From positions 37,820,001 to 37,884,000 of the forward strand of contig CM060733.1 of NCBI GenBank assembly GCA_030704615.1: 64,000 bases of DNA. Direction: 5' to 3'. The notes under the pieces are model-generated. The model did no database searches, was not told the origin of the DNA, and worked only from the letters and a program-made list of their open reading frames with translations. A program made the position numbers and the translations under genes. This document shows, one piece after another, positions 1 to 64,000 of this stretch (its first letter is position 1; each line of letters starts with the position of its first letter). The DNA comes from Takakia lepidozioides (taxonomy: Eukaryota; Plantae; Bryophyta).

Positions 1-904
1 AAATGAGCACCTTTTTGGATGAAAACAATGTCTTTTTGGATGAAACATAATGATTACAGGGAAGAAATCAATTATTGTGTCATATCTGAGCCTCTAGATG
101 CAATCTTGACCGTTGAAAAATATCGAATCTGTCCTCTCGTACCCTAAGGGACCCCTTTTCCTGCTGTGCTCCAATGTATATATAAGGGAAATACCTAGGA
201 GCGAACGCTCACAAATCAGGCTCCTTAATTATAGTGAGAGGAGAAAATAACCTCTTTCATAGTAACCTTGCCACGAGGTGCTGAGCACAAGGCTCAAGGG
301 ACACCGCCCAATGAAAGTAGGAGAAGATCATGCAACACACAACAAGGTAGCAAGATTCAAACCCAAAATCTCATTGATGGCACCCAATGCTCATCCAAGT
401 GAGCTACCAATTGGTGGTCAAAGATTTCTATTGTCACTAGAACTAGGGCTACACTGTGAACAATGTTTCTCTGGATTGGAAATATATACTATGCAAAAAA
501 ACATTAGGAACAATGTAACAGTATAATTTAGGCATATGATCTGATGGTATTTTCGCCATATTTAGGCGACGTGGGCTCCTCTGGCAAGTCCCTTGTTAAA
601 TCTTCCCCATCTTGTCTTACCGTGGATTCACTATTATTAAATTCTTTAGAATGCGAGAGATTGTTAGCCAGTGATGAATAGCCTATAGGGGCCGACATTG
701 TTAAAAAAAAAAACAAAAAAACTTGTAGCCTTATTGGTAAAGTGATGGTAATAGAGGCAATGAGGTGGACGGTTTGATTTTTGATGGGTGGTAATGTCAC
801 CCTTAGCTTCTATGATTCGTGTCACTCCCCTATATTGTATTTAGTCATCTTAGTCCATTTCAATCCATTTCAAACTTAGCCAATTTTGGACTTAGTCAAA
901 TCTC

Positions 905-1050
905 GAGACTAAGTGTGGGTTACACCAAATGGAGTTACACTTCTCACCGTGTAGCCCTAAGTAGAGTTACACTCCGTACCGTGTAACCCCAATTGGAGTT
1001 TACTCCTTCTCTTCCATTGTTAGTACCCGTACTGAAGTTACACTCATTTC
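905..1050. repeat. Short degenerate tandem sub-repeats (GAGTTACACT / CCGTGTA core), probably internal to a transposon
   Basis: Cores gagttacact, gggttacacc, gaagttacact and accgtgta recur about 5 times within 150 bp. Confidence 0.45.
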
Positions 1051-1727
1051 AGTTCTACGTTATTATCAAGACTGGATGAGGAAGATTCAATATGCTGGAG
1101 ACCAGCCCACGCTCTTACATGATGGCACTAGCTTCAAACATTATTCCTATAATTCTCCATTTTATGCGTTGTTTTACTTTTTTGCAGTAACAATATCTTT
1201 GGATGTACTAACAATGTTGACATTCATTTCATTTTCAATATGAATTTGTTTGATTTTGTAGATATGTGATTATAACATATTAATAGATCTACATTTTTAA
1301 CTGTCCAAAATATAGACAAGAGTCAAAAAATTCAATCATAAGAGTTTTGACATTATTACCATTATTATATTTACATGTACTATAATAAATATTAGTAAAT
1401 TAAAACTTGCTTACCACGAAATTAAATTAATATTTGGAAGTGTTACAACATTTACATTGACTATGTGAGCAAACCAAAGAAAAAAGAAAGAAAGAAAGAC
1501 GGAAGGAAAGAAAGACATATTAGAGCAGGTTTGACAAGAAGGATTTTCATAATTCAGTTATTTTTTTCTGGGAAATTTGGGCAGCTTCAATTGATGATGT
1601 GGCCTCCGAAACGTGGCAGAGATTGGATGATATTCCTTTTATTTTATTTTTTAAATTTTTAAATTTTTGGGCAATCCGGGCAGCTTTCTTCAAATGACGG
1701 TGATGATGTGGCGACAATGACACTATG

Positions 1728-1757
1728 GCACCGGATTCCGCTGCACACTAAAACTAG
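1728..1757 (+). mobile_element. Putative Helitron 3' terminus (GC-rich hairpin + CTAG|T)
   Basis: gcaccgga-t-tccgctgc imperfect palindrome (1728-1744), 9-nt spacer, CTAG at 1754-1757, then T. This matches the canonical Helitron end. The upstream AT-rich region may be the element body; no 5' TC end identified. Confidence 0.5.
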
Positions 1758-2395
1758 TCTCCAACCATGGGTCGTCACTAGAATTAAGTTTTTCTTTTCC
1801 CTGTTTTTCCCCTCTTTCAGAAAGGAAACTGGGAACTATGGCTCACAATTCAGGGAGGGGGAAAAGAATGTTCATACAGAGAGCCATGAAGCATTCAGGA
1901 GACGCCATCACCAGACCAAAACCACACAACACTGGACAGGGTAGCAGGAATTGAGCCCCAGACCAGTGGGGTGACACAATTGCACTACTTATCCAACTTC
2001 CAAAAAGGATCAACTTTATAAAGCCCGGTTGTTGTTTTTCTTTTTTCTTTTGAAAGGGGGTGGGGAAAGGGGGCTAGTACCTACGGTGCCCCGGTCACTA
2101 ACTTTATTTGGGATATAAACGGTCGCTTTTTTAAATAATAATAAAATAAAAATATAAAAATAAAAATAGTGAGTCAGATATATTTTTAACAAATCTGAAG
2201 CACCAATTATAGACGGCAGGCAGGGAACAGCGAGAGAGTGAGTGAGTGTGCGAGGAAAGAAGCGCGATATTCTTGGCTCACTGTATTTGCAGAGAAAGAG
2301 GGAAGAGAGCGAAGATTGGAGTGTTTGCTTTGTTGTTGAGCTTGTTTCTAGTGCTGGATGGTTCGTGTGCTGCGTTAGAGGGAGAGAGGAAAGCC

Positions 2396-5300
2396 ATGGG
2401 TATCAATGGAGTCGACGGATTTGGGGACTACACTGCCAGTAATTTGGACAGGGAGGTGTACTGGCCGGAAGCCAAGCTGCGGATTTCCATCACAGGAGCG
2501 GGAGGTTTCATAGCCTCTCATATTGCGCGGCGCTTGAAGAGTGAAGGACATTATATCATTGCCTCGGATTGGAAAAAAAACGAGCACATGTCGGAGGATA
2601 TGTTTTGCGATGAGTTTCACTTGGTTGACCTCCGCGTGATGGAGAATTGTCTGTCTGTCACCAACGGCGTGGAACATGTTTTCAATCTGGCAGCCGATAT
2701 GGGAGGAATGGGATTCATTCAGTCAAACCATTCAGTGATCATGTACAATAACACCATGATAAGCTTCAACATGCTTGAAGCTGCCCGCATCAATGGTGTG
2801 AAAAGGTCAGTGAGGAAGCTGTTTATGAGAACTGTTTTTATCTTTATGCAAAAGACAGTTTTTTCATTGAATTATCCTCTCCGATTGATTCTGTTGCATT
2901 CATTTGACACAGTCCGTGCCAACTGATACATCTCAGTTGGCAAGGTCCATTTGTCCTTTTTTTCACAAAGCTCTCGTCTCTGTCCTTCAGTCTGGATCTG
3001 ATTTCATATTTAAAACCTCATGAGCCTCAGGTTATATCTGACGAGGTAGTCTTGTTTGAGTTGTAGCCATAATTGCAAGTCTGGTTTATGAGAGGGCCAA
3101 CATAGTGACATTGTCTTTTCTGTCTCACCTCACACATGATCAAATACCATTGTTTTACCGATGACAAAATTGAACATTTGGCTGTGGGACAGGTTCTTCT
3201 ATGCATCAAGTGCATGCATTTACCCTGAGTTCAAGCAGCTTGAGACCAACGTGAGCTTGAAAGAGTCGGATGCATGGCCTGCTGAGGTATGCCTTCTCTT
3301 TCCTCTCCATTATCTTTGTCATTTGGTCCTTTTCAGTCCTTTACTTATGTTGCTTGAAATTCTTACTGAATTTATTATGAAGATGCTGTATGTTAATCGA
3401 GACCTTCATAAAGGTATCAATTGTTCACAGTCCTTCTTTGTCATAAGGCACATGTTCATAATTTCGCAACAACCATTATCTTATCGGTATCCTTGTGAGA
3501 TTGATCCTTCTGAATGGTAGTTACGAATTCAAGGTACCTTTCACATGCTGAATTTCAATCCAACCAAACCAAAAATTCAAGCTTGTGCAATTGGGTATGA
3601 CTATGTACATACCTCCAGACGTATGTAAACCTTGCATGTAAAAGTCAAAGTCAGAGCACACCTAAGATGGATCACTCCTTTTGCATCCCAAAAGGAGGGA
3701 ATGGGAGGGTTGGGTGACAGTAAGGGGAGAGAGAAAGAGAGAATGCACACAGGCAAGGACGAGCCAGTGACAGGGAATCCAGTGGATCCTGTAGTCCCCA
3801 ATTTGGCCACAGTTGTATCACTGCCAGTCACACTGTAGAAAGGTATCTGTAGAGAGAGTTTGCCGTAGCCTTGTGGCCATTGACCCCGCGTCCAGTTTGA
3901 GTGGATCACAAAGGGACAGAAACTACCTTTGTCAGGGGCTGATGCCGGGAGTATGACTTACCTTGAAACAGACAATTGATCCGAGTTTTCCACATATCCT
4001 CTAGAAATCCCTTCACAGAAGCATCAATCTGCTGTTTGTGATTTGCCCAATAACTAGACCCCAGAAGGGCCTGGGCTTTTGGCTCAGCCTCGAGATTTTC
4101 AAAGTTGGTAAACAGAGGTACAGGAACAATTCCCTTGATGGATTTGAAGAGGGTGTCTCCGTTGAGAGTACCCAGGACAATCAATCAGAAAGTGTATATT
4201 TTAAGGTTGCCCACACAACAGGCATTTGCAATCCCCCTTTCCTCATCTGTTTGCTGTTCAAAGGTAGGCTTCCCTCCCTGAGTTTAAATTTCAGTCTAGT
4301 GCCGAGGGTGGGTAAACCCTTGAGGTCGTCCATGATGTCCTCACCCATGTCACAGACTGGAAACAATTCAGGGAAGTTTTCTGCCTAAGTTCATTTTCAT
4401 CAGACAATTTCCTGGCAACAGACATGGCTTTGGACACTACAGCCTCAAAGTCGGATTTATCCAGCAGGGTCAAGATTTGCGGACTTAGATTCAGGTCCTT
4501 GAAAATCTCTTCTACCCTCTTCCGCCGGGGATCCTGCTTCCAATATATAGAGTCGATATCATGTATAAGTCATATGTTGCAGTTGACCCCACCATCTGAC
4601 CTTGAATGCTTCTCGTCGGGAGCTTAAGGGAGGACCAGCCACATTAGCTGTTTTGGAGCATGCTGACATGCACTTCTTGAGCACCCCCACTTGAATGGAT
4701 TCTAGAGACTTAGCCTGGTTGGAGGTATCAATTCACACTGAAGATGCGTACTCCAATGTAGGCCTAATAACACAGCAAAGCATGGTGTTTTTGACTTCAG
4801 AGTTGATCCCTCTGCAGTGCAAAAATCTAGTAAGACCCAACCCTTTGGATAGAGAGAAACAGTGATCAGGCAATTCAAGAGTGGTGTTATTGGTTGCATC
4901 AACTGAATTGCACCATTATATGGTGGGTTGGCAGCCTCAAGATGCATACGGTCTGGAGAAGTTGGCAACGGAGGAGTTGTGCAAGCACTACACCAAGGAC
5001 TTCAAGATGGAGTGTCGCATTGGTCGCTTCCACAATATTTATGGCCCCTATGGTACCTGGAAGGGTAAGTACATTATGAGTCATGCATCTTATTATATGT
5101 AGTTTTCTCTTTGTCACAGTATAGATCAACCTCTTAAAAATATCTCCCACCCCTTGTAACGATATCATTGTATTACTGTGGTGAAAAGACTCCTCAGCTA
5201 AGCTCCTCTCTCTGTTCGTCAAATAATGTGTTTGTTGCGGTATGTTGTTCCTAAGCACAGGTGGGCGTGAGAAGGCACCAGCTGCTTTCTGTAGGAAGGC

Positions 5301-6510
5301 TCTGACAGCAGTGGACCAGTTTGAGATGTGGGGTGATGGCCTCCAGACCCGCTCCTTCACCTTTATCGACGAGTGTGTTGAGGGTGTTCTTCGGTATGTT
5401 TGAAATTCCATGCCATGGTTGGGAGTAATACCCATAACATCAAAGAGTCATTTTCTGTATTGTTATGATTTCAATAGGTAGAAATTAGCATCATTCTAAG
5501 GATCTAGTCCTTATTTTCAGCATTGAGGTGCTATGTCAGTGAGCATTTTGAACTGAGCTGGTACAGCTAGCATACTCCGGTAGTCCTGGAGGCTAGTGAT
5601 CAATGCACAGTACCAAAACTTGATGTGCTTCAGGGTTGCACGCAGCTTCAGTGTGGCCTCAGATACCTGTGCAGAGGGTGGCCATTATCTGCTCTGGAGG
5701 TCTGGACATCTGTACATAGGTTGGGGACGGCGACTGAAGAAAAGAAGGATGTCCATCAGCCTGTTGTGGCTGGGCAAGGAATTAGGCTGCGGGGTGTGAT
5801 TAGCCCAATCAGTTCAGTTCTGACCCTACTGCTCTGGGTAAAGAGAGTAAACTGTAATTTTTTGGTTTCTCTTACTGTGCAGGTTGACAAAGTCAGATTT
5901 CTGGGAGCCTGTAAACATAGGCAGCGATGAGATGGTCAGCATGAATGAGATGGCAGAGATTGTGCTTAGTTTTGAGAACAAGAAACTGCCTATCCACCAT
6001 ATTCCTGGGCCTGAGGGTGTGCGCGGTCGGAACTCGGACAACACTCTTATCAAGGAGAAGCTGGGATGGGCTCCATCAATGCGCTTGAAGGTATGATATC
6101 CAACCTTTCTATGTGGCAAGCTGCCAGATGAGAAATCAGTGTCAATTGACCTCGATGTGGTAACGGTGACATCAATTGTATGCTCCATGAAAAAGTCAAT
6201 TAATGACATCGATGGCGTGAACCGTTTTGCTTAAACTGTGAATTGTAATGAGACAACCCAAGTTGACTTCATTTAAGTACTCCAAACTCCAAACCACATT
6301 GTTAGAACTATTCATATGGCATGTATAACTTGCACTATCTTGTGGCTTCAGGATGGTCTGCAGATTACCTACTTCTGGATCAAGACACAGCTAGAGAAAG
6401 AGAAATTGCAGGGAGGTGATCTGGCTACCAAATATGCTTCATCCAAGGTAGTTGGCACCCAAGCTCCAGTGCAACTTGGCTCCCTCAGAGCTGCTGATGG
6501 TAAGGAATAA
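2396..6510 (+). CDS. GME: GDP-mannose 3',5'-epimerase (ascorbate / cell-wall sugar pathway), 6 coding exons: 2396-2805, 3193-3286, 4935-5064, 5261-5393, 5883-6090, 6352-6510
   Basis: Motifs ISITGAGGFIASHIARRL, VFNLAADMGGMGFIQSNHSVI, FFYASSACIYPE, DAYGLEK, GGREKAPAAFCRK, EGVRGRNSDN and C-terminal LGSLRAADGKE. All introns GT..AG and in phase. Confidence 0.96.
3858..4690 (-). mobile_element. 5'-truncated, decayed copy of the RTE-X-like LINE (3' end) in GME intron 2
   Basis: Homologous to 42465-42570 and to the C-terminal domain plus 3' tail (KFKLR.GSLPLNSKQ...FLEDMWKTRIN; ggggtcaatggccacaaggctacggcaaac). Confidence 0.85.
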
Positions 6511-7739
6511 ATATCTGATTATGCCCTGGAGTAGAAGCAGGCTAGTGTAGGGTCTGCAACATTTGCTACTGAGTTTGTTTGGGTAGAGTTTTGTTTATTA
6601 TGGAGAAAATAATCTCTTGAATACTGAAGATGAGAGCAAATGTTCTCAATTCTGACAATGTTCTCAACTTTCCATTTGATTGTTTGAGGATTGATAAACT
6701 GTTCATAGCCTGTAGAAGCATGTTCCACAAGGTAGTGCCTGCCTACCTTCCACAACTTCCTCCCAACACCTTATACAGCAAACAAAGTACATACGAGTAC
6801 ATAATGATCTTTGCAATCACAACTGCACCATGATAGTACTCCATTTTGGTGCATAGAGTAGCTTGTTCACCCCCCAGTTGGCAGGTGGAACTCATGAATT
6901 GTGTCAGCATAAGATCATAAGTGACAAGCACCCGTTCTTGACTGGTATGCAGGATTGTAAAGCCTAATCAATGATGTTACTTTATCAAGAATCAACCAAT
7001 CAGTACTGTTCCTACCGCTGCAAGTCTAGCTTTGGATCATCTACCATCCTAAAATTTTAACCCCTAAAGGACTAACCCCAATTTTTGGGTCCACCCCACA
7101 AAAATTGACCCTTCCCCACTAAATAATTTATATCCTGAGATTTCCTCAGGCCCTGTAAAACTGACCGTTGTAATAAGTTCCTACCTACCCCAGCTATGAC
7201 CACAAAAAGTCTGGTCCAAATCGAACCGGCGGATTGCAAGATTATAATGTTGAAAGTTGGGCCAAAAACAAACTTCCTATTTTCAATGGGGTACAAAACA
7301 CAGCTTTTCTTATCGAATTTCCCAGCTGTGAAATTTTTTGACATGACACAAACCATAATATTGTACACTGCCAGGTAACACACCTGCCCTGAAAATTTCA
7401 GCTTTTTCTGACATGTTCTCAAGTGGGCTGCTTTGTATGGCCAATTTGGGGGGTCAAATTTCCCAATTTCAAAGGGGCAAGCACAAAACTGTATTAGAAA
7501 ATTCGGTGAAAAGATCTGAACCGTTGAATTATCAATCGCTCCGGTTGTACCGTAGTGGGCAGATTTGTGTAAGCAAAAAACAACTTTCGCGCCAATCAGA
7601 ACTTCCCTTCATATGATTTTTTCCCCTGCCCATGACTTCTCAATGTGTACCTACCGTACTTACCTAGGTTATTAGGCAATAATTAATTCAAAATCAAGTG
7701 CCTAATTTTTTTTTATTTTTTGGACTGAACAGGGGCGGT

Positions 7740-9150
7740 GCCCTGACGGAACTTTATTAGAAGGGAAAAAAATTAAAACCCTTGATGCCCGAAGGCTGCC
7801 ATAAGGCTTAACTCACGAAGTTCGTGACGATCCGAAGAAACTCATATACTGCACGTACATGCGTGCAAAGACCAGTAGAGCACTTGTAGAGCTGCAGGAC
7901 CTCTAGAACGATTCTCTAATGAGGACTTTGTAACTAACCAACGGCCATGGAAAGAGGCCCTGCATATTACTAGGCCAGGATGGTTGGCCTATCTTAAAAG
8001 TTTTTTGAGAGCTCTGAAAGAGACCGAGGAGGCTGGGGTACTCCCCCCGTCTATCTGTAAATCAGCCTGGTCTTCGTCGATGCCTTGAGATGCTTCCAAT
8101 GTCCGATTTGTCGAACTAAGGGGAAGCGGAAGAGGAGGGATCTGTGTTGTTGCCATTGAGCGGGGATTTGTTTTGGCCAAACACAGGAGTCTGGGCTTGG
8201 GCCCGTACAATCGCAAATGATGCCGTTTCTTCCCCATGTGGCTCGGAGTGTGCTGATGAGGGCATGCTGGCGTTCAGGGGCCCTGGCGATGCCTGCACAC
8301 ACTTTTTTCCCAAGCCATTTAGCTGCTATGGTAAGATCGAAAAAAATCTTAGTAAGTGTAGCAGTAGCTGGAGTTCGTGCTTTCCAAGGTCCATGAGCAT
8401 CTGGCCTTCCCACAGGTGCCAGAGAGTGATCCCCTGAGCGCTTCAAAAACTGGACAGTCTATGGCAATGGAAAGATCTTTTTGAATTCAAACAGAGGCTG
8501 GGAAACTTCAGGCACAGATTCCAGCACATTATTGTATTTGGTAGAGCCTTCATTCAATCACCCTTTGGACCACGCCAGTGCTAGCCAGGTTTATGTTCGG
8601 TCGTTCAATCGCAAATTACAAACACTGCCACAATTTGCATTTACAAGTAGGAAAGGGATACAGAAGGTGTATGAACACTATCATGCATTTTGTAAGCAAA
8701 CTGTTGCCACTCAAAATGTTAGCTAGGATCACACACTGCAGCCCCAACGCTCCACTCAGTTCTGGAAGCGGAATTCTGTCTTGGACAGGGCAGATAACCC
8801 ACAGCAAAGGCAAAGGAGGAGAAGGGCCCTGCAGAGGGGACTATGCGTGCCAGTCAGGACTGGCTTCGCCTTGAGAATGAATTAGAAGCTGCAAGAGGTA
8901 GACGCCATACATGACGGCAATTATGGACCACAATACCAACCTTTGGATTGGACTGCATTTGACATCTACACAATGGCCAGAATTGATCAAAACTGCCGCA
9001 GTATCTCAAGTTGAGGCCGAAAAACCCAGTGTCCCTGGCTTTTCTTCCTAAGATCCTTGAGCAACCGAGCCAAAGACTACAGCCTAAGAGGCCTGCATTC
9101 TAAACGCAGAGAGCATTCGCAGGACACTCAGATATACATAAAGCAATGTG
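7740..9150 (-). mobile_element. Degenerate L1-type LINE 3' fragment (tentative)
   Basis: Fragmented minus-strand frames with Trp/Cys-rich character resembling the zf-RVT region. No intact ORF. Confidence 0.35.
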
Positions 9151-9248
9151 TCACTTCATCCCAGGGTTAGGAAACCGAAATTGATAGATTTGAAAGGAGG
9201 GTGGTGTAAAAATACACCATAAAACGGAAGCCAAGGAACCAAGCCACA

Positions 9249-9692
<444 letters not shown>

Positions 9693-11183
9693 TCAGACGC
9701 AAAACCAAGAGATGAACGACACAGCCAAGATCGACAAGACGGATCAAATTGCGAATGCCGAGCGAGAATGCGAGAGACAGACTAGAAGAAGAGCGACTAC
9801 TGCGATGCTCTCTCATGCAGGGCCCTTTGTAGAGGGCAGAGGCCGCCAGGACCCAGGAGGATCGGTTACTGAACCGGAGGCTCGACGAGGATCGAAGCTA
9901 GGATTCAGGCTCGGTGCGGCGGTCTGGCGATCCGGAGCGGCGGAAACGCGCTATGCCATTGGTTGTCGCTCGGTGGGAGAATGTGGGCCGCGAGATGGAA
10001 ATCTGACGGCCACAAGTGACGCTTGCGCTTTTGGCAACATTCGAATTTGAAGTTGGATTGCGCGCCCTTTCTGATTTGGATGGATGAATATTTCCTGGAT
10101 GAATAGAAATTCAGTTGCGTCTCACCTTCATGTTCAATTTCTGGGGGATAAATCTGTTTGTGTACGATATTTGGCGAGGTCATTGGTTCAAACCCAGTTG
10201 CCTCCTTGTCCTCAGTAGTAGTAATTTATACCAATCAATTTTACTACATTTCCTCCTTTCTTTTTGTTTTTTGTGCTGCGCAAAGGGTTTCTGGAGTGTG
10301 GTACTGATTCTAAAAATTCGCATATCCAATTAAATCAAGACATGTGTAGATAGGATATTCCATCCATAGTCATAGATGGTACATGTAAAGGGGATGGTGG
10401 TTCATCCAGTCAAGTTGGTGCATGTTTAATTAGGTCAAGAGATACATTGTTCAGTAATGGTGTCAATTTAGGGCTACCGGACTTTCTCTACAAAGTTGCC
10501 AGCAGCTCAGCAGCTCATAATATAGTGTTCACATGTACAAGTGTGAGCTCTATAAACCCACCAAAGAAACCAAACCTGCAAAATTAATGGGCCAGAACTG
10601 AAGTCTGCAATGAGACAAGGCACAAGTGCGATTGATCTACTTTGCATGTACACCCACAAACCTTGTCTCTAGTTCCAACAAATCATTGTTTACTTGCTTA
10701 CAAAGTTGCAGTTCTCAGGGACTCGCATTATATGATGGGCGGTTTCCCATTGCTTGGGCCATGGTCGCCCTTGGTGAACCCAAAGTTGTCAAACAAAGTC
10801 TGCACAATACCATGCATTCCTTAAATCAGCTCCAGGAAAAACCCTCTCTCCGTAAACTCTCCCAAAATAACGATCAAGACCAGGCAGAGGACAGGATAAA
10901 TCATACTATACAAGTTTCATCAATAAACCAGGAGGAACATTGGCTAGCACCACTGCAGCACCAAATGTTTTTAGATGACCTATGATGCATTCGATCTGTA
11001 GGGAGAGAGCAACACAAAACAGCAGGAGAATACCACCAGGTGCCCCAACTCGAAACCTAATAGCCTCACACAGCTTGGTCTTTGTTTAAACTCTCCCTCT
11101 TTCCAAATAGGGCACTGGGTCGGACACAATCCAATGGACACATCTTCATCCTCACCCCCTCTCTTTTCTCTTTCTCACTTGAC

Positions 11184-14100
11184 TCATCCTAGTTTGGGAA
11201 GAGTACTCACAGTGTTATCCTTAATCCCATAAGCGACACAATAGTGCTCCTGCAAGCAGACAACCCATCAAACTGCCAAGTCAAAACCCAACTCCATTAA
11301 ACAGTTGGCACAAGAGAAACAAATAAAAGTCAACGCTGGACCGTGTCCAGAACGTGGCTGAACCTGTTTTGTTCCACTTCTTAAAGGGGATCAACAATCA
11401 CTAAGGGAAAAAAATGCGACACTTTGAGGTGGTGCGCATTCATTTAAGATTCAAGGGGGAATAGTACTCCACAATTGGAAGAGGGTTTAAAACTCCCAGC
11501 CATACTCTGTAGTACAAGGAGTGCTGGATCGTATGGAAGGATAAAGTCTGCATTACCATTGTCAGGTAATTTGCATCCTCACACACACCTCAGAAACTTT
11601 GACAAGGAGTTAAAGGTGGAAAGTCTACCTGCATGATGTTCCACTCCTCGAATTCATCAAATATTTCGAGCCGCTCAATTCTGCAGATGAAGTCATGATT
11701 CTTAATATATTATTTGGATAGAGCTTAGGTGGGGTCTTAATAAAAGACAACTGAAAGCTGGACCGCTACGTATCACATTTCAGCTTTACCTTCTTTGGGT
11801 TCTGATTCTCTGAGTTAATCCAAGTCTCAGGTACCCATTTCTTTGCAAAGGAAAGAATGGTTGACAACAAAGACCATTTACTCTTGCGACAACTAGTGTA
11901 ACCTTAAGTTCTAAAAGGAGACTGACCTCCTCCGGTCGACTGAATCAATCTGTTGGTGATAGACAGCGTCCATATCTAATGCCATTGCTCTCTGTCCCAC
12001 ATCCATGGCAAGAATTCAACACCATGGGTAGCCAGACCACTTGTCAGCCTGGGTTCCTGGCTACTAGATGCTCCACAGTTACCATGTGCCGTGGTCATTC
12101 AAAGGATCTCTGCTCACTTTTGACGGTCAGCCTTATGGCGATGTAATGAATGAGAGAGGTTCATTTTCACACTCTCTTCAGGGGAATTGTGAGCTGTCAC
12201 TCCCAGGTTTCCCTTTTAAAGAACTAACAACAACATGAAGAGATGCAAAATTCAGCCACTTTGACCTTTGCTCTTGTTGGGGGTCCATATGGCCAAGAGC
12301 ACCTGTAGCCACACTAGAAAGGGCTGATTGACTTACCCTTTAAGCAATAATTCTGTTCAGGGGCCAGAGTCGACTCTGGAGACCATATTGCTTCAAAAGT
12401 TTGCAAGCTTTTTGCATTTACGGGAGGAGGCAAGAAAATGAGGAGGTCACAAAGAGTTTCAAGGTTAAAAAACCAACTTGCCAGCCTTGCTCGGTGAATC
12501 GGTTCTCCTTTGACTCAAGTGTTGGAGTGTCGTGAAGTCCCAATAGAGGGCAACCTCGGCTCTGGCCAAGCACCCCAAAGCAAAACACAGTTACTCCCAA
12601 CACTGCTGTGACGTAGGTCTACGACAGAACACCAAGGGGAACTGCCCTCAAAGCTCTTTTGGCACACCTACACCTATCGCCTCTCCAACGTCACCCCAAC
12701 TCCAGTTTCCCAGTCTCCCCAACTTCTCATTCCCCTGCACAGGTGCTACATTTTCATCATATGCATTCGAAGACCTCACTATTCTTCATAGAAAGCACAG
12801 GAATAATACACAATTAACTAGGAGACCAGCAATTAAAATTAAGAGCAAAAGCGTACCTCAAGATTCCGAAGCATTTGCTGCCCAAAAGCATCATCAGGAT
12901 GAATCTGCCAAGCCAAGACATGTATATAGGTTCAGGAAGCTTCCAACATAGATAGCCTTGTAATCCAGGAAGAGGTCTTGGCTTGAAACTTTGGCGAAGA
13001 GGGCACGAGCGGGGTTTTGTAACTTGCCTAAGAGTTGGCAGGGCACTCAGAATTGTAATGAAACTTAGTGAATCCTCCCCAACTGATGAAGGAGAAATCC
13101 ATTTGGCCTCACTTTAGTTACATGGAATTGGGTGTTCATGGGTGTTCGGGAGAAATAGGCGACCAATGCATTTGTGGTTGCATGGACAGCCAGAGAGAGA
13201 GAATACTCATAAGACGTTGTTTGCTATGCCATAGACCCCGCGCCCAGAGAGAGAGAGGGACAGAGAGACAGAGGGAGAGAGAGAACCTGCTCATAAATGA
13301 CAAAAACTGCTGATTCAAACTTGTCTGCAGCCCATTTGACCACAGCCTGGCTGAATTGTGGTTCTAAATATATCAGCACACACTCACCAATTATCAATGT
13401 TGGTAACCTGTGCACAAGCCACATAGATTGGAGTCAAACTTTCATCCCATGCACTGCCATCCATCACAAACATCAGCACCATTGTCTGTACATCTACCAA
13501 GGTCGGTGTTGGGATATGTGCGTAGGCCTAGTTATCTATACCTCTCTGGTGTTGCTATGGCAGGAAAGGTATGACCATCACCATTTGCCTGGTGGCTGAA
13601 GACTAATATCCAATTGTGGGACTGCCAGTTCACCTGCAGCTGGTCATCAGAGTCTCAAGGGCACGTTCTACAGCCAAGAGTAGATGACTGCATACTGTCC
13701 TCAGAGACACTCTCAACACAACCAAAGAATCCATATGTACCATTAGGACCATACTAAGCACAATGAAACAAGTCCTTACCCAGCATCCAATTTGGCCTTG
13801 GTGAAGGCCTTGTCCAAATCCTTGAGGTCTCGTAAGTCGGCTGGTAAGAGTGTGTAGTGCTCACTGAAAACTTCCCCTCTCTCTGCACCAGAGCCACCCA
13901 CCCTAGTAATCATTTACATGTTAGCTGTAGCTGCCTGGTATGGGACAACGCCCCTCAATTGTCAAACAAGCTCCAAACTCCAAAGGCAGTATCATATAGA
14001 GTACTGCAAGTAAAGCTGATTTTTTACTTCATGTTTGAGCAATTCTAGACTTCATCGACAACATGCAGGACATGAGTTACTTTTTGCCAGTCAATAGCAA

Positions 14101-15617
14101 GAGGATCCTAGGAAAGTGATTAAGCTTGCATTGAATGCATAGAAGTGTCTGTGCGTGCGAGGGAGAGAGAGGGAGATTGCTAAGACTGATAATGAGGAGG
14201 AAGGAAGCATGTGAACAAAGAGTACAGAGGATTGTACCCTTGGAGATGGAGGGATCAGAGCCAAGTTTAGAATACAGCACTTCTTGGGATGCTATAATAG
14301 CTGCTTTCTTAGACACCACCTGTCCACCCCAACACAGCCTGCTCAGTACTTTAGCTGCAGGAACAGCATTAATTCATTAGTACATACATCCAGCTGATGT
14401 GCATGCAGGTATTCTCCTCAGCTTGTCTGCAAGGACAAAAGATGCTGCCCTTTGGTTGGGGGTTTGATGACTACTTGCACAGGTAGAATCCTAACATGAG
14501 GCAATAATTCCCTTACCACATGGAAGTAAACCATACACAATGTCAAAAGATAATGACATGAGAGTGAGAAACTTGGAACTGGAGGGGAAGAGTTGTAGCA
14601 GAATCTGTGAAGACCAGAAAAAAGACACAATGATTGAAAATGCAGGTCTGAGAGACACACTGTCCCACTCCATACAAGTGCTTCATAATGCCATTCAAAA
14701 CTACCATAGCAACGCAGTGTCACTGAACAGAGAGTCCTGGGGAAAGCTATGTGACCGAAGGTAGAGTGAGGGCATACCTCCAAAAAGTCAACCTCTACAA
14801 AACGATACGGTGCTCTTACTTCGTCCTGTAGGAAGTGAACACGCCCTTAAACCCCAGTCCCGCAATATTCTATCTCTGTCCCCAACATATCTATATCTCT
14901 CAACAATGATCTCAAAAGAATACCATCACAAATCCAATGCCTTGGACCACTTGCAAGTCAAAGCTTGTTATGCGAAATCGCCAAGTTTGATAAAATGATC
15001 GACGTCTTACCGCCAACTGGAAGAAAGTGGTATCAAATCCAGCCCCAATGGAGAGTATCTGTTTCTCCTGAGGGGGTCCCTCAGAGTCCAACGAATTAGC
15101 CTCCAGGAACTGCAGCAATAGCTTACGAATGGATGCCCACCGCGCATAATAACCTTTCCCCAATCCACTCGATGGAGTCAGCACTGGCACTCTCTCATTT
15201 TCCTCGCTACCCACGTTAAGTCCACCAAGCCTGATGTGACCAGAAATGCGAATCTCTCTCTCCCTCACACATTGCATAAAAACATGGATGTAGAGTACCA
15301 CTCGACTATAAATCAGTAAGGAAAAAAGAGGAGGTAGCTGGAAATGCATACCACGGTTGATGATAGGCGATCGCTTGATCGGCCGCCTCACAAAAAATTG
15401 CACAAAATTGTCGACAATGTACCCTTTCTTGACACACGATCTGCCCCGCCCGCATCCTTCCACTTTCAGCGTCATACTCTACCAAAGTTTTAACAAAAAT
15501 GTTCAGGAACAAAAATTCGAAAGCTCCTGCAAAGTGAAAGGGAGGGAATTGGGAGTACAGTTTACTTGCAGACGCATCGTCGTTGGTGGCCTGCACTGCA
15601 GCGATGCTGGACGCCAT
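11184..15617 (-). CDS. LCMT1: Leucine carboxyl methyltransferase 1 (PP2A methyltransferase), about 12 exons
   Basis: Exons in order: AVQATNDDASASKL; SCVKKGY..RSPIINRG; YYARW..KQILSIGAGFDTTFFQL; DEVRAPYRFVEVDF; VVSKKAAII; HYTLLPADLRDL; LPTLIIGECVLIYL; IHPDDAFGQQM; RGCPLLG; RAMALDM; IERLEIFDEFEEW; EHYCVAYG. Stop position (11184) uncertain because a GTGAG donor is also possible in the last exon. Confidence 0.9.
13204..13265 (-). mobile_element. Minimal 3'-tail fragment of the RTE-X-like family in an LCMT1 intron
   Basis: tactcataagacgttgtttgc...catagaccccgcgccc matches the reverse-complemented family tail and sits in an (AG)n tract. Confidence 0.65.
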
Positions 15618-16514
15618 GCCCCGCTCCCTCCTCTCCTCGCTGCTCTTTGTGTACGTGGCGATTACCTTCCCCTTGTCCACTTGTCTCTTTACATTCCGCC
15701 TGCCTTCCATTTTAGGTCAGGGCTTTCTTGGGTTCCCACGTTCCACTCCACGTTCCCGTTCCCAGTTCATATCATCAGTGATAAGTGATAACGGGTCGGT
15801 CAGGTTTCTTTAACCGCCCAGTTCTTATGGGGGTTACATTAACTCTGATTTGAGTCAATTTTGGCTCATTAGATAGAAAAAAAGTTGTTACAGACGATGG
15901 TATTGGCCAATCTATTAATTGAAAACATTGTACAAGGAATAAGTACTGGAAGAGTGAGAGATCAGTCAGCTGTGGAAGTTGAGAGCGGGATAGGAATGCT
16001 CTGTGACGACAGTCTACTTTCCTGTAGCGTAGACAGTAGAAATTCAGGCATCACATGTAGAGGGGTCATGGGTCTGTCGGGGAAGTTTTTACAAAGTTGT
16101 ATTGCTAAAGACAAAGCCATCTGTTGAAAGAAGTTGCAAATGCTGTCTAAATTTTCACCTTTGATGGATTTGCCCAGCTGGATTCCGGTGATCATTTGGT
16201 TGCCTTGTTCTATCATATTTTCCATGTGAGCTCAGAGTTTACTAGGCTCCCAGATATGATATGTCTCAGCACTTGTGGACGTGCGAATTGCACAGTACCT
16301 GCGAAATCCTAGATCGGTGGTGGTATGTTGTGGATGTTGTATGTTTGCAGTTTGCACCTTGATACCTAGTCACTCCACACATTACCACTGTTGTGTGTAG
16401 AGCAGTGAGTGGGTTTTATCCATATTCAGTAGAGCATACCTATCAAAACGCTTGTATGCAGTAACTTAGTCAAGATCAGACTGGTGATGGCGAATTTCCT
16501 CTCAACACCCATGT

Positions 16515-17656
16515 AGGGAATTCCAAAAAGGCCTTGATGTGAAATGCATCGCAATTCACTTGATCACCCCCTAAAAGTGCGCAATTCAATTGAATTGCAA
16601 GGGCAATTCAATTGAACTAACCCTAATTTGTAATTCAATTGAATTGTCGGCTCGCAATTCATTGCCAATTCACAATTCAATTGAATCGCTAGTTGGCAAT
16701 TCAATTGAATTGCTGACTACAATTGAATTGAATTGTAATCTATAATTTTTAACTTATTTTTGTATATAATATATAATATATACGTACATGTATATATTCA
16801 AATTATATTTATACACATATAAGAGTATAAGCTAAAAATACATGTTGCCTGTCTATTCTTGCTAGCCCTCTTTCTTGTGCCCTTGAGGAAATTGTGGAGT
16901 TGTGAAGCCACCCTCAGCCTCAGCGAGAAAGGGAGAGCCAGAGACGGAGACAGATCAGCAGCTTCCTGTGATTCACTGGCAAAAGAAATATGGCTGGCTC
17001 CGAAAAAAACAAACAAAATCAAACCTGACAATTGATGAAAGGCTTCCCTGCATCACCATGTAGTCCCCTAACACTAGTATCTGGCCCATGACGAAGAAAA
17101 CAAAAAATATGTTCATCTTGAGAATTATCAAAAATTGAGATACCCTTACAAAGGTATCATGCTGAAGTTGGGATGTGTGTTCCATATAAGTTTAATATAT
17201 CAAACTCTTACATGTTGATACTCTTACATTGGTATCATGTTTGGTATATGTACATAGCCATATATTAGCACCAACATCCACAAAGAGAGACAATCCTGCT
17301 TTTACAAGCGCTTCGTGACTTTCTCTCTCCCTCTCTCGCTCTCCCTTAGGCTTATCTTGGGCTCAAGCCTTACCACGGGCAAAGGATTGACAGACGGACA
17401 GCAAGAATAGACGGGCAACATCTATTTTTAGCTTATACTTGTGTATGTATATATGTATAATTTAAATATATACATATATATTATATACAGAAATAAGTTA
17501 AAATTATAGATTACAATGCAATTGAATTGTAGTCAACTAGCGATTCTAGCGATTCAATTGAATCGTGTGCTTACAATTCAATTGAATTGCGCACTTTTAG
17601 GGGGTGATCAAGTGAATTGCGATGCATTTCACATCAAGGCCTTTTTGGAATTCCCT
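16515..17656. mobile_element. Non-autonomous long-TIR (Mutator/foldback-like) DNA transposon
   Basis: Termini AGGGAATTCCAAAAAGGCC...GGCCTTTTTGGAATTCCCT. Inverted homology covers ~16515-16863 vs ~17400-17656. Exact 8-bp TSD acccatgt at 16507-16514 and 17657-17664. Confidence 0.88.
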
Positions 17657-18509
17657 ACCCATGTGCGCTGTAAAGTGAGACATCCCTCTCAAGCTGTAGC
17701 CGGGTCCATCACTTCAGACATGATTGCATTCGACCAAACAAGTTGTGGACGCTATGCCAAAGCAAGCGTAAATTATGGTATCATTTCCAAGGGCTACTGC
17801 CTTCCAGTAGAGGGTGGACGCCTTGCACTGTATAGGCCTACATCGATCTTTGGAGAATTGTGAAATGCGGTCAAAATGTTGAATTGGGACTTTCTTCCCC
17901 ATAAACATTCATGACCCATATTGTGGATTGAGAACGACAGAGTTGATGGCAAGAATGAGCTTTGCTGTAGTATATTTTAGTTTTGATAAGTAGGGTGAGG
18001 AGTGGTTCAACGCGCCGCCATTCACCACCCAGCAGACCAATCAGTTCACACAATCAAACAGGATGCTTTGCAGATCTTTATCTCTTCCACTTGTTCTATC
18101 GTCCCCATTACTGACCCCATTATACTATCTTCGCGCTTTACTACTGACTGGAGACTCTACAGAGTGAAGGGGTTTTGAATGGATCCTGTACAGGTGGAAG
18201 TGCAAGCTCTGGCCAGGCCATGGTTGCAGCTGTAGACAAAAGACTAGAGAAGCTGGTAGAGGAGTAGCAGATTACGTGCGCGTTTCCCTAGAGACCCCGC
18301 AACATCTGGAAGTCGAGAAAGGGTTAGACTTAGAAGATTACCTGGGTGTTTCGAAAGAGACACAACAACATCTTGAAGATGAGAAGGGGCTCATGAACAA
18401 GACGGCTACACATGTGGTGGCTCAGCGCAGCCCTAGGTGGTACACGTGAGAGATTCATCCCTACGGTTTTACATAAGAGACTAAGCTGTTAGACAGCTTA
18501 AAAGACTAC

Positions 18510-19809
18510 ATGCACTTCTCGGAAGCGACAACTCAGGTGTTAGACGTGGAGAGAGGGGAATTGCAAAGGATGGCTACCAGCATGCGAGAGTGGCCAGCAA
18601 AGCTGGAAGACCAACACAGAACAAGTGCCAAGTTGAATGGTTCGGACACCGGGGCGCAGGTGTTCAGGAGCCTTCATGTAAACTCTGTGTTTTTTCACTT
18701 ACAAGTGATGGACCCGATCCTCTGGAGTAAATTCCCAGAGGCCCTCCTGGAACTTGTGTTCGCAAGGTTGCCAATAGCATGCATCTTCCGTCTTCGCTCT
18801 CTCAGCAAACAGTGGGAGTCTCTAATTTTTTTCGCCCAGCTTTCAACAAGCGTTTCACAGCTCATTTCAGCTGATTGGACTCCTCACTGAAGTACTCGGG
18901 GAAGAGCGGTGGTTACGGAAGTAGACTTTTCGACCTCTGGACATTTGATACTCGGTCAAATGGACATCTGATACTTCGTCTTCCATCGGATTTCGAAGGG
19001 TATCCATTTGCAGCCGCTGGAGGCCTCTTGTGCTTTTGTGGGTGGGTGACGAAGACGATGACTTTACGAATAATCATATGTAATCCTCTCACAAGTGCTT
19101 GGCGGGAACTGCCTCCCATACCTGAAGCGTATGCGACGTTTCCCCGAATGTTTCACATGACGATGGACAGCCCTACACTCTCATGGTAGGACGGTCTCCA
19201 TCAGGTTCAAACAATTTGGATTCAATCAGTTTATATCACATCGCTCCGAAACCGACCGCTGGAGCAGCTGGAGCACAACCGATGGTGGCAATGCTTCATT
19301 GTTTGGAACTCTCCCAAAACAATCTCAACAAAAGCAGTTACTGTAAGGAGTTTTGTGTTACCACAGGAGGCAATTCAGGCGTAAGGCTTTTGGACATCCA
19401 AACGGGAGTATGGGGGGACCTCCCAAAGTTACCACCTTCACCGGATGACAATGTTGTGTATATAACCCGAGAGCAAAGCAATGGGCGTGTCTTCGCTTTG
19501 ACTTCCCCCGAGCAGGGTGTGTGGGAATTTCGAAGCGCGGAGCATACGTGGCCGGTGAGGATTACATGTCTCGCCGAGCGTCGTGACTACTACCATGATC
19601 ACATTTTCTTTGTTTGTGGCGATGTGATTCTAGTGGTGGAACAAGCTATTAATGAAGAGATATGGGAGTACATACACCCGCTGACTGTAACGTACAACAC
19701 GTCCAAGGATGAGTGGCGTGAGTTACACAAAGAAGTGGATCGCTACTGCGATAGGGCATGTTTGAATGGAGGATTTATGATTGAGTGTAGGTTTGATGGA
19801 AAACCCTGA
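18510..19809 (+). pseudogene. F-box (kelch/FBA-type) gene with frameshifts
   Basis: F-box MDPILWSKFPEALLELVFARLP..LRSLSKQW, then AAAGGLLCF..IICNPLTSAWRELPP and terminal FDGKP, spread over three reading frames with no intron signals at the shifts. Confidence 0.75.
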
Positions 19810-21655
19810 TCAGATACTCAGTGAGGCGTTGATGTGTGACAGATGCATCACCCAATTTTGTGACATGCACGCCACATCTGTTGTAGTTTTGATCCATCGT
19901 TTGACAGGCTCTACACTCTGTGAATGCAAGTTTGTAATGATCAAAGGACTGTAACAAATGTTGAAGAGGGCGCTCATGACAGTGTGGGCAGTACTCACAT
20001 AGTAAATATTTCTTCAAAGGTAGTACTGTGGCACCTCTACGCACCGTGTACAGAGGGACAATGTCAAGAAAAGATTTATAAATGTGATTGCCACACATAC
20101 CTGTGACAGCAGCACAAGATTTTGAGCTGAAGGCATTGCAACTTCCGCCTGCCAACACGAACCATCCAACTTAAGAGCTGAGAGAGGGAGAAAGTGCATT
20201 TCTCTCTGTTTCCTGTACCAGTGGGGCAGTGAACTCCTTCCCTGGTTTCCATAAGGCAGACAAGGTGAAAACAAATATCTGGAATTGACAGCTTGCCCCA
20301 GACAGCAGTGCCCGATAGCCAATTTGTTAGGTGACTTCATAACTCCATTCCAACGGAGGGGGGAGGGGGGAGACAAAGTGGATGTCACTTCCACTGAAAG
20401 CCAATTGGCCAATAAGAGATAGAGAAGATAGGAAATTGTGAGGGAGAGACTGAGGAGAAGTAGCCAAATCAAACGCAGGCTAAAATGATGAAGTCTGGAA
20501 TTGGGAGCCAAGTAGCTGCCTCATGCTCAGGAGGCCAGTACATGCTTACAGGCAGTATTACGGTCATTGGGGTATTTATATGTGAGAGAGAGATGAGGGA
20601 GGCAGCATTTGTCTCTGTTTCCTGTAGTCTGAGTATTTCCTAGTGCACACTTGTTTTCTGTAGTCTCACAAACTTACTGCAGGATTCTGCCTCCGACTGT
20701 CCAACAGTTATGCAAGTTTGCAGAGTGGGAATTTATATCAACCACATATGTGGTTAACCGTTCTGAAAAGGTCCTTCTCACACCTTCTCTATCTATCAAG
20801 ACTATCAACAAGTTAGAGAAGAGCCTGGGTTGAATTGGAAGTCGATTTCGGGTCTCTTCGGGGGCAGAAAGCAGCAGTCTAGTGGACGATCCTTCTGCAG
20901 TATAGGTTTGCACCTGGTCAAGTCCGGGCCTAGCACCGGAGCCGCATGCACAGTGTGTAGCTTCCTACTACACGACGCCATGGATACTAGCATAATCGCC
21001 CACAACAAGTTCTGTGTGCCCAATCCACGTCCGGGATGCAGTCCTTCCCTACCCATAGTTGTTGCCCACGAATCCAGACACCAACTTGTAAAATATGAGC
21101 TGGACTCTGTGAGAGAAAGCATAGATTGAGAACAATGCCTTCAACTTATATTTCGGACCTTGAAGCCCTGTGCAAAGTTTGGGAGACGCCCAGCTATGTA
21201 AGTATGTATGAGGTGCAAACGGCTCAGGAAGAAGCGACATGCAGTTGCCGCACCATCAGACCGTGTGAGCCACTTTACGTTCATTTCATGCACGGCACTT
21301 GCCCGTCTGTGCCCAACTTGGCAGGGCGGGTTTTGCGTGTTTCTGTGTGAATTAAAGGGCTGTGCACTATTGCGAGGCCGACTGCCCGCCCACTGATACG
21401 TAACCCCAGAAACTGATGAACAATGGCGTGGCCAATTTGCATACATCTCAGCAGCACCGTGCAGTACTTCAAGGAGGACAGCGAGTTGTGCCAGATGACT
21501 GGCACAGGACGGATCTGCGAGGTGAGGATGCGTGCGCAAGAAATGGGTCGGCGATCTGCTGCTGCAGTTTTGGTTGAAGAGAATTGGGTGGGGTTGTGGG
21601 GTTGTGGGAGAAGAATCGAAGATGAAGCAAGGAGGTGGGAGGGAGTGCAGAGTGC

Positions 21656-22880
21656 ATGGTGGCAGTGCTATTTGCGGTAGGGGGAGGTGCTGCAGGGCGG
21701 GGATTTGTGGAGGAGGGAGAGTGTGCTTGTAAATCGCAGCAGGCTAGTGGGTCGCAGAAGAAGACTTTCTTGTCTCCTCCGTTGACGTTCCGTCCTGGGG
21801 ACGTGAACAACAAATTCTTCGTGGTGGATGTTCCGAAGGGCCATGTGGGAGTTAGGGACTTCCATGCGGAGCTTGTGGACGAGAAGGGCTTGTCCGTGCC
21901 TCTGAGCGATGTGTACCTGCATCACTGGGTCATGCGTGAGTACTCTGTACCGATCAACGATGTAGACACCCACAAGGAGATGCTACTGAAATCTATGGAG
22001 AAGAAGCACACTTCAAATTACTCCGCCTCCATTGGAAGCTGCTGGCACTTGCGTGAAGCTCTCAGATGGACAGAGGTTGATACAGCTGTTTGCTGCTGGT
22101 GCGGAGACCAGGCGCACCAAGACAACTATTCCCGCGCCCTTCGCAAGAGAGATTGCAGCTCCTTCCGAGCTTGCTGAGGGTTACGAGTCGATATGGATTC
22201 TTAATGTCCACGGCCTTGACACACGGGGCACCGTCAACAAAATGGGGTGCACTGAATGTCGGTTGGTTCTCTTCTACTCTTCTCAGAAATCTCCTACACG
22301 AGGAAGTTCTTCACAGAAAGACAGAATCTAAGGGCCTCGTCCCCGCCAGACACACATGTCTGTTTTAATGTGCTGTGAAACACTATCGGGAAATAAAGGG
22401 CACCGAAAAAAAGAGTGAGGGTGAGGTTACCAAACTACTGCAAAGTGATATCAAATTTGCTTGTGACATCACAAATAGCTCGGAAGTAGAGACTATAAAA
22501 GTAATTTTTGCCGTGTTAACCCTATTACAAAGGAAGGTAGAATAGAGAAGAATCTACTGGATCGGTGAGGTATAGTGCCTGAACAATCCAATTTCTTTTA
22601 TTATTTCACCCGAATTAGAGGCCATGACAATTTGCAGTCAGTTACTGGATTTGCGGTGAGAGATACGACCCGTCTCATTCCTTGAATACTAATCAGCATG
22701 TCATACTATGAGAATGTACTGGGTACTTGATATCTGTTGTATGGTTGTTCTAATTTGGGAGGACTTCTGTAGGTGTGATCTTTATAATGCGACTGTGGAC
22801 TCCAATGGAGATCCTTTACCAGAAAGTTATCTGGGAGGCCTTATGTGCTGCTCAGATGGGAAGCGCTGTGCTGTGAAGTG
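21656..22880 (+). pseudogene. Stress up-regulated Nod19-like gene, disrupted
   Basis: FLSPPLTFRPGDVNNKF..PKGHVGVRDFHAELVDE.G.SVPLSDVYLHHW, GAETRRT, WILNVHGLDTRG..GCTECR, exon CDLYNATVD..YLGGLMCC. Frameshift near 22030 and stop after RCAVK. Confidence 0.8.
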
Positions 22881-23113
22881 AAGTTTCAAAGATTGTGGAG
22901 GGAGAGCTTTTGCAAATTGAAGTGAAGTACAGCAAAGTAGGGGGTCCCCACAGTGGTGTGATGGGTGTGATGGCCTTGCAGTTGGCTGCTGAGAGGCTTG
23001 CTTCTGTTGTGTGACTCCTGAGCCTTAATAGGTATGGATATTCAGTAGAGATATCTGCTGCCAGCATAAATATTCTTCATTCATCTCTTCCTCTCTTGTT
23101 CTTATGTGTATAT

Positions 23114-23670
23114 GGCAGAAAACTTCCCTGAACTTGTTTCCAGTCAGTGACATGGGGGACGACATCTTGGATGACCTCAAGGGTCTACCCACTCTCGGCA
23201 CTAGACTGAAATTTAAACTCAGGGCAGGAAGCCTACCTTTGAACAGCAAACAGAAGCGGAGAGGAAAGGGAGAGTGCAATTGCTCGTTGTGTGGGCAATC
23301 TGAAGACAGTATTCATTTTCTGATACACTGTCCGGGGTTCTCTCACCAAAGAGACGCTCTCTTCAAATCTATCAAGGGAATTGTGCCTGTACCCCTGTTT
23401 ACCAACTTTGAAAGTCTCCAGGCTGAGCCAAAAGCCCAGGCCCTCCTGAGGCCTAGTTTTTGGGCAAATCACACACAGCAGATTGATGCTTGTGTGAAGG
23501 GATTTCTAGAGGATATCTGGAAAACCCGGATTAATTCTATATATGAAGGTAAGTCTTACTCCAACGTCAGCCCCTGACAGAGGGTAGGTTCTGTCCCTTT
23601 TGTTCCCACTCAAACTGGGTGCAGGGTCAATGGCCACAAGGCTACGGCAAACGTCGTCTTATGAGTACAA
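23114..23670 (+). mobile_element. 5'-truncated RTE-X-like LINE copy (CCHC domain + 3' tail)
   Basis: CSLCGQSEDSIHFLIHC zinc finger and tail ending tcttatgagtacaa. Imperfect TSD tcttatgtgtatat / tcttacgtgtctat. Confidence 0.88.
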
Positions 23671-24469
23671 TCTTACGTGTCTATAGTCCAGTTTGTTCAT
23701 GGTTGATGGTAAAAATGGCCACCATCAAAATTGGCCACATGCTACTGCATTTGTTAAGTAGGATGCTAGGCAGAATTCTCGTGCGTGATAAAGTGTGTGG
23801 ATAATGCAAAGTGTGACCCCCCCATGTTGTGAACAACACCCCTTTATGCACCAGATTGAGGAAAAGGAGTACCGTAGCTGTTGGCCACCACAACAATCAC
23901 TTTTCTTCAAGAAAGTAAGACCTAACTGACTGGAGAAGGAAAAATGTCTGTGTGTGAAAACTTAGAGACACACAAACAGATAAGTATGCACAGAAAAAGC
24001 TGGAAAATAGACGTTTCCAGTTCCTCCATCAGTGTTGGGAAAGTAAGTCCAGAGCAGGGTGGAATTTTACTACACGCATGTCTCGCCACGCAAATTGGAG
24101 TTGGGATCCTTTGAAGACATTGGCTTATAAACTTATTCACCAAGCAGCTTTGAACCATGGAGATATTATATCTAATTCCATTTCCATCCCCCCTTTGTTG
24201 TGATGTCCACTTTTTTACTTGTAAATTTTGGTCGATCGTGTGTGTGTGATCTGAGCTTAGGGCTTTGATTGCTGCAAAGAAGATGTGTACTTAAGGGCAC
24301 TACCACATGAGCGGCAGTGGAAGTCCCCACAACCTGCAGAAGGCCAGCTGATTGGTTGATGGATCGTAAACTAACACCCTCACATACCACACAGGAGGAA
24401 CGGCAACCAGCAGGCAATGTGACGTGGTGCTTATGTGGAGTCTCTTTGTGGAAGTAGGATTTCCAAGGA

Positions 24470-25468
24470 CTACTTAGGGTAGCATGTGCCGTTGGCCCAA
24501 GTGTCAAGTGTCATCTAAGTCCAAGTGTAAGATCTTCTACGTATCGGGAGACCCTCCTGTTTGGGAGATCTAGGCCTAGGGTAGCCTGTGCCATTGGCCC
24601 ATGTGTGAAGACTTGAAATCCAAGCCCAAGTGCAATCTCCTATGTATCCAAGTGCTTCTCCAATGTAGAGGCCCAAGTACGACCTCCAGTGTCCAATGTC
24701 ATCTAAGTCCAAGTGCGTCTCCTATGTCGAGGCCCAAGTGCAAACTCTAGGGTAGCCTATGCCGTTAGCCGAAGTGTCCAGTGTGAAGAATTGAAATCTA
24801 AGCCCAAGTGCAATCTCCTATGTATCCAAGTGTGTCTCCTATATCGAAGCCCAAGTGCAATCTCCTATGTATCCAAGTGTGTCTCCTATATCGAAGCCCA
24901 AGTGCAAACACTAGGGTAGCCTGTGCCGTTTGCCCATGTGTGAAGAATTGAAGACCAAGTGCAATTTCCTATGTATCCCACTACGGCTCCTGTGTCGAGG
25001 CCCATCTAAGCCCAAGTGCATCTTCCGTGTAGAGGCCCAAGTGTCCACTGTCATCTAAGCTGAAGTGCGCCCTCCAGTGTCTAATGGCATCTAAGTCCAA
25101 GTGCGATCCCCTATGCATTCAGAGACCCTGCAATTTGGGAGATAGATCTCCACGTGATTGTTCCAACAAAGCCCACTATGCTTATTTTGCAATCTCCCCT
25201 ATCGAGGCTTCATATATTGATATAGTATCCACTTCAAAGCTATTTTTCGCAAATTTTCAGCAACCAAAAGTAATTGAAATTCCAAATCTCCCACATGAAG
25301 GGCCAATCATTGCTCCAGGAATGAGGATTGTCCAAAAGTGCTCGTGTCTCCATTCTTGCACTCCCTACACAAACTGCAAACACTGAACACTTTTTGAGCA
25401 AATGATGCGACAAATGATGACCCTTAAAGGACGAGACCTATTTTGGTGAGCCACCCCCAAAAGTGTAC
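24470..25468. repeat. Complex tandem array of CCCAAGTG-core units, possibly inside an LTR remnant
   Basis: tagggtagc..tgccgtt.gccc unit at ~24476, 24577, 24748 and 24912, plus many (c/t)ccaagtg cores. TGTACAC start on minus at ~25468. Confidence 0.6.
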
Positions 25469-26104
25469 ATACATGCCTGTCTTGAGCTTTATCTTGCTAC
25501 CCTGAATCATCCAGAAATTTGAACCTTACAAATACATTCCTAACTACCACATCCATCTACACCCAGAAAATCAGGAAGATCCACTGTTGGAAATGGGTAG
25601 ATTATAAGCTAATTGTGTTGTGGATTTTTGAAGCCCACTCAGATATTTTACCCACAATACATGATTGACCATGGCTTCTTTGGACCATCCGGATTTTCCA
25701 TATGTGAACTGAGGGAAGATTCTTATTCTTGGGCATATGCTTGGTGATGTCCAAGATAAAAAATCCAAGATTCCCTAGGGGTTGCTTTGTATGTGCAAAT
25801 GGGGGTGGGGGATTTCACATCCATATACACTCTAGAGACAAATGCCACCATCTATGAAATTTTGGGAGGAATCAGGTTCCCTCCGGTTGGTAGCTGCATT
25901 GTAGCACTGAGTACAAGCTAGGGAAAAAAAAATTGATTACGAAAATATCTCAACCTGGGATGTGTTGTTTACTGAATTATTGAGTCCAAGCCAACTCAGG
26001 CCACGTCATCAAAAACCAAGACATTTGAATTGTCGACTTGCAGTGGGTGTTGTGAGTGCACCCGGGCCCCACGCAAGTCCCCTCAATTCCCTCGCTGGCG
26101 CCCG

Positions 26105-28433
26105 GTCTAGTCGTCGGTAAAAGTAATGAAGTATCTTTTTCCTCCTTTTGATGGAACTGGCAGTGGTCCACATAGATCAGAGTGAATGAGTTGTAAGATT
26201 CCAGTGGCTCTAGAGTTGCTGGATTTAGGAACTCTCTCAGGACTTTGTTTGCCAAGTTGGCACCCTTCACAGGCAGTTTCCAAAATGGGCAGGTATGGAA
26301 GTCCAGTGGCCAACTGGTTGGAAGTCAAGTGATGAACTCCTCGGTGGTTCAGGTGACCCAATCGCTTATGCCAGAGTTTTGTAAAATTTATGGAGAGAGA
26401 GAGTGACTTGTAATTGATAATGAAGAAGATGTTACAATAGTGAGCGTGTGCTCACTTTAAGACATATGAACAGTTATGACTATTGATACAACCAATAGGT
26501 CTAACTCACACAGATCACAACTCTTTGTCTAACAGTTGTGTCCCTTCAAGATTCATCATATGACTTGATGAATGTTAGAATTGACTTCCAACACCCTCCC
26601 TCAATGAAAACATTCAAGAGTATAAATTCTGAAGGTCCTGTTTTTGTCCAACAATGCTATTAAAGCATATTCACATAATTTTAATCTTTGATTAAATAAG
26701 ATCTATAGAGTTGTCGGCGTTGGCCAACGTCCTCTCACATGTGCTCCCTTTCCCGTGGTTGAACTGAGACTTCGTTTACATCAAAGTGGAAGTCGTAATT
26801 GTGACCAGCTTGCTATCAATTAGTCAGAGATAGCTTGATTTTCAAATAGAAGTTCTCGTTGGAGAAATTGCTCATTTGAAGTTCAAATAATGCACCAATA
26901 GTGATGCTTTTGGGATGACACCTTAGATCTCTTCTTTAAGTTAATGCTGCATGACATAACTCTATGAAGGTTCTTAAACAAGTTTGTTGGAACTCCAAGC
27001 ATCATTAACAATCTAAATTGTTACATACTTGAATAACATTTTAAAATGTTTGAAATGGCCATTAGACTCAATTGTCTCCATGACTTCTCTGCAATTTTTT
27101 CACCATGAATATTCCATCGTTGGCTTCTTTGCCTAGGAATAATTTGTTCACCATACTTAGGTGCTTATGGTAACTATATTGATGCAAAGATCAACATTAA
27201 CATACTGAACATATCAATATTAACATGTTTTAGATCATGAAGATAGCTCTTCTTTGATAGTTGTTTGACTATCATATCTACTAGCATTACAATACTAGCA
27301 TGACAATCTTAAGTCGACTCTCATTAGATCTCTATGGATCGGTTGAGCACTAGCTCTGATACCATGTAAAATTTATGGAGAGAGAGAGTGACTTGTAATT
27401 GATAATGAAGAAGATGTTACAATAGTGAGCATGTGCTCACTTTAAGACATGAACAGTTGTGACTATTGATATAGCCAATAGGTCTAACTCACACAGATCA
27501 CAGCTCTTTGTCTAACAGTTGTGTCCCTTCAAGATTCATCATATGACTTGATGAATGTTAGAATTGACTTCCAACAAGTTTGACTATATCAGATATTTCG
27601 CCAAGAAGAATGTCATCAGATGATTCGAGAGATAGCACTTCATGACCTTTAGCTATTGTATCTGGCCTGTACAATCCATTGTAACAAGCGTAGAAGTAGC
27701 CATGATGATGCAATCACTACAGTCACTTGTCTAGGAGAGCTCTAGGATGGAAGAATAAGTAGGTAGGATCAGAAGGAGAAAGAATAATACAAAAAACAAG
27801 ATGATAGTAGCAAGGTGAAAGAACAAGATAATGATGGTCAGATTTTTGTCACCACATGCGTACGGTGCAGGAAAGTCGAAGTACATGCTATATTAATCTC
27901 TATATTAATCTCGAAACGAAAGATCTATAGATCTTCAGTCTGGTCGTAGGACATTCTTTAACTTTCTTTCTTTCACGGAAGGAGAAGCGCTCACTTAGTC
28001 ACTAATCTCTCTTGTGGAGGAGCGCTCACACACTCACCAAGGAACTAACCTGGGTGTTACCTAACAATGCTCTGATACCATGTTGAAACACTCATATGTT
28101 CATATTCAACTACAGAGAACACCGAAGGTGAGGGTACATATATAGTGTTTGCCACATAGATAGATAGAGAGAAAGAGATAGAGCAGGACCACATGGTCAC
28201 CACATGGGCATTATTGCTAACTATAATGGAGCTGCAATTCCTAAGGCATATGGTAGCCAGCCACTATCTAGAATCTTGGAGCAGTGCATTCACTTATGCC
28301 TGATCTATCGGCATACTACATGGGTGTGTTAATTCCAATACCTAAGTGATCTAAATAGCTTCATAGTATAGTGTATGTCCTCCAGTATCCACTAGGTCTA
28401 CGATCATGAGCCTGGGTGTGGACTGCCTCAATA
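26105..28433 (-). mobile_element. 5' half of a Ty1/Copia LTR retrotransposon (5' LTR 28081-28433, PBS-Met, gag largely deleted, GAG-pre-integrase and start of integrase)
   Basis: PBS TGGTATCAGAGC (reverse complement at 28069-28080). After removing the nested element the frame reads NGLY..KLWHKRLGHLN..CEGCQLGKQ..LQLIHSDLCGP..GGKRYFITFTDD. Confidence 0.9.
26380..27576 (-). mobile_element. Complete short non-autonomous LTR element (TRIM-like) nested in the Copia
   Basis: LTRs 26380-26593 and 27365-27576 (TG..CA, near-identical), PBS-Met next to 27365, PPT next to 26593, exact 5-bp TSD agttt, ~770-bp non-coding interior. Confidence 0.92.
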
Positions 28434-29253
28434 CTCTTGTGACTGGGAGGATACTATCTCTCTACTATCTTTCTGTAGGTAGGAAGCTTGCAGAAACGTT
28501 GGGCTCTCGTTTGAACCTGGCATGTAAAGAGACAGCCATATGGATGACAATGCAACCTGGAATTCTCTCTTATATCGGCATCACACTACAAATGTCTTGA
28601 TCACTGTCTTACAGTGCATGGTATTCCAACACTTCAAATTTTCGAGAGAATATATATACACACAGAGCATGGTGCCGAGCCTTGCATGCGTCATGGTGGA
28701 GTTTCTTGTTTTCTGTATTTCTACTTTTCTTTCTCAACGCGTTGACTGTTGGGACGCTGAATTCCTGCCTCTTGGATTCTCCTGAAGCTCCTTGAACAAC
28801 ACCAAATACTTGGTTAGAGGCATTTTGGTCCAGGCTGACATTCCAATGGCCATAGGGAGGATTTTTTCTCCTTCCAATCCTCCGAGTTGCTGGTGGTGGA
28901 ATGATCAGCAAACAGACGCGGGACACTTCCCGATTTTGAGATTTGGCGAGGTAGAAGAAAGGTGGGCAGTTTGTCAGCGAGATTGTGATTAGGCTAATGG
29001 GAAGTTTAGCAAAGAAAAACTCGATCAGCCTAATCCCATCCCTAATTATTCTCGCTGGAAGTGCCTAGGAATTCTCGGCCAGAAGGATTTTGTGATGTGA
29101 AATACTACCGTCGAAGATTTCATCTACGCTTTCATCCAGGTGAAGGTGAGGGAGAAAAAAGAGCTAGGGCTAGGGCGAAGAGAGCGAGAGTGTGAGAGCA
29201 AGGTGTGAGAGATCTGAGAGTGAGAGTTGAGACGGAAGAGGGATTGTTCGGAG

Positions 29254-29839
29254 ATGGCCCATCCCAAGAGCTTGCCTGCGGATGTCGTCGTGGCTGCCGC
29301 GAGATCGAAGCCCAAACTTATTAACGAAATTTTTTATGGCATTAGCCTTGGCGTTTTCAGTGCGTTCTCTTTTTCCCCATCTGTGTCTGGTTCCCAATGT
29401 CTTTCAATGATGTTTGGATTGTTTCCCTCCCCTCCTTCTGTCTCTGTCTCTGTCTCTGTCTCCGCAATTGGAGTGAGCCCCTCACAAAGATAGTGTCTGT
29501 TCCCTCTCGTTCCTGGCGCGGGGTCTATGGCCACAAGGCCACGGAAAACGAATTCTTATGAGTACATTCTCTCTCTCTCTCGCTCTCTCCACTGCTCTGG
29601 TTTGCCTACATCCTTTTTTCCCAAGTGGGTCTGTATCATTTGAGCATCGAAGGCTGAGAAATGGGGCCACGCTAGTTGATATTGGTCCTGCTGCAGATTG
29701 CGAAATGATAAAATGTTTTGGGATTGCTGGTGCAGCGGGCTCGTTCTGGAAGATGTATCACATGAATGCGCGGCGCAAAACTAAGGAGTTCTATGCAAAA
29801 TTGGAGGCAGGCGAAATCTCTGTTTTGGCTGATGAATGA
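29254..29839 (+). CDS. COX5C: Cytochrome c oxidase subunit 5C (plant COX5c/COX6C-like); exons 29254-29359 and 29736-29839, 69 aa
   Basis: LINEIFYGISLGVF|TGSFWKMYHMNARRKTKEFYAKLEAGEISVLADE matches the plant COX5C pattern. Phase-1 GT..AG intron. Confidence 0.88.
29477..29566 (+). mobile_element. Tail-only (~90 bp) copy related to the RTE-X-like LINE, in the COX5C intron
   Basis: gcgcggggtctatggccacaaggccacggaaaacgaattcttatgagtaca followed by (CT)n. Confidence 0.75.
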
Positions 29840-29967
29840 AGCATGGCTAGGGGTAAGCTTGACCCAGGGTTGTGAGGGAGGGAGAGATTAGCTAGCTTAG
29901 GGCTGACGCTCTTATCAATCTGCACACTTAATTTCATACAGATGACTCCTAAAGTTTCCAAATTGAG

Positions 29968-30135
29968 TACTGCACACTGTCCACATACTTGGGGGTGGGG
30001 TTGGAACCCCTGGTGAGGGATCCTAATTGTCCGCAGGTGAATCACACTTGCAGAATGTGCTTTAGCTGCAGGCTTCCATCCCCCCATTATTTCTCTCTCT
30101 TCCCCCTTCTAGACAATGTCTACTGGCAGTGTCAC
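29968..30135 (+). repeat. Dispersed ~170-bp repeat (SINE-like?), copy 1
   Basis: Matches the reverse complement of 58667-58822 (ccctggtgaggga...tagctgcaggcttccatccccc...tctagaca.tgtctactggcagtgtc). Confidence 0.75.
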
Positions 30136-32039
30136 ATTTTTTATTGAATTGGGGACTTAAGAAGCATTGGTGGAGTGAACAATTTGGTTTCTAGCAAGAC
30201 TTGTAGACCAGCCTCTACTTAAACGCTTTCCTCCCTGCAACCACATTGGCACTGACTATGTGATCACACAGTTGGGCTGAGTTTCCATACCCGGTAGGTA
30301 GAAATCCACCCTGACTCGAGAGTTCATATTCCACTGGCACGGTCCCTCCAGGATGGGTAATAGCCAGTGTTTGCAGTGTACACTCAATTAATATATTCTA
30401 TTCCCTCTCGGCTCTACCATCGTTCTTCAGTGTACATTCGCAAGCAAAGGCTGTGGATAACAACTTTCGGGATGCTTGCTTCCAGTGTTGCTTGGAGTGA
30501 CCAGGTACAAGTCTATGGCAAACCCAACTCATGTAATCACATAAATCCATTCCGCCTCTTCTCTGTCATCTGATCACAGCCAGACCTACTGCCTTTGACA
30601 AGCCAAATTTCTTAACTTCATAATCTTAATTTGTTGCAGGCATACGGTGGTTTCCAAAGACGGGCTCTGTAGCCGCCAGTACTGGTATGCCACTTGCTCA
30701 GACCAACCCATTGCTCTCATGCATTCTTTTATTGCAAAGGAGTGTGTCCTGTTTTCGATTCCTGGGGGCATGACCAAGAGAAGAGAAGGTTATTGGCGAA
30801 TCAGTCAGATTGTGAACCTGCTTGCCCTCAAATATGAAAGAAATTCGCATAATTCTCTTTTGATGGTCTATTTCACCTGTATGCGTTCTATTCGCTACAC
30901 ATATTATGTATTGAGGTAAATTCCCACAATTAAGCAAGCCTGTAGTGACCCCATTCCAACTCCTCCTCCAAAACCACTTTTCTGGTCAGTCCAAATCATC
31001 TCTGTTACAAGGCTACGCCAACCTAAGACTGATGGTGCACCCACATCCCTGTAATATTGAAATGTTTTATACCACTGTGGTATTTACATCATATCTTCAC
31101 TCACAGTGGCACTTCCCGTTTGAGAGGAACTATCATTTGTGCAGTGTTGCATCCTGCAGGGACAATGGGTGCAAGGTTAGCATCTTTGTAGTGACAGTAT
31201 GTACACATGTTTTTATTCACAAACACAGAGGTCGTGCAGTAATGACTCAAGTTTTTTGATCGACATAGTGTTGGAGACAGCTATGTGACCATCTCCCTCC
31301 CAGTCACATGCTCCTTGCTTCTGGGTTCTGGCAGCGTGTCAACTGAATGGCCTCAAGTTCTGACAGAAGACTCTGGTGTGTGTGGCAGCCTTGTGGAATG
31401 CAGTGACATATGCAACTTACTTGGTGATGGTGATGACAGACCTTGAATTTGCAGTGCAGTTGCCTGCTGATGCCTGATAGATGTTTTCGTTCTTTGTCGT
31501 ACTTTCCAGTAGAGGGAATGATGTCTAGGTTCAAGCCTTTTTATTAGCCTTTGTGGTCTTTTTTTTTGCGTTAATTCCCTCTCCGAGCTGAATTGGTCGC
31601 TCCTTAAGCAAGGTGCATGAAGCCTCTTTTATCTGTGGTGTCTTGAAACATCAGGGGATACTTCCAACCCTGGAGTGGCACTGTTTGTTGTCCTGTCATG
31701 AATGTTTGACACATGTTCAGGGAATGAATGAGCAAATACCCGTGTTTGGGACCATGGATGTCTTAGACAGACACAACACCTGCTGCGTCCACTTCACAGC
31801 TTAAGCATGGGAGCAAATTAAAATGTGATATAACTTTCTAGTGTTAACGGAATATGGCACTTGGTTGTTAATATCAGAAAAAATTCTTCCACTGTTGGGT
31901 GCCAATGCATGAGACAACAACATGAACTAAAACCCACCCCTGAAAAAGACAATGTTTGAAAGCTGAAGTGTCTCTTAGTTATGAAGGCTGTAGCTGGAGT
32001 CTTCCCCCTCCCTAAGTCATGAATGATATCCACAGGTTA

Positions 32040-32794
32040 GCTTGTCTAACAAGCTGATAGAAGTCGTTGATGTCTAAGGAGACAACCTAAGGTTGAGCCC
32101 AGTTAAGTGTACAGCCGCCTTGGACTCAAATTCATCCCCTCCACAACTATTTGAACAATTGATTATCAGGTTCTCCACCAAACAAGTCAAGAAGTAGTTT
32201 GAGTACAAATTTGAAAATTCTTTTCCCCCTAGGAGGAGCTCTGGACACTCTGGCCTCAAAGTTCCTGCAAGAAGTATAAGGTCTCTTCTGTCCGTTTCCT
32301 GTTGCATACCAGAGGTGGGTGCTTTGGCAGTGACCAGGAGTAAGGCTAAGCTGCAGCCAAAGAAGAAGTCTCAGAAAGAGACAATGAGGATGAAATTGAA
32401 ACTCCTCAGGATGATGAAGCATGGAGGGAAGAGAAAGAGTTGCAAAGGAAGTGGCAGACTCTATTAGAGCTGCAGAAAGAAACCAAAATTCCTGCAGTAG
32501 AGCCCTCTGACTCCGAAGAAGAGGAGGATGAGGAAGAAATCCTTAAACGACCACGTGACCTGAATCGGGACGCATGGTGGACAGCTATTGGCAGAAGTTA
32601 TAACAGACAATCAATCAAATTGTACAATCAAAGAGGGAAATAGGATAATGAGTTACAATGTGAAGCCAAAAGGGCAAGAGACTGTCATGGACTTCGATGA
32701 TGCTATGCCACTAATCCAATTAAAGATTGGGAATATAGTCTTGGCAGATGTACTAATTGATGGTGGTTCAGGAGTGAACATCATGACAAATAAA
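32040..32794 (+). mobile_element. Ty3/Gypsy gag-protease remnant
   Basis: Retropepsin-like VLIDGGSGVNIM preceded by a decayed gag-like region. Confidence 0.6.
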
Positions 32795-33569
32795 TTAACC
32801 CCTAAACGCCTACAGCTTTTTTTTTTAAATTGAAAAATCTGAACCTCATGCCACCATTTTATTTATAACTAAGCATTTGCTCAGATCTAAAAAAGTTCGC
32901 CATACAATCATGATGTAAACTACATCCCTACCTTTCCCCAGCGTTTCGGCCGCAGAAATTGTAATCTTATATGTGTTTTGTGAGCATGAAAAGTTTCTGT
33001 AACCTCTGCAGAGTACAAAACAATTATACAAATATTATCAAAATTCCTAAATGGCTGGTCCAATTGAGTTAAGATTTTACATGGACATGTCTCATGATGT
33101 TGGCACCTTCTCCTAAAGTTTCAGAGTTTTTGTACAAGATCGGTTATACCTGCTTTGTAATGATTGTCTACAAAGTGCATTTTCTTCATGTTGCCACCTT
33201 TTTTATTTTGGGGAAAACATGGGTGTGTTTTTTGGAAAACGGAATGGTCCCAACGTCCTAAATCAAGTTGGGAAGGCACTCCTGAATTTTTTATTCAATC
33301 CATCTTGAAAATCCCCTCAGATTTGGATTTCCTTTGCCAAGGCATGTAATTCTGCACTGCCCCGTGTTTCTCAGGGCGTGCCCCATGGGAATCTGGGGTC
33401 ACCCTCCAGAGCAAGCCTTGTCAAGCGGTGGTTAAGCCCCCTTCGCAACCTGCATTCATTCACAGAAGCAGTACTAGATACTATAGCAAGTCATGAAATG
33501 TATTCATTCATAACATCTGGCTACTTTGTATGCATGTAGAATGAGGTGGTGGTCGAATGACACAATGGT

Positions 33570-33800
33570 GCAGTGGTGACGGGGCCAACAGGGGCATAAG
33601 CTTCGAGATTGCACGCCAATTGGCAAAACATGGGATCACCACAGTTCTAACTGCGCGCGATGCTTCATGTGGCGGAAGGGCCGCAGACCGGGCCTTCCCA
33701 GCCATGAAATCCAATCAGAGTATTCCAGCAGAAAGTTCAGAAATTGGACAAACCTTCTGAGCGGAAGGTTGATCAAATTGATGCCTTTAGTGAAACTGCG
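33570..33800 (+). pseudogene. Short-chain dehydrogenase (carbonyl reductase-like) N-terminal fragment
   Basis: [30 protein letters not shown] Rossmann motif, frameshifted and truncated. Confidence 0.7.
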
Positions 33801-34122
33801 ATATTGTGCTTGGGAAGGTGGTCCAATATACAAAGAAACGTGCAGGCGAGGCTCAGAGGGAGGGAGGGTGGGAAAAGGGCTGTTCCCCCCTCCGACAAGA
33901 TGGCCAGAGGATTTGTCAGGCCGTACCTCATGAGTTCACAAGCGTGCAGTAAAATCAAGCCAATTTTTGCATTGTGACCGCAAATCATTGGCCTTTGATG
34001 TCCCCTCAATATCCATGCTACAATTAATGTGTCTAATGGATGTTGCCAATGGTATGCAAGGAAAAGGTTGAGCATTAGATAAAAGTCGATTGTGAATTGT
34101 TCATCTGAATTTAAATATAAAC

Positions 34123-37100
34123 TCAAATAACCACATCGCCATAGTACCTGGAGAGTCTCTTCTCCGAAAAATCTCCAAAGTTGAGGACATCCACGGAGTT
34201 ATCCCCACCAGTCTGCAAGGGAAAATGAAAAAACCAGTTGGTGAGATGGGAATATTTCAAAATACATATAAACTATATATAAAAAGATAGAAAGAGAAAG
34301 CCCAAGAGTTGCGAGCCCCTAGCATGCATAGGCCAAGTCCCCACACATCTCTCAATTGACTGGTAGCAGTTAACAATTAGTGCTAACAGCTACCGTCAAT
34401 GAACTGTTGTTTGCAATAATAACCAACTAGTGGAATTTGACCGTTAACTAGCTAGCAATAGCCATTAGCGCATAGAACAAACTTAAAACCAAATATTGAT
34501 CTGATAACAACTTGAAATCACGCAATTAAGGCCATTAAATTTTACTGCCCTCATTTTTATCAAATTTTCATGATAATAACTATAAATCATTTGTTTTCTT
34601 GTTGTTATGTTCGCCTTCTGACTACCAGTCTAATGCCCCTGCAATCCTCAAAATACAGAATACTTGCAGACTTTAAATGTTGTGTCTTCTATAGAAACAA
34701 CAGAAAGAGGGAGATGGAGAAGAGTCTCAAGTTTCTCATCTATGAACCAAACAAAGAAATTAGGATGTATTGAATCTCATCTTTAGAAAGACTGAAGAAC
34801 ATCTAAGGGAGATGTTACAAGGTAACTCTCAATTCATTGCTAAAGTGGGACTTGGTGGCTAATGGCTAGTGTACATGACCGTTAGCTCGATTTTCTTTTA
34901 TATTCACCTAACAGTGCCTTAACTAAACGGCTGGCCCTTAAGGGTCAACCTAACTGATAATGGCACTAATGGATGTGTGTGAACGTGGCTTTAGTAATTG
35001 TTATCCCACAACTGGCTAAAGGAGCGTAAATGACCTTCTAGTGACTTGGCCCAAGTGACAACAATCGAAGTCCACAGTAAACTATGCACGAGGGCGTCTA
35101 CCAGTCTTTGCTCCATCCACCCTTTGGAGACATACACATGACCTTTAGAAGCCCGTATGCGTGGCAGGAGAAAGTTACCTTTTCCAACAACCTGTCTCCA
35201 GCTTCTGGGACAGTGAGAGGTTCATCCCTGCAGCAAAAGGCCCTGGTGTTAAAAGAGAACTGCAGTGCCTCTTTCCAGTGCCCACTAATCGCATCTTGAA
35301 CTTTTCCAAAAACTATCCAGATAACACAACTCACATTACACACCTTGAGATCAGGAGCAGAAAGCTTAGTAGTAAGGGTTCTGTTTGGCACAAAAACCAG
35401 TGAACAGAGTACTTGTAATGAAGGTTTTTCCAAGCCCTACCACTGTGGCTGCATGAACAATGCAAACGTGCTCCGGTTGACCCCCACAGAAGCCTCGCTT
35501 TGCGCTGCCTGTTTAGTTGCACCACAAAGAGAAATTCAGTTCTTCCTGGTTTTGATATTGATATCATTGCAAATACAGGACTAATCAGAGTGAGCGGATG
35601 GTTTGTGAACAATACAGCAATCTAAGAGAACCAGCAAGTTGAAGGAACAAGAGACACAACCGATACTTCCAATAGTTTGAGGTGATAGACCAGTTTGGAC
35701 AGGCAAAGTAATAAAGGTTACCTGAACACAATGAAGGGTTGCCCTGAACAGACCTCCTGAGTGAATCTCGGTAGCTTCACCCATCTGGTATGCTATGTCT
35801 GCTTCTCCAAACACTGCCTACAATTCACAACTCTTGCAAGTCAAGTCTAAAGCAGAATGATTACAGGAAGTCAACTAACTGACCATCTAGCATGCTTGTA
35901 ACATTGCATTAGCTCTCCTGTCAGAACAATGTAGGGTGCTGTCTGAGACGTGTTGGTACATATTAGGAATTCCTTTCATATTTCTAGGTCTATTAATATA
36001 GCATGAGAATACATAAAACCACTAACCAAAATTCCCGATCTAAGACCTTGAAGAGAGAATACCACCAAGTCATGACTGATATCCAAGTAAAAGCAGCTAA
36101 CACTGAACCCCTCACTGACCTTCACAATGGTTCCAGAGCGGTCACGAATATATAGACCAGCTTGAATGTCAGGATTTGGTATTGTAGTTCCGTCCCTCAA
36201 GTACATTGCACATGTCAGACCTGTAACGCAACGACTTCAATTCAACAGTTCTTCTGCTGCCTATATGTGTATATCTGGCTCTGTATGTTGATCAGTCGGG
36301 TAAATTCTGTCCCATCAATACCACTTCAAAACATTCCATAAAGTAAAATCTCTGTTCTTAACTAGTGAGGCAAGGAACATAGCTGAAAAGGAGGTTTTTG
36401 CAGTCTAGGAGTGAGAACTGCTGCAATAGGGAGGAAGTGCAAACTGAGAATACCTGTAAGAGATCCATGGTCAAAATGCCATCCACACCACCAGGTCATA
36501 TCTCTTGCAGTCTCTCCTGTATCACTGTTGGAATCGAGTGGCAATTGTCAACATGTTGCACCCAAAGGGCTAGGCTACAACATAATGGTCAGGGATCAGG
36601 CAGGTACAGTACATTGGTAGCTCTTTGACCTCACCTTGGGATTGGGTTTCATACATCTGTCAGGCTCCAAGATGGCTACAAGATTGCGAAGCCTTCAAAA
36701 TGAAGCTGCTGTGTTTTGGTAATAAGAGTTAGAATGGTCAACACCTGTAAATCCTTTGCCCTGAGAAAGGTGCAAGCTGGGCATTGTGCGATAAATACAG
36801 TCCTTTGACTGTAAGGCTTTTCTGCATCAGCACAGAAGATTCCTAGATCCTCAAAATCTGTTTGGACTTGTTAACACTTTGTGTGGTATGGAGTTACATT
36901 GTATGTATCCCTTGGAGATGTTTTTCTCTACTTCTGTCATTAGAATATAACATAGCCAAGCAAGAAAGAAATACGCCATTGGAAAAGATACAAGCTTGTG
37001 ATATATCCACAGCAGGGTAAACGAAAGAGAGAAAAACTAAGAAACCTGCATGAAGTTGGGAAATAATGCAAGAGCCGCCCTTTGTGGCACTGTGAGCGCC

Positions 37101-40100
37101 GCAACATTCTTTCCAGACTTCCTTCTTGGAAATTCGAATATCTGGATGACACTGCCATTACCAACACTTCAATATAATGGATGCAGTCTACAGAAAGTGC
37201 AAAGGTAATAAAACTGGAGCCACTGACCACTTTACAGATTAAAATGCAGTTATTAAGATAACAAATTTAAGTAAACAATAATATGATTAAGTTTCAGACC
37301 TAGCTCTCATGTTGCCTTTATTTATCTGTTACTATGAGAGACCGTTTGTTACACACACAAATGAATCGGAGACGGCCTTCTTACTCCCCATAAAGAGAAC
37401 AAATAACATCAAGAGTCTTGAATGAAATAGGACGCACCAAATTTGTCGCAGTGATGTGCCAACAGCAACCCCACCTCTGCCATAAGCTGGCCAAGCTCCT
37501 TGAATGCTGTGTTATCTCCCAAGCCATGCGCACTGACAAGTGAGAGAGTGGGAGGGGACTCTTTTACCAGAAGTGCAAAGCATACACTGCATTTCCTAAT
37601 TACTTGTTGATTCTTCACAAGAGTTCTCGGCGACAGAGACATCAGCTTCGATCTGCAAGCTCTGACTCAATAGAATATATTCTACAACCTCATACAGAGC
37701 CTTTGTGAAAACTCATGCAGTAAGCAGCCTTGAGGGTAATCATCCTTGATCTTCTCTCATCTTAGACCTGCACTGAAACACCTCCTGGCCACCACCTGGT
37801 CTGATTTCTGAGTGGGATAACAATGCCATTCTAAATCCTCTGCAATGTATTCTGGTTTTTAGGGTGTTGGGGAGGGACATGAGCTGCCAGATTACTCACC
37901 AGGCTCAAGTTCAGGCAATGTGTCCGTTGGCCACAGGCTTGGTCGGCAGTAGGATGGGTATCTGCAGGGCATATGAGTTAACTCAACAATTATCAAAAGA
38001 AATAGGTCTGAGGATGAGGGTATTTCGGCTATTTTCCTTCATCTATAAAGCAAACTTTACAGCCTGCCAGAACGTACTGAAGCAGATTGAAGCAGTTGAG
38101 TTTCTACTTTCAAACACAGGAGATTGGGAGCTCCCTGCCCTCCCTCATCGTATGTTATTCTCTAGGATTTCGGGGTTGGGATGCTAAAGAGTGTGCTTCT
38201 AAACATTCATTAACAGATAACATCATTGCTCATACCTCTGCATAAGTTCATTGTCAGTTGTCGGTACATCAACCAGCGGGTTTGCATAGAACGAGCCCTT
38301 CAATTTGTCTACATCAACAATCATACAACATGGGATACAAACTAGGTCAACAGAAAACAGCTTTGAAATAAGTATATCACTATCTTATCCAGGACACCCC
38401 CTGAGCCAGTCATATTGCTTCACCAAGCAAGGTCACGCCAAATTGCCATAGCAAGGGCCCAGAGCTAGTCCCATTATGAGCTATTATGGGAACTCACAAG
38501 GGCTGGGCATTCAAGCTTTGATGCCGAGCACTGCTGTGCGGCCCTCCTATTTAGCACAAATTTGAAACACGGCTGGGCTTCCATGCTCAAGGGGTTAGCG
38601 GCAAGACGGGCTCATTACAAATAGATTGCCAGATCCTTGTGGCCTTTGATAGACAGAGATACAGCACTCCACTGCCATGCCCAAAGGTCCACTATAGAAG
38701 TGGGTTTGCTGGCCTTGCATATCTCCAAAAGAGAAAGCAAAAACATCAGAGGCAGGAAAAGAAGTCAAGAGTACCCAGAGAGAGGTGATTAGATCAATTA
38801 TTTGGTGAAGACGACGACAGATGGACGGACAATCTTAGTAACCAAGTGGAAGGGACCAGGGGGACTGCTAAGGTAAGTAATAATAGGAGAAAGCACTAGA
38901 AATTTGAACAAAGGTGCTTTGGGACGACCTACTTACCTGGTCGGCCAGATTCAAGCCTTTCCTTGCCATGACTCCAACCAAAAGAATACCTGCATTAGAA
39001 CACGCTATCATCAAGACAGCTTCTTCTCTTTTTGCCTCCCTCTTTGCCGGTGTCTCCAGTTTCCTGGGTAGTATGACTGTTGAGTGCAATTCCAGTGACG
39101 TCTCACATCTCTGATCAAATCGGGGCCTAACGCGCAGTGCTGGAATGAACCTTTTCTAGCAATGCGGGCCGAGAATTCATATCCTGGTGGGTAGAAACCC
39201 ACAACTGGCTAGGGTCATTTCTTAGGGAACTGCCCCCTCCTCTCCTTTTCTCTCTCTTCTGAGTTTGGGGCCTTTCCCTCTTTAGAATATGGCTACGCGG
39301 CCATAATTGGGCAGTTGCATGCTCTGTCTAGCATACTCGGCACTTGGGCTAGGGTTGGTCCTTGTGCTTAAACTTATAGCCTGCGAATTCTACCAATACA
39401 TTACCTCTTATCAATAACGACACTCCCCAGGGTGATTCCTGGGAATTGGTCACTTATGCCAAATCTAGGGCTTCATGTGTAGTTTTGGGGTGAATCCCAG
39501 GATGGACAATGTGTCCTTTAAAACTACATGCTCCAGCTTAGGCTTGGATTATATGGCTAATGGTTCCATCTCGAGACTTGATAACAGAAATACTTGAAGG
39601 TTGCAATGCCCAAAATGCTACTAATAGAGTCTCACATCAATTCAATCTCAAAGAAGTTCGTCCCTTGACTGGCTGGAGAGCAGTTTTAGACAATGGTGAT
39701 TCAATGAGGCGCTCTAGGAAGACAACCAAGGGCAGGGACTTCAACTTGAAAGTTTCTAACCGGTTTGATGCACTGGATGAGGTTGATTCCAGGCAGTCAG
39801 ACAGACAAACTGGCCCTAAGAGTGCTGAGCCTGAGCATCGTGTGACTGAAGGATTTGGTACTAGGAATGGTTTACCAATCCTTAAAGTTTACACAAGCCG
39901 AGCAAAATCTAATTGTCCCCCCTTTGCAGAACGGTTGGCTGTCCAGGGACAGCCATAGGCTACCTAGACGACAAACAATTCATACGCCAAGGGCTGGCTT
40001 GTGGCTGGGCACTTTCAATTTCTCAGGGCTGACTAACCAAAGGAAACAATTCGAAGCAGGACAAGTTCTTCGGGCAAATGATATTCATATCTGTGCTGGG

Positions 40101-43100
40101 CAGGAGACATGGGAAACTTCGGACAAACTGGTTGGAGATGTCATTGGTTATAAATGGATCGGTAAGATGTGCGCTCTTAGGGCAGCCTCTGGCAAAAGTG
40201 GTAAAAAAGGGGTTGGCTTCTTTCTCCGTGATTTCTTGTGTGTCAATTGTGAAATTATCAACAAGGGTTTGCGGTTTGAGCACAGTAATTGGCTAACACT
40301 GAAATTGAAGGGCAGCGTGAATACGAAGGACCTCTTTGTGGGTAGTGTTTACATGCCCACAGAGGGGACCTTGGTGCTGACACAGACAAAGCCTTCGAAG
40401 ACGTAAAGTTGGACTTGTTAAGTTCCTCGCCAAAGGTCAGGTGGTCTTATTGGGTGACTTCAATGCCTGGGTGGGCCAAGGTCTTCATCAGGATGATACC
40501 ATTGGGCCTTTTGGTGAGGACGAGCTGAATTCTAATGGTAGACGGTTAATAAACTGTCTGAAAGAACTTCAGCTTTTGACCTTGAATAGTAGGTCAAAAG
40601 GAGACCAAGTGCAGTGGACTCGTGAGAAAGCCCAAACTGGGGAACGTTCCATTGTGGATTATATCATAATGGACAAAAATTTGTTTCCCAAGAGTGCCAG
40701 TCTGTTGATGGACAGAACTGATATTGGTACCTCTGACCACTTCCTGGTTTGGACTGAGATCAAAAGGTGTTTTCCCAACACCAAGAGATCTGTGAAACGT
40801 TCGAATCGGAAGTGGCGCATAGCAAAATTCCAAAGTGAAGAGGTCAAGGCTGAGTATGTCCAGGCCTTGCAAGAGGCTCTCCCTCATTTTGTCCACTCGC
40901 TCCAAGACCTTCAGTCTCGCTCTGGCAATGCAAGAAATGAAGTCGAAAGAGCAGTGGATTCTTGGGAAAGTTTTGTCTCCTCTGTGGCTGACAAGATCAT
41001 TGAAAGGAAACTAATTGTCTGCGGTAGAGCTGTTAATTGGTGGACCAATGAGATTAAACTCAAGATAGCTGAGAGACGAGTCCTCTATAAAGAGTGCTGC
41101 AACTTGAATACCACAAAGATATCAATCAGCTTGTAAGGTCTCAGAAGAAATTATACTGGGACAAGCTGTGCAGTGAAATAAACTCAAACCACCATGGTGG
41201 TAATGACAAGAGATTCTGGTTGGCCCTTCAACGTTTGTACAAGCCGAAAAACTGCCAGCAAGTACAAGCGCTGAGGACTACTAAGGGTGCAGTGATGACT
41301 TCAACGGTTGACATTGTCAAAACCCACTACAGTATCCTTGGCAGATTTCTAGGTCTAACAGTGAGGGTCCTCTGAAGAATGGAAGGGCACAGTTGGAAAA
41401 ACTGTTCCTACGATTCAAGGCAGCAAAAATTTGGAGTATTTCAAAGGCTTACAACGCTCCCATTAGTTCTTCTAAGATTGTGGAAGCATTTGAGCATTTA
41501 AACAGATATAAAGCTGGTGGACCTGATGGCATACTCAATGAGCTTATCAAGCACGGTGGCGATCCCATGATAGAGGCCTTGTACTTCTCTTTAACTTATC
41601 TGGAGGACTGAAATGATCCCCTTTCACTGGCGACAGGGGGTCATTCTCAATCTATACAAGAAGGGTGACAGAGAAGAACCGGGGAACTACCGAGGCATCA
41701 CGCTCCTGAATGCAGTTGGCAAGATATTTTGCGGAGTTATAAGTACTCGTCTCGAGGTTGATCTGGAATCTAGAGGTTGTTTCCGCGAAGGCCAAGCTGG
41801 CTTTCGGCAAAACAGGGGCTGTGTGGATCAGATCTTCACTCTAAGCCAGATTATCCAGGGAAGGAAAAAGAAGGGAAACCCACTTTTGTATTTTTCTTGG
41901 ATGTCAAAAAGGCTTATGACAGTGTCAAGAGACAGTCTATGCCTCCGATTCTGGTCATCGGGGATCAAGGGAAAGATGTGGAGAGTTGTCCAGAACTTGT
42001 ATGCTCACACCAGAAGTTGTGTCACTATTATTGGACTGAAGTCTAATTTCTTTGACATAGTGTAGCTCAAGGATGTACCCTCTCCCCTCTGCTCTTCAGT
42101 GTTTTCACCAATCAACTCCTCGAGGATGTGGAAAGTGAGGGATTTGGGTTAAGGGTGGTTGATGCCACCATACCAGCCCTTATGTTTGCGGATGACTTTG
42201 CATGCATAGGGGAGACTCCATCCAATCTCCAGGAGTTGGTTGATCGCGCAAAGAGATACCTTTGGGGACTAGAGGCTAATGTCAGTAAATGCGCAGAGGT
42301 GGCACTCAACGACCAAGGGGAAGGAGGAGGCGATGGCAGTGGGGAAGCCAAGACATTCCGGTCCTCCCTTCCTACACATACCTTGGCGTTAAGTTCTCCT
42401 CCAACTGTAATTGGGATGCACATATTCAAAAAGTTGTTCTATCTGGCAAGCGCAAAGCGTTGGGGGTGCTTAAGGAGTGCATATCGGCATGCTCCAAAAC
42501 AGCCAATGTGGCTGTTCGGGGTGAGTTTGGCATCCCTCCTTTAAGCTCCCAACAAGATGAATTCAAGGTCAGATGGTGGGGAGGTAGAGATTGTACTCAT
42601 AAGACGTTGTTTGCCGTAGCCTTGTGGCCATTGACCCCACGCCCAGTTTGAGCGGGAACAAAAGGGACAGAACCTACCTCTGTCAGGGGCTGACATTGGT
42701 AGTAAGACTTACCTCCATATAAAGAATTAATCCGGGTTTTCCAGATATCCTCTAGAAATCCCTTCACACAAGCATCAATCTGCTGTGTGTGATTTGCCCA
42801 AAAACTAGGCCTCAGGAGGGCCTGGGCTTTTGGCTCAGCCTCGAGACTTTCAAAGTTGGTAAACAGGGGTACAGGCACAATTCCCTTAATAGATTTGAAG
42901 AGAGCGTCTCTTTGGTGAGAGAACCCCGGACAGTGTATCAGAAAATGAATACTGTCTTCAGATTGCCCACACAACGGGCAATTGCACTCTCCCTTTCCTC
43001 TCTGCTTCTGTTTGCTGTTCAAAGGTAGGCTTCCTGCCCCGAGTTTAAATTTCAGTCTAGTGCCGAGAGAGTGGGGAGGTAGAGAGTAGAAGAGATTCAC

Positions 43101-45444
43101 AAGGATCTGAATCTAAGTCTGCAATCCTGGGTACTCTAGCCAGAGAGACGTCCTCTTGAAATCCATCAAGGGAATTGTGCCTGTATCTCTATTTACCAAC
43201 TTTGAAAGTCTCAAGGCTGAGCCAAAAGCCCAGGCCCTTTTGGGGCCTAGTTATTGGGCAAACCACACACAGCAGATTGATGTGTAAAGGGATTTCTAGA
43301 GGATATCTGGAAAACTCGGATCAATTGTCTGTCCCAAGGTAAGTCATACTACCAGTGTCAGCCCTTGAAAAAGTAGGTTCTGTCCCTTTGTGTTCCGCTC
43401 AAACTGAGCGCGGGGGTCAATGGCCACAAGGCTACGGCAAACAAAGTCTTAAGAGTGCATTATTCCACATATTTACAACTGTCTGTCAATCTTCCTTTCT
43501 CTGTTGTTCTATTTGATTCCCTTGGGTCCTACCTGCATGACGTCTGTAACCTTTCAATGTGGTTTTCTTGTTGTTCTAATTCGTCCCCAGGACATTATAA
43601 GTATCGTCTTTCAATCTCCACTCTCCCTCTCTCAATAGTGAAATTTGGGGATAAGTATACTTCTGTAAAATGGCAGCATGCTCTGGCCGGCTTTGTCAGA
43701 GAACCAGATAACAATCAACATGTAGCCAGTTGTGGGGATTTTCAGGAGAGATGAGGATGAGGAGCAGGAGGGAGAACATATTGACAGTCAATAGCGCACC
43801 TGCTAGCAGGATCCTCTAATTGTTTCTTGCATTCCTCGGGAAGCCCAGCAATTCTGACAAACCACTGCTCAAAGTTAGCCGCACACCTCTAAATACCCAG
43901 CAGCTAACTCCTCAACTGACCTACACCAAATATCAGTCCAATTGCTAGATTGATGGAAAGTCTCCTTCATTTTCCACAGAAAGACCCACACATTATCACT
44001 TAGGAAGACTACAATAAACAAAGAAACGCCCTTTGACTGAATTTGCCAGTACAAGCTCAAAGGAAAGAATGTACTTATAAGACGTTGTGTGCCGTAGCCT
44101 TGTGGCCACTGGCCCCACGCCCAGTTTGAGCGGAACACAAAGGGACAGAAACTAGCTTTGTCAGGGGCTGACACCGGTAGTATGTCTTACCTTGAAACAT
44201 GCAATAGATCCGAGTTTTGCAGATATCCTCTAGAAAGCCCTTCACACAAACATCAATCTACTGTATGTGATTTGCCCGATAACGTGGTAATTTGATTTGT
44301 TCAAAGGAAAGAGAGAAAGGGGAAGTGAGGAAGACCAATACTGCTTGGTATTCTCACCTTGATGCAAGAGGCAAAAGCTTCTGGCGCAATTCCAGGTACT
44401 CAGGTACCTACTACCCCCAAAAAACATGCATCCAGCTTCCTGTCAGGAAATCCAACCCTGACATTAAAGTGTGGGTGTGCAGCTGCGGTGTGTAAATACT
44501 CTTAACTCAATGTCACTTTGCATGCTTTGGTATGTACCAACCCTGCTTCTTTCTTGGGAGATGTTTCGAAATCTGCGTCAGAGACAGTCCATATTGGATA
44601 AATGGGCTGGTGGGGGGAGAAGAGAGAGGCTAAGCCAGAATCCTAGACCCTCAACCCACTAATGCAGCCCAAACCGTCAGCAGATTCTACAGATTAAGCA
44701 GATTCTGTATAGTTTGGGCATGACAGGTGAGAGGTCTCAATATCCGCTTCAAAGTCTTAGGGTTAATCCATTCCTGAAGATGGGGTCAAAAGGCTGTAGG
44801 GAGGGGTTCGTCTCTGTGGCCGTTCATGGTCTCGTTCAAAATGGAAGGGTACCTGCAAGATCCTTGGCAACTGAGTGCATTTATTTTTATTGCACAGAGG
44901 ATAGCTTGTGTTGGAGGTGTTGGTAGAAGCTCTACCTCTGTATAGAAATTGTCTGTAGTTCTACCAGCAATCAAAGAGGAGCGGAGCTTAGAAATGTTCA
45001 TGAAGGTCACATCTTCTTGCCACCATGGCAGTGTGACTACCGGGATACTTCAGACACAAGTTTCTGAAATACGTGCCCAATTGAGCGCTGCTGTCTATGC
45101 GCCAGAACCTTTTCCGTAAGGATTTTTTTATGCTTATACTGTAAGTAAAATAAAAGAAGGAAGACTGGCCATACTCCTGAAATAGCGATAATGCCGAGTG
45201 AATCGGTACCAAATCCTGCCTCGAGCTCAGCTGACAAATCCCTGTTCTTATCCTGCACACAAACAATCCAACCAACAAGTCAGCCAACACACTACCTCTA
45301 CCGGAGCGTTGGCCTGCAAACACACGCGCTTCATTTCATGCGGGTACAAAGAACAATGCTAACAAACGTCAAATCATCAAATACCAAGATCTCAGGATAC
45401 GAGATGGTGATGACACGGCCTGTGGCGGATATTTGGTCGGCCAT
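34123..45444 (-). CDS. 2-oxoglutarate/Fe(II)-dependent oxygenase-like protein, about 15 exons, with a ~4.8-kb LINE-filled intron
   Basis: Exons MADQISATGRVITISYPEIL; DLSAELEAGFG..LGIIAISG; VPEYLELRQKLL; GLPEECKKQLEDP; YSFGWSHGKERLESG; KGSFYANP; YPSYC..LWP; AFKELG; CHKGRLLHYFP; WCGWHFDHGSLT; AGLYIRDR; IAYQMGE..ATLHCV; RSTFALFMQP; DEPL; NFGDFSEKRLSRYY. HxD..H facial triad present. Confidence 0.88.
39096..43459 (+). mobile_element. Near-full-length decayed non-LTR retrotransposon (APE endonuclease + RT; RTE-X-like), antisense within the oxygenase intron
   Basis: EN motifs GTFN, GQETW, GVGF, VYMP, LLGDFNA, IVDYII, SDH. RT motifs KAGGPDGI, GNYRGITLL, QAGFR, FLDVKKAYDSV, QGC.LSP.LF, FADD, YTYLGV. 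Family 3' tail at ~43360-43459. Many frameshifts. Clade assignment is inference. Confidence 0.9.
42591..43070 (-). mobile_element. Younger 5'-truncated copy of the same LINE inserted antisense into the long copy
   Basis: Exact 15-bp TSD gtggggaggtagaga at 42576-42590 and 43071-43085. Open CCHC-domain frame and complete tail. Confidence 0.92.
44069..44300 (-). mobile_element. Short 5'-truncated copy of the RTE-X-like LINE
   Basis: Family tail plus exact 12-bp TSD tcaaaggaaaga (44057-44068 / 44301-44312). Confidence 0.88.
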
Positions 45445-45859
45445 ATCTGTTTGAGCGCAGATCCAATTGCAGGATCAATCTCCAACAATTAAAGCCTGCA
45501 TCCACTAAAACCCTAGAACCCCCAGAGCCCCCTTCATCTTCACTATCCTGGAAATCCGAGACACTCTACTATCTGACCTAATTGTTTCTGCTTCATGGGT
45601 GTCAAAATGGCTAAGCCCCTGTTGTGCCTTCTTCCCCAGGTCACTTCCTCTCCTTTGCTCAAAACTGCTTCCTAATTTGCCTAAGTTCCAACCCTAGGTA
45701 ACATCTCTCTTATTGAACATTATTCCTTCAACATGTGCCTTCAGACCGTCCATTGGGCCCTCCATGGCCTACGTTGAGCAGTAGGCTCTGTAAATTCACT
45801 GGACGTTAAAGAATCTTTATCTTATCTTTATCTTATTGAAGAATTTATGAATTTTTTTT

Positions 45860-47690
45860 AAGGTTATTAATTATTGGCATATTGACGGTGGCGGTAATTT
45901 GTATCGGAGTCTTCTTCCTCGACAGGAGAGAGGCGGGTGCTCATAGAACTACCAACCCTGCGGGAGGGTGTCATTCCACCTGACGGTGGAATCCGAGATT
46001 CTCCTGCACAGTCGACCACCTTTTGCCCAGGTGGTATCAAAGCAGAGAGTAGTTGTTCTCTTCTAGCTTGAGAGCATCTTGAAAGAGCTGCACACACAAC
46101 ACCCCATGCTTTTCTTGCCTCAGACATCATGTCTGAGTGAACCCCAAACAAAACAACCTTGGCACAGCTTTGTTTACCTTCATAGTACCAGGTACGTCTA
46201 TTTCTCCATATATTCCAAAGGGTGTGTGCCCCCTCAGAACCGCCCAGACTGGGCATGTGCTTACGACCCCTGTATCACTTGCATTTAGCAGCAGAGCAGC
46301 AGGATGGGCATAGGGAGGCTTGTTCCAGAAAGAAAAAAAGGAAAACACCTTTCTCCAGACATGGACAGGGACATCGCAAGACAACAAGCAGTTCTCGACA
46401 GTTTCCGGAGATAGAGATAAGCAAGCAGTATAAGCATTGTTAATATCTGAAATGACAGCTGAGACAGGCAAGATCCCGTTGGCGATCTTCCAAAGGAACC
46501 CCGCAATTTTCGCTGCTCTAACCTTCCTCCAGACATCAGTCCATATGGACATCCATGGCAGCACATGGCTGGTTATAGGTAGCCACTTTGCATCCCACTT
46601 ATAATTCATCATAATTGGAGGCTTCATGAGCGCATAGCCCATTTAAACCGAGAATCGGAAGAATGGGTCATGCTTCTTGGTCATCCACGACCACTCACTA
46701 GGGTCAAATTGGAGTTGTTGAATGGGTGCCTGTAGAAACCATCTGTACGAACCAGAGTATTGTGCAATCGCAACTGGGGGTGTCGGGCTGATTTCCCCCG
46801 AGACCAGACAGAAAACTCTTATAGCACACAAGGAGTTCTCTAGGAGGAAGCCCGTCCTGGCTCTGACAGGTTACCCGTAGAATCAGAAGTGAACCTCCAT
46901 CCCGAGATGGAGTCCCCTGACCTACTAGTGGCATAAAAACCGAATGGTGATTGCCCCAACGAACCTCCAAGTCAAACTGGGAGCGATAACCTATTGACTG
47001 GATGAGAGCAAAGAGAAACCCAGGAATCGGGTATGCTACCAGAGATAGTGCTCAGAGTAGCCACTCTTCTACTTGAAAGGGCTGGTATGAATTCAGGAGA
47101 GCAGAAGTAGCCATTTCCCAAAAGTGAGAGAAATGGGAGAAGCCCGCGGAATCCCAGGCTGCCCATGTCTTGGAGTTCTTAATCAAGAGATGTGAGTCCG
47201 CATTGTAGTTCAGAAAAACAGACTGTCTAAGAGCCTCATCCATCGACGATGGTGTTTTTTGATACAGGAATGGCCGGATTTTGGTCCAGGCACTCCCTGA
47301 GGAACCCACTTGACTAAAAGTGAGGTGATCTGGGTTGCTGGGTCTAAGATTCCCAGACCCCCAAACTTTTTTGGCTGAGTTTGTGAGTACATTTTGTAGG
47401 TGTCGCAATCAACGGCCAAGCTCTTGTATGCCCTGCTCTGCTCCTGTTGTGCTGAATGTTGGTGAAGTGAAGCTGTGGTTCCGATATGGTAGATGTGTTG
47501 TGCAAGTCCAGCAACCATCCACGAAGCTTTCGATTGCAGGCCGCCTGTCCATAAGCCATCCAAAGAACTGGAGTAAGAAGCGCATAACACTACGGTGTAT
47601 TGAGGAAGGAGGCCTGGCTTGCAAGCAGAGGCCAGAGCCCATGCAAGAAGAAAATTTATTGGCGACCAGCAGATGCTGCACATTGTGGAG
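45860..47690 (-). mobile_element. Decayed L1/Tx1-type LINE 3' portion (post-RT and zf-RVT)
   Basis: PKKFGGLGILDP, FLWKIANGILPV, C..ETVENCLLSC..VW and LWNIWRNR motifs across broken frames. Confidence 0.8.
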
Positions 47691-47895
47691 GAGATAGGTG
47701 CAGCAGGTGTCTTCTTCCCTGGGACGACGGGAGTTACAACTGGGCTGCGGGTGAGGGAGAGATGAGAGATTCTGGGTTGCACTGCGATTTGAAGCGGGTT
47801 GGGGGAGAGAGGAGGGAGATGAAACGGGGTGGGACAGTAGGAGGAGTGAGGGGAAAAGTGCAGTGGTGGAGGCGGGGGTTGCACTTTGCTAGCAT

Positions 47896-48378
47896 GTGCA
47901 GCAGCAGGGGTTGCAGGGGCATATGTTCTCGGACATAACCTTAAATTTTATGGGGAAGGACTATCCGCTCTATCGGATTATACTTTTGCAGTCTTCGTAC
48001 TTCCATTTACTTCTCTCAGGCCCCTGGACAGAGTACAGAAAGCTGCAAATCGAACTGCAGATTGATGACCCTTCTGTGAGCGCGGAGGGGCTGGAGATTG
48101 CCTTCTCCTACATGTATGGTATGAGCCCAGTTTTCACTGGAGATAATGTGATGGCAGCACTGGTCGCAGGGTGTTTTTGTTGGATGGAGTTCTGTGACAA
48201 GTGTGTGCAGTGCATTGTAGCCAACTTGAGGGTGGACACTGTTGTTGCTTACCAGCAGCTGTCCGAGCGGCATTGCAATGGCTGGTTTGCCGACCTGATA
48301 AGAAATGCTTGTTGGACATTTATTTGCCCACATGCATCGCGTGAGGTCGTTCATCTCCTTCCAAAGCTTTCTTTGCAG
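47896..48378 (+). pseudogene. BTB/POZ(-BACK) gene fragment, germ-cell-less-like
   Basis: FSDITLNFMGKDYPLYRIILLQSSYF..LLSGPW..LQIDDP.VS.EGLEIAFSYMYG. Upstream side abuts a LINE and no downstream exons were recognised. Confidence 0.65.
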
Positions 48379-50431
48379 GTGCTTCCCACCACTCCACTTC
48401 CCTCTTTACACCCCGCCATTCCACCTGATTTAGTAATCTCATCAGCCCCAAGTGTGGCATTCAATATGGTTGGGGCAATCTGTGGGTGTGCGTATGCATA
48501 GCCCTATCCAGGAAGGTCTTTCCATTGCAGTGAGGGTCAAGTAATTTAGGGGTTGTATGTGTTGCTCTTGCACATGACTCTGAGTCTGTCATTCAAAATT
48601 CTCGGGTGATGTTGAATCTGAGAAGGGAAGAGGTGAACAAGCCTGAGACTCATGACGTGTTCATCTGGAGAGGTATAATTCACACTGTGCCTTCTAAACT
48701 TGGCGAATATGAGGATTCGTTGGGTGCATATTGTCGGTTGGTCTTAATTACATCAATTGTGCCTGGAAGTGACATGGAATCTACTGGGGTTATGGAGGAG
48801 AATTCTAACGTGCTTGGGACTTGGATGGCACTTACTTCGGGAACCCATGTATGTCCAGATCTCACCCGGATAATCATCGCTACTGAAGTCTTGAGTGGAG
48901 AATCATTTTGTCTGAGCTATAGTGATGTGTGCAGATATGTGTCAGTACAGTATCTGCAAAATAAAAAATTCTTAGGTCATGGGATATGAAATCCCAGACG
49001 TAATTTCCATGTGGATGAAACAGTTATGTTCTGGAAATAGATTGTCAGGCAGCACTTTTAATGAGGGAATTGTATGATCATACTCTGAAGTGTGAGATAA
49101 GTCAAAAATTTCTGAGGTGATGATGATCTGAGACATCAAGAATTGTAGCTACAGCAACCAGTCAACGAATTTGCAGATTACTTCATTACCTACACAGGCA
49201 ATGGTTTGTCTCTCCCTCTTAGTCATCATGGGTGCCACCTGTGAGAGAGATGATTAGTCACAACCCTTGTTACTTCCAGCTAGTGAAGCTGGTTTGGCAC
49301 CTTACTAGGTGGACAACGCGTACAGAGACCACATGATAAAAGGTTCATTGGCAGGGTTTTATCGGTTGGGGGTTGGATTTACCAGACAGACAGGTAGGTA
49401 CTAAGAGGGACTGAATAATGCTGTTGTGTGGCTGATCTAGCTCGTTTGGGGAAATAGTCCTTGTGTAGGTGTTATGCAGGCTGTTGAAATCAGATGAACT
49501 GTGGGTTCTCAGTGAATCAGAGTGCAGACTGGAAGTTGGCACGTGTGAAACCCACTGATTTTGTTTCGAAGGCTATGGCAGCAGTGGTTTAATGAACGTC
49601 ATACTCTGCACGATCGATGCTCTCTAGTATGAATAATACTCCTTTCCCTTCGAACCTGCTTGCTGGCTGTGGTATATCAGTGGGCTCAACCCCCCCAACC
49701 AGGTGTGTCATATCAAACGTTCGCAGGAACGATGGAGATACACAAGGTCATAGCAAGGAGATGTGAAAACAGGACATCGACATTGGGGTTGAATAAATGA
49801 ACAGAAGAAAAGACAGGCAGTGAACAAGTGACACACACAAACGCTGCTGAATAGATGAAGATCAGGGATTGTGAAAGTACATAAAGATCAGGGAGCTGCA
49901 ATTAGCACTCGAGAAACTCAACTACCAACACCTAATCACCATTGAAGCAACGAAGCAACCTATATCCAGACAAAGCAAACGACACTGGTAACGGTAAGAG
50001 TAGAGAGACAATGGCATACGATTGACCAGCCAAAACCAAAGAGAGAGAACGCTGACAGGGGCCTATGAATGGCAGTATCGAATTTGACCTCGGCTTCAGA
50101 CTTGAGCTACCGAGTCTTCTTGTTCTGGAAATTTTCCTTTGCCATCCAGCATTCCTCATGATCCCTGCCAAGACAACACTGATGTCTCAGTTTGTTCTTC
50201 ACAACATGAGCCCGTGTTTTTGTGAAAAGAGAGACAAAGAAACAGTTCTCGAAACAGTCTTACAATGAAAACTTCTCGAGAACATGTTCCCATGAATGGA
50301 ACAGAGAAACGGAAAGGAGGAAAGGGAAGTGGCAAGAAAGGGTCAACAAACTTGTCTGTGTTCTCGAGAGCCTGCAATCGAAGGCGAGGAGGTCTTTGTT
50401 AGTGTGCTTGTTCTGAGCAAGGCAGCCGAAG

Positions 50432-50710
50432 ATGGCGATCTCGTCGCTGAGAGGGCTTGCCAGCATGAAGCTGAAGGATGTACCCAGCTTTGTGAAGTCG
50501 AGTGTGACGAGGGAGAATGTGTCCCAGAAGACCCGGGGCTTTCTGTACAATTATTACGAGAAGTACATCAAGACCGGCAGCGTCAGGCCCCTGAACGATG
50601 CGATGATCTCCCTCTTCCTTCTCTCTTACGCCGTTGGCTGGCCCACGGAGATTCGGCACCTGCGCCATGCTGAGGAGGAGGCCAAACATGGTGGCAAAGG
50701 ACACCACTGA
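50432..50710 (+). CDS. Mitochondrial ATP synthase subunit f (plant type), 92 aa
   Basis: MKLKDVPSFVK..NYYEKYIKTGSVRPL..SYAVGWPTEIRHL.H with His/Gly-rich tail matches the plant subunit f pattern. Confidence 0.85.
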   Translation: MAISSLRGLASMKLKDVPSFVKSSVTRENVSQKTRGFLYNYYEKYIKTGSVRPLNDAMISLFLLSYAVGWPTEIRHLRHAEEEAKHGGKGHH

Positions 50711-51990
50711 TATGCGATTTGGTCTTTGCGGTTCTTCTTTCTTAGTCCTTCCAATATTCTTCTAAGGTTTCGTAGCATGGGTTATCTGGATTGGAGGGTC
50801 CCGATTGATAGGGAGAGGACTCAAGGAGAGCTCCCATTGCTCTCTGCTGGAGTGATGATATAGTTCAAGTCTAAACTCCTCCTTGAATAAAATTTGCTTG
50901 TATTACCAACAACCCAAGTCAGACTCTGTTTTGTATGGACGCTTTTTGGGGCGAAGCAAATGGTAGAACTGTGATCGTGACAAAAAGCTGTAAGCATACC
51001 TGATGTAATGAAAATTTCTGGTGCTGTAAAACCCTTGTATAGCACCGATGCTCACTCAAATCGAGGCCGGGTAGTTTGAGCTACAATGCTTTGCAATCTG
51101 GTGTTTAGTGACATTGATGATGTTTGGTAGCATCCTTGGGTGGACTACTGGGCTCATGGGAAGGGCAGTGCCATCCTCAGGGGGTTCCTAAAGATGCAAA
51201 TTGGTTTCTGGGAAGGCAAATTTTCTCTGCAGTTGACTACATTGATGAATGTTTACACTCCCGGAGGATCACAAAAGTCTCAATCTCTATCCTTGTAGAA
51301 ATATGTGACAGCTATGAATGCAAAGAGAACAAATTCTTATCAAACTCCATCACATGTGATTGGAATCAAATAAACTTGAAGCCCCCCATCCACAGGAAAG
51401 CCTCATTGCCCATTTTTCCACAATTGAGCTCTGGGTAGCTATTACAGTGTTGTATAGGTTCTAATGGTATGGCTCTATTAAGAAAAACCCAATAGAAAGG
51501 CGGTCACAGATTCAAGACCTCAGGGAATATTAGCAAAGAAATGCAAAACGCACACAACATTAAACGACAACACTCTAGGAATCAGGCCCTAATTTCATGG
51601 AGTCAAACAGAGAGAAGTTTGCCTCCAAAAGGTTACTAGAGATCTGAGTAGTACTTGTTATGGAGACACCCCCGCTCCGCAAGAAGAATCTGGTAACAGA
51701 ACCCAGAACATGGTGCTTGAAAAACATGCCACAAAACTTGTGCTCATGCAGACTTGCTTGGTTGGTCTACTGGCACAGGTGGTAAAAACCTAAAGAGTTC
51801 CTTGGCACCAGATTCCAACCAGCAGAGGCCCCATGCTTCCAGTAGGTGTCACTAAGGGACAAGTTCCCCTGAGATTTGTCTTGTCCGGTAGTCCTCCTCC
51901 TCCTTCTGCCTCTCATTTACTTGTTCTTTTACTCTTAGCAACATTGCCTCCACAGGATCCAAGGGAAAGACTCACATATCGAAGGTGCCA

Positions 51991-53289
51991 GTGGCACCAT
52001 TGAAGGCTGTGGCAGTGCTGACAGGGACTGCTGGAATCAGTGGGGTTGTAACTTTCTCACAGGATGGCATGCAAGGTTAATATCATATCTTGGTTTTTGT
52101 CTCCCAGTATGTCTGCAGCTAGAGCTTTAATTGTGTCGGGGAATCGACAGTTTTAATAGTCATTGTCTGATCATGTTCAAGTTCTGTCTATTACAGAGTA
52201 ATCCAATGTTCCTTTCTCCAAGATAAGTATGCCATTGAGAACAAGTGATCTTTCTCAAGTTTTAGTGAGACAAGACCACTTTGATCAATGGTGACAATAT
52301 GTGATAGAGGTGCCCAGAATCAAGTTGTTGGATGTACTGGCCACTTCATGCTGTATTCTATTGTTTCAAAACTTTAGATCCAATCCATGGATGGTTACAT
52401 ATGTAGTTGAAATCTGTTCTAGGTGCTTTACAAATTGGGAAGAAATCCAATGAGACTGTTGCTGCAGGTGAACAAGAGTGAGTGCAATTTTTTATTGCTG
52501 AATTTTTTGAGGCAAGGCAACCATGGCTTCCACATCCATGCTCTTGGCGGTACCACCAATGGCTGTCTTTCCACTGGTATGAATCCCATTAGTTTTCCTT
52601 GCATTTTCACGGTTAGTTGCTGCTCCCTGTCAATGAGTCAGGCATCACAATAGAAATGCATCGTAGGTAGGTTTAAAAGTCATGTGAGTGATGTGAATAG
52701 TTCCAGGGTCTACGTGTGTGGCACCAGGTGCACACTTCAATCCCAATCATCATGAGCATGGGGGTCCCAAGGATGCAATCCGTCATGCTGGAGACCTTGG
52801 CAACGCTATTGTGGAGATGATGGTGAGATCTCCCCTCGTCCTCTCTCATCTTTCTCCTTAAAACAGAAAATATCCTTTTTCGTCAACATTTTGAAGGTCC
52901 TTTCTTTTATCCTCTGTCCTCAACACTGATGGCAGTGCAGCCACATGCCTCACACCTTTAAGCTAGGCAAGTAGAGGCAGAGTGCTTAGATCAACCTCTT
53001 CTACTTCAGACTTCCGAGCCAAGCAGCTCCTGGCACTGTCTCATGCCTGTGGTATGATCCTCCAATCGATGCTACTTCATTTGTTCTTGAGAAAGTGTTG
53101 ATGACTAGAAAGATCTTTGTTGCACAGATATCCCAATACCCCTTCCTGTTTTTTGTGAGTAGCCCTGCAGTTTAGTCTGTTTGATTTAGCTTTCGTAGAT
53201 GAACGATTTATGGTCGTTGTTCACCAGCCTGGTTGTGAGATTGTGGAAGTGGGGCAGGTGTTGCCAACATGTGTGTGAAGGACTCACAG
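51991..53289 (+). pseudogene. Cu/Zn superoxide dismutase pseudogene
   Basis: (GTG)[61 protein letters not shown] exons. Start codon is GTG, there is a 1-nt deletion after GDLGNAIV, and the 3' exons were not found. Confidence 0.82.
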
Positions 53290-54479
53290 GTATTGCTTTT
53301 TTAAAAGCTTATCTTCATGTACTTAAGATTTTCTGATCTCCAATAAGTAGTTATGGGCAGGTATAGGGCCATGAGTAGCTCTGAGCAGTTCCTGGTTTCA
53401 GATAGTGAAAAGAATTCAAAAACTTGCTTCTGCCAAGACTTGTGTTAGAGACTTGTTCAGAGTTTAGTGATATTTGTCGGGGTATCGGACCATATACTCA
53501 TACAGCCTTGCCCACTTCTACCAGTAAGAAGTACCATCAAAGGTAGCAGGTGGCATTTAGGTGTGCTTCCATCTTGGTTGGCCATGTTAAGCTTGTTTCT
53601 TGTTGGGGCGAACTAAGTGCAATTTGTTGTAGAGACTCTTGCCCCTTAGCAACCAGGGAATATTGTGGAATGTCCCCTTAACTGACAGATTCTTTTTGAG
53701 TACTACTCACTCCCTGGCACTTAGAAGCTCTGCTCTTGTCCTTGAAATCTGGTGGATCTTCACCCACACTTCATCCCTGTATCCTTCAGCTATTCCTACC
53801 CTCGCAACAGATTGTCATGGTTTCTTCCCCTTATGGCAAGTAGTTGCTACGACAACCCATAACTTCCAGAGCAAACATCCCTTTCCCCAACCTGCTAGAC
53901 ACTGCTAGGCTGACTTGGTGGTAACACTAAAGAAGACAAGGAGGACAGCTTGGGAACGCACCCTGAGGAAGGGAATAGAGCTGCCCACTAGGATCCACAG
54001 ATTTCTCTTCCTCCAAATTCTGCTACTTCAGTCTCTCCATTTGGATTAGACCTCACTGTCAATTCTCCTCTCAGAAAAACATTAATCACTGATGCAAGGT
54101 AGGGTTCCATTTTGGTATCACTGGGTGAAATGGCTGCCACCACCATTTAGAAGTGTGTGTTCCAGTCTGCTGAACCCAATTTCTGTCTCCATTCATCAAA
54201 ATCAACTGCTAGTAAGCAACCACATACACCATGCAATTAACACAACTGAATTTGAAAAGGGAAACTAACGTAGGAAGGATCCGCATTTTGTGCAGTTGGT
54301 GCCCATATACAGCAGTCAGAGAGCCTCCCTGTCATAAAATGGTTCTAGAACTTTGTACCTGGATGTTATTTAAGACTTGGGACCTTGCACATGCGCTTCC
54401 ATGCTTGAAAATCATGAGGGTCGCACACCTTCCCCGGAGGACTTCTATGCTCCGAATGCCATTTCATGAGTTTTGTCAA

Positions 54480-55180
54480 TGATGGACTTCAGAAAAATGC
54501 CTTCAAACATTGGATGATCAGAAAGTAGTTCATTTTCTAGCATTTCCTCGTTGCACCTTGGACACTTGGTGAAATGCTCATGCTCTCCATACTACAAAGT
54601 TTGATTGTAAGGACATGCATGAATAATCCTGTAGCCCACCTTGTAACCCATCCCCAGTGTCTAGCACCCTCTTCCTCTTTTCGCATTTGTGGCAACTTTT
54701 GGCTCCAAATGAGGGGCATGATTGTGGACATGCCCACGTTGCTTAGGCCGAAAAGAATTTGCAAACTATGCAACAGCAAGATGGTGGAGAGTCGAGTCAC
54801 TTTCGCCCCTTCGTACAAAATGTGTGTTTGCCTCACTCTCCATGGCACTTGAGCTAGCATATCCAACTCTTCTTCCTCCTGGCTCTCTCACCCAAATGCA
54901 TAGCCCCAATCCCCTTGCAATCAATACCATGTTTTGGTTCCTCCTCCTCATCATCTTATAGAGTATCACAGCCCATTGTGTCCTCATGTTCATCACCAAC
55001 TTCATCCAAAAGGATGAACAAGGTTCTGCTGATATCGTTGTGGTCCATAGTTGAATGTCAATGAAAGCCCTCGAATGAACATTCACTGCCTTGGATTGTG
55101 GTTGTCTCTTACACCACAGGACGTGCACTACGGACCATTGCATTCAATGAAACAGCACATTTCTTTCAACTTTTATCACA
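54480..55180 (-). mobile_element. CACTA/EnSpm transposase N-terminal remnant
   Basis: LYEGAKVTRLSTILLL..L..LFGLSN..M followed by an IH..KCPRC motif, as found upstream of the Transposase_21 domain. Heavily frameshifted. Confidence 0.6.
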
Positions 55181-55243
55181 AATGATGAACCGTCCACCCT
55201 CATGTTTGAAGTCACACACTCTCTTCTATGCATTTTACTGGTT

Positions 55244-58060
55244 TCACCAAAAATCCCCACAAGAACAGACCCCATCTTGGAAGTGATGGAAACGGTTGCC
55301 ATCCCGTACAACAAGTGCTCGCGCACCAATCTTCGATATGAACTTGGTGGCTGTGTGGCAGTCACCACACACCCTCAGGTTCTTGATGATATGGATGGGT
55401 GTCCCCTGGGGTGTGCTGATGATCCCAAAAGCAATAGCCAGCTTCTCACTGTGGTAGCAGAGAGAAAACTCCTTTTGCTCCTCCTCCACATCATGTAATA
55501 CAAAGCAAGTGTCAGGCACATACCCAGCCTCCCTCATCTGTCCAAACAATCTCTTCAGTTCAGCATGGATTTCCTCAATTTGGGGATGCATTTTGTCTTC
55601 TACAACAAATGTATGCACCTGATTGTTAATCTCAATACAGCTGCGCCCTGCCTCCTTTCTGACACCTCTTTCCTCCATCATTTTTCTCACCTTTGCTTTC
55701 TCGTCCCACCTGCCAGCAGCAGCATAGATATTTGATAGAAGCACATATGTTGCAGCATGATCAGGATTGCAGTTGAGAAGGTTTTTTGCAGCTCGCTCTG
55801 CTAGCTCCACATCTCCATAAATTCGGCAGGCGCCAAGCAAGGCCCCCCAGACTCCAGCATCTGCTTCGATTGGCATTTCCTTGATGAAATCCTCTGCCTC
55901 CTCCAATTTCCCTCCACGGCTAAGAAGGTCCACCATGCAGCCAAAATGCTCCACTCTAGCCATGAAGCTGTAATCTCGAGTCATGGAAGCAAAGTAGTGA
56001 TGGCCTTCGTCCACTAGGCCCAGATGGCTACATGCAGAGAGAAGACATAGAAAGGTGATACTGTCTGGATTCAAGCTTTCCTGTTGCATTTGTTCAAATA
56101 GTCGCAGGGCCTCCCTGCCATGTCCATGCTGGGCATACCCTGCCATCATCATATTCCATGACACCACATTTCGTTCGGCCATACTGTCAAACACTTGACG
56201 GGCATCATTAATGCTCCCACATTTGGCATACATGTCAGCAAGGGCAGTCTCCAGAATGATATCTGCCGAGATTCCAGCTTTGCTGATGTCAGCATGGACC
56301 TCTTTGCCCTTTTCCAGGGCTGCCAGGCTAGAACAGGCATTGAGAACGCAAATGAATGTCACCTTGTCAGGCGTCACCCCTTCCGTTATCATTCGTTCAT
56401 ACATCTCCAAGGCCTTCCTACCACAACCATGCTGAGCATATCCTGAGATCATCACACTCCATGAAACTACATCTCGTTTATGCATGTTGTCAAAAACCTG
56501 GTGGGCATCATTTAAGCTCCCGCATTTAGCATACATGTCAGCAAGGGCGGTCTCCATAATGATATCAAACCCCATTCCAGCCTTGACAATGTCAGCATGG
56601 ACCTCTTTGCCCTTCTCCAGGACTCCTAGGCTGGCACATGCATTGAGTACACAACTGAATGTGAAAGTGTTGGGGGTCACCCCTTCCTGTATCATATGGT
56701 CGTAAAGTTCGAATGCCTCCTGACCACAGCCATGCTCGGTGTACCCTGCAATCATCACGCTCCATGAGACAACATCACGTTTTGCCATATTGTCGAACAC
56801 TTGACGTGCATCCTTCATGCTCCCACATTTGGCATACATGTCAGCAAGGGCAGTATCCAAGTTCACATGTGACGGAATTCCAGCTTCGATGATGTCAGCA
56901 TGCACCTGTTCGCCCTTTTCCAGAGCTCCTAGGCTGGCACATGCATTAAGAACACAAGTGAATGTGACCCTGTCAGGCAATACCCCTTCCTGTATCATTT
57001 GCTCATACATCTTGAAAGCCTCCTCACCACACCCTTGCTGAGCATATCCTGCAATCATCGAGCTCCATGAGACCACATTTCGTTTAAGCATATTGTTGAA
57101 CACCTTACACGCATCATTCACGCTCCCACATTTGGCATACATGTCGACAAGGGTGTTCTCCAAGTTAATATATGATGGAATTCCAGCTTTCATCATATCA
57201 GCATGGACCTCTTTGCCCTTTTCTAGGGCTCCTATCCTGGCACATGCATTTAGAACGCAAATGAATGTGACCCTGTTGGGGATGACCCCTTCAAGTTGCA
57301 TTTCCTTATACAGCTCCAAAGCGTTCACACCGTAATCATGTTGAGTATATCCTCCAATCATGGCATTCCATGAGACCACATTTCGTTTTGTCATTGCATT
57401 GAACACTTGCCGCGCATCCTTCATGCTCCCACATTTGGCATACATGTCAGTAAGGGCAGTCTCCAAATTAATATATGATGGGATTCCCGCTGTGATAATG
57501 GCAGCATGAACCTCTTTGCCCTTTTCCAGGGCTCTTAGGGTGGCACAGGCATTGAGAATGCAAATGAAGGTGACCCTGTCGGGTGTCACCCCCTCCCGTT
57601 GCATTTGCTCATAGATTTTAAAAGCCTCCTTAGCACACCTATGCTTGGCATATCCCGCTATCATGATAGTCCACGTGAATACCGTTCTTTCAGGCATTTT
57701 GTCAAACACTTGGCGTGCCTCCACCAGACTCCCACATTTGGCATACATGTTCACAAGGGTGTTGAGCAATAAGGTGTTCGGTTTAAATCCACTTTGGATG
57801 ATGTGCGCATGCACCTGCTTTCCCTCTGCTAGGTCTTTCAAGTTGATGCACTCCTGCAAGACAGTAACATAAGCATTGGAGTCTGCCTGAAGGCCTTGTT
57901 GGTTCAAAATGCAAAGTGCCTCTTTCAATGCTCCTGCCTTAGATGGGGTCCTCCAATCCCCACACATGACAGGAGAGATCTTGTTTAGGCCCTCTCTTGA
58001 CCCTCTTTCAAAACTGGTGGCGATTGGTGCTACCCCTGCTGCCAGTTTGATGGCCAACAA
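55244..58060 (-). CDS. PLS-class PPR-E1-E2-DYW organellar C-to-U RNA editing factor (20 PPR motifs); true start unresolved
   Basis: Uninterrupted ORF L-S-(P-L-S)5-P2-L2-S2-E1-E2-DYW with HSEKLA, CGDCH and CSCGDFW terminus. In-frame stop at ~58112 and an AG acceptor near 58090 suggest either an upstream exon or use of an internal ATG. Confidence 0.95.
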   Translation of the reverse strand: MLAIKLAAGVAPIATSFERGSREGLNKISPVMCGDWRTPSKAGALKEALCILNQQGLQADSNAYVTVLQECINLKDLAEGKQVHAHIIQSGFKPNTLLLNTLVNMYAKCGSLVEARQVFDKMPERTVFTWTIMIAGYAKHRCAKEAFKIYEQMQREGVTPDRVTFICILNACATLRALEKGKEVHAAIITAGIPSYINLETALTDMYAKCGSMKDARQVFNAMTKRNVVSWNAMIGGYTQHDYGVNALELYKEMQLEGVIPNRVTFICVLNACARIGALEKGKEVHADMMKAGIPSYINLENTLVDMYAKCGSVNDACKVFNNMLKRNVVSWSSMIAGYAQQGCGEEAFKMYEQMIQEGVLPDRVTFTCVLNACASLGALEKGEQVHADIIEAGIPSHVNLDTALADMYAKCGSMKDARQVFDNMAKRDVVSWSVMIAGYTEHGCGQEAFELYDHMIQEGVTPNTFTFSCVLNACASLGVLEKGKEVHADIVKAGMGFDIIMETALADMYAKCGSLNDAHQVFDNMHKRDVVSWSVMISGYAQHGCGRKALEMYERMITEGVTPDKVTFICVLNACSSLAALEKGKEVHADISKAGISADIILETALADMYAKCGSINDARQVFDSMAERNVVSWNMMMAGYAQHGHGREALRLFEQMQQESLNPDSITFLCLLSACSHLGLVDEGHHYFASMTRDYSFMARVEHFGCMVDLLSRGGKLEEAEDFIKEMPIEADAGVWGALLGACRIYGDVELAERAAKNLLNCNPDHAATYVLLSNIYAAAGRWDEKAKVRKMMEERGVRKEAGRSCIEINNQVHTFVVEDKMHPQIEEIHAELKRLFGQMREAGYVPDTCFVLHDVEEEQKEFSLCYHSEKLAIAFGIISTPQGTPIHIIKNLRVCGDCHTATKFISKIGARALVVRDGNRFHHFQDGVCSCGDFW

Positions 58061-58666
58061 AGAACTGTGCCAAATTGAAGCCTGCCGTCCTGCATGACTG
58101 AAAGCACTTACTTACCATAGGTTTAAGCTATCATGTTCCTCAAAAGCTCCTAGATGCTTCAAAGAAAGCTCTCGTTGTGAGAACAGGCTCCTTGCTACAT
58201 ATTAACAGGGTTACATAACTACTGCAGTCATCTACTTTGAGTGCGAACTGTACCAAATTTATCTGTGTGAGTTGAAACCCTTGACTCAGCGCCACTGTAG
58301 TGTTGGCCTGGAGCTCCATGCTGTACGTGGACATTGGAGCCATCAGCAGGTTGTACTCCATCTTGTACCATCACAGCTACCTCTGCTTTCACCCAAGGAA
58401 TTTCCGATAAAACGCTCAATCCAAACGGCTTCCTTTGTGCGCTTACGTCTGAAGAATGATGATCGTGGACCTTTCTATGAAAACCACTAGTGGGCACCTG
58501 AACGCCCATAGCTTTGACAAAAGCCCCACAAGCACTACAACCTGCAAGCTCTGGGTAGATATGTTGGTAGTGAGGAATATGTAATTTACAAGCAATAAAT
58601 ACAGGTCATGCCCCCAGGAGTAGAAAACAGGACACAATTCTTTTTGCAATAACCGAATGCGATTGC

Positions 58667-58822
58667 GACACTGCCAGTAGACACTGTCTAGAAGGGGGAA
58701 GAGAGAGCAATTATGGGGGGATGGAAGCCTGCAGCTAAGACACATTTTGTAAGAGTGATTCGATTCACCTGTGGACATTCAGTTCCCTCACCAGGGGCTC
58801 CAGCTCCAACAAAATGTGGACA
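58667..58822 (-). repeat. Dispersed ~170-bp repeat (SINE-like?), copy 2
   Basis: Reverse-complement match to 29968-30135. Confidence 0.75.
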
Positions 58823-58904
58823 CACAAATGCAGGTACAAGGCTCAGCCTTGGGAGAATTGGGCCTTTGTATCCTTCGTACTTTCTCCTCACCTCCTTGAG
58901 AACC

Positions 58905-59568
58905 AAAAGAGATATAAGACAGGATCTGTCAAATTTCCAAGATTCGGGGCGATGGACCCTCTCAGTTTGAAGTTAGAGAGCTTCATGTGACACCATGTCC
59001 AAAGCACAACTGCAAATGAAACTAAGATACATATATACAAACACTTCAGAAATCCACAGCAGATACCCAACAGAGCCTTTTCTTCAATATACCTGTGTCA
59101 CTCTTCTGCTCTGTCCTAACTGGAGACAGAGTGTACGATGACTGAGACCAGCACTCCTTTCAGTGCATTTACAAAATACCAATGTGAAAAGCCCCGGCAC
59201 TTACAAAGAAACGACATCAACGTGTTGCACACCCACTGTGCACTCAATTCCTGTCCATCCAGAGAAACAAGGATCGCCCACCCAGTTTTCTAGCGGCTGC
59301 GGGTCACCCACAGCCTTCTTGAAAGCCAGCAACGCCCCAGCTGATAGCATCATCAGACATTGACAAACAATTAGGGTCTAATAAGTTGTGTAGATTTGCC
59401 TTGAATTTCTAAAGATTGTTCAAAGCTGGGTGGTGACGCATAAGATAAAACATTCTGGTGCGACCTGGGCGCTAACCACAAGAGGCATGGCCAATCAAGT
59501 TCTGATCTCCAACTAATACGTACGCAATTATCTGAATCAATTGGTTGCTTGTCTTTCTCTGTGTCCAT
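58905..59568 (-). pseudogene. LRR receptor-like protein/kinase N-terminal remnant (LRRNT + first LRR)
   Basis: ALLAFKKAVGDPQPLENWVGDPCFSGWTGIEC and KLSNFKLRGSIAPNLGNLT. The acceptor before the LRR exon reads CAT rather than CAG, and the gene is truncated afterwards. Confidence 0.75.
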
Positions 59569-60559
59569 GACTTGATTTCTTCAATGCTCTGCCTTGTTAG
59601 ACCTCTTTGTGCCCTACTTGAGAACACATTCTGAGCATGTCAACTTGCAATCTGGGAGGACAAGGTGGTGATCACGACTTCAACTTTTCTACAGATGCAT
59701 GTACCCATTAGACCATGTCCCCTAGGATTCATGACAGGATTTACCAACGAAATCATTGTAGATTACTGTTAGAAACGACCCCAACATTTCTCTTTTGTTC
59801 TCCTTGTGAACTTGAGAGGTGATGGAAGGCTGTCTCTAAAAGTGGCCCCAGTAAGGATTTTTCCTATGCCACGAAGCTTGGGCAAGTGCTGATCGAACTA
59901 CAAAGCAGAAACGGAAATGCAACCTCTTCCATAAAAGCTGACTTGCATGACCGCAACAGTCTCAGACAGTCTTCCCTTCAGTCATGCGTGTTGAAGGGAG
60001 GCTTCGTCGGTAGTAATGAGTGGGGAGAGAGTGAGGGAGAGAGTGAGAAGTGCCCAGCGGCACCTCATGAAGCTCATTTTAAAACTCTTCTACTCAGAAC
60101 GAAGTGAGATTCGGCATATCGACAAATCGTTATTTGTTATTTCTTTTGATTTCTTCCTCGATCCTTTCTTCTGGGTTTTCTTCTCGTTTTGATGCATCTG
60201 GATGAGTGGACCATATGACTGTGTTATATCAATTCTCAATTTTCAAAGGGTTAAGAAGGTGAGGAAAAACTTAAAGCATGACTCGGCTGTGAGGCACAAC
60301 GTCATGGCATTGTGCCAAGCCCAGCCCACAAACATGAAGGTGTCTCAGATGATGATGATAGCCAACCTTTCATAAGCATTATCAAGCTGAAAGCACTGAA
60401 AGCACATCCAACACTGTGCAGGTTCAAAAGCAACTGTTTGCAGGCACATTCCTCCCAAAGCCAAACGAGGCACACTCCAACACAATCCAACGGTTCACCA
60501 GGAAGCAAATGTACACGTAAATTTGAGAAACTTGAGAATTGGTAGGGAGGCCTGGAAGA

Positions 60560-61200
60560 TATATGAGCAAATTATACTCGGAAGAGGTAGCGAGTTGCCA
60601 ATGTGCACCATTCTTCGTGGGATTTACACGCCGTCTGACCCGAAGGTCCTATCATGTACACACAGTTTTGAGGCATTGCATCAAGGGGCAGTTGCGGTGG
60701 TCGATCATCCTATCCAGAATGAGAAGGGGAATGTGGTCGGAGATGCCTTCAGGCTCATCAATCCACAGACAATGATGCCGGGCACGGACAGCGCCAGACC
60801 ACCTCCAACCTGGGCCCACCTCCACAAGCCTTCTATTCGGGTACAGAACTGGAGCTGGCCGCTCTTCTGGTGTTTTTAGACCAGGGCCTTTGCTTCCTCC
60901 ATTCGTAAACTGTGAATAGTTGTCGCATTATACCTTGTGCGAAGACTGGGCCCATCTTCTCTTGGGCACTCCTTGAAGAGAACCATAATGGACACTAGGA
61001 CGTGTTTTCAGGAAATAATTCACAGAAAGATTTCTTGCAGGCATTGACACATGGATTGAATCGGCACTATTACCCTAGTGGAATCAATTATCGCAAGAAT
61101 GAGCTCGAAGAAAAGATGCTGCTAAATCTTCACAAAAGTGGACAGATGGGTTGGCCCTCTAGTGCTTTGACAACCATGGCAAAACCAACGAGTTATCCTA
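60560..61200 (+). pseudogene. RPN11: 26S proteasome subunit RPN11 pseudogene fragment
   Basis: SFEAL..AVAVV..PIQ..KG.VV.DAFRLINPQTMM, HLHKPSI|[29 protein letters not shown]. Frameshifts present and the JAMM motif is decayed. Confidence 0.85.
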
Positions 61201-62057
61201 GTTAGTGTACCGGCCGCTTGTTCACCAGAGGCACCAAAAGTACATTCTCTTCAAATCCAAGTTTCGCAGTGATACCGATTGTCTTTTGAAATATGCCTGC
61301 AGATCACTCATCTGAAGTGTGACGGCTATGTAATTGGGCATGTCTACCTCCATGGACTCGCAGACGGAATGATCCTGTGGCATTTTATCAAGGGCAGAGG
61401 TAGCCCGTGGGGAACGCATCTCTTTTCTTCCCAATTTCAGCTCGCGAGCGAATGTAATCAAACTCGCATCAGAGTCAGACAATTTGACAGATTGTCCAAC
61501 AGAGATTTCCCTTTCAAAGATTGTCATGAAGAATGTCATTCAAGATTTTACAATGCAGAGAGGTTCTGGGGGTAAAATGGTGTCCATTATCATTTCCCGG
61601 AGTATTCCATCTTCCTTTACTGCGCCTCATCGTCACTCCTATTTGGTGCTCTAAGAACTAGTTTTAGAAACCTCCAAATAAACCAACACTCCCTATTTTC
61701 TATTTGGATCCAAACTCTGAGCTACAGATTGATGGTTGCTACTCTTACCATCTTCAGCAGTCTTTGTGATGTTAGTGGGCAAGCTCTATCCAGATGGATT
61801 GGATAATGATGGTATCATCCCTATCCTTGCTTCTGGGCACAAGACTGACCAGAATGCTAGGCTCCTTCACAAGACCAAGCTGCTTCAGCTTTGAGCTGAT
61901 ACCTACCCTGAAGGAATGATCGCGGCTAGGAGTCTGTTCTAGGGATTGTCTATAGAAAGCCCCTGCATATTCTGTACAACTCCAGGGTGTATGCTCATCC
62001 GCCTGGGGCAAATTAAAAAACAAGACAAACCCTACTGGTTTATTTGATGGTATCCTT

Positions 62058-63278
62058 ATAAAGGGAACCATGGATTTTGGATTGATGTTTTATGCGGAAG
62101 GAGGAACGGGTTTGGACGGGTTTGTGGACGCAGATTGGGCACCTGGCGATCAAGAAACAAGACGATCTACCTCTGGATTTGTGTTCCGACTTGGGGGATC
62201 ACCTGTAACATGGTCGAGCAAGAGACAGCCATCAGTATCCTTGTCGTCAACCGAGGCGGAGTATCGAGCCATAACTGAAGGTACCAAAGAATCGATGTGG
62301 TTGCAGACTCTTACTCAGGAACTTGGCTTCCTCATTGGTAAGGCAATTCAACTTTGGTGTGATAATTCAAGTGCTATCAAAATGGAGAACAATCCATTGT
62401 TTCACACGCGTACTAAGCACATAGAGGTGCATTACCACTTCATTAGAGAGAAAATACTAAAAGGAGAAGTAGACTTAGACCATGTTGCATCAGAGAGTCA
62501 ACTTGCTGACATATTCACAAAACCATTTGGGAAACAGAAGTTTGTCCATTTCAGAGATGCCCTAGGATTAGTCAGCCTACAGCAAGTAATCAACCAACAA
62601 AAGACTTGCTCTACTCGTGAATGCTAACTAGTAGATCTTCTTGTTTGGATCATAAATAGGATAGGGTAAAGTATAACCAGTAGAACAGTATGCTCCTGTA
62701 GGATAGTCCATAGAACTCTCAATCCCAGATTCATACCACTATAGACAAGTCTTCAGCAATCTGGCAAAGGGGGTCAACTTTTGGTCTTTCACTCAAGGAC
62801 AAAGCCGACTTTTCTCTCAATATTTGTGGACCAGAGCGAGCGGTCTTTCCTACACAGGCCATAATCTGCGAGATGCTCGAGATAACCACGAAAGAGAAGT
62901 GTTCTGGGTGTGAGAGAGGGTGTTGAGGCAGTCCACCCACACCCAGGCTCATGATCGTAGACCTAGTGGATACTGGAGGACATACACTATTACTATGAAG
63001 CTATTTAGATCACTTAGGTATTGGAATTAACACACCCATGTAGTATACCGATAGATCAGGCATAAGTGAATGCACTGCTCCAAGATTCTAGATAGTGGCT
63101 GGCTACCATATGCCTTAGTAATTGCAGCTCCATTATAGCTAGCGATAAGGCCCATGTGGTGACCATGTGGTCATGCTCTATCTCTTTCTCTCTATCTATC
63201 TATGTGACAAACACTATATATGTACCCTCACCTCCGGTGTAAAAAGTAGTTGAATATGAACAGCTGAGTGTTTCAACA
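62058..63278 (+). mobile_element. 3' half of the same Copia element (end of RT, RNase H, PPT, 3' LTR 62921-63278)
   Basis: IKGTMDFGL..GFVDADWA..RRSTSG..WSSKRQ..SSTEAEY..CDNSSAI..TKHIEVHYHFIRE..QLADIFTK. PPT gagagaggg. TG..CA LTR roughly 95% identical by eye to the reverse complement of 28081-28433. Confidence 0.93.
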
Positions 63279-63480
63279 AAGAGGACACGATAATTACATC
63301 AAGAAACCTCCAAGAAACATTCACAAGATCAAGAACTTGTCTCGGCCAGCAGACAGTAGGATGAGAATCGCATAGGAGAAACGGAGCAAGATGGACACAG
63401 AGTAAACCAGAAGGGACGACGAGGTTTACATGTTAATGCAAGAAATGAGAGAGAGAGAAAGAGAGAGAGAGAGAACTCAC

Positions 63481-63601
63481 AGAAAATTCCAAGAATTGTG
63501 CCGATCACCATCTCCTTGGGGATAATTTTAGTGTGTATATGATCATGGCCGTGGTGCGCTGCATGGGCCGCGCCCTGCACTAGCCTCCTTGGGATCGCCA
63601 T
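63481..63601 (-). pseudogene. COX5C: Second COX5C paralogue, exon 1 only (intron interrupted by the Copia 3' LTR)
   Basis: IIPKEMVIGTILGIF followed by a phase-1 GTGAG donor at the same position as in the 29254 gene. No exon 2 before the LTR. Confidence 0.72.
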
Positions 63602-64000
63602 CTCCGCAGCCCTGTGTTGTCTCTCTCCTCTACAAGCTTGTGGGTCTGTTGAATCCTACACTAACAAGTCCTTCCTTTGTGAGTCTGTCTGATCTCGTCC
63701 TGCAACACCGCAGCCGCAGCTTTGCTCCTTGTCTGTAACCGCCGCTCTCTTTCTTGCGAGAAAGACAGGCAGTTCATGTCTCATCCACTACATCTCCCCG
63801 AAATTCATCCAAATCATCGAAAAGGCCACCTCAGGACACTGGATGAAGAACGAAGTCTGTAGAACGCTGAACGTTGGAAGGATGATAAATGTAATGAATG
63901 CAATGGGTTGGGAGAGTCATCCATGGCTCTGCTCGCCCTCTTCTTCTTCTTCTTCTTCCTTCACTGCTCGTCTGTACTGACGCTCCGAGAGTGAGTATGG

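Follow-up and report, generated by a model that had tools for sequence, protein, structure and literature searches.

In plant comparative genomics, an LTR retrotransposon that lies split in two and carries a matching target site duplication (TSD) is, by standard logic, a marker of rearrangement. Inversions with flanking deletions form a second group of relevant cases, and were described as the delINV, INVdel and delINVdel classes of complex structural variants from human population data in which both alleles were in hand (Collins et al., 2017; PMC5338099). Here we describe a locus of the Takakia lepidozioides genome that appears to resemble both, found in a window of 64,000 nucleotides, which is the whole stretch of DNA that was analysed. 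What was probably one Copia element with the TSD AAGAG has been broken in two by the inversion of some 36 kb of DNA, which is the best reading of two half elements that now lie at the ends of the inverted segment.

The left half lies on the minus strand. Its 5′ LTR (28081..28433, 353 bp, delimited by pairwise alignment and self-blastn) begins with TA instead of TG and finishes with CA, and is bordered on the outside by ctctt (28434..28438, minus strand), which is AAGAG in element sense. The primer binding site (PBS) TGGTATCAGAGC, which we take to be complementary to tRNA-Met, adjoins the LTR at 28069..28080 on the same strand by direct reading. The rest of the 5′ internal region (27577..28068, minus strand) comprises a leader and some 45 codons that immediately precede the pre-integrase domain; only 492 bp of Copia interior separate the PBS from a nested insertion. 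Beyond this insertion, 26110..26379 translates on the minus strand as LWHKRLGHLN...HSDLCGP...YFITFTDD, which holds the pre-integrase domain (Pfam gag_pre-integrs, E 5e-12) and the start of the integrase. Homology stops after YFITFTDD, whose last position is 26110; a stop comes next, and the Copia similarity does not resume. At this left junction, termed J1 (26109..26110), unrelated non-coding DNA reaching up to 26109 abuts the broken integrase end according to translation and Pfam, and no Pfam domain was matched in 25911-26108 beyond it. Six-frame pieces of this half gave no gag-like ORF; gag is lacking along with most of the protease, and neither is recognisable. This constitutes another internal loss in the same element and indicates that deletion is active here.

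The nested insertion occupies 26380..27576 on the minus strand, 1,197 bp in total, as delimited by self-blastn, its LTR ends and its flanks. Its LTRs (26380-26593 and 27365-27576, of 214 and 212 bp, respectively) run from TG to CA and are 97.6% identical by self-blastn. A tRNA-Met-type PBS, again TGGTATCAGAGC, is located at 27353-27364, and the TSD AGTTT is found at 26375-26379 and 27577-27581. With short LTRs, a PBS, a length of about 1 kb, a 5-bp TSD and an interior that appears non-coding as judged from the sequence alone, it can be classed as a TRIM-like LTR element.

On the plus strand, the right half consists of an RT-end/RNase H frame that continues through its stop codon (62059..62627 by translation; ORF 62070-62627), and it displays the canonical Ty1/copia RNase H motifs, with Gag-pol and RVT_2-bearing clusters as its nearest Atlas neighbours. 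The start at 62059 is pinned by contigs of other copies, in which CGCTACC directly precedes TAAAGGG. Further downstream, the polypurine tract (PPT) gagagaggg (62912..62920, direct reading) adjoins the 3′ LTR (62921..63278, 358 bp, TG...CA; alignment and self-blastn), and the right TSD copy aagag follows at 63279..63283, all on the plus strand. Taken together, the halves carry the LTRs, PBS, PPT, 5-bp TSD and pol order of Ty1/copia: the integrase begins in the 5′ half, RNase H is the last coding part ahead of the PPT and is not followed by an integrase, and RT itself is missing. This overall layout had been recognised in a sequence-only reading of the window, including the LTRs, the PBS with the pre-integrase and integrase start, the RNase H and PPT, and the equal outer flanks, and translation and Pfam agree that the halves are non-overlapping, oppositely oriented and abruptly ended. 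Its half boundaries of 26105 and 62058 are corrected here to 26110 and 62059 by the homology ends, and the nested 1.2-kb element had been overlooked.

The right junction, J2 (62058..62060), is where the Copia RT/RNase H border meets a fragment of a polyphenol oxidase (PPO) gene. The fragment comprises the C-terminal 94 codons on the minus strand (61775..62056; Pfam PPO1_KFDV, E 9.3e-11, profile positions 40-130 of 130); it is open to a stop at 61772-61774 and is cut at J2, and its N-terminal part of about 460 codons is missing. When full-length PPO homologues were compared with the window by tblastn, the sole match fell at 61781-62059. Reads from four runs of one sample, possibly the source of the assembly itself, were aligned to 59000-64000, and each of the four showed loose ends, before the junction at 62059 and behind it at 62060. 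Read contigs demonstrated that both partners continue differently in their other genomic copies, the PPO copies running on upstream in frame (YQEEVLAIEG). The letters ta at 62059-62060 are common to both parental sequences, a 2-bp microhomology typical of end-joining. Within 400 bp of J1 and J2, no stretch of at least 10 bp is common to the two sides, nor were inverted or direct microduplications found at either junction. As for the missing parts, the N-terminal part of PPO was found neither left of 26110 nor elsewhere in the window (tblastn and Pfam), and the Copia integrase-RT part was absent from the 293 stop-to-stop pieces of the window searched with Pfam. The 30-nt continuations of the other PPO and Copia copies at J2 also had no match in the window with up to three mismatches allowed.

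Speaking for a single split element are the matching flanks, the non-overlapping halves, their opposite orientation and a family that looks low-copy in reads. Exactly two abrupt discontinuities are present, as one inversion requires, and both junction partners, Copia and PPO, are cut short in comparison with copies elsewhere in the genome; it is from these truncations that we infer the ancestral state. The LTR pair differs by 16 mismatches, one 4-bp indel and one 1-bp indel, corresponding to 95.5% identity across 353 aligned bases (K2P 0.047), close to the 95% estimated earlier by eye; the TA terminus of the 5′ LTR lies one substitution away from the TG of the 3′ LTR. Self-blastn of the window detected no further copies of this LTR. 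From the LTR divergence and commonly assumed plant substitution rates, the insertion would be very roughly 2-5 million years old, and this age is an upper bound for the inversion.

The sequence-only reading had placed an inversion at about 26.1-62.06 kb with one break inside the element, and proposed that turning the segment back in silico should yield one colinear Copia. The first claim stands as the best reading, but the event was not a clean two-break inversion. Re-inversion restores neither a colinear Copia nor a colinear PPO gene, no ORF or repeat spans the join at the outer break, and the continuity that a simple balanced inversion should regain does not appear. This counts against the split-element reading, which needs a further loss of some 3.4 kb at the least; the other break, inside the PPO gene, had been missed in the sequence-only reading. 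We propose that insertion of the Ty1/copia element, at a site about 1.2 kb upstream of a COX5C-like exon, duplicated AAGAG, and that the segment now at 26110-62058 was later inverted when two broken sites were end-joined. Of these, one would have lain at the RT/RNase H border of Copia and the other inside the neighbouring PPO gene, near codon 460. The right junction (62058/62059), with its 2-bp microhomology, would then be the untouched inversion junction, and the N-terminal part of PPO and the integrase-RT part of Copia would have come to lie side by side at the left junction after the flip; neither is there now. One deletion across this junction, where the two lost parts would have been neighbours, or an inversion with flanking deletions explains the structure; the loss may have occurred in the same event or through a subsequent deletion, some 3.4 kb long or more, that spanned the left junction.

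The interval that would have been inverted, whose limits are the sole two abrupt breaks in Copia homology, measures 35,949 bp (26110..62058). Under this model the ancestral order would have run from histone, epimerase, F-box and Nod19 genes to a complete PPO on the plus strand, the BAHD piece, PPR, ATP-f, BTB and COX5C on the minus strand, the AAGAG site, and finally the DNA that now starts at 63284. From left to right by position, it contains a COX5C-like exon (about 29650-29840, plus strand), recognised by motif only, a LINE (about 39.5-43.1 kb, plus strand), a BTB gene (47893-48498, plus strand), a PPR-DYW gene (55244-58060, minus strand) and a fragment of a BAHD acyltransferase gene (61273-61572, plus strand), and it also holds an LRRNT_2 piece, a Cu/Zn-SOD piece and an ATP-synthase-f piece. 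The PPR-DYW gene and the ATP-synthase-f piece had been listed among the flipped genes before and are confirmed; the COX5C of that list is represented by the exon seen from its motif only, and for its oxygenase nothing was found in the segment apart from the PPO fragment. Exact-protein look-ups with the PPR gene, two junction-spanning ORFs and the RNase H ORF returned no matching record, and the relatives retrieved by homology with the PPR protein stood at only about 50% identity for the best, with none above 55%, so that none is close enough for synteny.

The alternative that survives best is that two Copia elements of the same family inserted independently in opposite orientation, each was truncated by a deletion, and both acquired AAGAG by chance with no inversion at all. 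The deletion in the left copy would have removed its 3′ part, and that in the right copy both its 5′ part and the N-terminus of PPO. Two copies truncated in this way would give junctions of the same appearance: each half runs into unrelated DNA and what is missing lies nowhere nearby, as plain deletions give, and deletions are evidently frequent in this Copia element. It also gains from the screening of thousands of windows, so that a coincidence of about 1 in 800 can arise somewhere, and from the central 120 bp of the LTR, over which two to three other copies are identical to the 3′ LTR and the 5′ LTR differs at four sites. Greater closeness of other LTRs to each LTR than of the pair to one another had been named in advance as a refutation of single origin; we do not regard this as decisive, because younger or consensus-like copies can be nearer to either LTR of an old element. 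On the other hand, two insertions would have to bring together the same 5-mer, opposite orientation and complementary non-overlapping halves. The chance of a random 5-mer match, put at 1/1024 in the sequence-only reading, is 1/825 when computed for this window and about 1/540 for AAGAG specifically. The only other family copy with a visible flank (n = 1) has GTTTG, and thus no strong target preference for AAGAG is evident. Read depth over the Copia part is about 4-8x the single-copy depth (four runs, at least 95% likeness), a rough figure for copy number from summed contig depth. The family therefore appears to be low-copy, which makes it unlikely that two independently truncated members with the same 5-mer lie within 36 kb of each other in a genome estimated, from its number of windows, at about 325 Mb. 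On balance we consider two insertions unlikely.

A more complex history with at least three junctions, in which a short inverted piece (the Copia 5′ half plus flank) was moved or copied, or recombination between inverted copies was followed by deletions, seems distinctly improbable to us. Inverted-copy recombination may likewise yield a 5′ LTR on the minus strand and a 3′ LTR on the plus strand with a TSD in common, and the PPO and BAHD fragments near J2 show a mosaic region. Against this, neither a third discontinuity nor a second Copia remnant was found in the window. Recombination between two inverted Copia copies is itself rejected, as its products would be two chimeric elements of full length, joined within homology, and no second element is present in the window; the 5′ LTR is about 2 kb from J1 and the 3′ LTR about 0.9 kb from J2. 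An assembly artefact, by which the 36-kb block was mis-oriented or mis-joined, is highly improbable: none of the contigs listed from the reads on 59000-64000 demonstrably bridges J2, but the window is free of Ns, the junctions do not lie within a repeat common to both sides, contigs with the window's own letters occur at single-copy depth just beside J2 (62107-62109), and an orientation error in scaffolding would be reciprocal, yet flipping the block back regains no continuity.

With one Copia element split by inversion as the preferred reading, the rearrangement is of an ordinary and known kind that will not surprise a plant genomicist. If real, the inversion eliminated one gene of a multi-copy polyphenol oxidase family, turned about eight genes around with respect to those next to them and parted the COX5C-like gene from DNA further upstream. 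Being younger than the Copia insertion, it would also provide a dated marker for comparisons among accessions or sister species. A wider possibility, which we regard as quite unlikely, is that the T. lepidozioides genome inverts unusually often and often with loss at the junctions, the 36-kb case being one instance of a genome-wide bias in break repair. The value of the present analysis lies in the corrected anatomy of the locus and in a hint that this genome may commonly undergo such events.

Compared with ectopic recombination between inverted retrotransposon copies, this locus shares a 5′ and a 3′ LTR with the same TSD, opposed at the ends of an inverted block; that process, however, depends on a second copy and results in a pair of complete chimeric elements, and the locus has neither. 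As with the split-LTR marker, LTR pairing, the 5-bp TSD and complementary halves point to one former element, and LTR divergence bounds the age of the event. The halves of such markers usually re-join exactly, whereas the loss of about 2 kb of pol at this locus leaves the re-join unverifiable base by base. As for the delINV, INVdel and delINVdel classes (PMC5338099), the ancestral allele is here reconstructed from truncated features only and the loss may be a separate later deletion, but the locus would have in common with them an inverted segment, junctions that fall short of the earlier sequence, and a short microhomology, of 2 bp at J2.

What is probably a single Copia element lies in two parts, a 5′ half on the minus strand (26110-28433) and a 3′ half on the plus strand (62059-63278), broken off at a left junction J1 (26109|26110) and a right junction J2 (62058|62059). 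Self-blastn of the whole window, which holds no Ns, returned the inverted repeat 28081-28437 vs 63278-62917 as the sole pair of that sequence, with no further copy of the LTR sequence within the window. Trimmed to the element ends, this gives a 5′ LTR at 28081-28433 (minus strand) and a 3′ LTR at 62921-63278 (plus strand). Directly after the former we read a primer binding site, TGGTATCAGAGC (28069-28080, minus strand), which we take to be tRNA-Met-type, and directly before the latter a purine tract (62912-62920, plus strand). The LTRs, judged by eye in the sequence-only reading to be ~95% identical, are indeed 95.5% identical by pairwise alignment (K2P 0.047), with 16 mismatches (6 transitions, 10 transversions), five of them in a TCTCT/AAAAA block, and indels of 4 bp and 1 bp. 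The same reading noticed equal 5-bp outer flanks, and both are AAGAG in element sense; the chance of such a match is small as it stated, but amounts to 1/825 for two random window 5-mers, or 1/540 at the frequency of AAGAG itself, rather than ~1/1024. The K2P value would date the insertion to ~1.8-4.7 million years ago if 1.3e-8 to 5e-9 substitutions per site per year are assumed, rates that are not lineage-specific.

Leftwards from the primer binding site, the 5′ half consists of 492 bp, a nested TRIM-like element, a pre-integrase domain (Pfam E 5e-12) and the integrase start, which runs to ...YFITFTDD at 26110 with unrelated sequence beyond. The nested element, just upstream of the pre-integrase domain, is a complete miniature LTR element of 1,197 bp (26380-27576, minus strand) with LTRs of 212 and 214 bp (97.6% identical), a tRNA-Met-type primer binding site and the target site duplication AGTTT. 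No gag is recognisable in the 492 bp, only the last ~45 codons before the pre-integrase domain being readable there, and the missing gag and protease indicate that deletions struck the element at another place too. The 3′ half holds an open frame from the border of reverse transcriptase (RT) and RNase H (RH) to a stop at 62627, with canonical Ty1/copia RNase H motifs, and its closest Atlas clusters are Gag-pol and RVT_2-bearing. One half ends at the integrase (IN) FTDD, the other starts at the RT/RH linker, and the two are complementary and non-overlapping, as had been proposed. Absent is the stretch from FTDD to RYLKGT of the linker, ~2 kb in Ty1/copia elements, in agreement with the claimed loss of most of IN-RT.

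At J2 the element abuts the C-terminal 94 codons of a polyphenol oxidase (PPO) on the minus strand (61775-62056; Pfam PPO1_KFDV, E 9.3e-11, profile 40-130 of 130). Full-length PPO homologues from a library search match the window by tblastn at 61781-62059 only, and Pfam, run on 293 stop-to-stop pieces that make up the remainder of the window, detected none of the domains tyrosinase, PPO1_DWL, RVT_2 and rve; thus the PPO is without its N-terminal part of ~460 codons. The PPO 3′ end with ~100 bp past its stop (61672-62060) stands at ~8-20x single-copy depth at >=95% likeness, which points either to a PPO family that expanded very recently or to a multi-copy element carrying a piece of PPO. Adjoining it is a BAHD acyltransferase fragment with the HxxxD motif region (61273-61572, plus strand; Pfam Transferase E 9e-4), and there is no space for the remainder of that gene; fragments of genes form a mosaic around J2.

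Short-read contigs of four runs from one sample, possibly that of the assembly itself, were aligned to 59000-64000, where single-copy depth was ~25, 55, 45 and 60. Contig depth rises four- to twenty-fold from ~61672 to 63341, so the sequence on each side of J2 is repeated in the genome. In contigs derived from further Copia copies, ...GAGGCAGTCAAAAGGATATTCCGCTACC stands ahead of 62059 (EAVKRIFRYL-KGT), which shows that homology to Copia begins at 62059, and other copies of the left-hand sequence go on past 62060 as CCTTCAATGGCC... (in frame on the minus strand, YQEEVLAIEG). The 'ta' at 62059-62060 is common to both parental sequences and hence a 2-bp microhomology; neither continuation was found anywhere in the window. 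As summed depth across the Copia part is only ~4-8x single-copy at >=95% likeness, a rough measure, the family looks low-copy. At 62107-62109 some contigs agree with the window letter for letter at single-copy depth, and among those listed for 59000-64000 in the four runs none demonstrably bridges J2. At 62893 the window and run X3 have A and runs X1, X2 and X4 read G at full depth, either a consensus error or within-sample variation. At 60425-60770 the contigs come in two variants, both of single-copy depth, that differ by a SNP at 60459 and by small indels within 60455-60465, which suggests that this segment occurs twice in the haploid genome.

The missing PPO N-terminal part is not left of 26110, its expected place after a clean inversion, and the DNA there is non-coding. 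About 1 kb left of J1 lies a degenerate tandem array (24500-25143; units of ~170 bp, 75-88% identical). The nearest gene, Nod19-like (21635-23011), ends near 23011 and aligns to its profile over 4-197 and again over 344-375; no match to 198-343 in between was found, and the gene may be a pseudogene or internally deleted. Within 1-21000, Pfam identified an F-box/Kelch gene, whose F-box lies at 18510-18887, together with a core histone (E 7e-49) and pieces of NAD-dependent epimerase.

Between the junctions, the putatively inverted block holds Pfam pieces of LRRNT_2, Cu/Zn-SOD and ATP-synthase-f, a BTB gene, a LINE (~39.5-43.1 kb) encoding endonuclease and RVT_1 domains, and a PPR-DYW ORF of 938 codons (55244-58060, minus strand), besides the BAHD and PPO fragments. 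Of the genes named in the sequence-only reading, PPR and a piece of ATP-f are present, its COX5C corresponds to an exon at ~29650-29840 (plus strand, ~1.2 kb from the LTR) recognised by motif only, and for its oxygenase nothing was found except the PPO fragment. The PPR-DYW ORF has a tandem periodicity of ~303 bp inside 56025-57825 (repeats 72-77% identical). LINE 3′ ends at 23192-23673 and 42588-43069, outside and inside the block, form an inverted pair of 96.7% identity, and more copies lie at 3858-4385, 43125-43459 and 44065-44283.

Flipping 26110-62058 back in silico, which had been proposed as a test for one colinear Copia, rebuilds neither Copia nor PPO. A clean two-break inversion is thereby ruled out, and the junctions alone cannot tell one split element from two truncated ones. 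We favour one element because of the same 5-mer, the opposite orientation, the complementary non-overlapping halves, exactly two discontinuities and the scarcity of family members: a genome of ~325 Mb (5,084 windows of 64 kb) with a handful of them should have an unrelated second copy within 37 kb in ~1 of 1,000 cases. Jointly these five points outweigh the look-elsewhere effect of scanning thousands of windows, and we regard two independent copies, each truncated, as unlikely. The sequence-only reading would have counted it against a single element if each LTR had much nearer relatives among other family LTRs than in its partner; such a relation is seen over 120 bp for the 3′ LTR, whose central piece is identical in 2-3 other copies and differs from the 5′ LTR at 4 sites (a 4:0 split, not significant), and the criterion itself is weak because younger or consensus-like copies give such a pattern even for a genuine pair. 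The three-step history of insertion, inversion and loss, starting from an ancestral order that we infer, is the most economical, and a more complex path seems distinctly improbable. An assembly artefact is very improbable, since an orientation error would be reciprocal, yet flipping back restores neither feature. Homologous recombination between two inverted Copia copies is rejected, there being no second element and no chimeric full-length one in the window.

According to the three-step history, Copia would have inserted with duplication of AAGAG, and an end-joining inversion would have followed, one break cutting the PPO at codon ~460 and the other the Copia element where RT meets RH; J2 would be the intact product of that inversion. 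The PPO N-terminus and Copia RT-IN would finally have been lost; as these would be neighbours at J1 after the flip, one deletion of at least ~3.4 kb would take both. Alternatively, the loss may have happened within the inversion event itself. Inversion with flanking deletion is known in human data as the delINVdel class (PMC5338099), and the case described here would fall in the same class if loss and inversion were one event.
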